A DNA stretch of 64,000 nucleotides from Nitrospirota bacterium (lineage in GTDB: Bacteria; Nitrospirota; Thermodesulfovibrionia; Thermodesulfovibrionales; UBA9159). Numbering within the stretch: the first letter of the stretch is position 1; each line of letters opens with the position of its first letter. The notes beneath the pieces were generated by a model. The model did not search any database, was not told where the DNA came from, and worked only from the letters and a program-made list of their open reading frames with translations. The stretch is from the NCBI GenBank assembly GCA_963699545.1, contig CAVOUE010000005.1, positions 128,001 to 192,000 on the forward strand, given 5' to 3'. Made by a program: the position numbers and the translations under genes. Shown here one piece after another: positions 1-64,000 of the stretch.

Positions 1-1377
1 TTCCTTTAATCCCCCGGCATATCTGCGGCCCCGGTGTTTCTCAAAGACGTCATCAAGGACACCCTCAAAGGAAGCTCTGGCGAGGATCTCTTCCGAAATA
101 TATCCTGCCGTCTTCGGCCCGACACCCTCAATGAGCATAAGGACTCTGTTCCATGCCAGTTCATCTTTGGGGTTGGCGACTATCTTCAGATGGGACATGA
201 CGTCCTTCACATGGGCTGTCTCATAGAACTTGAGTCCTCCAAATACTTCAAAAGGAATATTTCTCCTGCTCAGTTCCGCCTGAAGGGGGATCGAGAGATA
301 CTGTGAGCGGAACAACACGCACTGCTGCCCCAGGGGGACGCCTTCATCCCTCTGAACCTTGATCCGTTCTGCCACCCATTCCGCCTCCTCGTGGGCGTCC
401 TTGAAAAAGAGGAGCGAGGGTCTTTCCCCGGTCTGCTTTTTCGCCGAAACAAGGCACTTGGAGTATTTATTCTTCATGTTCTCGAGAACTGCATTGGCAA
501 CATCCAGGATTGACTGGCTGCTCCGGTAGTTTTCTTCCAGTTTTATGATGGTGCACTCCGGGAATCTTCCGGGGAACTCCATGATATTCTCGTGGGACGC
601 CCCCCGGAAGCCGTAGATGCTCTGGGCGTCGTCACCCACCGCCATGATATTCCGGTGACGTTCCCCAAGAAAGTAGGCGATATCCCCCTGGAGCTTATTC
701 GTGTCCTGGTATTCATCTACCATGATGTACTTGAACTTCCGCGAGAGGCGGTCCCGTATCTCTTCATTTTCGAGGAGCAGCCTGAGGTAGACCAGGAGGT
801 CGTCGTAATCAAGGTAGTTCTTGCTGATCTTGAAGGCGGCATACTCCCGTCTCAGATCATCGATATCGGGTGCAAATTCAAGAAAATGGGGATATTCTTT
901 CTTCAATACCTCGCTTACCAGCATGTTCTTGTTCACAGACATGCTGATGATAGCCCTCAGGGTGTCTTTCTTGGGGTAGCGCTTTTCTTTCTCGTAAAAC
1001 CCGATTTTGGCAGAGCAGCGGTGAACAGCTTCCGCCGCATCGCCCTCATCGAGCAGTGAAAAGGAATCCGAAAAACCCATGACCTTTGCGTGTCTCTTGA
1101 GTTGCTTGTAAGCAAAGGAATGGAAGGTCCCCCCTTCGACGTCCCTGCATCGGGGGTCGTGCCGCGCCGCACGGGAAATCATCTCTCGGGCAGCGCTCCT
1201 CGTAAAGGTGAGGAGAAGGATGGAATGGGGATTTACCTTGTTCTCTACAAGAGAGAGAACGCGGTATTCGATCACCCTTGTCTTGCCGGAGCCTGCTCCC
1301 GCTATGACCAGCACAGGTCCGGCAGCAGCAGTGACCGCTGCAAACTGGGACGGGTTGAGCTGTCGTTTTATATCCAT
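1..1377 (-). CDS. ATP-dependent DNA helicase, UvrD/PcrA/Rep family (runs off window start)
   Basis: Not in ORF track. Manual translation from ATG at 1377: MDIKRQLNPSQFAAV..GPVLVIAGAGSGKTRVIEYR..ILLLTFT..GTFHSFAY (Q motif, Walker A, motifs Ia/Ib). Confidence 0.93.
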   Translation of the reverse strand, partial: MDIKRQLNPSQFAAVTAAAGPVLVIAGAGSGKTRVIEYRVLSLVENKVNPHSILLLTFTRSAAREMISRAARHDPRCRDVEGGTFHSFAYKQLKRHAKVMGFSDSFSLLDEGDAAEAVHRCSAKIGFYEKEKRYPKKDTLRAIISMSVNKNMLVSEVLKKEYPHFLEFAPDIDDLRREYAAFKISKNYLDYDDLLVYLRLLLENEEIRDRLSRKFKYIMVDEYQDTNKLQGDIAYFLGERHRNIMAVGDDAQSIYGFRGASHENIMEFPGRFPECTIIKLEENYRSSQSILDVANAVLENMKNKYSKCLVSAKKQTGERPSLLFFKDAHEEAEWVAERIKVQRDEGVPLGQQCVLFRSQYLSIPLQAELSRRNIPFEVFGGLKFYETAHVKDVMSHLKIVANPKDELAWNRVLMLIEGVGPKTAGYISEEILARASFEGVLDDVFEKHRGRRYAGGLKE

Positions 1378-1472
1378 GTATCGGTCTAAGCCCCTTTTCC
1401 ATTGTTGTATTTGTCACTACCATTCTATCACAGAAAAGACGCGGAGAGGATGGGACGGTATCGTATCGTAAC

Positions 1473-2321
1473 CTATGCCTCTTCCGTGCCGTTCATGGAC
1501 GGAAGGCCGGAATCATCTTCTTCATTGAGGGTGTATATTTCCTGCCTCTGCACATCCGTGCTCTCCTTCCTCAGGGTAAGTTCGCTGAAGATGAAGGGCC
1601 TGGCGGCAGCGGGGAGTTTCGGGTCTGCGTAAAGGTCCTTGAGGTCCGGCGTTTTCATCCCGCTGATGAAGTTCACCACGCAGGTCATGGGGGTATTGAA
1701 ATTTCGTATGAGTCCAAATCTCACCGAATACCGCAGCGACCATTTCGGATGTTCCGCGATCATCCTGATAACGTGAGGCCGGGAGGTCTTTTTGCTGATG
1801 ATAGCATAGAGGAGGCCTTCGGTGAGCGCTGGACTGTCAAGGCACGCGGCCACCACATTTTCATTCCCTTTTCCCATCAGGACGGTTACGATGCTGCTGC
1901 TGGCCCTCCTTGCCAGGGCTGTCATCACGCCCAGGGGCATTGACGGTATCCTTTCGGTTATGGACTGCTCGATCTTCTGCCTCACATTAAGGGGAAGGGT
2001 CTGTTCCCTTGTGAGGTCCGAGAGATCGAAGATCCTGAGGAATTTCAGCTGTGAGAAGGTGACCCTCTGGGGGGTCCTGGGGTTCTTGCAGAGAGCGACT
2101 TTGAGCTTGTAGCTGTCCTTGAACCTCACGTCCCCGGCAAGGAACTCCAGCGCTTCGGATGGGGTGTTCTTCTTCCTCGTGATGAAGACAGCCATATCTT
2201 CAGTGAGATGCCTGTTCAGTGTGGCATTGAGGATGATCTCCGCGCGGTGTTCGCGGACCAGCCTCCAGAGCTCTTCCCCCTCTGCAGAGAGGGCAGCCCT
2301 TATCTTATCTTCGATCTCCAC
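1473..2321 (-). CDS. HEAT/leucine-rich-variant repeat protein
   Basis: Repeated helical units (ALCKNPRTP, ACLDSPAL, GLIRNFNTP). GTG at 2321 directly follows the upstream stop. Confidence 0.6.
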   Translation of the reverse strand: MEIEDKIRAALSAEGEELWRLVREHRAEIILNATLNRHLTEDMAVFITRKKNTPSEALEFLAGDVRFKDSYKLKVALCKNPRTPQRVTFSQLKFLRIFDLSDLTREQTLPLNVRQKIEQSITERIPSMPLGVMTALARRASSSIVTVLMGKGNENVVAACLDSPALTEGLLYAIISKKTSRPHVIRMIAEHPKWSLRYSVRFGLIRNFNTPMTCVVNFISGMKTPDLKDLYADPKLPAAARPFIFSELTLRKESTDVQRQEIYTLNEEDDSGLPSMNGTEEA

Positions 2322-2322
2322 A

Positions 2323-3576
2323 TCACCCCTTGCCCCACGTGGAGACAAACTCCCGGTAGCTCAACCCGAATGATCCCTTGAAGGCCAGTTCAAGATCGCT
2401 CCCTCCTGAAAGAGACTGGAGGAATTCTTTCATCCGGTACAATCCGTGCCTTTCGATAAGGTACGAGACCGCAGAATAACTCTCCTTGTATGCCACGGCG
2501 ACCTGCTCCCCGGTGAGCCATGAAAAAGAACTGCCCAGCAAGTCAAGAGGAATGATCTGCCCGGTCTTGCCGGCGCGATTTATCGAGAAGTATTCTGCAA
2601 GGCCTTCGTTGATCCAGAGGGGACACCGGGAAGTGAGGGAATGGACAACAGAATGAGTGTACTCATGGAAAAGGACTTTTTTCAAGACCGTTTCGTTACG
2701 TTCAGCTCCCCTTACCGGTATCCGTATCTTTCCGTCGTATATCCCCCCCGACCATCCGGGCGCCCGGGTTATATCATGAAAGTCCTGGTTCGTGTAGAGA
2801 ACGGCATTCACTGTTCCCGAGGGGAAATAGCCGAATTCTTTTCCCACGGTGCTGTACGCATCTTCCAGGATCTCCAGGACCCTCCTGCTCATTCCGCCAT
2901 GTCTGTATCCATCAAAGGTGATCCTAAAATGCGATGTGCTTTCGCTCTCGGATACCTCCTGGGTGTTCTTGTCCCTTCTGAGCTTATCGCAGAGCTTCTG
3001 GAGTTCCTCGTCCTTCTTTATCGCGAGCCCCGCCTCTGCATGCGATAGACCCTTGTCAACATCGTCCTTTCTGTAATAGAGAAAAGCAAGGGTCTTTCTC
3101 ACACCGAAGTCACCCGGGTCGTTCTTCACGGCCTGCTCAAGAAACCTCTCTGCGTTTTCATGGTCCCCAAGCCTGAGATAGGAGATACCCATGCCGGCCA
3201 GCGCGCTCGTGTTCTTCCCGGAGAGTTCCCTGTAGAGCTTGATGGCCCCTTCATAATCCCCTGAGCGGAACTTTTCCGCTGCCTGAGAAGCAAGCTCCCG
3301 GTCCGTCTCCGATACCTGCTCTCTCCCCTGAGAAGAAACAGGGGCCTTCTCAGGGCCGGCGGGATTCGGCGGTTCGACCTTCACGGACTCTCTCAGCACA
3401 GAGATGCGTTCCCCATCACTCTGAGGAGCCGGAGATACGGGAGGTCGTTCGGATCTCACATCAGGGGGTTCGACAGGTATGTGCGGCGCAGCGTTCTCCT
3501 GCGATTTCTCAACGTAAAGATACCCCGTAAACGCCGCAAGACAGAGGATGAGACCGTACGTTATTACCCTTCCCAT
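2323..3576 (-). CDS. Membrane-anchored TPR protein with peptidase MA-type zinc metallopeptidase domain
   Basis: N-terminal TM segment, Pro-rich linker, TPR repeats, HEYTH plus WINEGLAEY (gluzincin-type). Confidence 0.8.
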   Translation of the reverse strand: MGRVITYGLILCLAAFTGYLYVEKSQENAAPHIPVEPPDVRSERPPVSPAPQSDGERISVLRESVKVEPPNPAGPEKAPVSSQGREQVSETDRELASQAAEKFRSGDYEGAIKLYRELSGKNTSALAGMGISYLRLGDHENAERFLEQAVKNDPGDFGVRKTLAFLYYRKDDVDKGLSHAEAGLAIKKDEELQKLCDKLRRDKNTQEVSESESTSHFRITFDGYRHGGMSRRVLEILEDAYSTVGKEFGYFPSGTVNAVLYTNQDFHDITRAPGWSGGIYDGKIRIPVRGAERNETVLKKVLFHEYTHSVVHSLTSRCPLWINEGLAEYFSINRAGKTGQIIPLDLLGSSFSWLTGEQVAVAYKESYSAVSYLIERHGLYRMKEFLQSLSGGSDLELAFKGSFGLSYREFVSTWGKG

Positions 3577-3962
3577 TTATCGGGTGTCTTTTCGAAGCGG
3601 ATTCTCCTCAGACCGGTTATCCATGAAAGGAACATGCTCACGATACTCACGATGATGGCCCCCCAAAAGGCAGGCCAGAAGCCCCGTATGTGAAAGCCGA
3701 GATGAAAGGTATCGGAAACAGATGCGGTGAGTACAAGCATAAGGGTATTGATGATCAGTGTGAAAAGACCAAGGGTAAGGACGATAAAAGGGATACTGAA
3801 GAATTGCACAATCGGCTTTATCACCGAATTAACCGCACCGAAGAGCGCCCCGACGACTATCATCTTCCACCACTCGCCGGAAAAGGTTATGCCGTCCACG
3901 AGTTTCATAGCGACAACAAGAGAAAGGGCGTTTATCATCACCCCCAGGATCAGATATGACAT
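3564..3962 (-). CDS. 4-TM membrane protein, YvlD/'phage holin family' (DUF360)
   Basis: GAVNSVIKPI..SIPFIVLTLGLFTLIIN..GFWPAFWGAIIVSIVS motif. Confidence 0.85.
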   Translation of the reverse strand: MSYLILGVMINALSLVVAMKLVDGITFSGEWWKMIVVGALFGAVNSVIKPIVQFFSIPFIVLTLGLFTLIINTLMLVLTASVSDTFHLGFHIRGFWPAFWGAIIVSIVSMFLSWITGLRRIRFEKTPDKWEG

Positions 3963-4034
3963 GTCACCCCTCCCCATGAATTATAATAAAAGAACTCATC
4001 CCAATATTGGAATGCCCGAACCTCGCAGGCCCGA

Positions 4035-4625
4035 TCAGTCAATCTTTTTTTTCCCGTGGAAGAGTTCGCTCCCTGCACCGGGATACACCGTCCGCTCTTC
4101 CTTCGAGGTCGGCCTGCTCACCAGCGGCCATGTGTCGAAATGGGCTTCAGACCCTCCCCTTGCCGTACAAGACGGTTCAGAGTCCGCCATGATCGGCTTC
4201 TTCCGGACATTCACCCCTTCCACATTATGGCTGAACTCCACAGGAATGCCGTTGGGGTCAAAGGCATAGATCGAGTGGATGAAGCCGTGGTCGATCACCT
4301 CCGATACCCAGAAACCCGCAGCAGAGAACCTGTCCTTCAGCTCCCAGAGATCATCCTCCGCCTCGACCCCAAAGGCGATATGGTCAAAGACAAAGGGACC
4401 CCCTAGGGGACGACCATGCTCCTTTTCCGGCACGGGCTGCACCCCGGGCCATTCAAAGAAGGCCAGGAGATCATTCCCTGATATCTCGAAGAAATAGTGG
4501 CGGTAGCCGGGATGGCCGAGTCCTGCGACCAATCTCATGCCGAGCAGGTCCCTCCAGAAATGGATGGTTTTGTCCATGTTGTCGGTTGCCATTGCAAGAT
4601 GGTTGATGCCATTGAATTTTACCAT
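4035..4625 (-). CDS. VOC/glyoxalase family protein
   Basis: GINHLAM..DHIAFGV..SIYAFDPNGIPVEF. Confidence 0.85.
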   Translation of the reverse strand: MVKFNGINHLAMATDNMDKTIHFWRDLLGMRLVAGLGHPGYRHYFFEISGNDLLAFFEWPGVQPVPEKEHGRPLGGPFVFDHIAFGVEAEDDLWELKDRFSAAGFWVSEVIDHGFIHSIYAFDPNGIPVEFSHNVEGVNVRKKPIMADSEPSCTARGGSEAHFDTWPLVSRPTSKEERTVYPGAGSELFHGKKKID

Positions 4626-4644
4626 GCATCACCTCACATCAACG

Positions 4645-5091
4645 TTAATTCCCAGGAAAACTTTCCAGGACCCCAAAGTATATCTTTCCACCGCGCTCAT
4701 AGACTTGCACTTCAACCGAGGCCCTCGAAAAAATGCCGGTGTACATCGGGTAAGTGAGGAGATATCCTATCGCCTTTCCTCTATACGTCACTTCCCTCAC
4801 ATCCACTTTCCTGTAGCCCTTTCCTTTTTGCATGAAGGCCATGGCGTCTTCGAAGGTTGAGGGAGCCTCATAAATCTGTACCGAATACGGGACGATCTCC
4901 TCATTACCTCCAGGGAATTTCAACAGAACAGCTCTGAACACGTCAGCGTCGCCATAAGCATAAAAATAGGCAGTGTACGTCGTCGTTTTCGGTATGCTAT
5001 CCGCCCTCTCAACACCCTGCATCTGGACTGTCTGCGCGCATCCTGCTGATATCACTAAAAGTACGACCATCAGGTTTCTCAGGTTCTTCAT
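4645..5091 (-). CDS. Hypothetical lipoprotein
   Basis: Signal peptide with lipobox ISAGC; RBS GAGGAAGG upstream. Confidence 0.6.
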   Translation of the reverse strand: MKNLRNLMVVLLVISAGCAQTVQMQGVERADSIPKTTTYTAYFYAYGDADVFRAVLLKFPGGNEEIVPYSVQIYEAPSTFEDAMAFMQKGKGYRKVDVREVTYRGKAIGYLLTYPMYTGIFSRASVEVQVYERGGKIYFGVLESFPGN

Positions 5092-5199
5092 TATACCTTC
5101 CTCCTTTCTTATCACTCACACTCTTTCTTTTAAGTATACTGGAGAAAGATAAGCAGTCAAACGTGTAGAGCAAAAAAGGAACGTCAGGAAAAGGTCGGT

Positions 5200-6513
5200 T
5201 TATCCCCGGAGTCTCTTCTTCGACTCCATAAGGGCCTGTACAGGCTTGAGACCATACGGGCTGCCCTGCTCTATGGCCGTGAGCACCGTGCCCCCTCCTG
5301 TGAAAAAGTAGTAGCTGGCGTTGTCCATCACCGAGAGATAGAGGCCGGGACAGAGGTCCTTGAATTCCTGGAGAGTATCGCCGCCACCGTACATCTTCAT
5401 AGCGGACCTGTTCCTGTCTATGGTGTGGTCAAGGGCCTGGGAGCCGGCAGTGAAATGAGGCGTGTAGCCCATCACGGCGTTGACGAAGATGGTCCTTGCG
5501 GAACCGATGGCTTCAGCCACGACAGCATCCTCGAAGGACTGAGGGTCGATGTCGAGAACATACCCATGGGAATTCCCCGGCCTGAAGTCCCGTGTAGTGA
5601 TGGTCCTGAATCTTCCCTCAACCCGTCCCTCAACAGTGTCTGACTCGACCACGAAGGGGAGTTCAACGATCTTCTTCCTGGCCGCGTCTTTCTCGACAAG
5701 CTCTCTAGCCAGGGTAATGTCCTCATCGGTCACACCCATTATCCTCATATTATACTTCGCGCAGAGATACGTGTTATAGATGACTCCGCCCAATATGAGA
5801 CGGTCAACCTTTTCGTATATCGCATACAGGGGCTTTATCTTGGTGTCATACTTTGCCCCTGCGACCACCGCCACAAAGGGTCTTTCAGGATTCATCACGC
5901 TGCTGAGGTTGACCACCTCCTGTTGCATAAGGAACCCTGCATAGGAAGGGAGATATCTCGTGATATCGTAGGTGGATGCATGGGGCTGCCACGATCCGAA
6001 GGCATCGTTCACATAGATGTCCGCAAGCCCTGCCAACTGGAGACTGAAAGCTTCCCTGGATCCACCTTCCATCTCTTCCCCGGCAAACCACCGGGTATTG
6101 GGCAGATAAATCCCGCCGATCCGCCGCTCCCTCAGTTCCCGGATGGCAAGGTTGATGGACGTATCGATCCCTGCGATGCCTTTCTCAGGATCTATGGGAA
6201 ACCTCGGGATAGAGAATTTTGTATGGAGTTTCTGCTCCATATACTGGACGATGGCTTCCACGGACTCCTCGGGCCTGCACTGGATCCTTCCGCTCTTCTT
6301 ATCCCTGGGCCTGCCCACGTGCGTCATCATAACGGGCCTGCCGCCCCTCTCAACAATATGGAAGAGCGTACCAAGGGTGCGGTCTATCCTGTAAGGGTCC
6401 CGGATCTCGCCACCCTTCACCACATTGTGGTCGAACCTCACCAACACTATCTTCCCGTTCAGGTCAGCGTCCTGGATGAGTGGCAGGTCAGGATGCAAGC
6501 TGTTCTTCTTCAT
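5200..6513 (-). CDS. pgk: Phosphoglycerate kinase (divergent)
   Basis: RFDHNV, THVGRP, NDAFG, GAK, GGGDT and TGGG motifs in PGK order. Confidence 0.8.
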   Translation of the reverse strand: MKKNSLHPDLPLIQDADLNGKIVLVRFDHNVVKGGEIRDPYRIDRTLGTLFHIVERGGRPVMMTHVGRPRDKKSGRIQCRPEESVEAIVQYMEQKLHTKFSIPRFPIDPEKGIAGIDTSINLAIRELRERRIGGIYLPNTRWFAGEEMEGGSREAFSLQLAGLADIYVNDAFGSWQPHASTYDITRYLPSYAGFLMQQEVVNLSSVMNPERPFVAVVAGAKYDTKIKPLYAIYEKVDRLILGGVIYNTYLCAKYNMRIMGVTDEDITLARELVEKDAARKKIVELPFVVESDTVEGRVEGRFRTITTRDFRPGNSHGYVLDIDPQSFEDAVVAEAIGSARTIFVNAVMGYTPHFTAGSQALDHTIDRNRSAMKMYGGGDTLQEFKDLCPGLYLSVMDNASYYFFTGGGTVLTAIEQGSPYGLKPVQALMESKKRLRG

Positions 6514-6560
6514 AGTCTATGAAAAGTATTGCGCGGGAAAGAGAGAATGTCAAGCAAGGG

Positions 6561-6776
6561 TTAGAGCTTCACCGGCTTGAGGTTCATCCTTGTTACGACT
6601 GAGAGTATCTGTTTTTCGTTGATTTCCTTCGGGTCGTACTGAATGGTTACGTTCTCTTTCCAGGAGTCCGCTTTTGCACTGATAATCCCATCCATGCGGA
6701 GAAGGATCGTTTCCAGATCAAGGGCACACCCTGCGCAATCCAGACCGGCGACCGCTAACTTTAACTCTTCGGACAT
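6561..6776 (-). CDS. Heavy-metal-associated (HMA/CopZ-like) protein
   Basis: 71 aa with GLDCAGC motif. Confidence 0.8.
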   Translation of the reverse strand: MSEELKLAVAGLDCAGCALDLETILLRMDGIISAKADSWKENVTIQYDPKEINEKQILSVVTRMNLKPVKL

Positions 6777-6816
6777 ACTTAAAGTAGTTTATGATATATA
6801 TGTGATAATTAACTGA

Positions 6817-7215
6817 TTACACAATATTATATGACAGTTTCTTGACTTCATCCGGCAGTGGAGCGGGCTTAAGGTCCTTGCCCACACAGACAAGGGTGGT
6901 GGTTGACCTGGCGATCAAAACATCTCCCTTTGTGATTTCCTGGAAGAACTTCATAGTGGCCATTCTTGCGTCTTCCACCCGAGCAGAAACCGTCAGCTTG
7001 TCCTGGTAACGGGCTGGCGCCTTATAGTCGATCTCGACCCGGGCAACCACGAACCAAATGTCCTTCTCCGCCAGCTTCGCCAGTTCTATCCCTTTGACAA
7101 GGAGATACTCGGTGCGCGCCTCTTCAAGGTACTTCAGGTAATTCGCGTAATAGACCACACCCCCGCAGTCCGTGTCGTGGTAGTAGATCTTCTTCTCTAT
7201 CGTAAAATCAGGCAT
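6817..7215 (-). CDS. YbgC/FadM family acyl-CoA thioesterase
   Basis: IYYHDTDCGGVVYYANYLKYLEEARTE hot-dog motif. Confidence 0.88.
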   Translation of the reverse strand: MPDFTIEKKIYYHDTDCGGVVYYANYLKYLEEARTEYLLVKGIELAKLAEKDIWFVVARVEIDYKAPARYQDKLTVSARVEDARMATMKFFQEITKGDVLIARSTTTLVCVGKDLKPAPLPDEVKKLSYNIV

Positions 7216-7218
7216 ACC

Positions 7219-8568
7219 TCATCGCTCCAGTCCGAACTTCTTCATCAGTTCCAGTCCCGCATCCAAAGATTCAAAGACAGAGCGCTTTTTCATTCCCTGG
7301 TTCACAAATTCCCTTTCGAACTCCTCGCCAAAATCCAGCATCACCCTGTCGCCCTCGCTCATTCCTTCCCTTCCCACGATTGCTTCAAGCCTCCTGAGGT
7401 CTCTGCCTTTCGCGTAATACTTGTAAAGGAGATTGGCCACTTTCCTGTGGTCTTCTCTTGTATGACCTGCTCCGATCCCGCTCTGCATGAGCCTTGAGAG
7501 GCTCGGCAGCACATCCACAGGAGGGAATATCTCCTTCTGGTGGAGTTCCCTGCTCAGGACGATCTGTCCTTCCGTGATATATCCGGTGAGGTCAGGAATG
7601 GGATGGGTGATGTCGTCCTCAGGCATGGTCACCACAGGCAACATAGTGACCGATCCGGGCATTCCATTGATCCTTCCTGCACGTTCATAGAGGGATGCCA
7701 GGTCAGAGTACATATACCCGGGATAGCCCCTTCTGCCGGGGAGTTCTTCCCTCGCAGTAGAGACCTCCCTCAGGGCATCGCAGTAGTTGGTCATATCCGT
7801 GATCACCACAAGCACGTCCATGCCCGTTTCAAAGGCAAGGTATTCGGCCACGGTCAGTCCATATCTCGGCGCAAGAAGTCTCTCCACCACAGGCTCATCC
7901 GCCATGTTCGCAAAGGCCACGAACCCCGTCCTCATCTCTTCAAGGGTTCTTTTATAGAAGGAATACTCATGGAAGGTGAGTCCCAACGCAACAAAGACGA
8001 CCACAAATCCTCCCGATACCTCCTGCCCTTCCTTTTGTGACCGAGAGGCAGTCCCTGCATTTTTCAGTATGCCAGCTGCAAGCTCCTTTGACGGCAGACC
8101 TGCGCAGGAAAAGATAGGGAGCTTCTGCCCCTTCACGAGGGTGTTGAGCCCGTCGATGCACGAAAACCCCGTCTCTATGAACTCCTCGGGCCGGGCCCGG
8201 GAAGCGGGATTAATGGGAAACCCTGTCACCGGAGCCCATTTTTCAGGGATGAACATCGGTGCACCGTCCCTGGGCTGAAATGAGCCGCTGAAGACCCTTC
8301 CAATGATATCGGATGAAAGGGGCGCCTTCTTCACTGCGTCCCCGAAAACCACCGAGGAGTTTCCGACATCCAGACCGCGCGTCTCGCCATAGACCTGGAT
8401 AAGGACAGAATCCCTGTCGATCTTCAGCACCTCGCCCTCCATCTCCTTGCCATCAGGGAAGACCACCTTGACCACTTCACCTGCCCGTGCGCTGAATACC
8501 TTTTCCACAAAGAGGAGAGGCCCCCTGATGGACGAGATGGTGGTATATATGTGGTCTGAGAGTCTCAC
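7219..8568 (-). CDS. A/V-type ATP synthase subunit B
   Basis: GQKLPIFS, DMTNYCDALREVSTAREELPGRRGYPGYMYSDLA, THPIPDLTGYITEGQI. Confidence 0.95.
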   Translation of the reverse strand: MRLSDHIYTTISSIRGPLLFVEKVFSARAGEVVKVVFPDGKEMEGEVLKIDRDSVLIQVYGETRGLDVGNSSVVFGDAVKKAPLSSDIIGRVFSGSFQPRDGAPMFIPEKWAPVTGFPINPASRARPEEFIETGFSCIDGLNTLVKGQKLPIFSCAGLPSKELAAGILKNAGTASRSQKEGQEVSGGFVVVFVALGLTFHEYSFYKRTLEEMRTGFVAFANMADEPVVERLLAPRYGLTVAEYLAFETGMDVLVVITDMTNYCDALREVSTAREELPGRRGYPGYMYSDLASLYERAGRINGMPGSVTMLPVVTMPEDDITHPIPDLTGYITEGQIVLSRELHQKEIFPPVDVLPSLSRLMQSGIGAGHTREDHRKVANLLYKYYAKGRDLRRLEAIVGREGMSEGDRVMLDFGEEFEREFVNQGMKKRSVFESLDAGLELMKKFGLER

Positions 8569-8586
8569 AGCCCTATCCTTGTGAGT

Positions 8587-8595
8587 ATTATACCA
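8587..8595 (-). promoter_or_regulatory. Extended -10 promoter (TGnTATAAT) for the detached subunit B gene
   Basis: Minus-strand TGGTATAAT 18 nt upstream of GTG at 8568. Confidence 0.5.
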
Positions 8596-8680
8596 CCGGC
8601 CGGTTCGAAGGAAAAGGTTCTTGATTTCGAAAAGAGAGCCATTCGTTACCGTAATGCCTTATAATACATCGGGGCTAAAG

Positions 8681-9475
8681 GTGAACCTGCTCGACAAGCT
8701 CGAAAGAAAGTTCGGCCGTTATGCCATACGGGAATTGATGGTCTATATCATTGGTATCAACGCGCTCGTCTATTTTCTTTCCTACGCGTACCCTGAAAGC
8801 AGCGCGACAAGCAAACTCTGGCTCGACCCTTCCCTGATCATGAAGGGTGAGGTCTGGCGATTGATCACCTATATATTCATACCGCCGACGGCGTCGGTCC
8901 TCTGGATCTTTTTCATCCTTTATTTCTATTACATAGTGGGGACAGGGTTGGAACAGGAATGGGGAAGCTTCAGATTCACTGTTTACTATTTAGCCGGAAT
9001 GGTGGGGACCGTCATTGCAGCATTCATCGTTGGACAGGGCGCTACAGCCCTCTACCTGAACATGTCCCTCTTCCTGGCCTTTGCCTATGTGTATCCCAAC
9101 TTCGAAATACTGTTGTTTTTCGTCGTCCCTGTGAAGGTAAAGTATCTTGCCTGGCTTAACTGGATCTTTATCGCCTTTACTGTTTTGACGGCGCCATTGT
9201 CAGCCAAGGCCGCCGCCATTGTCTCCGTCTTGAATTACTTTCTTTTCTTCGGCAAAGATATTCTGAATGCGACCTCCGCCTATCAACGAAGAAGGCACTT
9301 TAAGTCCCTCAGTGCCCAGCCACTGAAGGCCACTATCCACAGATGCATGATATGCGGAATGACCGAAAATGACGACATACGGATGGAGTTCAGATATTGT
9401 TCCCGGTGCGAAGGCGATCGTGAATATTGCATGCCACACCTGAAAACGCACGAACACGTGGCACCGGAGAAATAG
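8681..9475 (+). CDS. Rhomboid/Derlin-like membrane protein with C-terminal Cys/His zinc finger
   Basis: GEVWRLITYIFIPP (WR motif), several TM helices, tail CxxC..CxxC..CxxH..H. Confidence 0.7.
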   Translation: MNLLDKLERKFGRYAIRELMVYIIGINALVYFLSYAYPESSATSKLWLDPSLIMKGEVWRLITYIFIPPTASVLWIFFILYFYYIVGTGLEQEWGSFRFTVYYLAGMVGTVIAAFIVGQGATALYLNMSLFLAFAYVYPNFEILLFFVVPVKVKYLAWLNWIFIAFTVLTAPLSAKAAAIVSVLNYFLFFGKDILNATSAYQRRRHFKSLSAQPLKATIHRCMICGMTENDDIRMEFRYCSRCEGDREYCMPHLKTHEHVAPEK

Positions 9476-9522
9476 GGTCCATTCGTTCGATTCAACAATA
9501 TCCCAGGGAGGAGGACACAAGA

Positions 9523-9828
9523 ATGACAAGAGGAAAGATCGTCGTGGTGCTCGTAGGTCTCGTTTTCTGTCTCATGGTTTCACCGGTTTTCGCAGAGGAG
9601 AGCAGGTTTGACCTTAACGCAGGAGCCGCAATAAAGGACATTTTGAAGGATCAGGTGGGAAAGCGGGTATCCATACGGTTGGATGCAGGGGAAGAAATGG
9701 AAGGGACCGTTACCAGAGTCGGTGACCAGCTGGTGCATATCTCAAAGCTTTTACGAAGGGATTTTTACGACGCCGTCGTCCGCATCGACAAGATTAATGC
9801 GGTAATAATCAAAGTGAGAGGCAACTAA
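9523..9828 (+). CDS. Exported hypothetical protein (possible Sm-like beta fold)
   Basis: RBS GGAGGAGG; signal peptide ending PVFA; GKRVSIRLDAGEEMEGTV pattern. Confidence 0.65.
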   Translation: MTRGKIVVVLVGLVFCLMVSPVFAEESRFDLNAGAAIKDILKDQVGKRVSIRLDAGEEMEGTVTRVGDQLVHISKLLRRDFYDAVVRIDKINAVIIKVRGN

Positions 9829-11441
9829 GGGGTCACTTTTAGGATCTCGTCAAGGGCTGCGCCCTTTTTGAGTTGTCCCAGAGAAGACTCATGGTATTCA
9901 ACGATCTCTCTGATTTTAGCGAGGGTCTTTTCAGGAGGGGAAAAGGCGTCGTCGGTGTAGGCGTTCTGGCCGAGAAACTCATGGCGTATTCTCTCTGCCA
10001 TTTTCATGAGGAGCCTGTCGGCGTCCTGAAGTCCCTCTGAGCCCACGATCTCCGCCACTTCCCTCAAAGCCTCCTCACGCTGGAGCAACTCCTTGCACTT
10101 TTCCTTCATCTTCCCCCACTGCTCAGACACCTGCTCATCGAAGTATCCCGAAAGCTCCTTTTCATAGAGCGAATAGCTCTGGAACCAGTTCACCGCAGGG
10201 AAATGTCTCTTGTGAGCCAGGGACTTGTCCAGCATAAGGAATGCCCCCGTCGTCCTCAAACATGCCTGGGTGACCGGTTCTGTAAAGTCCCCTCCCGGGG
10301 GCGAAACAGAGAGGATCATGCTGAGCGAGCCGATCCTTCCCGACAATGTCTCGACCAGCCCTGCCCTCTCGAAGAAGCCTGAGAGCCTCGATGCGAGATA
10401 TGTGGGGTAGCCTTCTTCCCCGGGCATCTCCTCGAGGGACGCCGAGATCTCCCTCGCTGCCTCTGCCCACCGCGAAAGGCTGTCCGCCAGGAGCAGCACA
10501 TGGTACCCCATGTCCCGATAATATTCCGCCATCGTGACTGCGGTGTAGATGGACGCCTCACGCGCGGCCACAGGCATGTTGGATGTGTTGACCACAAGTA
10601 TGGTCCTTTCCATAAGCATCTTACCCGTCCACGGGTCCTTGAGCAGACGGAATTCGCCGATAAGTTCGGCCATCTCGTTACCGCGCTCGCCGCATCCCAC
10701 GTAGACCACGATGTCAGCATTGGCGAATTTTGCTATGGACTGCTCCAGAATGGTCTTGCCCGTACCGAAACCTCCGGGGAAAATGGCTGTCCCACCCCTT
10801 GCAAAGGGAAAGAGAAAGTCAATGCACCGTTGCCCGGTCAGCAGGGGCTCACCAGTGGCGAGCTTCTTTTTGTAAGGGCGCGGCATCCTCACCGGCCACT
10901 CATTGCATCCGTAAATGCCTGTTCCGTCCTCGAGCTCAGCAATGGTCTCATCAAGGCTCACCTCACCATCTGCGATCCATGAGATCCTGCCGGACCGATA
11001 GACTGAAACGAAATGCCTGAAACTCCCCTCCTCTATGCATCCGATGATCTCTCCCCTCTTCACCTCGGCGCCCTTTTGCGTGAGGGGAGAAAATCTCCAC
11101 TTCTTCAGATAATCCAGGGCATAGATCTCCCTGCCTCCGGTTATGAAAGGGCCCATCTCCTCCCTCAGCCTTTCAAGGGGTCTCTGGAGCCCGTCGAACA
11201 TGCCGCAGAGAAGTCCGGGTCCCAGCCGCACCGTCAGGGGCATACCCACACCCTTCACCGGTTCTCCAATACCCAGCCCTTTGGTGCTTTCATAAACCTG
11301 GACCACTGCCCTGTCTTTATCAAGCCTTACCACTTCACCCGTGAGCATGGAATGGCCCACATAGACGCGGTCATAGAGCTTCAGCCCTCCCATTTCGACA
11401 CTGACCGTCGGTCCTGATATGCCCCGTATGCGTCCGATCAC
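9825..11441 (-). CDS. A/V-type ATP synthase catalytic subunit A
   Basis: Walker A PGGFGTGKT, GCGERGNEM, NTSNMPVAAREASIY, EEMPGEEGYP. Confidence 0.96.
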   Translation of the reverse strand: MIGRIRGISGPTVSVEMGGLKLYDRVYVGHSMLTGEVVRLDKDRAVVQVYESTKGLGIGEPVKGVGMPLTVRLGPGLLCGMFDGLQRPLERLREEMGPFITGGREIYALDYLKKWRFSPLTQKGAEVKRGEIIGCIEEGSFRHFVSVYRSGRISWIADGEVSLDETIAELEDGTGIYGCNEWPVRMPRPYKKKLATGEPLLTGQRCIDFLFPFARGGTAIFPGGFGTGKTILEQSIAKFANADIVVYVGCGERGNEMAELIGEFRLLKDPWTGKMLMERTILVVNTSNMPVAAREASIYTAVTMAEYYRDMGYHVLLLADSLSRWAEAAREISASLEEMPGEEGYPTYLASRLSGFFERAGLVETLSGRIGSLSMILSVSPPGGDFTEPVTQACLRTTGAFLMLDKSLAHKRHFPAVNWFQSYSLYEKELSGYFDEQVSEQWGKMKEKCKELLQREEALREVAEIVGSEGLQDADRLLMKMAERIRHEFLGQNAYTDDAFSPPEKTLAKIREIVEYHESSLGQLKKGAALDEILKVTP

Positions 11442-11758
11442 AGCTTCACCTTCACGTGGTACCCAATCGCCCTCTTTATGAGTCTCATGGCATAATCCTC
11501 CACTTCAACACCTGGTCTCTCAGGGGCCGGCAGGATGAGAAGGATGCCGAACCATCTCTTTTCTAGCTCCCTGATTTTTGCCTCGCTCATACCCCGGACC
11601 AGGCGCTCATCAACTACCACAAGCCCGGCCTCCTCGTCAGCAATAACGGTCTTCAGTGTATCCTCAAGATCTTCTTCCTTAATGACAACGTGCATCGCCC
11701 CGGTGAGACTGAAGCCGTATTCTGCGTCCTGTGGCGTAATAAACACTACTTTCTTCAT
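11438..11758 (-). CDS. A/V-type ATP synthase subunit F
   Basis: 106 aa, GFSLTG..LIKRAIG; overlaps subunit A start. Confidence 0.88.
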   Translation of the reverse strand: MKKVVFITPQDAEYGFSLTGAMHVVIKEEDLEDTLKTVIADEEAGLVVVDERLVRGMSEAKIRELEKRWFGILLILPAPERPGVEVEDYAMRLIKRAIGYHVKVKL

Positions 11759-12744
11759 TGTATCAGCTCGGTCCTCAGGGCATCCCTCTCCATGTCTTTT
11801 CCGTGGAAGAGGATTCCAAGGTTCATGACCTCAAGCGAACACCTCCAGAGATAGTCCAGGATAAAGCCGACTCCCGATATCTCTCTACCCTTGTGCCGCA
11901 GGAAACGCGTCATCTCTCTATAAAGGGCATTTTCGACGGCGGTGGGGTCGGGGATTTTCACTGGTATCCCCGTCAGTGTCCGTATAAGTGATGTCACTTC
12001 AAATATATCCTCTCTCTCCAGAATGCTTCTGAAACGCCTCTGGTTCATCCTCCCCCCTTGAATGAAATGAGGGATTTCCTTCAGTTCCCACCTCAGATGT
12101 TTGTAAAGAGCGATGACATTCCTTGCGTCCACGAGGCGGCTGAAAAATTCCCTCATGACAGGATGGAGGTCCGAGTCCATGGTATATTCAAGGCACGTGT
12201 TCGTCAGGTGCTGTTCCAGACCCTTGAACCCGTCCTTTGCAAAGATCGCCTTAAGTCCCCTGAACTTCATGGAACGGGACACAAGGAAACCCTCAACGTT
12301 ATCGAGACTATCCTCTACATGATTACTGTCCATCAGGGCCTTCTTGAACGCCTTCGAAAAAAGGCTGGAAGCCAAAAGTTGCTCCATCTTTATCTCTTCG
12401 CCGGCTGCTTTATATCTGAGACAGAAGAAAAGCGTTCTGAGCTCTGAATAAAGGAAAAAAGGTCTGAATATGTTCCTCATGGACTTCTCCATCTGGAAAT
12501 AGGCCCATCGGTACTCGTGAAGGAGATATTTCCAGAGACCGGCTGAAGACGTCTCGCGGACGAACCCGCCGTATCGGGAAGGGGAAAGAGATTCCAGGGG
12601 GTCAGCGCCGAAAATGAGGGGTTCCCAGTCCACAACGAGGGAGACCCTTCTCCCCCTGAGCCTCGAAAGAAGATACTCCATGGGATATCCCCCTTCTTCC
12701 CGTTCCTGGAGAAGTTCCTTATCCCGGTATTTCTCTGTAAACAT
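11755..12744 (-). CDS. A/V-type ATP synthase subunit C (d)
   Basis: YLLSRLRG N-terminus, ILDYLWR..EVMNL C-terminus; operon position. Confidence 0.8.
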   Translation of the reverse strand: MFTEKYRDKELLQEREEGGYPMEYLLSRLRGRRVSLVVDWEPLIFGADPLESLSPSRYGGFVRETSSAGLWKYLLHEYRWAYFQMEKSMRNIFRPFFLYSELRTLFFCLRYKAAGEEIKMEQLLASSLFSKAFKKALMDSNHVEDSLDNVEGFLVSRSMKFRGLKAIFAKDGFKGLEQHLTNTCLEYTMDSDLHPVMREFFSRLVDARNVIALYKHLRWELKEIPHFIQGGRMNQRRFRSILEREDIFEVTSLIRTLTGIPVKIPDPTAVENALYREMTRFLRHKGREISGVGFILDYLWRCSLEVMNLGILFHGKDMERDALRTELIQ

Positions 12745-13288
12745 CTTTCATAATCTCCGGCAGCATCTCAGCCCATGCCCTTTCGAGCCTTCTTTCGAAG
12801 GTATTCAATACACGGACGCTCCCTTTCCCGCTGATGACTTCCAGGCCTCCCGTTATGCCGGGTTCATTGAGGATCTCTGCATCAGGAAATAATCTCCTCG
12901 CAAGCGCTCCGTCCTCCGGGTTCACCTTAACCACCTCCCAGGGGCCGCGGGGAAGCTCGTGAACAAGGGAGAGAAAGACCTCCCCGTACCGGTCATCTCT
13001 TAAGCGATTGAGAGAGTGCGCTGCCGCCTGATACAGGCGTTCAGCAAGTTCTTTTTCTGCCTTCAGCCTGTTCACACGGGCGGTATGCCCCGCCTCCGAT
13101 AGAATCGCGTCCGTCCTCTTCCTCGCCGCGGAAGACCGCTCACGGCCAGAGCTCTCTTTCATCTCACACGCCTTCCTGAGGACTTCTGCCCTTGTCGCTT
13201 CTGCCTCGGCACGGGCATCCTGCCAGATCTTCTGCGCCTTTTCCTCGCACTCCCTCCTGAGGGCGTCAATGAGCTCCTGATAACTCAT
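12719..13288 (-). CDS. A/V-type ATP synthase subunit E
   Basis: N-terminal coiled coil, ITGGLEV..NTFERRL. Confidence 0.85.
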   Translation of the reverse strand: MSYQELIDALRRECEEKAQKIWQDARAEAEATRAEVLRKACEMKESSGRERSSAARKRTDAILSEAGHTARVNRLKAEKELAERLYQAAAHSLNRLRDDRYGEVFLSLVHELPRGPWEVVKVNPEDGALARRLFPDAEILNEPGITGGLEVISGKGSVRVLNTFERRLERAWAEMLPEIMKDVYREIPG

Positions 13289-13289
13289 C

Positions 13290-13508
13290 CTATTTGACCG
13301 TGAGGAGTATCATTGTGGCGATCACGAAGCCGAGGATCACCATGGTTTCGGGAATCGCCAGCAGAATAATAATGGTACCGCTTAACTCCGGCTTCTCAGC
13401 AAGGGTTCCCGCACCTGCTGCTCCGATCCGTGACTGTGCCCATGCAGTGGCAATGGCCGAAAGACCGATTGCCAGGGCAGCGGCAAAAGCGACGAGTACC
13501 TTTTCCAT
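13290..13508 (-). CDS. A/V-type ATP synthase proteolipid subunit K (c)
   Basis: 72 aa single hairpin; AWAQSRIGAAGAG..IPETMVILG with conserved Glu. Confidence 0.93.
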   Translation of the reverse strand: MEKVLVAFAAALAIGLSAIATAWAQSRIGAAGAGTLAEKPELSGTIIILLAIPETMVILGFVIATMILLTVK

Positions 13509-13573
13509 AACCCTTTCCTCCTTTTTAAGCCCGGCCCCGTCCGGACGACAACGGCGGGACCGATAGCCAATGG

Positions 13574-15457
13574 TTAACGTTCCTTTTTAAAGGGATCAAA
13601 CTTTCTCCCTCCGTGTTCCATAAACTTACTAAAGAACTCCACATAGTGGAGCCTCAGGGAATGGATCGTGGGAGAGAAGACCCCGAGGATGATATTGATG
13701 ATATGGAGCAATCCGGCGGCGATGATGCCGACGACGATATCCCCGGTCATTCCTGCCAGTCTGTTCGCCACAAAGGCAAGCAGGACAGACGCCATGCCGA
13801 TGGCCATGATCCTGGCGTAGGAGACGATATTCCCTATGCTCTTCAACAGTTCCAGGGGGGCCAAAAGTCCGCCGGTAAAGAAGAGCAACGGCGTCAGCAC
13901 GAGGATGAGTATGATGATCGGCCTGTTGAGAAGCCACGGAAAAGGCTTGAAGAACGACAAAGCCAGCACCACGAGGCAGAAGATGATGAATATATTCAGG
14001 AGCTTGAAGGCCGCTTCCTTCCTCGCCCTTCTCCTCATGGCAGAGGTGAAACCGAGGAAGAGTCCCAAGGTGACATGGAAGATACCGACGCTGAAGGCAA
14101 AGGCAAGCATGGGGATGACCGCGCCCCGCCTCTCGATCCAGACGGGCTCAAGACCGAAAAGCGTATTACCAAGTTCACCGAAAAACTCCCCGTAGATGAT
14201 GCCGAAGAAGACCGAATAGAGAGAGGATATAAGCAGTATTCTTGACGCGTTCCTGACGTCATCTTTCTTCCTGTGCCGTTTGAGAATCACAAGGGAAAGA
14301 GTGAGGAGGAGGATACCGTATCCCGCGTCACCCAGGATCATGCCGAAAAAAACCGGGAAAAAGATACCGATGAACGGCGTCGGGTCAAAGGAGGTGTACT
14401 TCGGCAGGGGCAGAAGCCTTACCATGAGCTCAAAGGGACGGAAATAGGGACGGTTCCTGAGAATAATGGGGACCCTTTCCAGGTCCTCTTCGTGGATACT
14501 CTTCTCATCCAGTGCCACCTTTCCCCCGAAAGAAACGATCAATCTTCTCCTGAGGATTTCCACATCTCCGGCAGGCATCCACCCATTGATGAAGAAGCAC
14601 ATCCTGGTCTCAAAGACAGAAGCGGTCGCCCTCAGGAGCGATAGTCTCTCCTCTGCCCATTCCTTCACCCTTCGATAAATGGGAAGCCACCTCCGGGAAA
14701 ATCTCTCCAGTTCCCCGCTCACCAGTTGTATCCCGTTATCCACGTCCGCTATCCTCTTCTTTACATATATGGACTTTTCCCGGAAGGTGAGGTCACCCAT
14801 TGCCGAAGGAAAGCGGAGCTCTGGAACATGCTCATCGCTCAAGGCCTTTTTTACCTTCTCCGAGATACCCTTCTCTACGGTAATGAGCCCCACCACCGTA
14901 CCGTCCTCCTCCTCATCGGTCAGAAGCTCAAAGCGGTAATCCGTGAGCCGGGAGATCAGCTCCCTGACGCGTCCGACCATACCCGGCTCTTTTATGGTGA
15001 GACCTATGAAGTCCAGGTCCGGGGTTTCCTTTGCGCTCTCAAGGAGGGGAGAGAGGGTGTCGAGGAATGTGCCGTACCGCTTGAGTTCGTTCATCTCCTT
15101 CTGCAGTTCCTCCCTTTGCCCATGAAGGTTCCTGCATGTTGTAAGGTGTTTCTCAAGGGTCTTGCTTATGGTGTCAATAATGGGGAGGGGCTCGATATAA
15201 CTTCTTCTCACATCAATGGCCGGGAGATACGAGGCCATCTCTTCAATCTGCGCCCTCAGATTTTCAAGAAACAGCACCTCCGCAAGGGAATGCGCATCAG
15301 GGAGAAAAGCGGTAATATGCTCTTCGCACCCCTTGTCGATAAAACCGACAGTGGCGGGTTCGATCTGGAAGATGCCCAGTTCTTTCAACAGACAAAGCAC
15401 ATCTTCGAGAAGTCCTTTGGGACCGAGGATCTCGACCTTTGACATCCTGACGATCAC
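13574..15457 (-). CDS. A/V-type ATP synthase subunit I (a)
   Basis: DPTP..FFGMILGDAGYG, SYARIMA, IHSLRLHYVEFFSKF. Confidence 0.95.
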   Translation of the reverse strand: MIVRMSKVEILGPKGLLEDVLCLLKELGIFQIEPATVGFIDKGCEEHITAFLPDAHSLAEVLFLENLRAQIEEMASYLPAIDVRRSYIEPLPIIDTISKTLEKHLTTCRNLHGQREELQKEMNELKRYGTFLDTLSPLLESAKETPDLDFIGLTIKEPGMVGRVRELISRLTDYRFELLTDEEEDGTVVGLITVEKGISEKVKKALSDEHVPELRFPSAMGDLTFREKSIYVKKRIADVDNGIQLVSGELERFSRRWLPIYRRVKEWAEERLSLLRATASVFETRMCFFINGWMPAGDVEILRRRLIVSFGGKVALDEKSIHEEDLERVPIILRNRPYFRPFELMVRLLPLPKYTSFDPTPFIGIFFPVFFGMILGDAGYGILLLTLSLVILKRHRKKDDVRNASRILLISSLYSVFFGIIYGEFFGELGNTLFGLEPVWIERRGAVIPMLAFAFSVGIFHVTLGLFLGFTSAMRRRARKEAAFKLLNIFIIFCLVVLALSFFKPFPWLLNRPIIILILVLTPLLFFTGGLLAPLELLKSIGNIVSYARIMAIGMASVLLAFVANRLAGMTGDIVVGIIAAGLLHIINIILGVFSPTIHSLRLHYVEFFSKFMEHGGRKFDPFKKER

Positions 15458-15798
15458 GATGACTCCCGACCTTTTTCTGAGGAGAGTGACGGCACTATGC
15501 GGGGAATATACTTCAGGAGTATGGTTTTCAGGGCCTCGTCGCTGATGCGGGCGAGCTTTTCTGTCTCGAGGATTGAATCCCCCACTATCTCTGACGCTTG
15601 CTTCTCGGCCTCCGCGACTGTTTCATCAACGGCTTTTTTATAGCACACATCTAACTGTTCTTCTTCCCCGCCAATCTCCTCTTCCGCTTGCTTCCTTGCG
15701 CTTTCGATCCACTCGATGGACCTGCTCTTCTCCTCCCTCAGCTTCTCCTGAATCTCTCTCTCGACCTCTATCACTTTGCTGAGGATGTCTTTTTCCAT
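15454..15798 (-). CDS. A/V-type ATP synthase peripheral stalk subunit H/G
   Basis: Charged coiled coil (DILSKVIEVERE) immediately upstream of subunit I. Confidence 0.7.
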   Translation of the reverse strand: MEKDILSKVIEVEREIQEKLREEKSRSIEWIESARKQAEEEIGGEEEQLDVCYKKAVDETVAEAEKQASEIVGDSILETEKLARISDEALKTILLKYIPRIVPSLSSEKGRESS

Positions 15799-17018
15799 CA
15801 CCTGGCGCCCTTTACGGGCCGCCCTCCCCTGGGAAGGATGGCGATCCCCGATGAATCGATATGCGAGGAGAGCCGGTCGGCATCGGGATTGAACCCTATA
15901 TGTTCACCCTCCTTCACAATGTTGTGCTTGTCCACAATCACCCTCCGGAGACTGCATCCCTTCTTGAGCACTGAATGGTCCATGATGATGCAGTCCTCCA
16001 CGCTCACATCGCTCTCAATAACGACACCGCTCCGGATGACGGAATCCCGTATCTTTGCCCTGTGAATCACGCTTCCCTCTCCAATGATGCTGTTTCTTAT
16101 ATCTCCTCTGAGGATCTTTGTGGACGGGCCTTCATATCCGGACGGGTGGATGCCCCACAGAGGGTTATCCAGTTCGAAGAGGGGGGATTCGCCAAGCATA
16201 TCCATATGGGCATCAAAAAAAGCCTCGATAGTGCCGACGTCCCTCCAGTAACCCTGTTCCTCGTAACGCCGGGTACCCGGTATCACGTTCGTTGCGAAGT
16301 CGTATGCAAAGACCTTCTCGGTCTCCACCAGGTCCGGTATCACATGGGCCCCGAAATCGTGCTGCTTCTTCCTCTGGGCCCTGGCGAGGGCATCGAGCAG
16401 AACCCCTGTATTGAAGACGTAATTCCCCATGGAGACATAAGCGCGTTTCGGGTCATCATGCATGGGCGTCGGTTTCTTCGGTTTCTCCTGAAAACCGACG
16501 ATCCTTTTTTCGGTGTCGGTCACAATAACGCCGAACGATGAAGCTTGCTCAACGGGTACAGGTCGGGCGGCCACAGTGACGAAGGCTTCCCGTTCCAGAT
16601 GAAAATCGATCATCTGTCGGATATCCATCCGGTAGATATGGTCCGCACCGAAGACCACAACAAGGGCGGGGGTATGCTCCCGGATAAGACTGACGTTCTG
16701 GAAAACAGCGTCCGCCGTTCCCTGGAACCACTCCGGCCCCATCCTCATCTGAGGCGGGACCACCGTCACGAAATGATCCTTGACAAAGGAAGAGAGCACC
16801 CAGTTCCGCCTTACGTGTTCGATGAGGGACTGGGACTTGTACTGAACGAGGAGATAGACCGCATAAATATGGGAGTTCACGAGGTTGCTGAGGACGAAAT
16901 CGACTATCCTGTATCTTCCCCCGAAGGGAACAGATGGTTTTGAACGAAATGACGTGAGGGGGAAAAGCCTTTCTCCTTTCCCTCCAGCGAGCACAAAAGC
17001 GAGGATCTTGGGCTGCAT
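15798..17018 (-). CDS. glgC: Glucose-1-phosphate adenylyltransferase
   Basis: LAGGKGERLFPLT..KPSVPFGGRYRIVDF, WFQGTADAV, DHIYRMD, FQEKP, YWRDVGT. Confidence 0.96.
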   Translation of the reverse strand: MQPKILAFVLAGGKGERLFPLTSFRSKPSVPFGGRYRIVDFVLSNLVNSHIYAVYLLVQYKSQSLIEHVRRNWVLSSFVKDHFVTVVPPQMRMGPEWFQGTADAVFQNVSLIREHTPALVVVFGADHIYRMDIRQMIDFHLEREAFVTVAARPVPVEQASSFGVIVTDTEKRIVGFQEKPKKPTPMHDDPKRAYVSMGNYVFNTGVLLDALARAQRKKQHDFGAHVIPDLVETEKVFAYDFATNVIPGTRRYEEQGYWRDVGTIEAFFDAHMDMLGESPLFELDNPLWGIHPSGYEGPSTKILRGDIRNSIIGEGSVIHRAKIRDSVIRSGVVIESDVSVEDCIIMDHSVLKKGCSLRRVIVDKHNIVKEGEHIGFNPDADRLSSHIDSSGIAILPRGGRPVKGAR

Positions 17019-17191
17019 GCATACCTCCTGGGAGGCGTTATATCCTTACGTGGGTAAGCGTACTATCCATTCATGCCCTCTCTGTGGCCCTTTCACACGA
17101 TGGAAGCCTGTTCCGTGCGCTTTCTCTTCAAGCCATCCCTCTCTACAGTATATAGGCTTCGATGCAGATGGTCAAGAAAAAGAACGGAACA

Positions 17192-18160
17192 TTAAAACAG
17201 GGGACGGACGCACCTTGGATCAGGAGCGCGCAGATCGCCGCAGATCAGAAGGCTGACTGCTGGACATCCTCCGTGACAGAGGGGAAAAAGTTCACATCCC
17301 CTATGGGTACAGGTATTCCCCTCGAATCTCCTGAAGAAGTCCAGTTTCGGGCTCTCCCATATCTCATCGAAACCGCTGACCAGAATATTGCCGAGCCTGA
17401 ACTCCTGGTTGCGAAAAAAGAGATAGCATGGATACACCGAACCATCCGGCAAAACGGAAAGCTTTGTTGTACCCGCAGGGCACCGGACATATTCCAGGAC
17501 GGGATAAGTGGTAACGTCCGGAATAAACCCCGAACAGAATACCCCCTTAAGACCCAGATGATCCCTCTTCAGCGGTACAAGGTCATGGAAGAACTCATAA
17601 AAAGGCCGGCAGCTTCTGAGGTCATCCCGGGACACGGCATCCGCATAAAGCAGATAATATGTGAGACCCGGCAGAAAGAGGTACTCTCTCGCCGCGTCGG
17701 TGAGTTTCCGGTCTTTCGTAGAGACACTCTTGAGCATCGGCCTGCATGTGGTGATATATCGGTGCAACTCGCCGGGAATCACCTCCGAGTGAAGAGAGAC
17801 CCCCACCCTCACCACCCCATTGTCGTACCTGCGATGAAGATGCTCAAGCAGCCGGACATCGTGACCGTTGGTACTGAGGGTGGTCCTCATTGCACGGGCA
17901 GATGCTCTTTCGACTAATTCACCCAAGCCCGGATGGAGGGTCGGTTCGCCCCCGAGAATATCCAGGCCTTGTATTCCCCTCTCGGAGAGTAGGGACACGA
18001 TCCTCTCAAAGTCGCAGACCGAGACATCAGCCTGTGAGGGGATTCCCCGATTGAAACAGAAAGAGCAGGAGAGATTGCATCTCAGCGTGCAATACAACTG
18101 AATGTAGTCGGGAACGCTTCTGTACAAATGTCCTCCGCTTCTGCCCGCACTGCTCTGCAC
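17192..18160 (-). CDS. Radical SAM/SPASM domain protein
   Basis: CNLSCSFC, GGEPTL, SPASM CPAG..DGSVYPC..C..C..CHGGCP..DPRC. Start may instead be TTG at 18127. Confidence 0.88.
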   Translation of the reverse strand: MQSSAGRSGGHLYRSVPDYIQLYCTLRCNLSCSFCFNRGIPSQADVSVCDFERIVSLLSERGIQGLDILGGEPTLHPGLGELVERASARAMRTTLSTNGHDVRLLEHLHRRYDNGVVRVGVSLHSEVIPGELHRYITTCRPMLKSVSTKDRKLTDAAREYLFLPGLTYYLLYADAVSRDDLRSCRPFYEFFHDLVPLKRDHLGLKGVFCSGFIPDVTTYPVLEYVRCPAGTTKLSVLPDGSVYPCYLFFRNQEFRLGNILVSGFDEIWESPKLDFFRRFEGNTCTHRGCELFPLCHGGCPAVSLLICGDLRAPDPRCVRPLF

Positions 18161-18216
18161 TTATTGTAGCACCCGGCTGGATTTTTGGCACTCCAGAGAG
18201 TATAATTGAACCACGT

Positions 18217-18657
18217 ATGGAACAGCAGAAGTTCGAGCTCGCCGATATATTCCGGAGATGGCTCGTAAAGATCGACATGGCCTTCCACGTTGTGGCGGCA
18301 CTCCTTTTGCTCGCTGCATGCAGCCTTATTCTCTATTATGGCTTGCTCACCGTGCTCCATCCTTCACGGGAATCCATACTACACCTTGTCAACGACGTGC
18401 TCCTTGCGTTGATCATGCTCGAACTCCTTTGGACAGTTATACGGTTCTTGAAGAGACAGAAATTCGTCTTGGGACCTTTCCTTGCCATCGGCATTATAGC
18501 AGCGGTAAGGAGGATACTCCTCGTAGAGGCGCAGACGTCTTTCCTGGAGCACGTCCCCATGGAGAAGTTGTATGAAATAGGGTTGAGTGCTGTTGTGGTC
18601 TTGATTCTTATGATCGCCTACTACCTGTCCGCGAAGGCCGAGAGGCTTGAACAGTAG
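18217..18657 (+). CDS. Phosphate-starvation-inducible PsiE family membrane protein
   Basis: LLALIMLELLWTV..PFLAIGIIAAVRRIL. Confidence 0.8.
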   Translation: MEQQKFELADIFRRWLVKIDMAFHVVAALLLLAACSLILYYGLLTVLHPSRESILHLVNDVLLALIMLELLWTVIRFLKRQKFVLGPFLAIGIIAAVRRILLVEAQTSFLEHVPMEKLYEIGLSAVVVLILMIAYYLSAKAERLEQ

Positions 18658-18672
18658 AAACGGGGGGAACAA

Positions 18673-19170
18673 ATGGCTGATGAACATTTCTTCGATGTCG
18701 TCTGTAACGTAGACCTGCAGGAAGTTTCCAATGCCGTAAACCAGGCGATGAAAGAGATAGAGCAGCGCTTTGATTTCAAGGGAAGCAAGAGCTCCATAGA
18801 GCTGGACAAGGGCAAGGCGGTCATCACTCTCGCCTCCGATGACGAAACCAAACTGAAGAGCGTCATCGATATCCTCCAGTCCAAGCTCGTGAAACGCACC
18901 ATATCCCTGAAGGCCTTGAATTACGGCAAAATTGAACAGGCTGCCGGAAGCACGGTGCGCCAGGTGATCACCCTCCAACAGGGAATTCCTCAGGACAAGG
19001 CAAAGGAGATGGTGAAGCTCATCAAAGACCTGAAGCTGAAGGTGAACGCAGAGATACAGAAGGACCAGGTCCGGGTAAGGGCGAAAAAGATCGATGACCT
19101 CCAGCTGATCATCGCTAAACTGAAGGAAAAAGACTTCGGCATCGCCCTTCAGTTCACCAACTACCGTTAA
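18673..19170 (+). CDS. yajQ: YajQ family nucleotide/c-di-GMP-binding protein
   Basis: [43 protein letters not shown]. Confidence 0.93.
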
Positions 19171-19326
19171 GGGTATTTCCGCGTCTTTAGCGGGGAACAG
19201 CGGGAAATATCCCTGTCTGTCCGACCCGTTGATTAAGAGTCTTTCGCAGCTGCTTCTGCATAAGGGTATGCATTATCTCCGGAGGCATTCCCGGTCCCCT
19301 CTTGAAATATGAGTGGCGGGTGTGTG

Positions 19327-19746
19327 TTAAAAAGATAATGTTCCTTTCGCTTTGCTTGCCAGCGTGATGAGGTTCATAGCCCCTGCTGCCCTGACACCGG
19401 GAATCAGGTCTTCTTCCGTGATCTTTTTGTTCGCCATGGTCTGGGAACACGACTGGATCTCGACTCCCATCTCCATCGCCTCGGTGAGCCTTTGTGTAAG
19501 TGTCGGAACCCCGGGCTGGGGAACTTCGTTCTTCTCGATGGCGCCCTTGACCAGAACATCCACGGCATTCTGGATGCAGTAGAGTATGGTCTTGTAGTTC
19601 GCTGACGCGGCGAGCGTGGCGAACATCAGGGCGGAGCGGGCCCTGGGTATGCTGTCAAATCCTGAAGCCGACAGGACGATGAAAAGCTCATCTATGTCCT
19701 GTTTCCCCGAGTGATTCGCTTCAAAAACCTTTTCTGTCGTCGCCAT
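19327..19746 (-). CDS. DsrE/DsrF-like sulfur-carrier family protein
   Basis: RARSALMFATLAAS..MGVEIQSCSQTM..EDLIPGV..GAMNL; RBS AGGAGGT before ATG 19746. Confidence 0.8.
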   Translation of the reverse strand: MATTEKVFEANHSGKQDIDELFIVLSASGFDSIPRARSALMFATLAASANYKTILYCIQNAVDVLVKGAIEKNEVPQPGVPTLTQRLTEAMEMGVEIQSCSQTMANKKITEEDLIPGVRAAGAMNLITLASKAKGTLSF

Positions 19747-19810
19747 TGTTACCTCCTTTTTCACTTTAAGGTTATTATCTTCAGCCGCCGCCATCGGGAC
19801 ACCCACCCTT

Positions 19811-20407
19811 TCAGGCCCCCAACATAAAATATGTTCCGCTAACGGCGATCGCCAGTCCGGCCAGTCTCAGCAGTCTGGTCCCCTTCCGGCTGTGCACAGC
19901 CATATACCCCGTCACGGCCCCGAGGATATGCAACCCCGCTGTTGCAGCGCAAAATCCGAGAGCATACATGGCGGGTTCTGCAAGGCGAGGCATTTCGGTG
20001 CCGTGAGCATGGCCGTGGAAGAGGGCAAAGAATCCGACAAAGCCCATCGCAACGGAGACCGGTAGTTTCCTCGCTGCCGCAAGGGCGCTGCCGAGGGCCA
20101 GGACAGAGAAGGCTATCCACAATTCTACCATCGGCAGTGCAATGCCCTTCATGCCGAGGATGCCGCCCACAGACATGACCGTCACAAAAGTTGCCGGAAC
20201 GGTCCATATCGCCCTTCCCCCCATCTGTGCGCTGAGGAAACCCACGGTGACCATGGCAAGGAGGTGGTCAAAGCCGAAGACGGGATGATTCAATCCCGAA
20301 ACAAAACCGCTGTCGCCGGCATTTCCATGAGCTCCGGCAATTCCGGGGATCAACACCATAACCGTGGTACCCAGGAACATATGTATCATTCGTTTATCCC
20401 ATTTCAT
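19811..20407 (-). CDS. HupE/UreJ family Ni/Co transporter
   Basis: AGAHG..GLNHPVFGFDHLLAM..FHGHAHGTEMP. Confidence 0.92.
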   Translation of the reverse strand: MKWDKRMIHMFLGTTVMVLIPGIAGAHGNAGDSGFVSGLNHPVFGFDHLLAMVTVGFLSAQMGGRAIWTVPATFVTVMSVGGILGMKGIALPMVELWIAFSVLALGSALAAARKLPVSVAMGFVGFFALFHGHAHGTEMPRLAEPAMYALGFCAATAGLHILGAVTGYMAVHSRKGTRLLRLAGLAIAVSGTYFMLGA

Positions 20408-20466
20408 CGTCGGGGCCCCCTTTACGTAAGGTTAATGGAACATGTGTTCCCACGCTGTTTCTGTCC

Positions 20467-21738
20467 CTACACAGCCAATACCGCATGAGGGGCATTGGCT
20501 ATTTTTGACAACACGGATCCGAACTCTCCCTTCCTCAGGACGTGCTCTGTGAGTTCGCTCTTTATGGACGTAATATCTGCCCGGCTGCGTATGAAGCGAG
20601 TGAGGATGCCGGCGTAGTCTATTTGGCTCACAAGCACGGCTCCTACAAGCCTGTTTCCCTCAAATACGAGTTTTCTGTATACTTTTCCTTTTCGAAAGGC
20701 CTTTACTTCATGGCTTTCACTGGTTTGGTTCGTGATGCCCATTGTCATGACGGGAAGGCCGTAGACTTCAACGGAGTTCATTCCCATGCCGCCCGCGTAA
20801 GCGCGCTGACCACCAGCCATGTTGTAGCCCGCTACTCGCCCCTGTTCGTACGCAAGGGGCACGATGGCGATCACCGAATCTCTGTTGTTGAGTATATCCG
20901 AGGCTTCGGCCACATCTCCTGCCGCGTAAATATTGTTGATACTCGTCATCATCCACTTGTCAACAACTATGCCTCTGTTTACGCGGACGGGAGTGTTCTT
21001 CACAATATCCATATTGGGCCTGACCCCAATGGCGATAATAAGGATCTCGCACTCAAGTTTTTTGTTGTTATCGAGGATTATTCCGCAGACATTCCCCTTC
21101 CCATCGGATAGTATTTCCTTCGCGGTATGACCTGCGATCAATTTGATACCGTTGTCTCTGAGTTGTCTGTTCACTATCGCGCCCGAGACTTCATCGAGCG
21201 CCACTGCCAGAATCCTCGGCCCAAGTTCAACAATTGTCACCTCCAATCCCAGGTCATTGATTCCCTCGGCGGCTTTGAGACCTATGAGCCCTCCGCCGAT
21301 GACCACTGCCTTCTTCTTCCCATGGGCAACTTTTTTTATTTTCTTCGCATCGTCCCACTTGGTAAAACTGAAGACGTTGTGCGCTTCAAGACCCTTTATA
21401 GGGGGGATAAAAGGCTGGCCCCCCGTACCGATCAGAAGCCTGTCGTATACGAAGACCGTTCCGTCCTCAAGGGATATTTGCCGACGCGCGCTGCTGATGT
21501 TTACGACCTTTTTCCCCAAGATGAGCCTTACATTGTTCTTTTTATAGAAACCGGCCGACCGATAGTACATGTCCTTCGATGCGACGTGACCGCCCAGATT
21601 ATAGGAAATAAGGGGTCTCGCATAGGCGAGATACGGCTCGTCGGATATCATCGTGATATCACCTTCACGGTCACGTTCCCTGATTCCTTCTACAGCCCCC
21701 ACTCCCGCATATGAGTTACCGACGATCACGTACTTCAT
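20467..21738 (-). CDS. FAD-dependent NAD(P)H oxidoreductase (NirB-N/rubredoxin-reductase-like)
   Basis: YVIVGNSYAG, YARPLIS, VVIGGGLIG, IYAAGDVAE. ATG 21738 overlaps the upstream stop. Confidence 0.9.
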   Translation of the reverse strand: MKYVIVGNSYAGVGAVEGIRERDREGDITMISDEPYLAYARPLISYNLGGHVASKDMYYRSAGFYKKNNVRLILGKKVVNISSARRQISLEDGTVFVYDRLLIGTGGQPFIPPIKGLEAHNVFSFTKWDDAKKIKKVAHGKKKAVVIGGGLIGLKAAEGINDLGLEVTIVELGPRILAVALDEVSGAIVNRQLRDNGIKLIAGHTAKEILSDGKGNVCGIILDNNKKLECEILIIAIGVRPNMDIVKNTPVRVNRGIVVDKWMMTSINNIYAAGDVAEASDILNNRDSVIAIVPLAYEQGRVAGYNMAGGQRAYAGGMGMNSVEVYGLPVMTMGITNQTSESHEVKAFRKGKVYRKLVFEGNRLVGAVLVSQIDYAGILTRFIRSRADITSIKSELTEHVLRKGEFGSVLSKIANAPHAVLAV

Positions 21739-22238
21739 TTTACCGGCGTATCCTCCCTTTCTCCTGTCAAAAACCTTGCTGCCGCCTTTTTCCTCACCGC
21801 ACTCGAAAGGTCGTGAACATCGCTGTGGCCAAGGATTCCCCTCTCGCATGCGGCCACACAGGCCGGGACCTCCCTATCGGGGCATCCCTCGCATTTCAGG
21901 GCAATGTGCTCGCCCTCCACCCTTTCAATCGCGCCGAAAGGACAATTCATGATGCACATCCAGCACCCGATGCAGCGGCTGTAATCAGTGACAACCCGTC
22001 CCTTTCCATTCCTGTGCCTGCTGCCCGACATGCAGGCGGTGGCGCAGGGGGCGTCTTCGCAGTTCCGGCAGATGACCGGGACATACGCGTTCCCGTTCCT
22101 GAGGAGCTTTATGCCGGCGATCTTTTTCATGCCCCTGCCTTGTTTCTTCGGGGCCGCCCTAAGGCATGCCTCAATGCATTTCCCGCATCCGTCGCAAACC
22201 CCGGGGCCAAGGGTCACCTTTCCCGTCTTTCTCGGCAT
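21735..22238 (-). CDS. CooF/HycB-like 4x[4Fe-4S] ferredoxin
   Basis: CDGCGKCIEAC, CRNCEDAPCATAC, CIGCWMCIMNCP, CEGC..PACVAAC. Confidence 0.88.
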   Translation of the reverse strand: MPRKTGKVTLGPGVCDGCGKCIEACLRAAPKKQGRGMKKIAGIKLLRNGNAYVPVICRNCEDAPCATACMSGSRHRNGKGRVVTDYSRCIGCWMCIMNCPFGAIERVEGEHIALKCEGCPDREVPACVAACERGILGHSDVHDLSSAVRKKAAARFLTGEREDTPVK

Positions 22239-22586
22239 TTATTTCAATGACTCCAGATACGTTGCAAGGTCCAGAAACATCTTCTCTGTCAGCTTATCGA
22301 ACTTCGGCATATTCTCCGGATGTTTCAGATGGGTGGCTGAGGGATCGGCGAGGTTCTTTATCTGCCATTCGATCCCCCTCTTCCTGGCGCTTTCATTTGT
22401 CAGGTCAGGGCCGGTGTTCCCGCCTTCGTTGCCGATCTTGTGGCAGTAATAACACCTCATTTTGTTATACAGGAGCTTCCCGTTCTCGGGAGAACCCGTC
22501 TTTTCTTTCGTTGCCGCCCATGCCTCTGCCCCCCAGAGAACTGTCACCGAAACCGCGACCATAACCAGAAACTTAAGGGTGTTCAT
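22239..22586 (-). CDS. Periplasmic monoheme cytochrome c
   Basis: Signal peptide (AEAWA), CYYCH, GPDLT, distal MP; RBS GAGGAGG. Confidence 0.88.
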   Translation of the reverse strand: MNTLKFLVMVAVSVTVLWGAEAWAATKEKTGSPENGKLLYNKMRCYYCHKIGNEGGNTGPDLTNESARKRGIEWQIKNLADPSATHLKHPENMPKFDKLTEKMFLDLATYLESLK

Positions 22587-22627
22587 TGCTTCCTCCTCTT
22601 TTGTGGTATATTTTTTTGAGGCCTGCG

Positions 22628-23392
22628 TTATTTTTTCTTTTTGCCCCAGGGGCAGACCGACATGCAGACGCCGCATATGGGATAGCCGACCCCCGATATG
22701 TTCTTGAATTTCAGCCAGAGCGTATCCCGGCACCTGGGGAAATCGAGCACCTCTTCCCTGGGAGGCGGAATGCCGTCAAAACTCAACCCTCTGATGGCCT
22801 TTGCAGGACATGCCTTTACGCACTCCTCACATGTCCCACACCTGCTCTTCATAGGCGTGTCCGGGGTGAGCGGCATGTTGGTGATGACCGAGGCATGCCT
22901 GAATCTCGGTCCCATTTCCGGGTTCACAATGAGCAGGCTCTTCCCGAACCATCCCAGTCCCGCAGCTCTCGCCACCGCCTTGCTCGGCAGGGTTGAGGAA
23001 GTGAGAGGTCCCCAATCCAGTTCCTTCGCCGCCTTCGTATCCAATTTTTCAGCGATGCTTGCGGCTTCAGAGGCAGGCACCGGTATGGCGTCATATCCAG
23101 CATGAATTATTTCACGCGCCAGATCGAAGGTAATAAGGTCAAGCAGGGTGTTTGCCATTCTATGGACATGGGCATAGGACGGTGTGGGCCTGTCCTCTAT
23201 GCGGTCCAACACACTGTCGTTGAGGCGCACTCCCACGCTTACGGCCATGGTAAAGCCCTCAAGAAGGTTCGCGGGCTTCGTGGGTATCCCCCTGAGGAGG
23301 CCCAGATCCGCGATCCCGATGATGTCCGCTCCCTTTTCAACGGCGCTTTTTTTTATCCTTAGCGTTGCCTGTATTCCGCGTATCAGGTCCAA
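22628..23392 (-). CDS. QueG/reductive-dehalogenase-like 2x[4Fe-4S] protein (putative cobalamin-binding)
   Basis: GADIIGIADL..KAVARAAGLGWFGKSLLIVNPEMGPRFR..CGTCEECVKACP..CGVCMSVCPWG. Confidence 0.82.
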   Translation of the reverse strand: MDLIRGIQATLRIKKSAVEKGADIIGIADLGLLRGIPTKPANLLEGFTMAVSVGVRLNDSVLDRIEDRPTPSYAHVHRMANTLLDLITFDLAREIIHAGYDAIPVPASEAASIAEKLDTKAAKELDWGPLTSSTLPSKAVARAAGLGWFGKSLLIVNPEMGPRFRHASVITNMPLTPDTPMKSRCGTCEECVKACPAKAIRGLSFDGIPPPREEVLDFPRCRDTLWLKFKNISGVGYPICGVCMSVCPWGKKKK

Positions 23393-23395
23393 TAT

Positions 23396-24326
23396 TCACT
23401 CCATATTAGGACGAAGTTGGCAGGTAACGGCATGAGCAAGAAGTTCTTCGTCATGGGCTTGTTTTATCCGTCCCATCTCCCGGTAAACCCCGGACAGGAG
23501 GAGATGGACTTCGGGATAATCCGGTCTGAGACGAATGGCTTTCCTGTAATATCTGGCCGCCCCGTATTTCCTTCCCATTTCGGAATAGAGGGTCCCGAGG
23601 TTGATATAATTTTCGGCATCTCCCGGTCTCAGCCGTGCTACTTTCTTCAGGATGCGCTCCGCTTCCTTCAGGCGGCCTGACTTCCTGTAGAGCCTGCCGA
23701 GGTTGTTCAGCGCCGGCAGATAATCAGGCCTGAGCGTGACCGCCCTGCGAAAGTTCTCTTCGGCCTGCACCACGTTCTCCTTTGAACTCAAAGAGCTGCC
23801 CGAGGTTGTTGTAGATCTCGGGCTGCTTATGCATCTTTCTGAGAAGGTCCTGATACAGAGGGATCGCCTCTTCGGCCCGCCCGACGGAGGAGAAGGCAAA
23901 GGCCAGGTGATAGAGATACCGGGGATTAGCGCGGTCCAGCCGCACCGCCTCTTTCCACAGCCCGGCAGCCCGCTCCAGGTCCAGCTTCTTATAAAAGACC
24001 AGGGCCAGGTTGTGGCGGAGCGGCGCGGAACCAGGGTTTGTTCTTATGGCTTCAGAGAAAAGCCTTTCCGCCTCGCCGTAATCTCCGCGTCCCAGGGCCT
24101 TTATCCCGTCTTTGTTCAGGGCGGTCGAAAGTCCCCCCGGGGAGGAAAGGGAAACAGGTTCCAGCGGGAAAAGGAAAGGCCTCGCTCCGCCGTACATCTT
24201 CTTCCAGTAAGCCTGGTCCCGTGCCGTCCAGTCATTGCATGCATGGACGTCAAAGGCATGCAGAGAGAATGTGAGGAGCAGCGCGACCAGCGCCAGGGTT
24301 GTCATCGTGTTCATTTTGCACCTCAT
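23396..24326 (-). CDS. Exported TPR repeat protein (one frameshift near 23780)
   Basis: ORFs 23724-24326 and 23396-23899 join into continuous TPRs (YNNLGQLFEFK / NVVQAEENFRRAV); N-terminal signal peptide. Confidence 0.75.
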
Positions 24327-24330
24327 CGCG

Positions 24331-24792
24331 TCATTTCACCTCGAAGTAGCTGTAGAGCCTTTCGAGGGCAGCCCCGAAGAGGATCTTCGCCAATCTGCCC
24401 TTCTGTTCCCTGGCCATGGCCACCGCCCTGTAGCTGCCTTTCTTCAGTCTGCCCCTGTCTGTCGCCTTCTCCTGCATCACGGCCTTCTTAAGGTCGAATA
24501 CAAAGTCCAGCCACTCATCGGGCTTGAGAAGGACCGTGCTGCACTTCTCCTCGGAGACCGCGGTGTAGGTGCCTCCGGAGAGCCCTTCTACCCAGAAGCA
24601 GACCTTCAGCTCCTTCATCTCCGCGCTCCTGTTGGCGTGAGCGCCGTTATGGATCCTGAGATAGAAGGTTTCCTTCGAGTCATCGGCCCAGAATCTCGGC
24701 TCCATGTTCCAATGTGCCAGGGCCGGAGCCGAGTGGAACAAGACTCCGAGGAGCGCGGCAACACACAGCCCTGTGACATACGGGTAACGCAT
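24331..24792 (-). CDS. Exported hypothetical protein
   Basis: Signal peptide ending APALA-HW; tightly packed in the operon. Confidence 0.65.
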   Translation of the reverse strand: MRYPYVTGLCVAALLGVLFHSAPALAHWNMEPRFWADDSKETFYLRIHNGAHANRSAEMKELKVCFWVEGLSGGTYTAVSEEKCSTVLLKPDEWLDFVFDLKKAVMQEKATDRGRLKKGSYRAVAMAREQKGRLAKILFGAALERLYSYFEVK

Positions 24793-24793
24793 A

Positions 24794-25702
24794 TCAGTGT
24801 CTTATGAGATCAGCGAGATGAGTCCTGTATTCGATGAATTCAGGACTTGTCCTCTCCCTCGGATGCGGCAGGTTTATGTTTACCACTTCCCTGATCTGGC
24901 CGGGTCTTGCGCTGAAGACAATGACTCTGTTGGCCAGATAGGCAGCCTCCTCGATATCATGGGTGACAAAAACTATGGTCTGCTCTATGCTCTGCCATAT
25001 CCTTATGAGATGGTCCTGGAGGTTGTTCCTTGTCTGGGCATCCAGCGCGCCGAAGGGCTCGTCCATCAGGAGAACTTCGGGATGGTTCACGATCGCCCTG
25101 CCCACGGCGACCCTCTGGAGCATTCCCCCCGAAAGCGTCCTCGGGTATGACTTCTCGAAGCCGGTGAGCTGAATGAGATCTATCGTCTTCGTCACCTGTT
25201 TCTTCCTCTCCTCACTTTCCACTCCCTGAAGTCTTGGACCGAGGCTTATATTGCTTTCGACCGTGAGCCATGGGAAGACCGCCCGCTCGCTCTGGAACAC
25301 CATGGCCCTCTGGGGGTGCGGGCCATCTATGCACACGCCTTTGCACTTTGCCACGCCGTTGGAGGGAGATTCAAAGCCCGCCAGTATCCTCAGAAGGGTG
25401 CTCTTCCCGCAGCCGCTCGGGCCGAGGAACGCGACGAATTCCCCGTGGTCGATGTTCAGGGTCACGTCCTTGAGCGCCACCAGCTCACAGGGTTTCTTTC
25501 TTGAAAAGAAGCGTTTCTTTTCGGTGATCACCGTCTCCCCGTGGGTCGTGTAAACATAGAAGGATTTGGAGACGTTCTCTATCTCCATGACGTGCCGTCC
25601 GTTGTGGATGGTCTTGCTCCGGGGACCGGAAATCCGCTCGATATTTTTCTTCATCATTGCTACCTCCCTGTTCTCTTCAATAGACGTTTCCATCATTGCC
25701 AC
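24794..25702 (-). CDS. NitT/TauT-type ABC transporter ATP-binding protein
   Basis: GPSGCGKST, LSGGMLQR, LLMDEPFGALDAQTR, VTHDIEEA. Confidence 0.95.
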   Translation of the reverse strand: MAMMETSIEENREVAMMKKNIERISGPRSKTIHNGRHVMEIENVSKSFYVYTTHGETVITEKKRFFSRKKPCELVALKDVTLNIDHGEFVAFLGPSGCGKSTLLRILAGFESPSNGVAKCKGVCIDGPHPQRAMVFQSERAVFPWLTVESNISLGPRLQGVESEERKKQVTKTIDLIQLTGFEKSYPRTLSGGMLQRVAVGRAIVNHPEVLLMDEPFGALDAQTRNNLQDHLIRIWQSIEQTIVFVTHDIEEAAYLANRVIVFSARPGQIREVVNINLPHPRERTSPEFIEYRTHLADLIRH

Positions 25703-26691
25703 CTCACAATCGCCTGTTCTGTTTTCCGTAAAATAGTGTCGAAGAGTATCCCGAGCATGCAGATCACCACCATCCCCCCCAGGACCGTCGGAGTATCAAG
25801 GAGGTTCCTCGCGTCTTCGATCATCCATCCAAGCCCGGCATCCACCGCTACCAGCTCTGCGGTTACAAGGCATACCCAGCCAATGCCGAAGCCGATCCTT
25901 ATCCCGGTAAAGATGGTGGGGAACGCCGACGGCAGCATCACCCTTCCGTAGACGTCCATCCTCTTTCCGCCGAGGGTAAGTATCGATTCGACATGTATCT
26001 GCTGTGTATTCCTGATGCCGCGAATTGTATTCAGGAGGATCGGGAAGAAAGATCCAAGCCAGATTATGTATATCGCCGGCGGGTTACCGATCCCGAACCA
26101 CAGGATCGCAAAGGGCAGCCACGCCGGAGGAGGTATCACTCTGATAAGATTCAGAAGGGGATCAATATAGTCTGAAATCCTGCGGAAATTGGCGATGAGG
26201 AACCCGAGCGGTATCCCGGTGAGAATGGCAAGGAAAAAGGCGATGAAGAGCCGCTGTAGCGATGCTATGATATGTATCTGCAGATAGTGCTTTGCCCAGT
26301 GGCCCTCCAGCTTTGCTATCACCGTCGTGGGCGGAGGGAGAAGGACCGACCTGACAAAATGTGTATATACGATCATCTCCCAGCAAATCAGGACAACCCC
26401 AACCGAAGTCAATGCGCGGACAAGAACGATCGGAATCACTTTCGGAAACCTGGACTTCAGAAGATGGAGAATAGCTATCGCGATCGCCACTCCGATCGCG
26501 AAGTGGAGTGGGTTGTAGACCTCCCCTACCTTGAACTCCTTCTCCATAGGCCTGTTCCAGGTGTCAACAGGCCCTCCTTTCTGGTCGTACACCTGTTCTG
26601 CCCCATAGGTCACTGCGACCTGCACCACCAGGAACCCCAGGGCCAAGGCCATGACCACGGCCAGTACACATATCTTTTTCCTGAACTCCAT
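25693..26691 (-). CDS. NitT/TauT-type ABC permease (third)
   Basis: LLPPP..IRVIPPPAWLP..FFPILLNT..LVTAEL..GLGWMI; extra N-terminal TM region. Confidence 0.92.
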   Translation of the reverse strand: MEFRKKICVLAVVMALALGFLVVQVAVTYGAEQVYDQKGGPVDTWNRPMEKEFKVGEVYNPLHFAIGVAIAIAILHLLKSRFPKVIPIVLVRALTSVGVVLICWEMIVYTHFVRSVLLPPPTTVIAKLEGHWAKHYLQIHIIASLQRLFIAFFLAILTGIPLGFLIANFRRISDYIDPLLNLIRVIPPPAWLPFAILWFGIGNPPAIYIIWLGSFFPILLNTIRGIRNTQQIHVESILTLGGKRMDVYGRVMLPSAFPTIFTGIRIGFGIGWVCLVTAELVAVDAGLGWMIEDARNLLDTPTVLGGMVVICMLGILFDTILRKTEQAIVRWQ

Positions 26692-26696
26692 TAATG

Positions 26697-27643
26697 TTAC
26701 CTCCCCTCGTTACAGAGTATTTTTTTGTTTATTTTTGTGATGTCCGACTCAACCTGAAGAAAAACACCTCCTCTTCTAAGGATGAAAAACCTTTCGATCT
26801 TCTTTAGGAAAATATCCATGGTAAGCCCCAGGGCACATACCGTCGTCATTCCTACAAACACCGTGGGCGTTTCGAGCCGGTTCCTCGCGCCTTCGATCAT
26901 AAAACCGAGTCCGCTGTCCGCAGCAACGATCTCCGCACTCACCAGGACAAGCCAGCCGATGCCGAAGCCGATCCTTATACCGGTGAGAATAGTGGGCAGA
27001 GCGGAAGGGATGATCACATGCCTTAAGACATCCATGCTGTTCCCTCCCAGCGTCTGTATCACCTCAATGTGAAGTTTTTCCGCCTCCCTCACGCCCTGCA
27101 CGGTGTTCAGAAGGATGGGGAAGAAAGATCCGAGGGCTATCACAAAAACAGCAGGACCCTCCCCGATCCCGAGCAGGATGATGGCGAAGGGCAAGATGGC
27201 AGGAGCAGGGACCATCCTCATAAAATTCAAGGGAGGGGCCAACCAGTCATATGCCTTTTTGAAAAGACCGAGCATAATACCAACGGGAACAGCAATGACA
27301 AGGGCAAGAGAAAACCCCGCCAGAAACCTGCTCATGGTAGCGATGATGTTTGCCTGCAAATACCCTTTCTTCAGGAAATAGACTGTCTTTGTGATGATGA
27401 CCGACGGAGGCGCGAGGAGCATGCTCCTGAAGATCCCGAGGTAGAGGGTCCCCTCCCAGAGAAGGAGGAAGAGCGACCACACCACGAAGGTCCCGTAAAG
27501 CTCCCTGGAGATTGCATGTTCCGCATAATATCGGGAAAGCGTTGCCAGCAGCAGCACCGCCGAAACAGCAGCTATAAAGAAGAGTGGATGAATCGTACAC
27601 CTCCCTGAAATACTCCCTGTCTGTTCCAGTTCCAGTAATTCAT
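26697..27643 (-). CDS. NitT/TauT-type ABC permease (second; probable frameshift near 27595)
   Basis: MRMVPAPAILP..FFPILLNT..LVSAEI..GLGFMI. Likely start is the ATG overlapping the upstream stop (MNYWNWNRQ..); the track gives 27665. Confidence 0.88.
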
Positions 27644-28513
27644 GACCATCCCTGCACAAGTCCATCGAACTTTTTCAGGATGAGATCGGTTATTGTCCCG
27701 AGCATGCCCACCACGATTATGCCGCTCAGGACCGTAGTCGTATCGAGAAGGATTCTCGAGTCCTGGATCATCCATCCCAGTCCGGCTCCGATATCCACGG
27801 AGGCCAGTTCGGCAGTGATCACCGTTATCCACCCGATTCCAAGCCCTATCCTCGCCCCTGTCAATATGTGGTGATAGGCTACCGGCAGGATTACCTCCAT
27901 AAGCACGTCAAACTTGTCTCCTCCAAAAGTCAAAACCGTTTCTACCTGAACCGGTTCGGCCTTGTTCACCCCATTCACCGTATTCATAAAGATGGGGAAA
28001 AAAACCCCGAGCCATATGATGAATATCGCAGAGGCATAACCGATACCGAACCACAATATCGCAAGAGAGAGCCACGCAGGCGCCGGAATCATACGGACCG
28101 CATTGATCAGGGACTCAATGGGTGAAAAACGTTTCGAAAAATAGCTCACTAAAATGCCGAGCGTGACTGCACTGAGAAGGGCCAGAACAAATGCATATGC
28201 CAGCCTGAAAAGCGTTGAACCTATCTGGGGCTGGAGGAACCCTATCGACCAGAGATATACGATATTCGAAAAAAACTTTGTGGGTGGCGGCAAAAGCACG
28301 GGACTCAGGAGCTTTAGTAACGACAACATTTCCCAGACAAAGAGGAGAACCGCTTGCCACGATGAAGCCCTTCAGCAAAGAGGAGGAGACCAACCCGGGA
28401 AAGAGGCGTCGTGCGACAGCAAGGACTACACATAAGAAGAGTAATATGAGGATGAAGAACGGTGAAGCGATGATATCTCCGCTTTCCATTTCTGGAAAAA
28501 TATTGCCATGCAT
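27640..28513 (-). CDS. NitT/TauT-type ABC permease (first; frameshift near 28355)
   Basis: N-terminal TM part from ATG 28513 joins VLLFVWEMLSLL..VRMIPAPAWLS..FFPIFMNT..AGLGWMI. Confidence 0.85.
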
Positions 28514-28562
28514 CAGGGTGCCCCTTTTATAAGGTATATATTTTATTAATTACGAATATCAA

Positions 28563-28592
28563 GGAAGGATCCCCAGCCCGGGGACCCCTCCC
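28563..28592 (-). terminator. GC-rich stem-loop after the binding-protein gene (attenuator or mRNA stabiliser)
   Basis: Minus strand GGAGGGGTCCCC-GGGCT-GGGGATCCTTCC about 10 nt after the stop. Confidence 0.5.
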
Positions 28593-28601
28593 TGACACAT
28601 C

Positions 28602-29633
28602 CTACAGTCCCAGCTCCGGCAGAGATGAAAGCCCCATCTCTTTCAGCGCCAATTTCTGGAATCTGTCGTTCAGACCGTCTTTCTGGAACACTGCCTTCTC
28701 GATTATCCCGAGGGCCTTCGTCGCCTCGGCAAACTTCTGCGACCCTTCAGGGTCGAGGCTGAGGTTGAGCCTCTGCCGTTTTTCTCTGAAGACCGTTGCG
28801 ATCTCCTTTTCATCGATGCCGCACCATTTTGCATTCGCCCTGACGTTGTCATCAAAGTTCTTCGCGATATGCATGTAGCCCTTTATGTGGGCCTTCATGA
28901 CCTTCGTCGCAACCTCCACGTTCTTGTTCGCCCAGTCTGTGCCGAACGCCATCCGGCAGCATACGTGTCTCGGCCAAATATCCTTCGAAAAGATCGCCGG
29001 CCTGCCGTATTTTGTCGCCTCTGCATGGGTCGCCCAAGGCTCCCAGAGTATCGCGCAATCAAGGTCACCCTTTTCGAGCCCCGTGAGGATGTCCTGGTTG
29101 TGGGTGAAGTTTCTCACTGTGGCGTCCTTGAAGGGATCTATGCCTGCCTCCAACATCTTGTACCGCACAACGATATCAGCGGTCGCGGCCCTGATCGTGC
29201 CTATCTTTTTACCGCGCAGGTCCTTCACTGTCTTGATGTCCGAAGGCCGGTTCATCGGCACCACCACTGCCGAAGACTCCATGGCAGAACCCGAAACTAT
29301 GTTCATGGGCACGTCCCTGGTTACCATGCCTATGGACGGGCTTGAGCCCAGATATGCGACCTGAATCGCTCCGGTAATACAGGCAGAACCGATCTCCCCG
29401 GACCCCTGGAAGAGAACCGGCTTGACGTCGAGTCCTTCATCCTTGTAAAAGCCCTGTTCAAGGGCCACAAAGAGGGGGGCATGATGCGTCGCCTTCAGAT
29501 ATCCGATCTTGATCTCTTCCTTGGCCAGGGATTTCTTGACAAAAGGCCCAATAAATGACCCGCCCAGGACAAATGCCCCAGTGGCCACCATTGAGGCTTT
29601 CACAAAATCCCGTCTGTTCAGCTTTTTGTCCAT
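28602..29633 (-). CDS. NitT/TauT (SsuA/NrtA-like) ABC substrate-binding protein with Tat signal
   Basis: LNRRDFVK twin-arginine motif, IKIGYL..LFVALEQGFYKDEGLDV, DLRGKKIG, WEPW, WPRHVCC. Confidence 0.9.
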   Translation of the reverse strand: MDKKLNRRDFVKASMVATGAFVLGGSFIGPFVKKSLAKEEIKIGYLKATHHAPLFVALEQGFYKDEGLDVKPVLFQGSGEIGSACITGAIQVAYLGSSPSIGMVTRDVPMNIVSGSAMESSAVVVPMNRPSDIKTVKDLRGKKIGTIRAATADIVVRYKMLEAGIDPFKDATVRNFTHNQDILTGLEKGDLDCAILWEPWATHAEATKYGRPAIFSKDIWPRHVCCRMAFGTDWANKNVEVATKVMKAHIKGYMHIAKNFDDNVRANAKWCGIDEKEIATVFREKRQRLNLSLDPEGSQKFAEATKALGIIEKAVFQKDGLNDRFQKLALKEMGLSSLPELGL

Positions 29634-29708
29634 TCTTCCTCCTTCTTCCTTTTTGAGAGTAAGAGTTGGACGTCTTAATCCGTCCAATGCGCCTCTTTAC
29701 TCATACTC

Positions 29709-30248
29709 TTATGCGTTGTATACGAGCTCGGTCTTTACATTTACCGTTTTACAAATCGTCAATCCCACGGGCGAGAACTGTACGACACGGTCGAAGACCT
29801 TCTTGATCGCTTCCTTGCTCGCGTCGCTCTTGATGTGCACTTTGGCCTTCACGGTATGGTAGCCGGGAAGGTCCTTCAGCCCTTCAAGACCCGAGAGACG
29901 GAGAAAACCCGGCAGATCGATGTGGCCTTCCAGATCAATCTCGATGCTCTTTAATTGTATCCCCTCTAAGGCAGCATTGAGACTCAATCCAACTGTCAGG
30001 CAGGCCCCATAGCAAGCAAGAATTGTTTCATGGGGGCTTATCGCCGTATCAGTACCTGCTACAGCCTCAGGCTCATCAAAGTTCAGAGTGAAGTTCCTGA
30101 GCTTGGCCTCAGACTTCAGTCCGCCTTTCCATTTTGTTTTTGCGGTCCATATCGTCGCCCCTTTCTTGGGATCATCCTTAACGGCATTGACCGTAGCTTT
30201 GAACACCTCAAGATCGACATCATTAACCATTTTGGTTCCAACAGCCAT
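29709..30248 (-). CDS. OsmC-like protein (long form)
   Basis: DEPEAVAGTDTAISPHETILACYGACL..LEGHIDLPGFL..FSPVG; Ser at the usual second Cys position. Confidence 0.85.
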   Translation of the reverse strand: MAVGTKMVNDVDLEVFKATVNAVKDDPKKGATIWTAKTKWKGGLKSEAKLRNFTLNFDEPEAVAGTDTAISPHETILACYGACLTVGLSLNAALEGIQLKSIEIDLEGHIDLPGFLRLSGLEGLKDLPGYHTVKAKVHIKSDASKEAIKKVFDRVVQFSPVGLTICKTVNVKTELVYNA

Positions 30249-30329
30249 GTTTGTTACCTCCTCTTTTTTTGTTTACCATTCGTAACCCCTGCCTTTCACT
30301 GCACTTGCGCCTCGTACCTCCACCTCCTT

Positions 30330-30878
30330 TCAGGGAAAGAAAACGTTTGGTTTCAGTGTCGGATTCACAACCGCTGCGATCCTTCCTATTGAACGAACGC
30401 TGTACTTCTTCCTTATCAGCTTCGACAACTCTTGCAGATCACCGTAATACATCGCCTCGGAGGGACAGTTCTGAACGCACGCAGGTATCCCGCCTTTGGA
30501 TGTCCTGTGAATGCAGAGGGTGCATTTCTGCATCTTCAGGTCCTCACCCATTTGAGGCGCTCCGAAGGGGCACGCCCTGAAGCATTCAACGCACCCAATA
30601 CATAAATCCTTGTTCACCAGCACAATGCCGTCTTCTTCTCTTTTTGATATAGCCTTCGTGGGGCAGACCCTCAGGCACGCAGGGGAACCGCAGTGCATGC
30701 ACGCCATGGGTTTCCAGTGAATCTTCCATTCACCCGCCACCTTGCTTTCGACCTCCATAACCTGTATCCACTTGGGGCCGGGAGGAACGCCGTTTTCGGC
30801 CTTGCACGCTGTTTCACACGCGTGGCAGCCCACGCACCGGAATGTGTCGACAAATATCGCCTTGTGGTGGTTATGCAT
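30330..30878 (-). CDS. DmsB-like 4x[4Fe-4S] electron-transfer subunit
   Basis: CVGCHACETACK, CMHCGSPACLRVCP, CIGCVECFRACP, KCTLC..PACVQNCP. Confidence 0.92.
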   Translation of the reverse strand: MHNHHKAIFVDTFRCVGCHACETACKAENGVPPGPKWIQVMEVESKVAGEWKIHWKPMACMHCGSPACLRVCPTKAISKREEDGIVLVNKDLCIGCVECFRACPFGAPQMGEDLKMQKCTLCIHRTSKGGIPACVQNCPSEAMYYGDLQELSKLIRKKYSVRSIGRIAAVVNPTLKPNVFFP

Positions 30879-33093
30879 GGACCCCCTCCTTTTTTATCTG
30901 CACCAGACAGTTGAAATAGGCAATGGTGTGCCCGTCCCGCTCAAAGTCATACTCCTCCATAATCCCGGCCCCCACGTCCCTGGGCCCTCCTATCAGTTGT
31001 TCAAGCAGGACATTGGCGCTCCCGTTGCTCTTTACCCATATACCGCTGTTCACCTCACATACGCCTGCCTTTATCCTGTTCGTCATCTTTGCGATCACCG
31101 ATATCTCTCCCCTGTCATTGAAAACCTTCACCCTGTCACCGTTCTCTATTCCGCGGTCCACCGCATCCTTTTCGTTGATGAAGATGCTGGGGGGACCTTC
31201 TATCTCCTGAATCTCTTCTATGTTGAACCACTGGCTGTGGGTCCTGTAGGGTGCATGCTGGGAGATGAGCATGAGAGGATATTTCTTGTAGAGGTCCGGA
31301 CGGCTGACGGGACTCTCTGCAGTCTCCTCAAAATGAGGTACAGGATGCCAGTCCCCGGCATATTTTTTCCCCTTTTCGACCATTCCCGTTGAATAGAGCT
31401 CCACCTTTCCGGTTGGGGTATCGAATACCCTGTCGCTCCAGGGGATGCGGGGAGCATACTTTTCCGGAACCCTTATGGGATCGTTGGAAGCAAGGGCATT
31501 CTTTATCGTGCTATGGCTGATATCGTCGGCAAGGAACTCCCTGATCCAGTCAAGCCCTGTATACTCCTTGGGGAAGAACTTTTCGTATCCCATTCTCCGC
31601 CCCAGTTCACACCAGAAGTCGATGTCTGGCTTCGACTCAAAGAGAGGTTCTATCACGGGCATCTGGAGTTGGAGATAGGGATGCCAGTAGGAAGGATGAA
31701 CTCCCCACTGCTCAAACGTATCGCTCGCGGGAAGGACCAGGTCCGCCCAGTCCGTGTCATCAGTCATGAAGAGTTCCATGCTTACGAAGAGCTCGAGTTT
31801 CTTGATGGCTTCCGTCATCCGGTGGACATTCGGATGCTGGCTGATGAGTCCTCCTCTCCAGGAGATGACCGCCTTGAGCGGAGGGTCCTTCGCTTCCCTC
31901 AGCGCAGGGCCGAAGGTGCTTATGTTGATGAGCCTTCTCCTCAGGGTTTTGTGCGGAGCGCCCCTCGGATACATCACCCTCTCGAAGTTAAGAATCCCCT
32001 TATAGGCGAGCAGGTCGAAGTAATTGCAGCTCGCTCCCTCTTTGCCGACATGGCCACATACGGCCGCCAGACAGGAATAGGCCCTCTGGGTCTGATGCCC
32101 GTTCGTGTAACGCTGATGTCCCCATCCCGTCTCCATGTGAGAATGGTACGTTGCGTAAATCTCCGCCGCCTTCGCAATCTTTTCGGGTTCAACCCCTGTG
32201 ACCTTAGCGGCTCTTTCCAACGTCCATTTGGATATTCCCTTCATCAATTCATCAAAGCCGTAGGTATAATTTGCGATGAACTCCTTGTCGTGGAGGTCTT
32301 TCTTCACGATATGGTTGATCATCGCAAGGACCATGGCTGCATCGGTCCCGGGTCTCGGCTGAAGGAACAGATCCGCCTTTGCGGCAATGGGGGTAAGATA
32401 GGAATCGATAACGATAAGGTATGCCCCGCGTTCCAGCGCATCCCACAGGAACGGCAGAGAATGGACGTTGGTGAAGGAAGAATTATGGCCCACAATCATT
32501 ATCACCTCAGCCTTCTTTGACCATAGCTCTATGCTCTGGGTATGCTGCGTGCCCGTGGTAAACGTGGCGCCGGCAAGACCGCTCAGTATGCAGAAACTCC
32601 CCACGAGCTTGGATGAGCCAAACAGGTTCAGGAAACGGCCGGAAAGTGTCTTTGCGAGGAACTCCCTGTTGCCGCTGTACACGTATTCCACGAGGGACTC
32701 TCCGCCCCATTTCTTCTTGCAGTAATCAAGTTTGTCCACAAGAAAATCATAGGCCTCATCCCAGCTCACCCGCTTGAAATCACCCTTCCCTCTTTTGCCG
32801 ACCCTCATCAGTGGATATTTGATCCGGTCTTTATGGTACGTTCTCTGCACATAAGTATTTGCCTTGACACAGAGATGGCCTCTGGTGATGGGGTGGTCGG
32901 GATCGCCCTCGACCTTGAGCATCCTGCCGTCTTTCACGTAGGCAACGACACCGCAGGTATCAAAGCAGTTTCTCGGGCAGATGGTCTTTACCACCTTATC
33001 CACCCTCATCGTGCTACCGTTGACCGTGGTAGTAAGTGCCGGAACAGCTTTTCTCATCTGGTCCCTCCCCTGTGTATTCAAATTTTTATTCAT
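30871..33093 (-). CDS. DMSO-reductase (MopB) superfamily Mo/W-bisPGD oxidoreductase catalytic subunit, no Tat signal
   Basis: TICPRNCFDTC..EGDPDHPITRGHLCVK, PRPGTDAAM, TDDTDWADLVLPA, THSQW..DAVDRGIENGDRVKVFNDRGE. Confidence 0.93.
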   Translation of the reverse strand: MNKNLNTQGRDQMRKAVPALTTTVNGSTMRVDKVVKTICPRNCFDTCGVVAYVKDGRMLKVEGDPDHPITRGHLCVKANTYVQRTYHKDRIKYPLMRVGKRGKGDFKRVSWDEAYDFLVDKLDYCKKKWGGESLVEYVYSGNREFLAKTLSGRFLNLFGSSKLVGSFCILSGLAGATFTTGTQHTQSIELWSKKAEVIMIVGHNSSFTNVHSLPFLWDALERGAYLIVIDSYLTPIAAKADLFLQPRPGTDAAMVLAMINHIVKKDLHDKEFIANYTYGFDELMKGISKWTLERAAKVTGVEPEKIAKAAEIYATYHSHMETGWGHQRYTNGHQTQRAYSCLAAVCGHVGKEGASCNYFDLLAYKGILNFERVMYPRGAPHKTLRRRLINISTFGPALREAKDPPLKAVISWRGGLISQHPNVHRMTEAIKKLELFVSMELFMTDDTDWADLVLPASDTFEQWGVHPSYWHPYLQLQMPVIEPLFESKPDIDFWCELGRRMGYEKFFPKEYTGLDWIREFLADDISHSTIKNALASNDPIRVPEKYAPRIPWSDRVFDTPTGKVELYSTGMVEKGKKYAGDWHPVPHFEETAESPVSRPDLYKKYPLMLISQHAPYRTHSQWFNIEEIQEIEGPPSIFINEKDAVDRGIENGDRVKVFNDRGEISVIAKMTNRIKAGVCEVNSGIWVKSNGSANVLLEQLIGGPRDVGAGIMEEYDFERDGHTIAYFNCLVQIKKEGVHA

Positions 33094-33532
33094 TTTCTCT
33101 TACGAGAGTGTTGCACTCTTCTACTATTTTATAGCCGAAGTTCACATCCGGAGAACCCTCAAGGGTCGCCTTAACGGTGCAGTATTTCTCCATAGAGAGC
33201 TCAATCGCCCTTTTTACCGCAGTTTCAGAAAGGTTATTCCCTTTTACAATGAATTCTATGGTGATCGTCGTAAACCTTTTGGGCCATTCGTCCTCCTTGT
33301 CGCCCTTCACGACGATCTCAAAACCTGTCAGGTCCTGCTTTTTCTTCCTGAGGATCGAGAGCACCGCCATACCTGAACAACTGCCGAGCCCTATCAGGAG
33401 AAGATCGGTCGGCATGAGACCGGCGTTTTTCCCTCCGCCCTCGTTATCACCGTCCATGAATACCACATGCCCCGATGAAGCCTCCCCGACAAACTGAACC
33501 CCATCGAGATATCTCACCCTTGCTTCAACCAT
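33086..33532 (-). CDS. OsmC/YhfA family protein
   Basis: FVGEASSGH..PTDLLLIGLGSCSG..AIELSMEKYCTV (two Cys); RBS AGGAGG. Confidence 0.88.
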   Translation of the reverse strand: MVEARVRYLDGVQFVGEASSGHVVFMDGDNEGGGKNAGLMPTDLLLIGLGSCSGMAVLSILRKKKQDLTGFEIVVKGDKEDEWPKRFTTITIEFIVKGNNLSETAVKRAIELSMEKYCTVKATLEGSPDVNFGYKIVEECNTLVRENE

Positions 33533-33585
33533 ATCTGATCCTCCTTGGCTTATGCGGTTCGTTAAGGTTTCTTGATTACGGAAGG

Positions 33586-33601
33586 AGCAACTTCCGTACC
33601 A
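33586..33601 (-). promoter_or_regulatory. Sigma54 -24/-12 promoter of the 17-gene operon
   Basis: Minus strand TGGTACGGAAGTTGCT (GG-N10-GC), about 53 nt upstream of ATG 33532 and next to a sigma54 activator gene. Confidence 0.8.
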
Positions 33602-33925
33602 CAACACAGTGCGGCTCTGAAAGTCTGCTCTTCGACGATGATTAATTTTCTCTCATAAGGGTGCGGAAAAACAGGCCGCAGTAAGCCTCATGTCCGTCTG
33701 CGAGTGAGGGAAAATTCTATTCCCGAGTCCAGAATAGAGAATACATGTCCCGCGATAAACCCGGCTGATTGATATTCCTCTCTTCCCCTGGGCGTGAAAC
33801 CAGGCTTTTTGGAGCAAGAAGCATGGTAAAATGCGGTACCTTTCCGGGGGCCGGTGTTTTTTTTAGGGAGGAAATGGGAACAAGGTCTTAATATAGGAGG
33901 AAAAATACAGCTACTGCATTATGCA

Positions 33926-35428
33926 TTACGCCTCGATGTCGTACTTTTTCAGCTTCCTCCACAACGTCGTGACGTCTAAGCCGAGAAGACGCGAAGCCTT
34001 GCTCTTGTTGCCGCGCACAAGACCAAGAACCTTCAGAATGTGTTCCCTTTCAATGCTTTCAAGGGACCAGAATTTCCGTACGTCATTGTAGTGCGTGGCG
34101 ATATCGATGGGAAGGTCCTTCTTCTGGATCTCATCAGTTCCAGTAATCACGACTGCCCTCTCTATCGTGTTCTCAAGTTCCCGTATGTTTCCTGGCCATG
34201 AATGGTTTATAAGGATATCTACTGCCTCTTCCGAAATCCTTCTGATATTCTTCCCCATCTTATTTGAGTATTTATTTATGAAATATCTGATAAGTAAAGG
34301 GATATCTTCTATCCTCTCTTTGAGTGGCGGAAGTTCAATTTTAATCACATTCAAGCGGTAATAAAGGTCTTCCCTGAAATCCTTTGCCTTGACGGCTGCT
34401 TCGAGATCCTGGTTTGTGGCGGCGATCATCCTCACATCAACCGTCAGAGGCTGTGTACTGCCGACTTTGAAAAAAGTCTTATCCTGCAAAACCCTTAATA
34501 GTTTTACCTGCAGGTTCTTGCTCATCGCCTCTACTTCATCGAGGAAGATGGTCCCGCCGTCTGCAGCCTCGAAAAGACCCTTCTTGTCGGTATAAGCACC
34601 GGTAAAGGCCCCTTTACGGTATCCAAAGAGTTCGGACTCCAGCAGATTCTCCGGGATCGCCGCACAATTTACAGCAAAGAAGGGCTTGTCTCTTCTGATG
34701 CTGTTATAGTGTATTGCCCTGGCAATAAGTTCTTTGCCGGTGCCGCTTTCTCCGTAAATCAGAATGCTCGACGGGACATCGGTCACTTTCCGTACCATGC
34801 TGAGAACCTCCAGCATCTTTGGGCTGTTCGCAATTATGCCCTCAAAGGAGCAGTACCGCAGATTCTCTTCGGCATTCCTTTTTGTATTCTCAAATAACCG
34901 GGCGTTCTCTATAGCAAGACTGATGGGGACGGTGGCGGCTCTTAAGATATCAATAAGATCATCATCGGGAGTATAAGGAGCAAAGGTAATGACACACAGA
35001 ACGCCGACAACTTTCTCCTTTGACTTCAAAGGGAGACCCGCGTAAAACTCTATTCCGGCCTTCTTTTGTGATTCGCGGGTAAACCGTGGGTCCTCGGACG
35101 CCTTCTCAGGGATAATAATCTCTCTATTGCATTCTGCAATATTTCCGCACATGCATTCGCCAACCTTAACCTTGTTTTCGCAGATATCCCTCACGACGTC
35201 GTCAGAAAGATTCTGATAGGAGACCGGGATCATCTCGAGTGTCTCATTATTGATGACAAATATTACTGCTGAGTCGACCCCCATGAAGGTGATGATTTTC
35301 CCAAGAACATCGTCAAGAATTGTCTTAAGATCGAGGGACTTGCCTACGGTGAGGGCGATATCGTAAAGAATGGAAAGTTTCTTGTTCTGTCTTTCCAGAG
35401 TCTCCGGTAAGGAAAGAAACTCGCTCAT
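33926..35428 (-). CDS. GAF-domain sigma54-dependent transcriptional activator (bEBP)
   Basis: N-terminal GAF; GESGTGKE, ESELFG, GAFTGA, FLDEV, FREDLYYRL, WPGNIREL; Fis-type HTH. Confidence 0.95.
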   Translation of the reverse strand: MSEFLSLPETLERQNKKLSILYDIALTVGKSLDLKTILDDVLGKIITFMGVDSAVIFVINNETLEMIPVSYQNLSDDVVRDICENKVKVGECMCGNIAECNREIIIPEKASEDPRFTRESQKKAGIEFYAGLPLKSKEKVVGVLCVITFAPYTPDDDLIDILRAATVPISLAIENARLFENTKRNAEENLRYCSFEGIIANSPKMLEVLSMVRKVTDVPSSILIYGESGTGKELIARAIHYNSIRRDKPFFAVNCAAIPENLLESELFGYRKGAFTGAYTDKKGLFEAADGGTIFLDEVEAMSKNLQVKLLRVLQDKTFFKVGSTQPLTVDVRMIAATNQDLEAAVKAKDFREDLYYRLNVIKIELPPLKERIEDIPLLIRYFINKYSNKMGKNIRRISEEAVDILINHSWPGNIRELENTIERAVVITGTDEIQKKDLPIDIATHYNDVRKFWSLESIEREHILKVLGLVRGNKSKASRLLGLDVTTLWRKLKKYDIEA

Positions 35429-35447
35429 AGTTCTATTTTAACATCCT

Positions 35448-35463
35448 TGGCATTTTTTTTGCA
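35448..35463 (+). promoter_or_regulatory. Sigma54 -24/-12 promoter upstream of tusA
   Basis: TGGCATTTTTTTTGCA (GG-N10-GC), 51 nt upstream of ATG 35515. Confidence 0.72.
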
Positions 35464-35514
35464 GTCACCTATGGTGACGTATAACGAGAGTCAATTAAGA
35501 TACGGGAGGAAGTT

Positions 35515-35769
35515 ATGGACGAGATGAAAGCAGATGTGATTTTGGACGTCAAGGGGCTAACCTGTCCCATGCCGGTGTTGAAAACGAAGAAGGCGATCGA
35601 CGGAATGGGCTCGGGCCAGACCCTTGAGGTAATAGCCACAGACCCTGCATCAAAAGCTGATATCCCCGCTTTTCTGGGCAGATTGGGGCATGAGCTTGTC
35701 GAGGCAGATGAAAGGGACGGGATATTCTCTTTCTTAATAAAGAAGAACGGTGATGTCCCGAGAAGCTAG
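35515..35769 (+). CDS. tusA: Sulfurtransferase TusA/SirA family
   Basis: LDVKGLTCPMPVLKTKKAI..LEVIATDP..DIP. Confidence 0.9.
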   Translation: MDEMKADVILDVKGLTCPMPVLKTKKAIDGMGSGQTLEVIATDPASKADIPAFLGRLGHELVEADERDGIFSFLIKKNGDVPRS

Positions 35770-35897
35770 GGCAATGCATTTCAGGCATATCATCAAGCGT
35801 GTTGACAATGGACCATGTTCGCACATTGCGTCTCTTGTTGGAGAATCGCTGAGGGTTCACGGACATTGCCGTCCCGGGGAGGATATTTTTTGAGGGG

Positions 35898-35920
35898 CGC
35901 TATGCAATTATTCCATAACG
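35898..35920 (+). promoter_or_regulatory. Putative ModE-binding box
   Basis: Dyad CGCTATG-N9-CATAACG upstream of a ModE-like fragment and Moco genes. Confidence 0.55.
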
Positions 35921-35947
35921 GATCAATTGAGTGGTGTGAGTGGTGGT

Positions 35948-36013
35948 ATGGACATTAAATCAAAGCTCTGGACGGGTGTTGACGGAAAGCCCGTCCCGCA
36001 AGAGCATTCCTGA
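35948..36013 (+). pseudogene. Truncated ModE-like winged-helix regulator relic
   Basis: Reads MDIKSKLWTGVDGKPVPQEHS*, resembling the ModE N-terminal start (M-I-SKLW-E-DG-PV). Confidence 0.45.
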
Positions 36014-36102
36014 AAAAGTTTGAAGCGTTCGAACATGGTATAAATAGTTGATAACAAACTCAATGACATATTCAAGGCGAATGATCTATAGAGGAGGTTT
36101 CT

Positions 36103-37161
36103 ATGTGTGAGATGCCTCATGAAGACCACGGGCCCGGACTAAAGCAAATATCGGTGAAAGAGGCCGTGGGTACAGTCCTCGCCCATGACATTACAGAGAT
36201 ACGACCGGGAGAGTTCAAGGGACGCGCCTTCAGGAAAGGACATGTCATCAGGGAAGACGATGTCTGCCACCTCCAGCGGCTCGGCAAGGAACATCTCTTT
36301 GTGTTGAATATCCTCGATGACGAAATGCACGAAGACGATGCTGCATACGCCCTTGCTAACGCCCTCATGGGAGAAGGAGTGAAGATGAAGGGAGAGCCGA
36401 AAGAAGGGAAGATAACTATCATTGCTGAGAGAGATGGCCTCCTTAAGATCAATAAAGACGCGCTCCTCGCATTCAATATGCTCGGTGATGTCATGTGCGC
36501 AACCCTTCGTAGTAACATGGTTGTGAAAAAGGGACAGATCGTTGCCGGTACCAGAGCGATACCGCTGATAGTAAGAAAAGATCTTGTGCAGGCAGCGGTT
36601 AGAATTGGTGTAGAGACCGGCAAGATTATTCAGGTCAAAGAGATCAGAAAGCCGAAGGCAGGCGTGGTAATCACGGGGAATGAAGTTTACTACGGCAAGA
36701 TCCAGGATGCTTTTTCACCGGTTATAAGGAACAAGATAGAGGCTATCGGCGGTGAGATGATCGGCACATACTACGCGCCTGATGATGAATCATTTATCGA
36801 GGCGAGACTCAGAGAATTGATCCATGCCGGAGCAGATGTGCTCATTACAACTGGGGGCATGTCTGTTGATCCTGATGATGTGACCAGGTTTGCAATCAGG
36901 AATCTTGGAGTGGGAGATATCACTTACGGTTCAGCCGTGCTTCCAGGGGCCATGTTTCTTGTGGCCTATCTCGGAGAGATTCCCGTGCTCGGTATTCCGG
37001 CCTGCGGCATGTACGCAAAAACAACAATCTTTGACCTTATCCTTCCCAGAGTACTTGCTGGTGAGAGGATAGGGAGGAGGGAACTGGCGGAACTGGGGCA
37101 TGGGGGACTATGTATGAAGTGTGATATCTGCAATTATCCGGTTTGTTCTTTTGGAAAATAG
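36103..37161 (+). CDS. Short MoeA-like molybdopterin-binding protein with C-terminal Cys cluster
   Basis: AVGTVLAHDITEI, ITGNEV, TGGMSVDPDDVT, YGSAVLPGAMF, GHGGLCMKCDICNYPVCSFGK. Confidence 0.88.
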   Translation: MCEMPHEDHGPGLKQISVKEAVGTVLAHDITEIRPGEFKGRAFRKGHVIREDDVCHLQRLGKEHLFVLNILDDEMHEDDAAYALANALMGEGVKMKGEPKEGKITIIAERDGLLKINKDALLAFNMLGDVMCATLRSNMVVKKGQIVAGTRAIPLIVRKDLVQAAVRIGVETGKIIQVKEIRKPKAGVVITGNEVYYGKIQDAFSPVIRNKIEAIGGEMIGTYYAPDDESFIEARLRELIHAGADVLITTGGMSVDPDDVTRFAIRNLGVGDITYGSAVLPGAMFLVAYLGEIPVLGIPACGMYAKTTIFDLILPRVLAGERIGRRELAELGHGGLCMKCDICNYPVCSFGK

Positions 37162-37405
37162 CGCGGAACGTTGATTTTTCGATCTGTGAATGTTTGTGTA
37201 CCAGAACTTTTTATACTTGCACTGATCCGGAACCCTTTCGCAACACGGGTAATCCATAGTTATCAGAAATTGAAGCCGTTGAGGACAACGGACGTTCTCG
37301 TGCGGATTTCGGGCGAATGTGACACGTCGAATACTTGCGGCTACACCTCCGCCCTCTTTCCATGACCTCATTGGCTTTTTGCGCACTTCTTTCCCCCTCC
37401 CTTGA

Positions 37406-37433
37406 TTGACAATCCACATTAAAGAAATATAAT
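37406..37433 (+). promoter_or_regulatory. Sigma70-type promoter of the iorAB-xdhC-mocA operon
   Basis: TTGACA-N16-TATAAT, both hexamers perfect. Confidence 0.7.
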
Positions 37434-37502
37434 GAAACACAGGGAAAGAGAGATTAGCGTCCAGCTCTTCCGAAAAGACCGTTTTGAGAAAAGGAGGCAT
37501 CT

Positions 37503-37973
37503 ATGATCTCACTAAATGTGAATGGAAAACAGCATAAGGTCGATGTCAACCCAGAAACGCCGCTTCTTTGGGTAATCAGGGAAACGCTCGGACTGACCGG
37601 CACAAAATATGGCTGCGGAAAGTCGCTCTGCGGCGCCTGCACCGTTCTCATTGACGGAGAGGCCGTTCGTTCGTGCGTTACCCCTGTATCGTCTATCGGA
37701 AAGGGGAAGATCACAACGATCGAGGGTATCACTGATGGCCCGGTTCATCCGGTTCAAAAGGGATGGATCGCTGACGATGTGCCTCAGTGCGGCTACTGCC
37801 AGTCAGGTCAGATCATGCAGGCAGTGGCACTGTTGAAGAAGAAACCCGCGCCGAGTGATGCCGACATAGACGACGCAATGTCAGGTAACATCTGCCGCTG
37901 TGGCACGTATCAGAGGATTCGCAAGGCCATTCACACCGCTTCAAGGATAATGGCGGAAGGAGGCAGGAAATGA
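37503..37973 (+). CDS. Xanthine-oxidase-family small 2x[2Fe-2S] subunit (IorA/CoxS-like)
   Basis: [35 protein letters not shown]. Confidence 0.93.
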
Positions 37974-40139
37974 GCGAGATCATCAACGTTAGCCGTCGTG
38001 ACTTCTTAAAGACCGGGGCGCTCGCTCGGGTCCGGACTGGTCATCGGCTTTTCCCTTCCTCTCCGTTATTCTCTTGCCGAAGGTGCAGCGCGGTCAACAC
38101 CCTTTATGCCGAATGCCTTTATCCGCATCGGTACCGACAGCAAGGTGACTATCATCGTCAACAAATCAGAGATGGGTCAGGGGGTATACACTTCACTCCC
38201 GATGCTTATCGCTGAGGAACTGGAATGCGACTGGAAGTCGGTGCGAGTCGAGGCGGCCTCGGTCGATCCGGCTTACAACCATACCGAATGGGGCAGTATG
38301 CAGGGGACCGGCGGAAGTTCGAGCGTTCGTTCGACCTGGAACCAGTTCCGTAAGGCTGGAGCTGCGGCACGCGTGATGCTTCTTGAAGCGGCGGCGAAGA
38401 CCTGGAAGGTTCATGCTGCGAGCTGCCGCGCCGAGAAGGGGTTTGTTATCCACGGTGCGACTGGAAGGAAGCTTGCCTATGGAAAGCTGGTAGGGAAAGC
38501 TGCGGGCATAAAGGCGCCCCAGGACGTTCCCTTGAAAGAGCCGAAGGACTTCAGTCTCATCGGCAAGGCAACAAGGCGTCTCGATACCCCGGAAAAGGTC
38601 AATGGAAAAGGGATCTTCGGTATCGATGCAAAGGTACCGGGAATGCTCACCGCTGTGGTCGTCCGGTCGCCTGTCTTCGGCGGCAAGGTGAAGAGTCTCA
38701 ATGCCGATAAGGCCAGGACCGTGCCCGGTGTCAGGAATGTCGTTCAGGTCAATTCCGGGGTTGCGGTCGTTGCAGAGCATTTCTGGCAGGCAAAGCGCGG
38801 CCGCGATGTCCTGGAGGTGACATGGGACGAAGGGGACAATACAAAGCTCTCCAGCCCGGAGATGCGTGAGGAATACGCAAAACTTGCCAAGGGCCCCGGT
38901 TCTGTGGCAAAGAAAAAAGGCGAGCCTGAGCAGGCTATGGCAAACGCTGCGAAACAGATCACTGCGGAGTATGAAGTCCCCTATCTCGCCCATGCCACGA
39001 TGGAGCCTCTGAACTGTCTCGTTGATCTGCGTGATGAGAGTTGTGAAATCTGGACCGGGACCCAGATGCAGACCAGTGACAGGAACGCCGCAGCAAAGAT
39101 CGCGGGGTTGAAACCTGAGCAGGTGAAGCTTTACACCACGCTTCTTGGCGGTGGTTTTGGCCGCCGCGCAAACCCCTATTCGGATTTCGTTGCCGAAGCG
39201 GTGCACGTGGCGAAGGCAATAAGAAAACCGGTTAAGGTGATCTGGACCCGGGAGGACGATATGAAAGGAGGTTATTACCGTCCGATGTGGTATGACCGGA
39301 TTGCGGCCGGACTTGATACCATCGGGAACCCCGTGGCCTGGCAGCACGCCATCGTGGGGCAATCAATCATAAGCGGAACTCCTTTTGAGAAGGCTATGTT
39401 GAAGGATGGCGTGGATGTAACTTCAGTAGAAGGCGCTCAGGACATTCCTTATGATATCCCCAATATCCTTGTCAGCCTGCATAGTCCAAAACTCGGCATA
39501 CCGGTGCTATGGTGGCGCTCGGTGGGACACTCCCATACCGCCTTTGTCGTCGAGAGCTTTCTCGACGAAGTCGCGCACGCTGGGGGGAAAGATCCCTATG
39601 AGTTCCGCCGTGCATTGCTCAAGGAACATCCGCGCCACAGGAACGTACTCGAACTTGCTGCACAAAAAGCAGGATGGGGGACGCCGCTGCCGGAGGGGCG
39701 GGCGCGCGGTATCGCGGTGCATGAATCTTTTGGCAGTTTCGTTGCCCAGGTAGCTGAGGTTTCGGTTGGGCCTACGGGAGGCGTGCGCGTCCATAGAGTG
39801 GTTTGCGTCATAGACTGCGGGAGATTTGTAAATCCGGACACGATAGAGGCCCAGATGGAGTCCGGAATTGTTTTTGGCCTCACCGCTGCGCTCTACGGTG
39901 AGATCACTTTCAAAGACGGCCGGGTGGTGCAGGGCAATTTCGATGATTACCCGATGCTGCGCATGAACGAAATGCCTCGGGTGGAAGTATATGTGATGCC
40001 GAGTCAGGAACAGCCTCAGGGCGTGGGAGAGCCCGGCGTCCCCCCCATTGCCCCTGCAGTCTGTAACGCCATATTCGCTGCCACGGGAAAGCGTGTCCGG
40101 CGCCTGCCCATCCGTACTGAGGAATTGAAGAGGGCTTGA
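37970..40139 (+). CDS. Xanthine-oxidase-family Mo-MCD large subunit (IorB-like; frameshift near 38028)
   Basis: Tat-like SRRDFLK start joins [47 protein letters not shown]. Confidence 0.88.
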
Positions 40140-40143
40140 ACAT

Positions 40144-40989
40144 ATGGAAATCTATGAGGAAGTGCTGCGTCTTAAGAAAGAGGGCAGGCCTTCTGCCCTC
40201 GCTACCATTGTCCAGTGCATCGGCTCATCCCCACAGAAGGAAGGGGCAAAAATGCTCGTAAGGGAGGACGGTTCCATCATAGGCACGCTTGGCGGCGGAT
40301 GTATCGAGGCGGAGGTGATCCAGGCCGCACTCATGGCGATAAGGGATGGAACTTCCCAGACCATCCCCTTTGAACTCACAGAAAAAGAAGGCGGCCTCGT
40401 CTGCGGTGGCAAGGTGCTTGTGTACATCGAGCCTGTAATTCCGGAACCCCGCCTCATAGTCCTTGGCGCGGGACACGTCGGCAAGGCATTGTCGAAAATC
40501 GCGAGCTTCTCCGGTTTCAAAGTGACCGTGGTCGACGACCGACCGGAATATGCGAACAGGGAGTTTCTTCCAGATGCGGACGAGGTCATTGTTGCCAATT
40601 TTGAGGGCGTCTTCGAGAAAGCGGCTCTGGATAGGAGCGCATACATCGTGATTGCAACCCGGGGGCATAACCACGACTTGGATGCGCTGAAGGCTGCGTT
40701 GAGAACTGATGCGCGGTACGTCGGACTCATGGGAAGCAGGAGAAAAAAGGCCCTCATATTCAAGGCCTTGGAAAAGGAAGGATTCTCCGGGGACGACATC
40801 GGCAGGGTCATCATCCCTGTAGGGCTTCCCATAAGTTCCGTCACCCCCGAGGAGATTGCCGTGAGCATCATGGCACAAATCATCCAGCAGAGGAGAGAAA
40901 ATGGACCAGCGCGTTTCGGCAATCCTTCTTGCAGCAGGCTCATCCCTGAGGATGGGCCTGCTGAAGCAGCTCCTGCCCATAAAGGATAG
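40144..40989 (+). CDS. xdhC: XdhC/CoxI Moco chaperone
   Basis: [46 protein letters not shown]. Confidence 0.9.
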
Positions 40990-41491
40990 ACCCGCCGTCA
41001 GACATTGTGCGGAAACCCTTATCTCTTCAGGAATCACGGACGTGGTCGTTGTCCTCGCTCCGTTCGGGCGAGCTATTAAAGGGGCGATCAATGACCTTCC
41101 GCTGAATATCGTCTTCAATGAAGATTCCGAAAGCGAGATGGCTGATTCGGTGCGGTCCGGTCTTCGCGGACTTGATCCTTCGTCCACAGGAATACTCATC
41201 TGCCTGTGCGATCATCCACTGGTGTCTTCGGAGACGGTAAAGACCCTCATCCGCTTTCATGGGGAATTCCCTGACTGGATCTTCGTCCCCGCATACAACG
41301 GGAAGAGGGGCCACCCCACGCTCTTTCCGGCAGCAGCGATAGCAGAAATGACGAAAGGAATCGCCTTGAGGGACGTGATACGCAAAAATCCGGAAAGGGT
41401 GCGCCAGGTCGACGTTGCTGACGAGGGGGTTGTTCTTGATATGGATACGATGGAGGATTACCGAATGATTTCCCGAAGAGCCCTCTCGTAG
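40901..41491 (+). CDS. mocA: Molybdenum cofactor cytidylyltransferase-like nucleotidyltransferase
   Basis: [35 protein letters not shown]; follows xdhC. Confidence 0.85.
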   Translation: MDQRVSAILLAAGSSLRMGLLKQLLPIKDRPAVRHCAETLISSGITDVVVVLAPFGRAIKGAINDLPLNIVFNEDSESEMADSVRSGLRGLDPSSTGILICLCDHPLVSSETVKTLIRFHGEFPDWIFVPAYNGKRGHPTLFPAAAIAEMTKGIALRDVIRKNPERVRQVDVADEGVVLDMDTMEDYRMISRRALS

Positions 41492-41641
41492 TTCTGCGTT
41501 CTTTCCTCAACATCGGCTTCGTAGGTGAAGTTGCGCGCCGTACGCACGACGCCACTGCATCCGACATCTTTCTTTAGGAAATATGCCGCTCCTTCAGCAT
41601 CAGGGCTTGTACAAATAGAGAACGCGTGCGATAATAGTCCG

Positions 41642-42800
41642 ATGGATATGGCACAGTTCCTCGGCTATTGCGAACAGCTGGAAAACAGGCAGGCCTTCAT
41701 GTATGAGAAGCTGAGCCGTTCCTTTTCGTCCGACGAGAACGCATCCCATTTCTTCGGCAAGTTGGGCATGGATGAAACAGCTCATCTTGACGCAGTCCAG
41801 AAAATGAGGACAATGGCTGCGAAAGATCTTCACGCATTTACAGAGGTGAGAGTAGATACTGATGAAATAAAAAGGATCTTGGCCAGATCAAACTATGTTC
41901 TCCACCGCGAAACTTTCACTTGCCGAAGTCTTGAACCAATGCTGCTGGATTGAGAAGAACGTGGCTGAACTATATATTATCGCGGCGTTGCAGCAATCCA
42001 ACCGCAAGACTGTTGAAGCCCTGATAGGCATCGGCGAGGTCTTTCGAGAACACTATATCTCTCTGTTTGATTACATTGAAAAAAGAGAGATCGCCATTGC
42101 TTTAGTGGACAGTGAGAAGAGGAGTCAGCTAAGAATTCCCTATAATGAGAACATCATGGTCAATGAAACAATGATGTTCAAGGCTGTCGATCTGAGCGAA
42201 GGAGGCATTTTCTTGATTGCCGGCAGATTTTTACAGCCCGGGAGCATCTTGCGCCTTGAACTCCCCATTAAGAACCGGAGGCTCAGCGTAAATGCGACAG
42301 TGAAGTTCAGCAGGAAGGGAGTTGGGGCCGGACTTAAATTCGTCAATCTGACTCCGGAACAAAAGAGCCTGATCAAGGAGCATATTGATACCGTTGCACG
42401 TACTTATTCCGTGAACGAGCTGGCCAAGAAGAAGATCCTGTTCATAAGAAATGTCCGATACCCGTCAAGCATCATGCATATGTATATCTCGAGTCTCATC
42501 GAGGGAGGCTTTTCCGTTCTGGATGTACAGGACATCTCTGAGGCCGTCCATCTGCTGGGCGAAAGACATCAGGTGAGGTTCATTATCTTGGCGGTCGCAT
42601 CAGCTGATGATCCTAATTACACCCTTTTGTCATACATCAAAGAATTCAAGGAATATAAAGCGGTGCCTGTAATGGTAATCTCCTTGAACAGCAGTCCCGC
42701 CTTCGAAAAAATGGTTCTTGAGGCCGGCGCAGACCGATACCTGACAAAATTGTCAACTCCTCCCAACAAGCTTCTCGAAATACTGCAGGCCTACCCATAA
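41642..42800 (+). CDS. Ferritin/rubrerythrin-like + PilZ + receiver-like multidomain protein (frameshift near 41900)
   Basis: N-part EQLENRQAFMY..DETAH; C-part EKRSQLR and DLSEGG (PilZ), then a receiver fold ending AGADRYLTK. Confidence 0.6.
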
Positions 42801-42852
42801 AAAGGCCCGCAATGAAGAGGGAGGGGCGTAGGTGGCGCGCCGAATGCACGGA

Positions 42853-44103
42853 CTAGAAGAGCACGACCTCCACGGTTTCCCCTTCTTCTATTCCTCTGGC
42901 CTGGGAAGGTACCACCACGGTGCCGTCAGCCATAACGAGGGTCCGTATCAGACCTGATTTCCCCAGCACAGGTTCCGCCCAGAGCTCCCCGTACCTCTCT
43001 TGCAGGGCAACCCTGATGTGTTCCTCCCTGCCTGCACCGGAAGAGACATTTCTCGCCATTCTCGCTTTCACCGTTCTCTGTTTCAGATATCCTTTCTCGC
43101 CGATACCGGTGAGCATTTCCAGCACAGGCCTTATGAAAAGATCGAAGCAGACCGTCACCGCAGCGGGATGGCCCGGCAGACCGTACACGGGTATGCCGTT
43201 CACGACCCCGCCTATGGTCGGCTTCCCCGGCTTCAGGGTAACCCCGTGAAAGATCACGCCGGGAGAACCGAGGCTGTCTATGACCTTAGCGGTCATATCC
43301 ATCGTCCCCACAGAACTGCCCCCCGTAATAATAGCCACAGAGGATTCTTTCAGGGATTCCTCAAGGGCAGCCCGGATGTCGGCATACACGTCCCTGAATA
43401 TGCCCTTCCTGAGGGGTATGCCTCCGCTCTCAAGGATCAGGCCCGCAAGATTGTATGAGTTGATGTCCCGCACCTGGCCCGGAAGAAGGGAGCTGCCTGC
43501 AGGCACGATCTCGTCGCCTGTCGAAATGATGGAGACCTTCGGTTTCTCATACACTGTCACTGCGGTGACACCGATACCGGCAAGCGCTGCAACGTCCTGG
43601 GGCCTGAGCCTGTGACCTCTCTTCAAAATGAGGTCGCCTTTCCTCACATCTTCACCTGCGGCAATGATATTCTCTCCCGGCGCCACAGGCTTCAGGACCT
43701 CTATCAGTCCTTGGTGTGCGCACTGCACATGCTCCAGCATCACCACGGCATCGCTGCCTTCCGGGACCATCCCGCCGGTGGGTATCTTTGCGGCCGTACC
43801 CCTTTTCACGGAGAATTCAGGCTTCTCTCCCATGAAAATCTCATGGGCGACGTTCAGATAGGCGGGGAGGCCCTCCGTTGCGCCGAAGGTATCTGCTGCC
43901 GCAACGGCAAAACCGTCAACAGTGGAACGGGGGAAGGAGGGAGATCCTCAGAAGAAAATATTTCGCCGGCCAGAACTCTGGTATAGGAGTTCTCCGATCG
44001 GCACAAGAAGCGAAGCTGGCTCTCTGAAGGTGGAATGTTCTGCCATGCGCCTCTGCGCCTCGCCCACGGAAATGGAGTTTTCTCTCCCCAGCATATCGCG
44101 CAT
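42853..44103 (-). CDS. moeA: Molybdopterin molybdotransferase MoeA (several frameshifts at 43925-44000)
   Basis: MRDMLGRE start; RSTVDGFAV, IPTGGMVPEGSDAVVMLEH, STGDEI, TGGSSVG, KPGKP, GLPGHP. Confidence 0.88.
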
Positions 44104-44144
44104 GGTTCAAAAAAGAGAGCTCGAAGGTTCGGGGATTCGGGGGT

Positions 44145-44903
44145 TCAAATGAACACGTGGCAACCTAGCTGGCGGATGTTCACCATCGGACTCTGGTTGA
44201 TGACATCAGAGTCCCTTCCCTTACAGAGGACGTCCACCATCCTGTCGACGGATTCTATCTGCAGACGCTGGATATTCTTCCGAGTGAGAGTCGTGGGGTC
44301 AACCGCATTCCGCTGGATGAAGTTGCCCAACCGTTCCTTGTTAAAACAGGACAGGAGCAGCATACCCCTGAATATCCTCTTGTTCGTCTTGAAGGAAAAA
44401 AAGGCACTCTCCAGGGACTGTTCGAGGAAGATGTCGTTCCTCGTCTGGACCTTCCGGTCAATGGTGATCGCCTGTATCCAGTACTTCTTGTCGATAATGC
44501 TGTCTGCACGCAATTCCACGAGCGTATGTCCTATGTTCCTCTTTGTGTTCGTGAAACTCCCATGGGCAACGGTATCCGCAGCGAGATGGCTCATATACCC
44601 GTACACAAAAGCCTTTTGCTGCTGGGTCTTCGCAGAATCCAGAAGGCTTAGCCCCACCTCCCAGCTGTGAGGGTTCTTGTCCTCAGGGAGAAACTTCTTC
44701 CCGATAATGATATCCGCCATGAGGTTGCCGTAAAGGAAATCATGCCGGTATTTCCTGATGAGGGCGTACACCCCAGCCGGCAGAAACGAGCCCAGGGAGA
44801 ATAACTCGCTTCCGAGATAAACATGGGTGAGAGGTCCCCATGCAAATGCAAAGGACGGTATCAAAAGAAACGACAGTATGAGCAGGAACTTAAATATCTT
44901 CAT
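44145..44903 (-). CDS. Zinc-dependent phospholipase C family protein
   Basis: Signal peptide then WGPLTH, GNLMAD, GYMSHLAADTVAH, HTLVE. Confidence 0.78.
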   Translation of the reverse strand: MKIFKFLLILSFLLIPSFAFAWGPLTHVYLGSELFSLGSFLPAGVYALIRKYRHDFLYGNLMADIIIGKKFLPEDKNPHSWEVGLSLLDSAKTQQQKAFVYGYMSHLAADTVAHGSFTNTKRNIGHTLVELRADSIIDKKYWIQAITIDRKVQTRNDIFLEQSLESAFFSFKTNKRIFRGMLLLSCFNKERLGNFIQRNAVDPTTLTRKNIQRLQIESVDRMVDVLCKGRDSDVINQSPMVNIRQLGCHVFI

Positions 44904-46360
44904 CGAATCTCCTTCAAAAAATTTAGCAAAAGTCTTACGCCGACCCCAGTGGGTCCTTTCCCTATATACGGCCTGTCCTTCTCGGTCCATGCGGTGCCGG
45001 CAATGTCAAGATGTACCCAGCGGGTGTCGCCTGCAAACTCCTTCAGAAAATATCCTGCCGTGACCAGGGACCCTGTCTTCCCGCCTGAATTCTTGATATC
45101 CGCAACATCACTCTTAATATAATCCAAGTACTCCTCATAGAGGGGCATCTGCCACACCCTCTCGTATACCTCTTCACCGGCGGCCTTCAGACGCTCCATA
45201 AGGCGGTTGTCATTGCCCATCATGGCGACCGCCTCATTTCCCAGGGCCACGGAACATGCGCCGGTCAACGTGGCTACATCTATTATAAACCTCGGCGCTA
45301 TTTTTTTCACGTATTCGATGGCATCGGCAAGGACAAGTCTTCCTTCCGCATCGGTGCTGATGATCTCCACTGTCTTGCCGCCCATGGAACGCACAACGTC
45401 GCCCGGCTTTGATGCGCTGCCGCCGGGGAGGTTTTCCGCAGCAGGGAGCACACCGATGAGGTTCACCGGAAGCCGCATTTCAGCCGCAGCCTTGATCACC
45501 GCAAGGACCACGGCCCCGCCTGCCATATCATATTTCATTTTTTCCATGCCTTCGCCGGGTTTGATCGAGATGCCCCCGCTGTCAAAGGTTATGGACTTCC
45601 CGATAAGGGCGATGGGGGCTCCCCTTCCGCCATGATAGTTCAGGACAATGAATTTCGGCGGCTCCGCAGAACCCCGGGCGACCGAGAGGTAGGCACCCAT
45701 GCCTATCCTTTCTGCTTCTTTCCTGTCAAGGACCTCCAGCGATACCTTGCCCCTGGCAATGCCCCGGGCAGTTTTCGCCAGCACCGTCGGCGTCATGTCA
45801 TTGGCCGGGGTATTGATCAGATCACGGGCGAAATTCACTGCCGATACCGTTGCCACCAGCCTGCTCACCGCACTGAAGAGTGACTTGCGCGGCCTTCCGA
45901 TCAGCGTGAGTCTCTCCAAGCCGACGGTGTCCTCTTTGTCGTGTTTGTATTTCTTAAACTTATACAAGGAGAGAAGACCCCCCTCCACAAAGGGGAGCGG
46001 GGATTGACGCAATGCGTTCATATGTCGTGAGGAAAGGCAAATATCCCTGAAACCCAGGCCTGAGAGATAAGAGACGGCCTTCCCTCCCGAATGGCGTATC
46101 TTCTCGGCATTCACCTCTTTCTTGTTCCCCATCCCTGCGAGGAGTATCCTGTCGGGTTTGATCATGTTCCCGGTGTGCACGAGGGATATCTGGCCGAGCT
46201 TCCCCTTGAACTCTCCCGATGATATGACCCTGCGGATGAGCCCCTTCAATGGGGCATCGATCTCTTTGTAGGACTCCGCGCTCTCCCCCTCGCAAAGCGG
46301 CAGGATGAGGGCATCGGAACTACAGTCTGCTTCTTTTATGTCCTTAATAATGATGTCCAT
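44900..46360 (-). CDS. pepA: Leucyl aminopeptidase
   Basis: GKSITFDSGG..MKYDMAG..STDAEGRLVLAD..ATLTGA..HLDIAG. Confidence 0.95.
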   Translation of the reverse strand: MDIIIKDIKEADCSSDALILPLCEGESAESYKEIDAPLKGLIRRVISSGEFKGKLGQISLVHTGNMIKPDRILLAGMGNKKEVNAEKIRHSGGKAVSYLSGLGFRDICLSSRHMNALRQSPLPFVEGGLLSLYKFKKYKHDKEDTVGLERLTLIGRPRKSLFSAVSRLVATVSAVNFARDLINTPANDMTPTVLAKTARGIARGKVSLEVLDRKEAERIGMGAYLSVARGSAEPPKFIVLNYHGGRGAPIALIGKSITFDSGGISIKPGEGMEKMKYDMAGGAVVLAVIKAAAEMRLPVNLIGVLPAAENLPGGSASKPGDVVRSMGGKTVEIISTDAEGRLVLADAIEYVKKIAPRFIIDVATLTGACSVALGNEAVAMMGNDNRLMERLKAAGEEVYERVWQMPLYEEYLDYIKSDVADIKNSGGKTGSLVTAGYFLKEFAGDTRWVHLDIAGTAWTEKDRPYIGKGPTGVGVRLLLNFLKEIR

Positions 46361-46504
46361 GGCTCAAATGCTAATTCAATATTTTACCATAACCGGATGC
46401 CCCGGCGCGCAAGGAAACCAGAGAACAATCTCGTCCCTTCATTCCAGGTTGACTATCTTTTTGCTTTTATGTTAGGTTGTAAAATCACTTTTTCAGGAGA
46501 ACAT

Positions 46505-47198
46505 ATGACGCGCAAGAAACCACAGAAGGCACAGAAAAAGATTGCGAAGACAAAAACCGTTCTCCAGGGCAACGTCTCCGAAGAAAACGGCGGTAAAAAT
46601 AACGAAGAAAACAAAGACCGCCCTAAAGAGCAGAAAAACTTCTGCAAAGACGAAGAAGACAACAAAACTTGCGCTCAAGGTTCCTGCAGCCAGGACCACA
46701 AAAAAGGAAGTGAGGAAAAGAACGGCTTCAAAGGTCCAGGCGGCAAAGGTCGCTCCAAAAAAGCCGGCTTGCAGGCCTGTTGCGGTAATGCAGCGCGTTG
46801 AAAAAAAACCGGCGCCTGCGCTCAAAAAGAAGCTCGGCCCCAGGGAGCGGAAGATCCAGGAGATTAAGAAGACCCTCCTCATGCAGAAGAGCGAGCTTCT
46901 GAACGAAGCCGAGGAAGCCCTCAATGCGCTGCCTGGCCAGACCATATTCCCTGACATGGGTGATCAGGCCAGTGCGGAGATCGACAGGAACTTCATGCTG
47001 CGCCTCAGGGGAAGGGAACAGAGGCTTCTTAAGAAGATAGAGCAGGCAATAGAGAAGATCGACAGTGGCGCCTTCGGTATCTGCGATGTCTGCGGAGAGG
47101 AAATAAACTTAAAGCGCCTCGAGGCAAGGCCGGTCACCAACATGTGCATCTTCTGCAAGACCGAGCAGGAGGAAGAGGAAAAACTGAGGGGGAAATAG
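46505..47198 (+). CDS. dksA: DksA with long Lys/Ala/Thr-rich N-terminal extension (frameshift in A-run near 46555)
   Basis: RBS AGGAG and ATG 46505; DMGDQASAE, CDVCGEEI..RLEARP..CIFCK zinc finger. Confidence 0.85.
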
Positions 47199-47206
47199 CC
47201 GCCTCC

Positions 47207-48001
47207 CTATCCCTTTATCTCCAGACCATACCTGTCCCTTAATCCATCTCCCAGCATATTAAAGCAGAGGGCAGTGAGCGCGATAGCAAGGCCCGGGAAG
47301 AAGACAGTCCAGGGGGCCGACATGATAAATACCCTGTTTGCGCTCACCATCGAGCCCCAACTCGGCATAGGCGGCTGGGCCCCCAGACCCAGGAAGCTCA
47401 GGGATGCTTCAGTCAGGATATACCCCCCCAGCTTCAGCCCCATCATCACGATCACCAGGGGAATGCACTGCGGGAGGAGATGCACAAAAAGGATCCTTCC
47501 GTTGCTGCAGCCGATCGCCCTTGCTGCCTCGATGAACAACGCCTCCCGGGAAGAAAGGACATGTCCCCTCACCAGCCTTGCAATGGAAGCCCATCCCACC
47601 GACGCTATCGCGATCATCACTGTGTAGATTCCGGGGGGAAGGATCACGGATATCCCTATTGCCAAAAGCAGGGAAGGGAAGGCAAGGATAAAGTCCACAA
47701 TGAGCATTATGGAAGTATCTGTTTTCCCCCCCACGTATCCTGAGACCAGCCCGACCATCAGACCTATGCCCATTGACAGGACAGCAGCGACCGCGGCAAC
47801 CGAAAGGGATATCCTTCCTCCGTACAGGACCCTTGAAAGAATGTCCCTGCCCTTGTTATCGGTGCCGAGGGGGTGACGAAGGCTGGGTGACTCCTTCAAC
47901 TCGTCCAGGTTCACCTCTTCCGGATCGTAGGAAGAGAGGAACGGCGCAAAGACCGAAGCCATCATTATTACCACCAGCACTGAGACAATAGCCTTAATCA
48001 T
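47207..48001 (-). CDS. Peptide/nickel ABC permease (DppC/OppC family)
   Basis: HPLGTDNKGRDILSR..FIEAARAIG..LSFLGLG..PSWG. Confidence 0.92.
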   Translation of the reverse strand: MIKAIVSVLVVIMMASVFAPFLSSYDPEEVNLDELKESPSLRHPLGTDNKGRDILSRVLYGGRISLSVAAVAAVLSMGIGLMVGLVSGYVGGKTDTSIMLIVDFILAFPSLLLAIGISVILPPGIYTVMIAIASVGWASIARLVRGHVLSSREALFIEAARAIGCSNGRILFVHLLPQCIPLVIVMMGLKLGGYILTEASLSFLGLGAQPPMPSWGSMVSANRVFIMSAPWTVFFPGLAIALTALCFNMLGDGLRDRYGLEIKG

Positions 48002-48926
48002 TTCCCGTGTAGAGCCTCACTCTCGGATCAAGATAATGGTAGAGGATATCCACCATGAGATTAATGAGAACATAGACAGTCGTGCCCACGATAATACATC
48101 CCATGATCACCGGATAATCCCTCTTTATGATCCCTTCCATGGCGAATCTGCCGATGCCGTCCCATCCGAAGATCGTCTCGGTCAGAACAGCGCCGTTGAG
48201 GTAGCTCCCGAAATCCAGCCCTATCACCGTAACCAGGGGAATGAGGGCGTTTTTGAAGACGTGAATGAATTTCACTCTCCCCTCGGTCAATCCCTTCGCC
48301 CTGGCAGTCCTGACATAAGGCATGCCGAAGAGATCGATGAGGGTCGTCCTCGAGATCCGGGTGAGAGTGGCAAGGGCAGGAAGGGCAAGGGTGAGGGAAG
48401 GCATGATGAGGAACCTGATGTCCCCCATGCCTGAGGGCGGAAGCATCCTCAGTTTCATGCTGAAAAAAAGCATGATCAAAAGCCCTGACCAGAACACTGG
48501 GAGACTCAGACCGATGACGGAAAGGGAAGAAATTCCCCGGTCAATAACGGTCCCCCTTTTCACGGCGGAGACAAAACCGAGGAGAATACCCGCAGGCACC
48601 GCAATCAACATCGCGCCTGCCGCAAGGAGCAGGGTATTCGGGAACTTCGCCGCGATGTCACTGCTCACTTGTCTGTTGGTGTAGTAGGAACGCCCGAACT
48701 CTCCCTTCAAAAGCAGCTTCACGTAACCCATATACTGAACAAGGAAGCTCTTATCAGTGTTCAGCTCTTTTCGTATGCTCTCGATCACCTCGGGGCTCGC
48801 CCTCTCACCCACCATGCTCAGGGCAGGATCACCGGGAAGGGCTTTTGTGAGGGAAAAGGTGAGCATGGTTATCCCAAGCAGGAGGGGGATGAGAAGAAGA
48901 AGCCGTCTGAGGATATATCCTTTAAT
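47994..48926 (-). CDS. Peptide/nickel ABC permease (DppB/OppB family)
   Basis: GYILRRL..LPGDPA..YVRTARAKGL..ETIFGWDGIG..RDYPVI..LDPR. The frame extends to ATT at 48926 after RBS GGAGGT. Confidence 0.9.
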   Translation of the reverse strand: MKGYILRRLLLLIPLLLGITMLTFSLTKALPGDPALSMVGERASPEVIESIRKELNTDKSFLVQYMGYVKLLLKGEFGRSYYTNRQVSSDIAAKFPNTLLLAAGAMLIAVPAGILLGFVSAVKRGTVIDRGISSLSVIGLSLPVFWSGLLIMLFFSMKLRMLPPSGMGDIRFLIMPSLTLALPALATLTRISRTTLIDLFGMPYVRTARAKGLTEGRVKFIHVFKNALIPLVTVIGLDFGSYLNGAVLTETIFGWDGIGRFAMEGIIKRDYPVIMGCIIVGTTVYVLINLMVDILYHYLDPRVRLYTGND

Positions 48927-48997
48927 GAGTACCTCCCAAGAACTCCAATGGCGAATATCTAAATTCTAAACAAATACCGGATTTAAATCCACTTGCC

Positions 48998-49026
48998 TTG
49001 ACAGGGTCCAAGCCCGTTGTTAGAAT
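48998..49026 (+). promoter_or_regulatory. Near-consensus sigma70 promoter
   Basis: TTGACA-N17-TAGAAT. Confidence 0.65.
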
Positions 49027-49150
49027 AAGCCATCCACAAGGGGGTGGACAAAATTGGGGTAAATGTCTGTGATAGTCCAAGAAGTTTTTCCTTCCTTTTT
49101 TCTTCCCGCCCTACCCTTCAAACATCATTCTCTCGTTACGTCATTCGCCA

Positions 49151-49210
49151 GGGGACTGTCCCAGATTTACGGACGGAGCAACACGCAGTCGTAGAATCGG
49201 GACTGTCCCC
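49151..49210. repeat. 60-bp REP/MITE-like imperfect hairpin
   Basis: GGGGACTGTCCCAGATTTACGGAC...GTCGTAGAATCGGGACTGTCCCC; two copies of the near-palindrome GGGACTGTCCC. Confidence 0.6.
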
Positions 49211-49315
49211 GAACTGTGCTCTACTTCATTATCTGGGCGTGGGCATAGACGAAACAGGTTCGGATATCATCCCAAATATGGACAAAAAGCGAAATGGAGT
49301 TGCGGCTGTGAACGA

Positions 49316-50192
49316 GTTATGCGTAATTGCGTTCATGAATTCAATATCCTAGAGAGGTAAATATGAGTAATAGGCTCGATAGCATAATGGCTTTACTGAA
49401 ACGGTCAAAACAAGACTTGTCAAGAATTGAACAAGAGTACAACAAGTCATTACATGCGAAGAGAATTGATCCCAATCTTAAAATTGATATCAAAAATTAC
49501 TGCGAGAATTTACGCTCAGTCCTCGATTATCTCGCCAAAGATATTAGAGACAAATATTCTCCTGCAGCCAAGAGCAAGGATAGATTTTACTTTCCAATAT
49601 TACCGGATACTACTCAATTTGCCAGCCAAACTCAGAAATGGTTTCCGGACTTGCACAATAGTTGCCACGATCTATATGCTTTTATAGAAAGTATCCAGCC
49701 GTATCATTCTGAGAAAACGAAATTGATAGGATTATTTAATAAACTGAATAACGAGAATAAACATGGTGACTTAGTTGAACAAATAAGAACGGAGTCTAAG
49801 CAGGTCAAGGTTGATTTTCAAGGTGGTTCAGTAAGCTGGAATCCCTCATCTGTCAAATTTGGTTCAGGCGTACATTGGTGGCGTACCAGTGAACCCGAAC
49901 ACTCAAATGCCCATTCCACATCCGTCTCAAAAAGTTGAAATTATTACTTGGGTGGATTTCACATTTCAGGGAATAAATGTATCTGCGTTATGGTTATTAA
50001 AGGAATCTAATACGGGAATAGACAACATCGCCACTACAATCCAGAAATGGCTTTAGGGAATGCAGCAACTACACATAACACCGCGCAAACGGCTGACGCA
50101 CAAACTGCAAGGCTTCGTTTATCAAGAAGCTAAAGGGGCAGTTCTATTTAAGGGATGGCCGACACTTGAGATAACAAACAGGTTTGCGGCGC
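49316..50192 (+). mobile_element. Solitary integron-gene-cassette-like element
   Basis: Single AT-rich gene flanked by GTTATGCGTAATTGC (49316) and GCAACTACACATAAC (50065), inverted with 13/15 matches; attC-like sequence follows the stop; no integrase in the window. Confidence 0.5.
49363..50056 (+). CDS. AT-rich hypothetical protein, possible HEPN-like domain (frameshift near 49872)
   Basis: ENLRSVLDYLA..FYFP..LNNENKH; ORFs 49363-49938 and 49859-50056 join as SGV-YIGGVPVNP. Confidence 0.6.
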
Positions 50193-50226
50193 TCCTCTCA
50201 CTTATCGAACCTTCGGGGACGGCGCC

Positions 50227-51477
50227 CTACATCAACTGCACCAGCAACATCACGTTCAGGACCGTGACGATCACTGCCGTGCCCCAGAGAAGGACCTTAT
50301 GAGAAATAGGATTGGCGAATTTCCCCATGACCTTGGATGAAGAGGTCAGATAGATCAGGGCAAATATCGTGAGCGGCAGCTGCATACTCAGGATGATCTG
50401 GCTCCATATCATCGCCTGAAAGACGTTCGTCACGAAGAAGATTATCAAGAGTGCGCCAAAGAGAGTGATCACAACCCCCATTCGTGAATGGCTGTCTGCA
50501 GGATCAAAGGGCTCCTGAAAGGCACCGGCAAAGATGCTTCCCCCTGCCATGGCGGCGGTGATGGAGGATGAAAAGCCGGCAAAGATCAGCGCCAGGGCAA
50601 AGACAGAGGCCGCAGCGTTGCCGAGAAGAGGCTTCAAGGTTGCCTGCGCCTGGGGAAGCTCCGCCACCGTGATCCCGTTGGTGTAGAAGACCGAGGCAGC
50701 CACAATGATCATGGCGCTGTTGATGGCCCATCCCACGGTCATGGCAAAAAGCGTATCCGTAAATTCGTATTTCAGCTGTTTGCGTATCACCGCATCCCCC
50801 TCAAGGTTCCACTGCCTGCTTTGGATGATCTCTGAATGAAGGAAAATGTTGTGGGGCATCACTACCGCGCCCAGGACACTCATCACGATGGGGAGAGAGC
50901 CGGAGGGAACAGTCGGGATGACCCAGTTCGTCAGGGTCTCGTTCCATCCCACGTTTACGAGAGCCATCTCAAAGAGAAAAGAAAGCCCTATGAGGGAGAC
51001 AAAAGCTATTATCCATTTCTCCAGCCTGCGGTAACTGCGGGAAAGGAGCATAGAGGCAGCCAGAAGAGCAGAGAGAATCGCTCCGACGGTGATGGGTAAT
51101 CCCAGGAGCATGTTCAGCCCGATGGCCGCTCCCAGGACCTCTGCCAATGCAGTGGAGACCGAGGCAATCACTGCGGTGAGCAGGAACAGTCTGCTTATCC
51201 ATTTTCCGAGATATTTTGCAGATGCTTCGGAGAGGCATAACCCCGTGGCAATGCCCAGATGGGCAGCGGTGTGCTGAAGGATGATCAGCATGAGGGTCGA
51301 GAGGGTCACCATCCAGAGGAGAGAGTATCCATAGCCGGACCCTGCAGCAACGTTGGAGGCCCAGTTCCCCGGATCGATGAACCCCACCGTGACCAGGAAC
51401 CCCGGACCGATGTACTTTAGTATCTCCAGGCCACCGAACTTCGGCGCATGCTTTTCGAAAAGTTTTTCCAGGATCAT
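50227..51477 (-). CDS. mntH: Nramp family divalent metal transporter
   Basis: GPGFLVTVGFIDPGNW, GAVVMPHNIFLHS, SQIILSMQLP. Confidence 0.93.
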   Translation of the reverse strand: MILEKLFEKHAPKFGGLEILKYIGPGFLVTVGFIDPGNWASNVAAGSGYGYSLLWMVTLSTLMLIILQHTAAHLGIATGLCLSEASAKYLGKWISRLFLLTAVIASVSTALAEVLGAAIGLNMLLGLPITVGAILSALLAASMLLSRSYRRLEKWIIAFVSLIGLSFLFEMALVNVGWNETLTNWVIPTVPSGSLPIVMSVLGAVVMPHNIFLHSEIIQSRQWNLEGDAVIRKQLKYEFTDTLFAMTVGWAINSAMIIVAASVFYTNGITVAELPQAQATLKPLLGNAAASVFALALIFAGFSSSITAAMAGGSIFAGAFQEPFDPADSHSRMGVVITLFGALLIIFFVTNVFQAMIWSQIILSMQLPLTIFALIYLTSSSKVMGKFANPISHKVLLWGTAVIVTVLNVMLLVQLM

Positions 51478-51643
51478 GGAAGTTGCATTCCCAAATGAGT
51501 TCTTATGAACAAGTGTAGCAGTATTTTCAGGCCGATTCCACACAGCTCATCATGCGGGCTGTTTCCATTAAGTTTCCTTAATTCTCATTTCCCGGATGAT
51601 CAGTATAATAAACAACAAACTTCTTTAGCAGAAGGAGGACGGC

Positions 51644-52237
51644 ATGCATTCATATAAAGATTTAAGAAGTTCGGTGGTAACGCTGACGATACAGATCCTT
51701 TCCATAATCTTCAGCATATTGCTCGCTCTGAGCCTAAATGAGTGGAAGGAAGGCAAAAACAATGAACATCTGGCCCTCACAACCCTGAGGAATTTCAGGA
51801 TAGAGCTGGAGAACAACAAGAGAGCGATCGAGACCGCTTTGCGGGACCAGCGGAAATTCTTGCGTTCGCTGCAGGACGGCACGGCTCAGCTGCAGGCAAA
51901 AAACGAGAAGGTTCTTATCCTGCCGGAAATGAACCTCCCCGATGTCGTCACCTCTGCGTGGGAAACGGCCCTTTCGACAAAGGCGCTCGCCTATATCGAT
52001 TACGACGTGATCGTGAAGCTCTCCGAGCTCTACCTCCAGCAAAAATGGCTGCTTTCCCTGGAAGACAAAGTGTTCCAGACCATTCTCTCACCCTACTCCT
52101 ACGAAAAGAGGAACTCTGATAATCTGGCGAAATCCCTCTATGTGAGTCTGAAAAATATCATGGATGTGGAAGGGAAACTCCTTGCTATGTACGAAACATC
52201 CATCCAGAAGATAGAGGTCCAGGCGGAAAAACAGTAA
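51644..52237 (+). CDS. Hypothetical membrane-anchored protein
   Basis: RBS AGGAGG; IFSILLALSLNEWKE..ELENN..SAWE pattern. Confidence 0.65.
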   Translation: MHSYKDLRSSVVTLTIQILSIIFSILLALSLNEWKEGKNNEHLALTTLRNFRIELENNKRAIETALRDQRKFLRSLQDGTAQLQAKNEKVLILPEMNLPDVVTSAWETALSTKALAYIDYDVIVKLSELYLQQKWLLSLEDKVFQTILSPYSYEKRNSDNLAKSLYVSLKNIMDVEGKLLAMYETSIQKIEVQAEKQ

Positions 52238-52246
52238 CAGGACCGC

Positions 52247-53134
52247 CTATCCCCTCGTCAGGATCTCCATGATCTCCCTGTACCGCGCCGCGGTCTTTGC
52301 CACGATCTCGTCAGGGAGCACCGGTCCGGGCGCTGTCTTGTCCCAGTCCAGAGTCAAGAGGTAATCCCGGACTATCTGCTTGTCAAAACTGTCCTGACCT
52401 CGTCCAGGCTGATAATTTCTTGCCGACCAGAACCGCGAAGAATCGGGGGTGAGGATCTCATCGATGAGGATCACTTCCTTGTCATACATGCCGAATTCGA
52501 ACTTCGTATCCGCGATGATGATGCCCTTCTTCTCGGCGATCTCTCTTGCCTTTGCGTAGATCCTCAAACTGGAGTCCCTCAGTCTTGCCGCCACTGCCCT
52601 GCCCACGATCTTCTCAGTCTCTTCAAAGCTGATGTTGATATCATGACCCTCTTCCGCCTTTGTGGAAGGGGTGAAGATGGGCTGTTCAAGCCTCGACGAT
52701 TCCACCAGGCCTTGAGGCAGCCTGATTCCGCATACCGTGCTGTTTGCCCTGTACTCATTCCATCCGCTCCCGGAGAGATAGCCCCTCACGATGCACTCGA
52801 CCGGGATGGGTTTCGCTTTTCTGACCAGCATACTTCTGCCTTCGAGCATGTCCCTGTACTTCCTTAGCTCCTGCGGATACTCATCAACATCAGCAGCAAT
52901 GACGTGGTTCCTGATGATGTCTTCCATCTTTCTGAACCAGGAAAGGGATATCTGGGTCAGCACTTTTCCCTTTCCCGGAATGCCGTTGGGGAGGACAACG
53001 TCAAAGGCGGAGATCCTGTCCGTGGCAACAAGGAGCAGATACTCCGGAAGATCGTAAATGTCCCTGACCTTTCCCCGTCTCGGTATGCCGACATCCGGCA
53101 TCTCCGTCCTCAGCACAACCGTGTCAGCAGCCAT
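52247..53134 (-). CDS. purC: SAICAR synthetase
   Basis: [48 protein letters not shown]. Confidence 0.96.
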
Positions 53135-53174
53135 TGTCTTCCTCCTTTAGACCCGTAGTGTGATATAATAAGTC

Positions 53175-53690
53175 ATGGCGGTGCTCGAAATCAAAAAGTA
53201 TCCTGAAAAGGTGCTGAAACAGAAAGCTTCATCGGTAGTGGACATCGACGGGGCGCTGCAGCGCCTCATAGACGACATGCTCGAGACTATGTACGCGGCT
53301 CCCGGCATAGGCCTCGCCGCACCCCAAGTGGGCGTTTCAAAAAGCGTGATCGTCATCGATGTGAGCCACAGGGAGGAGGAGGACGAAAAGACACCCCTTG
53401 TCGTGCTCATAAACCCTGTGTTGAAAGCTGCCGAGGGTGAACTGGAAAGCGAGGAAGGATGCCTGAGCCTTCCTGGGTATGTCACCGCAGTAAACAGAGC
53501 GGAAAGGGTGTTGGTTCACGGCCTGGACAGAGAGGGCAGACCGGTGCAGATCGAGACTGAGGGACTCCTCTGCAGGGCTTTACAGCACGAGATCGACCAC
53601 CTCAACGGCACCCTCCTGATCGACAGGGTCAGTAGCATAAAGAGAGAGTTTTTCAAGAAGCGTTTTCACAAGGCGTTGTCAAAGGCCTGA
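53175..53690 (+). CDS. def: Peptide deformylase
   Basis: GIGLAAPQVG, EGCLS, QHEIDHL. Confidence 0.97.
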   Translation: MAVLEIKKYPEKVLKQKASSVVDIDGALQRLIDDMLETMYAAPGIGLAAPQVGVSKSVIVIDVSHREEEDEKTPLVVLINPVLKAAEGELESEEGCLSLPGYVTAVNRAERVLVHGLDREGRPVQIETEGLLCRALQHEIDHLNGTLLIDRVSSIKREFFKKRFHKALSKA

Positions 53691-53906
53691 CCAAACAATC
53701 TCGTTATTTTTCGTTTTATATATATTTCAGAATCACATAAGGCGGGCGGGTGAAGAATTTTCGTACGACACCTTATAAAAGAAACCTCTTGGGGCAAATA
53801 CAGAAAAGTCATACTTTTAACAAATTAAGGATATGCCATCTTAATATCTTTTCGATTAGAAAACTCCTGAAAACGCCTGCCCTATGTCTGCCTGAGGGAT
53901 AGCTCA

Positions 53907-54839
53907 TTGGCTATTGTATTTTTCGGCACGCCTGACTTCGCGGTCCCTTCCCTCAAAGCATTGGTGGGATCAGGTGAAGATGTCAGCCTTGTAGTGACAC
54001 AGACCGACAAAGTGAAAGGCAGGGGCCACAAACTCTCCCCTCCTCCGGTGAAAGTGGCTGCGCAGCGGGAAGGCATCAGCGTTCTCCAGCCCGGGAACCT
54101 CAGAGATGAACTTTTCTTCAGGGAGCTGGCATCGATCAAACCCGAATTCATCATCGTTGTCGCTTACGGGAAGATACTGCCAGTGACAATCCTCGGCCTG
54201 CCCTTGAGGGGTTGCATAAATGTGCACGCTTCCCTGCTGCCGAAATATCGTGGCGCTGCACCCATTGCGTGGGCTATATTGCAGGGCGACGAGACAACCG
54301 GGGTCACTACCATGCTCATGGATGAAGGGCTTGACACTGGTGATATCCTGTTGCGGCGGGAAATGGCAATCGGGAAGGAAGAAACAACAGGCACCCTCGG
54401 CAGCAAGCTGTCGGATCTGGGCGCTTCGCTGCTCATTGAGACGATCAAGGGGATTCGGGATGGTTCCGTCAAACCGGTTCCGCAGGCAGGAGAGACAAGT
54501 TATGCCCCTCTCCTCAAAAAGGAGGACGGCCGCGTAGACTGGTCAAGAAGCGCCGAAGAAATATTCAATTTCGTCCGTGGCATGCAACCATGGCCTGGAG
54601 CGTTTTGCCACATCGGCAATGAGAGGGTTACCCTTCTAAAGACGATGCCTGTGAACGGAGAAGGAACACCCGGGGTGGTTTCGGGAACCAAGAAGGACGC
54701 TTTCCTTATCGGCACGGGCCGCGGTCTGCTCTCCATTCTTGAACTTCAGCCTGCAGGGAGGAAGCCCATGGCGGCGTCCGCCTTCATTCACGGGAGAAAA
54801 CACGCAGAGGGGATTTCGGTGCAATGGCAGGAAGGTTGA
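53907..54839 (+). CDS. fmt: Methionyl-tRNA formyltransferase
   Basis: FFGTPDFA, VVAYGKIL, NVHASLLPKYRGAAPI, GLDTG. Confidence 0.96.
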   Translation: MAIVFFGTPDFAVPSLKALVGSGEDVSLVVTQTDKVKGRGHKLSPPPVKVAAQREGISVLQPGNLRDELFFRELASIKPEFIIVVAYGKILPVTILGLPLRGCINVHASLLPKYRGAAPIAWAILQGDETTGVTTMLMDEGLDTGDILLRREMAIGKEETTGTLGSKLSDLGASLLIETIKGIRDGSVKPVPQAGETSYAPLLKKEDGRVDWSRSAEEIFNFVRGMQPWPGAFCHIGNERVTLLKTMPVNGEGTPGVVSGTKKDAFLIGTGRGLLSILELQPAGRKPMAASAFIHGRKHAEGISVQWQEG

Positions 54840-55348
54840 TCAGAGGCGTAACCCTGAAGGTCTTCTATCCCCTGCTCATGCTGTTCGGCTCCTTTTCGTC
54901 CGGGAGGAAGGAAAAACTTCAGGGCCTTGTCATCGCGATGAACAACAGGTGCCTGGAAATGGAGAGACCAAGGGCAAAGCGGATACTTCTTCTCCTTCCC
55001 CATTGTTTCCAGATCAATGAATGTGATATACGTCTCACCTACAATATCCGCAACTGCAAGGGATGCGGAAAATGCGAGATCAAGGACCTGATTCAGATCG
55101 CAGATGACAACAACCTGAACCTTTTTGTTGCCACGGGGGGGAATCTGGCGAGGAAGATCGTGAACGATGTGCATCCCGAGGCGATCGTTGCAGTTGCCTG
55201 CGAGAGGGACCTGAGCAGCGGCATCGCCGATTCTTTTCCCCTCCCTGTGTTCGGCATCCCCAATGAGCGTCCTTACGGTCCCTGTTTCAATACAAAGGTC
55301 AGTCTCGAAAAAGTAAAACGGGCCATAGAGTTCTTCTGTAAGGGTTAG
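54824..55348 (+). CDS. DUF116 family protein
   Basis: LLLPHC..C..CKGCGKC..ATGG..AVACERDL..GPC. Confidence 0.85.
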   Translation: MAGRLIRGVTLKVFYPLLMLFGSFSSGRKEKLQGLVIAMNNRCLEMERPRAKRILLLLPHCFQINECDIRLTYNIRNCKGCGKCEIKDLIQIADDNNLNLFVATGGNLARKIVNDVHPEAIVAVACERDLSSGIADSFPLPVFGIPNERPYGPCFNTKVSLEKVKRAIEFFCKG

Positions 55349-55433
55349 TCCATGGAATCCGGGATTGAACAACGCGGCAGAGGGACAGGAGAAGAACCTT
55401 TATCCGCTTCCCGCAAGCATCTGGAACAGATAT

Positions 55434-56747
55434 ATGGAAAAGACAAGAGAACTGGCACTCAAGGCCCTTGAAGAAATATGGCAGAAGGACAAGAAGCCCA
55501 AGAATGTCCTTGAAGATCTCGCCGAATTCCTGGACAGGAGGGACAGGGCATTTCTTATGGAACTTGTCTACGGAGTTGTGAGGTTCAGGGACACCCTTGA
55601 CTGGGCCCTCAAGAGATTCCTGAAGAAGCCTTCGGCTCTGGGCCCGGATACCCTCAATAACCTGAGGCTTGCCGCATACCAGACACTCTTCATGCGCGTC
55701 CCCGATTGGGCCGCAGTGAACGAAGCGGTGGAACTTGAAAAAAAGCTCGGCAGACCCGAGGTGGTGAATGCGGTCTTAAGAAACCTGCTGCGTATCCCTG
55801 AAGCAGAACGACTCGACCTCGATGCGCTCAGAAACCAGGGAGCAGTCCCCCGCATCGCTCTCCGCACATCCCATCCCCGGTGGCTGATAAAACGCTGGGT
55901 CCGTCGATTAGGAGAGGAAGAGGCCTCCGCTCTCGCCGAGGCCGATAACCGTATTCCTCCCCTGACCCTTAGGGTGAATGCCCTGAAGACCACACGGGAT
56001 GACTTGATCGACAGGCTCTCCGGTATGGACATCCGGGGGGAACCGACCTCTCTTTCCCCTGACGGCATTAAACTGGAGGAGTTTCACCCATATAAGGAAC
56101 TCGCGGGCCTGAAAGGGTCTTTTGTAGTGCAGGATGAGGCATCACAGCTCATCTCGTACCTCCTCGATCCGCAGCCCGGCGAAAGGATACTGGACGCTTG
56201 CGCGGCGCCGGGTGGAAAAGCAACGCATATCGCCCAGCTGATGCGGGACGAGGGCGAAGTCGTGGCTGTTGAGCTTGACGGAGGAAGAATGGGACGTCTC
56301 AGGGAGAATATTCGGCATCTCGGCCTTTCTTCGATCCACGCCGTACAGACAGACATCCTGGAGTATTCGCTGAATGAACCCGTTGACAGGATCCTCCTGG
56401 ATGCACCGTGCTCTGCCCTCGGCGTGATCAGGAGGAACCCGGATGTTAAGTACCGCCATAGACCTCAGGACCTCCTGAGGTTCAGGGCGAACCAGCTGAA
56501 TATCCTCCGTCATGTTTCGCAGTTCCTGAAGCCGGGTGGTATAATGGTGTATTCCGTCTGCTCTACCGAGCCTGAAGAAGGAGAAGATCTCATAAAAGAA
56601 TTCTTGAAGGAATCCGGAGATTTCTATATTATAGATACAGCGCTTCCATTCCTGAAAGGGTTGATAAAAGACGGTTTCTTAAGGACCTATCCCCACGCGC
56701 ATGATATGGACGGATTCTTCGGAGTGAGGCTTTGCAGGAAGGCTTGA
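55434..56747 (+). CDS. rsmB: 16S rRNA m5C967 methyltransferase
   Basis: NusB-like N-terminus, SHPRWL, QDEASQ, DACAAPGGK, DAPCS, YSVCS. Confidence 0.94.
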   Translation: MEKTRELALKALEEIWQKDKKPKNVLEDLAEFLDRRDRAFLMELVYGVVRFRDTLDWALKRFLKKPSALGPDTLNNLRLAAYQTLFMRVPDWAAVNEAVELEKKLGRPEVVNAVLRNLLRIPEAERLDLDALRNQGAVPRIALRTSHPRWLIKRWVRRLGEEEASALAEADNRIPPLTLRVNALKTTRDDLIDRLSGMDIRGEPTSLSPDGIKLEEFHPYKELAGLKGSFVVQDEASQLISYLLDPQPGERILDACAAPGGKATHIAQLMRDEGEVVAVELDGGRMGRLRENIRHLGLSSIHAVQTDILEYSLNEPVDRILLDAPCSALGVIRRNPDVKYRHRPQDLLRFRANQLNILRHVSQFLKPGGIMVYSVCSTEPEEGEDLIKEFLKESGDFYIIDTALPFLKGLIKDGFLRTYPHAHDMDGFFGVRLCRKA

Positions 56748-57469
56748 GAAAAATAATAGCGGTTCCCCTCTACGTGCTGGGCTTTGTCCTCATGGGCCTG
56801 TTCTCAGGGTATCTTGCGTTCAAGGTCCTGAGTTTCAGCAAGACCGTGGAAGTTCCCGACCTCAGGGGAAAGACCATGGTGGAAGCCAATGCCATTCTCA
56901 TCAAGCAGCAGCTCTATCTGAAAGTGGAAGGTGAGGAGTATGATCCCGTTATCGTTCCAGGCCGTATTGTGAGGCAAGACGTGCCTCCGGGAAACAAGGT
57001 GAAAGAACAGCGGGGGATCAAGGTCTTTCTCAGCAGAGGGCCAAAGGTCTGGGCCATTCCGGAACTCACCGGCCAGACCATCGACGAAGCGGAGTCTGCG
57101 GTAAGCAAGAGTGGCCTGAAGGTTGAAAAAATCATCCGGCTTCACTCCGGGACTGTGGAGAAGGACAGGGTCATCGCCCAGAGACCTCATCCCGATGAAC
57201 CTCTGGTAGGAGGCCCTCCCCAAAAGCCACAGGACATTATGGGTCATCGCGGTCTCTCCCTTATTGTAAGTTCCGGTCCCTATGAAGCAGTATACGTCTG
57301 CCCGGATTTCACCGGCAGGACAAAGGATGACGCAACGGGTCTGGCAGAGAAACTCAGGCTTGTTCCGGAATTCACCGGTTCCGGCGAAAAAGTGAGGGCC
57401 CAGAAGCCGAAACCCGCTACACTGGTAAAATCAGGAGAGACCATTCATCTCCTGCTTGAAGGAGGATAA
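56744..57469 (+). CDS. PASTA-domain protein
   Basis: N-terminal TM; repeats VPDLRGK, IPELTGQ, CPDFTGR. Confidence 0.85.
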   Translation: MRKIIAVPLYVLGFVLMGLFSGYLAFKVLSFSKTVEVPDLRGKTMVEANAILIKQQLYLKVEGEEYDPVIVPGRIVRQDVPPGNKVKEQRGIKVFLSRGPKVWAIPELTGQTIDEAESAVSKSGLKVEKIIRLHSGTVEKDRVIAQRPHPDEPLVGGPPQKPQDIMGHRGLSLIVSSGPYEAVYVCPDFTGRTKDDATGLAEKLRLVPEFTGSGEKVRAQKPKPATLVKSGETIHLLLEGG

Positions 57470-57475
57470 CCCCGA

Positions 57476-58132
57476 ATGACCAGAATTGCCCCCTCTCTTC
57501 TCTCTGCCGACTTCATGCGGCTTGGTGAAGAGATAAAAGCGGCCGAGGCTGCCGGTGTCGATATGCTCCATCTGGACATCATGGACGGCCATTTTGTCCC
57601 CAACATCACCATAGGCCCCTTTGTGGTGGAGGCGATCAAGAAAGCCACAGAGCTTCCCCTGGATGTCCATCTCATGATCGAAGAGCCGGACCGGTATATA
57701 GCGGATTTCGTTAAGGCCGGAGCGGACTATCTCACGGTCCATATAGAAGCCTCAGTCCACCTCCACAGGACCGTCCACTGGATAAAAGACAGCGGGGTCA
57801 AGGCAGGGGTTTCGCTCAATCCCGCCACCCCGGTGTGGGGTCTTGATCACATTCTTGCCGACCTGGACCTCGTACTCCTCATGTCGGTGAATCCGGGATT
57901 CGGAGGACAGGGTTTTATTCCCCAGGTTCTCGGAAAAATAAAGACCGTGAAGGACATGCTCAGAGAGCGGGGTCTCTCGACTCCCATCGAGGTGGACGGG
58001 GGAGTGAAATACGACAATGCCAGGGAAGTGACTGATGCGGGTGCGGACATCCTTGTCATGGGTTCTGCTTTTTTCAGTTCCGGAAATTACCGTGAACTCA
58101 CCGTAAAACTGAGAGAGGTGCTTGATGCCTGA
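57476..58132 (+). CDS. rpe: Ribulose-phosphate 3-epimerase
   Basis: IAPSLLSADF, HLDIMDGHFVPN, DVHLM, MSVNPGFGGQ, EVDGG. Confidence 0.97.
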   Translation: MTRIAPSLLSADFMRLGEEIKAAEAAGVDMLHLDIMDGHFVPNITIGPFVVEAIKKATELPLDVHLMIEEPDRYIADFVKAGADYLTVHIEASVHLHRTVHWIKDSGVKAGVSLNPATPVWGLDHILADLDLVLLMSVNPGFGGQGFIPQVLGKIKTVKDMLRERGLSTPIEVDGGVKYDNAREVTDAGADILVMGSAFFSSGNYRELTVKLREVLDA

Positions 58133-59213
58133 GAGTATCTTTTTTAAAGCCGAACAAATGAGGGAGAACTCCCGGTTCAGGGAAGCGCTTTCGCTTTACA
58201 AATCAGCGCACAGGAAGTATAAGGCCGCCGGCGACTGCGGCGGAGAGCTGAGCTGCCTCCTCTCCCTCGGGGATACCAGCAGGATGGTTGGCGATTTTCC
58301 GGCTGCGGCGGATGCATACATTGAGGCCTTTTCGCTGAGCAGGAAAAGCGGGGAGAGACTCATGACCGCTGATGCAATGATCGGATTGGGTTTATCAGTA
58401 AGGGCCATGGGCGACTGGCAGAAGGCATTGAACCTGTTCTCCGACGCGGAGAAGATATACAGGAAGAGATCCGACAGGAACGGCATCGCCTTTACCCTCT
58501 GGGCCAGAGGAGGCGCCTTCAGGGTGGGAGGCGATATAAAAAATGCCTTCAGATCGTTCAGGGATGCAAAGAGGATCTATCAGGCCCTCGCCGAAGAGCC
58601 CGACGCACTGTGGGGCACGGCATACTGCCTTTGCGGTCTGGGCGGTGTCTCAAGGGTTGCAGGTCTCTTTGACGATTCCATGGAATATTACACCTCCGCA
58701 AACGGGCTGCTGTCCTCCCTGAAAGACCGCTTCGGCACCGCCTATTCACACTGCGGCATCGGCAACGCCCTCAGGATGAAGGGGGACTATGACGGGGCCA
58801 TGAAGCACCTGAAAAGGGCGGAAGCCATTTACCTCCGCATCGGGGACATCGTGAGTTATTCTTACACCCTGTGGAGCGTGGGCATGACGCTGATGATGAA
58901 GGGAAAATATGAAGGGGCCCGGAGATACTTCAGAGAGGCTGTCGCCAACTTCATAAAGACGAAGGACGCCAGAGGGATCATCTATTGCAAGCTCGCCACG
59001 GCAGAGGTGCTGTTCCTGACGGGACAGAAAACTCGTTCAAAGCGGTTGATCACAGAGGCTCTCGACGAGGCCATGGGAAACCGTTTCGCCCTTGAGACAT
59101 GCCATTCCAGGGCCCTCCTTGATTTTGTGGTCAGTGGGAAGAAGAACAGTTCCTGCTACAGGGGGATAGGCCTGAGGCTGAGATTTACCCCCCTCCCCTT
59201 CAATATCCCTTAA
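58125..59213 (+). CDS. TPR repeat protein
   Basis: Successive TPR helices (AYCLCGLG, AYSHCGIG). Confidence 0.8.
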   Translation: MPESIFFKAEQMRENSRFREALSLYKSAHRKYKAAGDCGGELSCLLSLGDTSRMVGDFPAAADAYIEAFSLSRKSGERLMTADAMIGLGLSVRAMGDWQKALNLFSDAEKIYRKRSDRNGIAFTLWARGGAFRVGGDIKNAFRSFRDAKRIYQALAEEPDALWGTAYCLCGLGGVSRVAGLFDDSMEYYTSANGLLSSLKDRFGTAYSHCGIGNALRMKGDYDGAMKHLKRAEAIYLRIGDIVSYSYTLWSVGMTLMMKGKYEGARRYFREAVANFIKTKDARGIIYCKLATAEVLFLTGQKTRSKRLITEALDEAMGNRFALETCHSRALLDFVVSGKKNSSCYRGIGLRLRFTPLPFNIP

Positions 59214-59223
59214 TGGAAAAGGT

Positions 59224-59759
59224 ATGGGCATTCTGAATATTCCGAACACGCTCACCATGACGAGGATCGTCCTTATCCCCCTCTTCGTGACATCGGTGAT
59301 TTACAACAGATATGACTATGCACTTTCCCTCTTTGTCGTAGCCGCCCTCACCGACATGTTCGACGGGTTGATCGCCGGGTCAAAAGCCAAAAGACACTCT
59401 TTGGCAGTTTCCTTGATCCAATGGCCGATAAATTCCTTCTCGTGACTTCATTTATCCTTTTTTCGATGTATGACAAGACACCGAAGTGGCTCACGATCAC
59501 CATCATAAGCAGGGACGTTATCGTCGTTACGGGCTGGATCATCCTTTACCTCATCACGCATACCGCAAAGGTCGAACCCTCACTCCTCGGGAAGACAGCC
59601 ATCACCAGCCAACTGGTCCTCATCTGCTATATCCTCCTCGATATCAACGTTCCCCACCTGCCCGCCATACGCCCTTATCTGATATGGATCACCGCGGTAT
59701 TTACAATACTCTCGGGACTGCACTATATTTATAGGGGACTGAAACAGACCAATGCATAA
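59224..59759 (+). CDS. pgsA: CDP-alcohol phosphatidyltransferase PgsA (frameshift near 59377)
   Basis: NIPNTLTMTR..TDMFDGLIA[R]..GSFLDPMADK; adding one C in GCCGGG restores the DGxxAR motif. Confidence 0.85.
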
Positions 59760-61050
59760 GTGTCACTGCGCTGAGATAGAGAAAGTAATCCCCGACAGTC
59801 CTGCCCACGTCGCCGGGATCATGGCAGGGGACACCATCATTTCGATAAACGGCCACCGCATTCACGATGTCATCGACTTCATCTTTCACAGCAGTGAAGA
59901 GGAGATGACCGTCGTCACGCAGAGAAAGGACAAAAAGGCGACGTTCACGGTATCCCCGGGAGAAGGACAGAAGAGCGGGATAGAGCTGATGCCTTTTAAG
60001 ATAAGAACCTGCACCAACCGGTGCATCTTCTGCTTTGTGAGCCAGCTCCCCAAGGGGCTGAGAAAGACCCTTTACGTGAAGGATGAAGACTACCGCATGT
60101 CATTTCTTTACGGAAATTATATCACGCTCACCAATCTCACGGCACAGGACAGGAAACGGATAGCGCGGCAACGTCTGAGCCCCCTCTACCTGTCGGTCCA
60201 TTCGACCAGCAAGGCGGTCCGCAATACCATGCTGGGGAACCCGAAGGCATCGGATGTTCTGAAGGATATCGGGTTCTTCAAGGAGCAGAAGATCAGGATG
60301 CATTGCCAGATCGTTCTTTGCCCCGGCTTTAACGACGGCAAAGAGCTTGACCGGACCATACGGGACCTTTACAAATTCTACCCCTATGTCTCGTCCATTG
60401 CGGTCGTGCCGGTCGGTCTTACTTCCCATAGAAAGACTGCTCCAAAGCTGAAAGCCGTGGAAAAAGAGGACGCCGTCAAAGCGCTGGAACTCATTGACTC
60501 TTTTCAGAAAAGGTTCTTGAAGAAGCACGGAGAGTCCATTGTCTATGGCGCAGACGAGCTTTACATAAAAGCAGAAGAAGAGTTCAAACCCCTCAGGGAA
60601 TATGGTGATCTGCCCCAGATCGAAAACGGAATAGGCATGGTACCCCTCTTCCTCCATCAGGCAAAAAAGGTCAAGATCCCTCAGGCAAAGGGAAGGAAAA
60701 GGCTTGTTACCTTTACCGGCACCTCCTTCTATCCCTATCTGTCGCGTTTTATTGACAGATTTAAGAAGGCAGGCATCGACATTGAAGCCTCAGCGGTCGA
60801 AAATACGTTTTTCGGCAGAAGCGTAACGGTTACCGGTCTGCTCACCGGCAGGGATATAATGAAGTCTCTCTCCGAAGTGGTAAAGAAGGACGATACGTTG
60901 CTTGTCCCTGATGTTGTTATGAAAGAAGGAGATCAAGTCTTCCTCGATAATGTCGCTCTGCACGACCTGGAGGATATTCTCGAGATTAAGGCGGTGCTCA
61001 TCGAATCAACCCCGAAGGGCCTGGTGGACGCCGTAACGGCTTTGGGGTAA
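59752..61050 (+). CDS. PDZ + DUF512 radical-SAM-like Fe-S protein
   Basis: PDSPAHVAGI PDZ; CTNRCIFCF; KDEDYRMSFLYGNYITLTN; PQIENGIG. Confidence 0.9.
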   Translation: MHKCHCAEIEKVIPDSPAHVAGIMAGDTIISINGHRIHDVIDFIFHSSEEEMTVVTQRKDKKATFTVSPGEGQKSGIELMPFKIRTCTNRCIFCFVSQLPKGLRKTLYVKDEDYRMSFLYGNYITLTNLTAQDRKRIARQRLSPLYLSVHSTSKAVRNTMLGNPKASDVLKDIGFFKEQKIRMHCQIVLCPGFNDGKELDRTIRDLYKFYPYVSSIAVVPVGLTSHRKTAPKLKAVEKEDAVKALELIDSFQKRFLKKHGESIVYGADELYIKAEEEFKPLREYGDLPQIENGIGMVPLFLHQAKKVKIPQAKGRKRLVTFTGTSFYPYLSRFIDRFKKAGIDIEASAVENTFFGRSVTVTGLLTGRDIMKSLSEVVKKDDTLLVPDVVMKEGDQVFLDNVALHDLEDILEIKAVLIESTPKGLVDAVTALG

Positions 61051-61073
61051 GGCGCGAAAACATTGGTGATTTC

Positions 61074-61895
61074 ATGAAAATCAGCGGCAAGACAAAGGTA
61101 GTCGGCCTGCTCGGCTATCCCGTAGAGCACAGCCTTTCTCCCGCCATGCACAATGCTGCCTTTGAACATCTTGACCTGGACTATTGCTATGTAACGTTCT
61201 CTGTCAGGCCCGATCTGCTCGAACATGCGCTGAAGGGCATCCGGGCGTTGAACCTCAGGGGCGTAAACATCACGGTTCCCCATAAGGAAAAGGTGATCCC
61301 TCTCCTCGACCAGGTGAACGAAGAGGCATCTTTCATCGGAGCGGTGAATACGGTACTGAATTCGGACGGCGCTCTCACCGGCTTCAATACTGACGGCAGG
61401 GGGTTCATGGAATCCCTGGCAGAGGCAGCCATCCCTCTGGAGAGGAGGACCGTGCTGGTGGTCGGCGCTGGCGGGGCATGCAGGGCCATAAGCTATTATC
61501 TCAGCCGGCATGCAGCAAGCCTCCTGATCTTTGATATAGACGAAAGGAAGGTCTCTGCTCTTGTGAGCGACCTGAGTGCAATCCGCTCAAATGTGAGCCG
61601 CGCCGGGAATCTGGAGAGTCTGCATGGCGCCGATATCGTGATCAATGCCACCCCCCTCGGCATGAAAGATTCCGACCCGCGGCCTCTGAGCCTTTCCCTC
61701 ATTACCAGGGAAATGACCGTCTGTGACCTTATCTACAGGGAGACCCCTCTCCTGAAGGCCGCCTCTGAAAAGGGGTGCAAGACCCTGAATGGTCTTGGGA
61801 TGCTCCTCCATCAGGGTGCCCTCGCCTTCGAGATATGGACGGGGATAAAACCGCCCGTAGGGGTCATGCACAACGCGATAAGGGGAAACAGGTAA
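61074..61895 (+). CDS. aroE: Shikimate dehydrogenase
   Basis: HSLSPAMHN, NITVPHK, GAVNT, NTDG, GAGGA, GMLLHQG. Confidence 0.96.
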   Translation: MKISGKTKVVGLLGYPVEHSLSPAMHNAAFEHLDLDYCYVTFSVRPDLLEHALKGIRALNLRGVNITVPHKEKVIPLLDQVNEEASFIGAVNTVLNSDGALTGFNTDGRGFMESLAEAAIPLERRTVLVVGAGGACRAISYYLSRHAASLLIFDIDERKVSALVSDLSAIRSNVSRAGNLESLHGADIVINATPLGMKDSDPRPLSLSLITREMTVCDLIYRETPLLKAASEKGCKTLNGLGMLLHQGALAFEIWTGIKPPVGVMHNAIRGNR

Positions 61896-62031
61896 GCGCT
61901 CCCCTTCAGCGACCTTCCCGCAGTCCGGCACCAGTCCTTGCAAAAAGAATTTACGTGTTCTCCCTCCATCCCGGCCTTTGTGGTACATTTTTTGCTTTAC
62001 TAAGACCTTTTTTGTGTGATAAACTTTTTTT

Positions 62032-62580
62032 GTGAAGGACATCTATGAGAGTGTGCAACGCATGCCGGGAAATCGGCTGGCTCTGTGGGGTTTTATATGC
62101 GTCTCAATCGTCTTCATATTCTTCACCGTTTTTTCAGATGAGCCGGAGTCCCGGAGGAATTTCTCCATAAGCAAAGCGGGCTCCTACATGGAGGGTTTCA
62201 GGATCGTGAGCAAAAAGGACGGAGCGGATGCATTGATCGTCACCGCCCGGAGGGCTGATTTTTCAAAGGATGAGACCCTTGCAAAGATGGATACCGTGAC
62301 CATGGACATAAAGAAGGAAGGTGCGCTGCTGAATGCCGGGCACGGCACATACAATATGATCACAAAAGAGCTCACCCTGGAGGACAATGTCACCGTGCGG
62401 GTGCGCGATTCCGTCATTCATGCAAACAACCTTTCGTGGGATCCTTCCCGGGGAATGCTCTCCACCGAGGGCAAGGTCCAGATGAAAGGCGACAAGTTCA
62501 CCGTGGAGGGAGAAGGACTGACTGCTACCGATGATAACAGAGTCACGTTGATGCGAAATGTCAAAGCCATCTTCAATTAA
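62032..62580 (+). CDS. lptC: LPS export protein LptC
   Basis: Single TM plus beta-rich periplasmic domain; precedes lptA and lptB. Confidence 0.72.
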   Translation: MKDIYESVQRMPGNRLALWGFICVSIVFIFFTVFSDEPESRRNFSISKAGSYMEGFRIVSKKDGADALIVTARRADFSKDETLAKMDTVTMDIKKEGALLNAGHGTYNMITKELTLEDNVTVRVRDSVIHANNLSWDPSRGMLSTEGKVQMKGDKFTVEGEGLTATDDNRVTLMRNVKAIFN

Positions 62581-63061
62581 TATCCTGGCGTGTTTTCCCC
62601 CCTTTGTCGCCATGTTCCTCGTCGTATTCGTTGCATCCGGTCCGGGTTCCTTCGCCGAGGAAAAGCTCCTGGATGCGAAGGGACCGGTCATCGTCACTTC
62701 GTCGACCCTGACAGCGGATAACAAAGCCCACACGGCACTGTTTGAAGGCTCCGTAGTGGCGAAGATGGAGACGATGAGCATCTTTTCCGAAAAAATGCTC
62801 GTATACTATACAGAGGGCGGCAGGATAACAAAGATCGAGGCAGGCGGCAACGTCAAGGTCATAAAAGGCGAGAGGGTGATAACCTCCAACGAAGCCACCT
62901 ATTTCGCCGATGAGGAAAAGGTCGTATTCACGGGGCAGCCGAAAGCGGTGGAAGGCGCCAATATGGTCACCGGCACAAAGATAATCTATATGATGAAGGA
63001 CGACCGTTCCCTGGTGGAGAACAGCAAGGTATTCATGGAACGCTCGTCAAAGAGCCGTTAG
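62558..63061 (+). CDS. lptA: LPS transport periplasmic protein LptA
   Basis: PVIVTS..FEGSVVA..IEAGGNV..FTGQP OstA-like pattern. Confidence 0.85.
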   Translation: MSKPSSINILACFPPFVAMFLVVFVASGPGSFAEEKLLDAKGPVIVTSSTLTADNKAHTALFEGSVVAKMETMSIFSEKMLVYYTEGGRITKIEAGGNVKVIKGERVITSNEATYFADEEKVVFTGQPKAVEGANMVTGTKIIYMMKDDRSLVENSKVFMERSSKSR

Positions 63062-63065
63062 CGCC

Positions 63066-63800
63066 ATGCAGGAAACGGCGCATATTCTTCAGGCAAGGGA
63101 CCTTTCGAAGAGTTACCGGGGCAAGAAGGCGGTGAGTGATCTCAGCCTCCATGTCGCCACCGGCGAAATCATCGGCCTTCTCGGTCCCAATGGCGCAGGA
63201 AAAACGACGACCTTTTACATGATCGTGGGGATGATAAAGCCGGACAAAGGGGTTATTACCCTCGACAGCGAAGACATCGGTCGGCTTCCGATGTATAAGA
63301 GGGCGCTCAAGGGAATCAGCTATCTTCCCCAGGAACCTTCCATCTTCAGGAAACTTACGGTACGCGATAATCTCAGGGCAATCCTTGAGATCAAGGCATA
63401 TCCTCCCTCGGAGATCGATGGGCGGGTCGAAGAGCTGCTTGAAGAGTTCAGCCTCACGGGTTTTGCCGACCGGCAGTCCTATCGTCTCTCCGGAGGCGAA
63501 CGTCGAAGGACAGAGATCGCCAGGACCATTGCCACGAACCCCACGTTCATTCTTTTCGATGAGCCTTTTGCAGGCATCGATCCCATCGCTATAATAGAAT
63601 TAAAGAGGATGTTACAGTACCTCAGGGATAAAGGGCTGGGAATCCTGGTCACTGACCATAATGTCAGAGACACCCTGTCTATCACCGACAGGGCCTATAT
63701 CATCAGCAACGGGGGTCTCCTGGATGAGGGGGTCCCTGAAAAGCTCGTGGCCAACCCACGGGTGAAGGAAATCTACCTGGGAGAGGAATTTACACTCTGA
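63066..63800 (+). CDS. lptB: LPS export ABC ATPase LptB
   Basis: GPNGAGKTT, YLPQEPSIFRKL, LSGGERRR, DEPFAGIDP, TDHNVR. Confidence 0.96.
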   Translation: MQETAHILQARDLSKSYRGKKAVSDLSLHVATGEIIGLLGPNGAGKTTTFYMIVGMIKPDKGVITLDSEDIGRLPMYKRALKGISYLPQEPSIFRKLTVRDNLRAILEIKAYPPSEIDGRVEELLEEFSLTGFADRQSYRLSGGERRRTEIARTIATNPTFILFDEPFAGIDPIAIIELKRMLQYLRDKGLGILVTDHNVRDTLSITDRAYIISNGGLLDEGVPEKLVANPRVKEIYLGEEFTL

Positions 63801-64000
63801 TGGCACTGGAAAGCAGACTGGAGCTGAAACTTTCCCAGAAGCTGATACTTACGCCGCAGCTGCAACTTGCGATCAAACTTCTGCAGATGCCGCAGCTTGA
63901 GCTTTCTCTGGCCCTTACCCAGGAACTGACCGAAAACCCCTTTCTTGACGAGATTATGGAAGAAAGGGAAGAACTGAGCAGGGAAGAAATAGACAATATC
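63800..64000 (+). CDS. rpoN: RNA polymerase sigma-54 factor (runs off window end)
   Basis: Manual translation MALESRLELKLSQKLILTPQLQLAIKLLQMPQLEL..ENPFL; canonical lptB-rpoN order. Confidence 0.93.
   Translation, partial: MALESRLELKLSQKLILTPQLQLAIKLLQMPQLELSLALTQELTENPFLDEIMEEREELSREEIDNI

Follow-up and report, generated by a model that had tools for sequence, protein, structure and literature searches.

The assimilatory nitrate reductase systems of Klebsiella (nasFEDCBA) and Bacillus (NasBC) combine a NitT/TauT importer with a cytoplasmic MopB enzyme and an FAD/NAD(P)H subunit related to the N-terminus of NirB. A cytoplasmic MopB enzyme near a sulfonate importer has a precedent in SoeABC with TauABC, and AorABC is an NAD-linked molybdenum or tungsten enzyme with a polyferredoxin and an FAD subunit. 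The 17-gene operon analysed here, part of a 64,000-nucleotide stretch of DNA (the window), follows the same logic as the nitrate systems: one sigma54 unit holds the genes of an importer together with those of a cytoplasmic Mo/W enzyme lacking a signal peptide and of an NAD(P)H-type module, as a first-pass annotation had proposed. In contrast to those systems, it also encodes OsmC, cytochrome c and HupE proteins, and its MopB scores only 199 bits against the NasC model (cut-off 1100), being nearer to Psr and acetylene hydratase; the flavoprotein reaches 264 bits against the NirB model.

Layout and control of the operon

From position 33601 to 19327, all 17 open reading frames run in the same orientation on the minus strand, joined by overlaps or by gaps of at most 88 bp as judged from their coordinates and inspected start sites. 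They lie behind a sigma54-type promoter found by motif search (TGGTAC-N5-TTGCT, 33586..33601, minus strand), 54 nt upstream of the OsmC ATG, which is preceded by AGGAGG. The window holds three matches to the sigma54 pattern where 0.14 would be expected, a count reached by none of 100 shuffles. Inside the 17-gene unit, motif searches found no additional sigma54 motif, and neither sigma70-like sites (8 versus 12.0 expected) nor terminator-like sites (18 versus 18.0) exceeded chance. The co-oriented run described in the first-pass annotation is thus borne out, as are the gene families it listed and their order, which match the assignments from Pfam and NCBIfam profile searches. No gene attained a curated family cut-off in these profiles, so that all functional labels used below are given by resemblance. 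At the DsrE end, the convergent neighbour is a DUF520/YajQ gene (18673-19170), which corrects the first reading.

Both expected flanking genes are present, a GAF/sigma54-AAA+/HTH_8 activator (Pfam; 33926-35428, minus strand) and a divergent tusA (35515-35769, plus strand). The activator is found in six of seven orthologous loci with upstream flank, and the GECxCG motif in its GAF domain is present in all eight aligned Nitrospirota and Nitrospinota sequences, counting the window and a paralogue in the same genome. The TusA-family gene (NF001423, 72.6 bits, under the cut-off of 78) has its own sigma54-like motif (motif search; 35448..35463, plus strand) and is the first gene of a separate divergent operon, in which a gene with a Moco-synthesis (MoCF_biosynth) domain match follows (36103..37161, plus strand). 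In locus L012 and in contig C1 of a related strain, tusA likewise adjoins the activator and keeps the MoCF_biosynth gene on its 3' side. Its role may lie in cofactor maturation instead of substrate sulfur. The host genome also carries dsrAB (dsrA 530 bits, over the cut-off of 393) and selA.

The enzyme, the importer and the electron module

The MopB catalytic subunit (30871..33093, minus strand, as are all operon features below) includes an Fe4S4 domain (Pfam/NCBIfam), and neither a Tat motif nor a signal peptide was found in it. Its FS0 motif reads CX3CX3C...C and its metal ligand is Cys168, with which the ligand Cys of both closest solved relatives aligns, acetylene hydratase 2e7z (2.7e-61) and Thermus Psr/Phs 2vpw (1.1e-59). 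The best NCBIfam model is DMSO/selenate family subunit A (327 bits). The ligand motif GSFC[ILV]LSG is invariant across the loci examined, except that its Cys codon is TGA in L013, L014 and L015; this TGA encodes selenocysteine, and the orthologous enzymes are selenoproteins.

Acetylene hydratase, the best solved relative, is likewise cytoplasmic, Cys-ligated and about 730 aa long. However, a chain of redox partners accompanies the window enzyme, Sec occurs in its orthologues, and in the alignment the residue after the second cluster Cys is Phe where acetylene hydratase has an Asp, which we take to be the catalytic Asp13. PsrABC and PhsABC (2vpw) likewise have a MopB subunit, the N-terminal [4Fe-4S] cluster, the aligning Cys ligand and a four-cluster partner, whereas the window enzyme has neither a Tat signal nor a membrane anchor subunit, its FS0 motif is one residue longer (CX3C, not CX2C), it reaches 217 bits against the PhsA model (cut-off 694), and its operon adds the NAD(P)H module and the importer.

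The partner subunit (30330..30878; Fer4_11, 91 bits) is a DmsB-type four-cluster ferredoxin without a signal peptide, scoring 139 bits against the DMSO_dmsB model (cut-off 214). Its gene adjoins MopB in 7/7 orthologous loci that include downstream flank, and also in 18/21 loci at 48-57% identity. It is followed, in all seven orthologous loci, by OsmC2 (29709..30248; Pfam/NCBIfam), a member of an OsmC-related one-Cys family in which Cys83 is invariant and Cys79 is an additional Cys of the operon orthologues (LACYGAC).

The importer is shown by a Tat-signal binding protein, three paralogous permeases and one ATPase. The binding protein (28602..29633; NMT1_2 and TAT_signal) has a TauA/SsuA fold: SsuA_fam is its top NCBIfam match (119 bits), and its top Foldseek matches are TauA 6ssy, SsuA 3ksj and SsuA 2x26; among its structural neighbours the ligands are sulfonates, nitrate or bicarbonate, or pyrimidines. 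Conservation of the Cys-Cys pair in its HVCC motif stays at 90% or more down to relatives at 22-30% identity; the pair is a hallmark of the binding-protein subfamily, nothing peculiar to the operon, and therefore gives no pointer to the proposed substrate. The permeases (27640..28513, 26697..27665 and 25693..26691; all BPD_transp_1) precede a NitT/TauT-type ABC ATPase (24794..25702; ABC_tran). Permease 1, near 28348, and the TPR gene, near 23775, are each broken by a one-base insertion absent from orthologues; the extra base at 28348 is missing from the contigs of three of four public runs, the fourth having no depth there.

The top-scoring transporter models belong to the SAO system (Haft 2022 preprint), SaoA reaching 250 bits with the ATPase (cut-off 360), SaoP 134-177 (295) and SaoX 80 (300). 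In that preprint, the SaoX binding protein also has a Cys-Cys motif and the system includes a DsrE-like member; in contrast to what is described there, the window operon has no MerB-like lyase, has three permeases instead of one, all without Sec, and includes MopB.

Downstream lie an exported 153-aa protein (24331..24792) with a signal-like N-terminus, in which an AHWDMEPRFW motif and two Cys are conserved and for which Pfam and NCBIfam gave no match and an Atlas search gave beta-sandwich leads alone (at most 0.90), and an exported mono-haem cytochrome c (CYYCH; 22239..22589; Pfam/NCBIfam), present in three of four loci extending to its position. The NAD(P)H module consists of a CooF/PadI-like polyferredoxin (21735..22238; Fer4_11; 69 bits against the PadI cut-off of 700) and a PadH/NirB-N-terminal-like FAD/NAD(P) oxidoreductase (20467..21849, with a probable start at 21738; Pyr_redox_2, 197 bits; 324 bits against the PadH cut-off of 475). 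PadEFGHI similarly encodes PadI-like and PadH-like proteins with a pterin enzyme, but in PadEFGHI and AorABC the catalytic subunit is an AOR-family enzyme or 2-oxoacid oxidoreductase, not MopB. A HupE/UreJ membrane protein (19811..20407; HupE_UreJ, 189 bits) follows; its gene is seen in L014, L015 and L017, in the last upstream of MopB.

Four genes are accessory: OsmC1, the exported TPR protein (23396..24326; TPR match), the QueG-like protein and DsrE. OsmC1 (33086..33532; Pfam OsmC, 72.9 bits; PRK10738, 115 bits, under 138) is a canonical two-Cys OsmC/YhfA-like protein; L011, L013 and L040 have clear orthologues of it, and L012 has a match that is partial and degenerate. The first-pass annotation had included a B12-type reductase; this short QueG/reductive-dehalogenase-fold protein with 2x[4Fe-4S] motifs (22628..23392; Fer4_16) is indeed in the operon, but only in one of four orthologous loci extending to its position. 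The DsrE-family protein (19327..19806; Pfam DsrE), product of the last gene, had been paired with TusA as sulfur carriers. Both are present here; however, none of 30 related loci gave a DsrE match, including the three that extend 3' of the FAD gene (L014, L015 and L017), and tusA belongs to a separate operon. In L014 and L015, a second OsmC-like gene takes the place after HupE.

Recurrence in other genomes

The operon's core is found again, with its gene order kept, in MAGs of Nitrospirota and Nitrospinota. This core consists of the GAF activator, MopB, the DmsB-like FeS protein, an OsmC-like protein, the binding protein, three to four permeases and the ATPase, as well as the small exported protein, the CooF/FAD module and HupE. 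The order MopB-FeS-OsmC2 is kept in 7/7 orthologous loci with downstream flank, six of which also have the binding protein; at least three permease genes are present in 5/5 loci extending that far, and the ATPase, 153-aa protein, CooF and FAD genes each in 4/4. The expected co-occurrence elsewhere thus holds for the core set and the three-permease layout, although the operon turned up in just 4 of the 41 relatives searched. The MopB-FeS-CooF-FAD set is also found in Syntrophomonadaceae, Desulfitobacterium and Synergistaceae loci, and homologues at 48-57% identity have other contexts, with an MFS transporter and GlcD/GlcF, GcvH and CMD, or, in rumen Lachnospiraceae, an HxlR regulator as neighbour.

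A link to corrinoid methyltransferases and cobalt is likewise recurrent, including in Firmicutes loci, and had no place in the first interpretation.

What the operon may do

The reading preferred here, possible though short of probable, is that an anionic sulfur compound with a sulfonate head is taken up and undergoes a two-electron reduction in the cytoplasm, linked to NAD(P)H; the candidates are thiosulfate, a polythionate, an organic thiosulfonate and a sulfonate disulfide. Expression would be controlled by sigma54 and the GAF activator; in the sigma54 activator FisR, Cys residues serve to sense sulfane sulfur. By analogy with Psr/Phs/Ttr enzymes, MopB would split an S-S (or S-O) bond, using electrons passed from NAD(P)H to FAD and the iron-sulfur chain. 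The exported cytochrome c, 153-aa and TPR proteins may act outside the membrane on the substrate or binding protein. OsmC2 (and, where present, OsmC1 and DsrE) could trap a reactive thiol or persulfide product, and sulfite and sulfide could then feed into the DsrAB pathway. Metallosphaera DsrE3A and TusA are thiosulfonate carriers. Against this reading stand the lack of a DsrE match in 30 related loci, the placement of tusA in a divergent operon with a Moco-synthesis-domain gene, and the quite different contexts of homologues at 48-57% identity. To our knowledge, established redox potentials do not allow NAD(P)H to drive thiosulfate reduction, which also counts against it, and HupE, the QueG-fold protein and the recurrent corrinoid methyltransferase neighbourhood are left without explanation.

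A strong rival, albeit a somewhat unlikely one, addresses that neighbourhood. Here, MopB would reduce a methylated compound of a chalcogen or metalloid that is imported in oxidised form (candidates being a sulfoxide or selenoxide, methylseleninate, methylarsonate and dimethylarsinate), and the product would be demethylated by corrinoid methyltransferases whose genes lie elsewhere and answer to a paralogous activator, with Cys proteins holding sulfide, selenide or As(III) and HupE supplying cobalt. Consistent with this, the 72%-identical Nitrospinota locus L016, in which no ABC importer was found, continues from activator-MopB-FeS-OsmC2 directly into genes for a corrinoid protein, a non-Pyl member of the MtmB superfamily and a methyltransferase of the MtaA/CmuA family (257 bits, over the cut-off of 235). 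MtmB-like, corrinoid-protein and RACo genes adjoin the MopB homologue in L022 and L023, on opposite sides in each, and L029 has a RACo gene. These are just 4 of 30 loci, and the window's operon itself encodes no methyltransferase. In the window's own genome, a 76% activator paralogue occurs at locus C3 with OsmC2-like (48%) and DsrE-like (72%) genes that follow a sigma54-like motif; this regulon adjoins CobW and a cluster that encodes two MtaA-family proteins, MtrH, a corrinoid protein, RACo and a QueG-fold protein. The 49-kb contig C1 carries an operon copy at 1-12 kb and the same methyltransferase cluster at 26-35 kb, but it comes from a different population and the synteny may be coincidence. 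Although the methyltransferase is present in 4/4 operon-bearing genomes, it is far commoner (25/41 relatives) than the operon (4/41), so that co-presence is weak evidence.

Similar methyltransferase clusters have been tied to methyl-S/Se metabolism, with Sao genes drawn adjoining some (Kountz and Balskus). Specifically, the arrangement resembles type 1 mlp clusters in that MtaA-family, corrinoid-protein and activase genes adjoin paralogues of the operon's regulator, OsmC2 and DsrE. For those clusters an S/Se link has been proposed and no tetrahydrofolate methyltransferase is reported (Kountz and Balskus, PMC10418091), whereas C3 has an MtrH-family gene and the methyltransferases here lie outside the operon. 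A further objection to this rival is that known S-oxide and N-oxide reductases have a Ser ligand, not Cys or Sec (PMC10100899).

Rather improbable is a selenium or metalloid oxyanion system, in which selenate/selenite or arsenate/antimonate would be taken up and reduced in the cytoplasm for assimilation or detoxification, with dithiol motifs as ligands for Se or As(III). Such motifs are present as CC in the binding protein, as CxxxC in OsmC2 and as CxC in the activator, the host has selA, and orthologous MopB enzymes are selenoproteins. MopB's top model is the DMSO/selenate subunit (327 bits), OsmC2 matches an 'OsmC-related (seleno)protein' model, and the best transporter models, SaoA, SaoP and SaoX, belong to what the Haft preprint terms a selenocysteine-assisted organometallic system. 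However, the selenate, seleno-OsmC and Sao scores are far under their cut-offs, Pfam and NCBIfam searches found no MerB-like, ArsC/ArsM, SelD or YedE gene in the operon, and the binding protein's structural neighbours take sulfonates, nitrate or bicarbonate, or pyrimidines.

The enzyme could also run in the oxidising direction, a quite unlikely case in which a soluble SoeAB-like dehydrogenase would reduce NAD(P)+ with sulfite from an imported organosulfonate (or another low-potential substrate). The sulfite redox potential would permit NAD+ reduction, and the sulfonate-type importer, the cytoplasmic Cys-ligated MopB with its FeS partner and the NAD(P)-linked module fit this direction, as does a neighbouring regulon with cysteate synthase (480 bits, over the cut-off of 325) and sulfopyruvate decarboxylase. 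Against it, Pfam and NCBIfam searches found no desulfonating enzyme in the operon, and host DsrAB consumes sulfite. Cysteate synthase and sulfopyruvate decarboxylase are sulfonate-metabolism genes. It is very doubtful, finally, that importer operon, MopB operon and NAD(P)H module are merely adjacent: L016 retains MopB-FeS-OsmC2 without an importer and Firmicutes homologues have an MFS transporter instead, but the order is identical in four loci from two phyla, no gap exceeds 88 bp, no internal sigma54 motif was found, and sites resembling sigma70 promoters or terminators are no more frequent than chance predicts.

Literature searches found no description of this gene cluster, in agreement with the initial view that it matches no described pathway. 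Taken together, the operon is conserved and apparently undescribed; it pairs a sulfonate-type importer with a novel type of cytoplasmic molybdenum or tungsten enzyme linked to NAD(P)H, and is most likely used on some sulfur (or selenium or arsenic) compound.

Architecture and control of the operon

The present analysis bears out the first-pass annotation's claim of a co-oriented, 17-gene sigma54 operon. Specifically, 17 ORFs follow one another in one run on the minus strand (33532 to 19327), joined by overlaps or by gaps of at most 88 bp. Pfam and NCBIfam matches give the order OsmC1, MopB, a DmsB-type Fer4_11 protein, OsmC2, an NMT1_2 binding protein, three BPD_transp_1 permeases, an ABC ATPase, a 153-aa exported protein, an exported TPR protein, a short QueG/RDH-like protein, a mono-haem cytochrome c, a CooF/PadI-like polyferredoxin, a PadH/NirB-N-like flavoprotein, HupE/UreJ and DsrE. 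MopB, the Mo/W catalytic subunit, carries Molybdop_Fe4S4, Molybdopterin and Molydop_binding domains (Pfam), and the binding protein begins with a twin-arginine leader. Searched against all NCBIfam models, none of the operon proteins reaches a curated cut-off. The source MAG measures 3.04 Mb in 13 contigs and is 87% complete and 5% contaminated; the window covers positions 128001-192000 of its contig C5, and the closest public records are MAGs of Nitrospirota (Thermodesulfovibrionales). The gene beyond DsrE is YajQ/DUF520; farther downstream lie V/A-type ATPase subunit genes (9825-15457, minus strand) and a radical SAM/SPASM gene (17192-18160, minus strand), seemingly unrelated to the operon.

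A sigma54 element, TGGTAC-N5-TTGCT, is located at 33601-33586, 54 nt upstream of the ATG of OsmC1; AGGAGG lies ahead of this ATG. The pattern has three matches in the window against 0.14 expected, and the third exact match falls at 61981-61996 (plus strand). A GAF/sigma54/HTH_8 activator is encoded upstream, so that both marks of a sigma54 regulon, a -24/-12 element and a cognate AAA+ activator, are found. The GECxCG motif of its GAF domain is kept in all eight aligned Nitrospirota and Nitrospinota sequences, and the activators of the Firmicutes loci differ at the N-terminus. Inside the operon, sigma70-like sites (8 vs 12.0 expected) and terminator-like sites (18 vs 18.0) do not exceed chance. 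Upstream of the two window promoters no inverted repeats were found, and TTGCA-N3-TGCAA, which occurs twice upstream of a paralogous activator gene on contig C3 of the same genome, was rejected as a shared activator site, being missing from the promoter region and present in the window at chance frequency (2 vs 1.98 expected).

The tusA gene that had been described as a divergent flank is present, but it has a sigma54-like motif of its own (35448-35463, plus strand) and is the first gene of a separate divergent operon. This operon (35448-41491, plus strand) encodes TusA, a Moco-synthesis-domain protein, a 2Fe-2S subunit, a xanthine-dehydrogenase-family MoCoBD subunit, XdhC and a MobA-like transferase. 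The TusA-family gene itself (35515-35769, plus strand) scores 72.6 bits vs a cut-off of 78, and the Moco-synthesis-domain gene follows it in the window, at the related locus L012 and on contig C1. The two operons may form one regulon.

The gene families listed at the outset stand, but two of the genes, those for permease 1 and the TPR protein, are not intact and run over two frames each in the window. Aligned to the related loci L011 and L012, each carries one extra base, and both genes occupy a single frame in L012. The base at 28348 is missing from contigs of three of four public runs, the fourth having no depth at the site; the TPR frameshift position is spanned by none of the compared public-run contigs. 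Together, the extra bases, the single frame in L012 and the runs lacking the base indicate that the breaks are private to the window's assembly, as either long-read-style assembly errors or recent mutations. Selenocysteine in permease 1, with upstream TGA codons read as Sec, was rejected, as the N-terminal part is encoded in a different frame owing to the one-base insertion.

An uncharacterised branch of Cys/Sec molybdenum or tungsten enzymes

Neither MopB nor its FeS partner shows an export signal or Tat motif. The best solved relatives of MopB are acetylene hydratase (2.7e-61) and the Thermus polysulfide/thiosulfate reductase (1.1e-59; 2vpw), and its metal ligand, Cys168, aligns with the ligand Cys of both. 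The surrounding motif, GSFC[ILV]LSG, is invariant over all loci examined, save that the Cys codon is TGA in three of them (L013:10475, the same place as L004; L014:3944; L015:2561), where the frame continues at 76% identity. In addition, among 120 listed homologue clusters, 9 consist of gene calls starting just past the ligand position, as expected if TGA is taken as a stop. These observations suggest that the clade holds unannotated selenoproteins. The host possesses selA. As for a SECIS hairpin after the TGA, the folds do not beat those of shuffled sequences (z +0.7 to +1.2); one compensatory pair is seen in a small stem there, which proves nothing on SECIS. In its accessible text, a 2023 survey of the MopB superfamily lists Sec ligands only for formate and formylmethanofuran dehydrogenases (PMC10100899).

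Several known families were weighed as identities for MopB. DMSO, TMAO and selenate reductases (DmsA/YnfE/TorA) are excluded by a ligand that is Cys or Sec and not Ser, by the missing Tat motif and by a dmsA_ynfE score of 327 bits vs 778. Respiratory arsenate reductase ArrA, with 101 bits vs a cut-off of 1600 and again no Tat motif, is likewise rejected. Formate dehydrogenases, in which a His directly follows the Sec or Cys ligand, are rejected too: here the residue is Ile, Leu or Val in all loci, and the Fdh-alpha model gives 259 bits vs a cut-off of 666. Acetylene hydratase is set aside on account of a Phe at the position of the Asp after the second cluster Cys, which we take to be the catalytic Asp13, and of the conserved FeS partner gene, acetylene hydratase being a monomer with no redox partner. 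PsrA/PhsA share the Cys ligand, but MopB has no Tat motif, the gene for an NrfD-type anchor is absent, and the PhsA model gives 217 bits vs a cut-off of 694. The Cys/Sec ligand in place of Ser, the lack of His after it and the Phe in place of Asp thus place the MopB clade, as judged from its sequences, in a Cys/Sec branch near Psr/Phs and acetylene hydratase that has no characterised member. A complex prediction for MopB with OsmC2 returned a score of 0.00, which is no answer and counts neither for nor against binding.

Conservation of the gene set and its accessory proteins

A scan of related loci, using one genome per species, returned 30 loci: eight at 71-93% identity from Nitrospirota and Nitrospinota, 21 at 48-57% from Firmicutes and Synergistaceae, and one at 32%. 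Within the high-identity set, MopB-FeS-OsmC2 is found in all seven loci with a downstream flank and the binding protein in six of these seven (it is absent in L016); three or more permease genes are present in 5/5 loci that extend to them, the ATPase, the 153-aa protein, CooF and the FAD protein in 4/4, and HupE in 3/3. The cytochrome c (3/4), the TPR protein (2/4) and the QueG-like gene (1/4) are more variable. A clear OsmC1 is found in three of the eight (L011, L013, L040) and a partial, degenerate match in L012; the activator is present in six of the seven loci with an upstream flank. The DsrE gene was found in no locus of the scan; in L014 and L015 a second OsmC-like gene comes after HupE. 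The core of the proposed set thereby recurs as a unit in other genomes. That the genes are simply juxtaposed, with no common function, is accordingly very improbable in our estimation, the least probable of the readings considered. The contention that the combination is not a described pathway also holds as far as open-access literature goes, in which no description of the gene set was found. Two further arrangements were observed. In a Nitrospinaceae locus, four permease paralogues stand in a row (L017:14754-18535) vs three in the window. In five loci from Syntrophomonadaceae, Desulfitobacterium and Synergistaceae (L018-L021, L025), a 52-56% homologue lies beside an MFS transporter, a small M54-like protein, two FeS proteins, an AFOR_N-only protein, an FAD/NAD protein and GlcD/GlcF-like, GcvH lipoyl and CMD/AhpD-like proteins.

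The MopB clade comprises 81 listed clusters at 45-93% identity, followed by a fall to at most 37%, and extends over Nitrospirota, Nitrospinota, Firmicutes and Synergistota. Cultured organisms with homologues at 55-57% are Neomoorella humiferrea, Dehalobacterium formicoaceticum and a Desulfitobacterium sp. The binding-protein clade is isolated, with 24 clusters at 58% identity or more before a fall to 30%. Among 41 related genomes, four encode the binding protein, and the same four have MopB at 76% identity or more, all remaining matches being at most 39%. Contigs closely matching the operon come from runs labelled wetland metagenome, and these labels are the sole habitat information.

The AF2 model of the binding protein (pLDDT 89) has TauA (6ssy, 1.9e-21) and SsuA (3ksj, 2x26) as its top Foldseek matches, and also matches CmpA/NrtA, ThiY and Thi5. 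It shares the SsuA/TauA fold but misses the curated scores (SsuA_fam 119 vs 163.5 bits; taurine model 52 vs 304). Its HVCC pair is invariant in 7/7 orthologues, and in an alignment of 30 sequences with identities as low as 22% the pair is still conserved to 90% or more, which marks it as a hallmark of the subfamily; a similar Cys-Cys hallmark is noted for SaoX in the accessible part of the Haft preprint. The SAO importer (SaoA/P/X) was rejected as an identity, every score being under cut-off and the operon having no SaoL-like (MerB-like) gene.

The family of OsmC2 is large (1636 representatives at E <=1e-3); Cys83 of OsmC2 is invariant in 38/38 sequences, the second peroxiredoxin Cys position is mostly Val, and Cys79 is an extra Cys in the operon orthologues. 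OsmC1 has both OsmC/Ohr Cys, at the peroxidatic and resolving positions. The DsrE-family protein (Pfam DsrE, 53 bits vs a cut-off of 22.7) is a predicted member of a sulfur-carrier family. The QueG-like protein, with eight invariant Cys, adopts in its AF2 model (pLDDT 89) a minimal QueG/reductive-dehalogenase core fold with two [4Fe-4S] motifs, at query-normalised TM-scores of 0.66-0.75 to PceA and NpRdhA and 0.55-0.58 to QueG chains. At 254 aa it falls short of solved QueG chains, which span 370-437 aa with a tRNA-binding C-terminal domain, and it scores 76 bits vs 200 for the QueG model TIGR00276. The 153-aa exported protein has no family hit, and an Atlas search gave beta-sandwich leads only (<=0.90).

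Candidate functions and significance

The operon architecture, the enzyme's cytoplasmic location and the kind of electron chain are firm. As to function, the reading that we favour, tentatively, is that the operon may serve to reduce a sulfonate-headed sulfur compound in which an S-S or S-O bond is open to reduction. The Psr/Phs kinship of MopB and the TauA/SsuA fold agree with this reading, as do the thiol proteins and the host's dsrA, at C3:398736-400920 in a canonical dsrAB pair (530 bits vs a cut-off of 393). A second, divergent dsrAB-like pair lies at G000:C4:38439-40554 in the same genome, its dsrA at 316 bits being below the cut-off. Of the known sulfur-disproportionation clusters, MOLY and YTD were both rejected as the operon's identity: as described in the accessible text of PMC12998232, MOLY is likely extracellular and has a TorD-type chaperone, and YTD requires YedE and conserved hypothetical (chp) genes that are absent here.

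A rather unlikely alternative, in which a methylated chalcogen or metalloid compound feeds corrinoid methyltransferases, gives a better account of HupE, the QueG-fold protein, the locus L016 and a paralogous regulon. In L016 (72% identity), which has no importer, MopB-FeS-OsmC2 is followed by a corrinoid protein, a non-Pyl MtmB-superfamily protein, an MtaA/CmuA-family methyltransferase (above cut-off) and an AAA_5/VWA pair; in L022, L023 and L029, MtmB-like, corrinoid-protein or RACo genes adjoin the MopB homologue. The paralogous regulon is in the window's own genome, where a 76% activator paralogue precedes OsmC2-like (48%) and DsrE-like (72%) genes behind a sigma54-like motif (C3:879.5-882.3 kb). 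Next to it lie CobW, a rhodanese-like protein and, divergently oriented, a cluster of OsmC, two MtaA-family genes, CMD, MtrH, a corrinoid protein, a QueG-fold protein, RACo and an HdrD/TfrB-like CCG protein. The cluster also has an SsuA-family binding protein with ABC genes (191 bits vs a cut-off of 163.5), a cysteate synthase (480 vs 325) and a fused sulfopyruvate decarboxylase with both halves above cut-offs, and it suggests a thiol-dependent methyl transfer of coenzyme-M-like type in a bacterium. The wider region (G000:C3:861500-884200; L041, L043), with its two MtaA/CmuA-family genes and coenzyme-M-type biosynthesis genes, further encodes a QmoC-like membrane protein.

Contig C1 (G000:C1:1-48748; L042, L044) has both a copy of the operon (1-12 kb) and the same methyltransferase cluster as C3 (26-35 kb). 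It derives from a related population binned into the MAG, with 72-90% nucleotide identity to C5, C3 and C12 (85-90% to C5 over the operon region vs 71-79% to counterparts in its flanks), and contains many frameshifts and in-frame stops. The methyltransferase occurs in 25 of 41 relatives, including all four with the operon; as kin are not independent, this co-presence is compatible with a link and does not prove it. Kountz and Balskus argued that similar clusters serve methyl-S/Se metabolism, and a figure legend of theirs names Sao genes among the neighbours (PMC10418091). MtaA-family homologues with one in-frame TGA, possibly selenoprotein forms or broken genes, were seen at G024:C1:121513-122553 and G000:C3:827244-828131. 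Short QueG-fold FeS proteins adjoin RACo-type activases in 3/3 places (G000:C5:2351-4603, C3:870001-872846, C1:23988-26740). This hints that such proteins take part in corrinoid handling.

Less probable still are a Se or metalloid oxyanion system, which we consider unlikely, and an oxidising, SoeAB-like role, to which we give even less credence. The operon and the paralogous regulon might also constitute one bacterial pathway by which methylated or organo-chalcogen or metalloid compounds are used anaerobically, a long shot by our own estimate. In such a pathway, the operon would provide the importer and a Cys/Sec Mo/W reductase, and the regulon would provide MtaA-type methyltransferases, MtrH, a corrinoid protein, an HdrD-like protein and coenzyme-M-type biosynthesis genes. 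The MopB clade would then supply the missing reductive step ahead of corrinoid-dependent demethylation, for instance of methylarsenicals, methylselenium oxides or coenzyme-M-type thioethers and disulfides. If true, this would be the first MopB family other than formate dehydrogenase with a selenocysteine metal ligand.

Independently of the substrate, the operon combines an importer, a Mo/W enzyme, a polyferredoxin and an NAD(P)H flavoprotein in a soluble design. Soluble importer-Mo/W enzyme-NAD(P)H designs are known from nitrate assimilation, and we know of none in the Psr/Phs/acetylene hydratase branch. The MopB clade is populated yet without a characterised member, and its metal ligand switches between Cys and Sec. 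With homologues at 55-57% identity in cultured organisms, the question is open to experiment, and the substrate, once identified, would extend anaerobic sulfur, selenium or arsenic cycling by one reaction.
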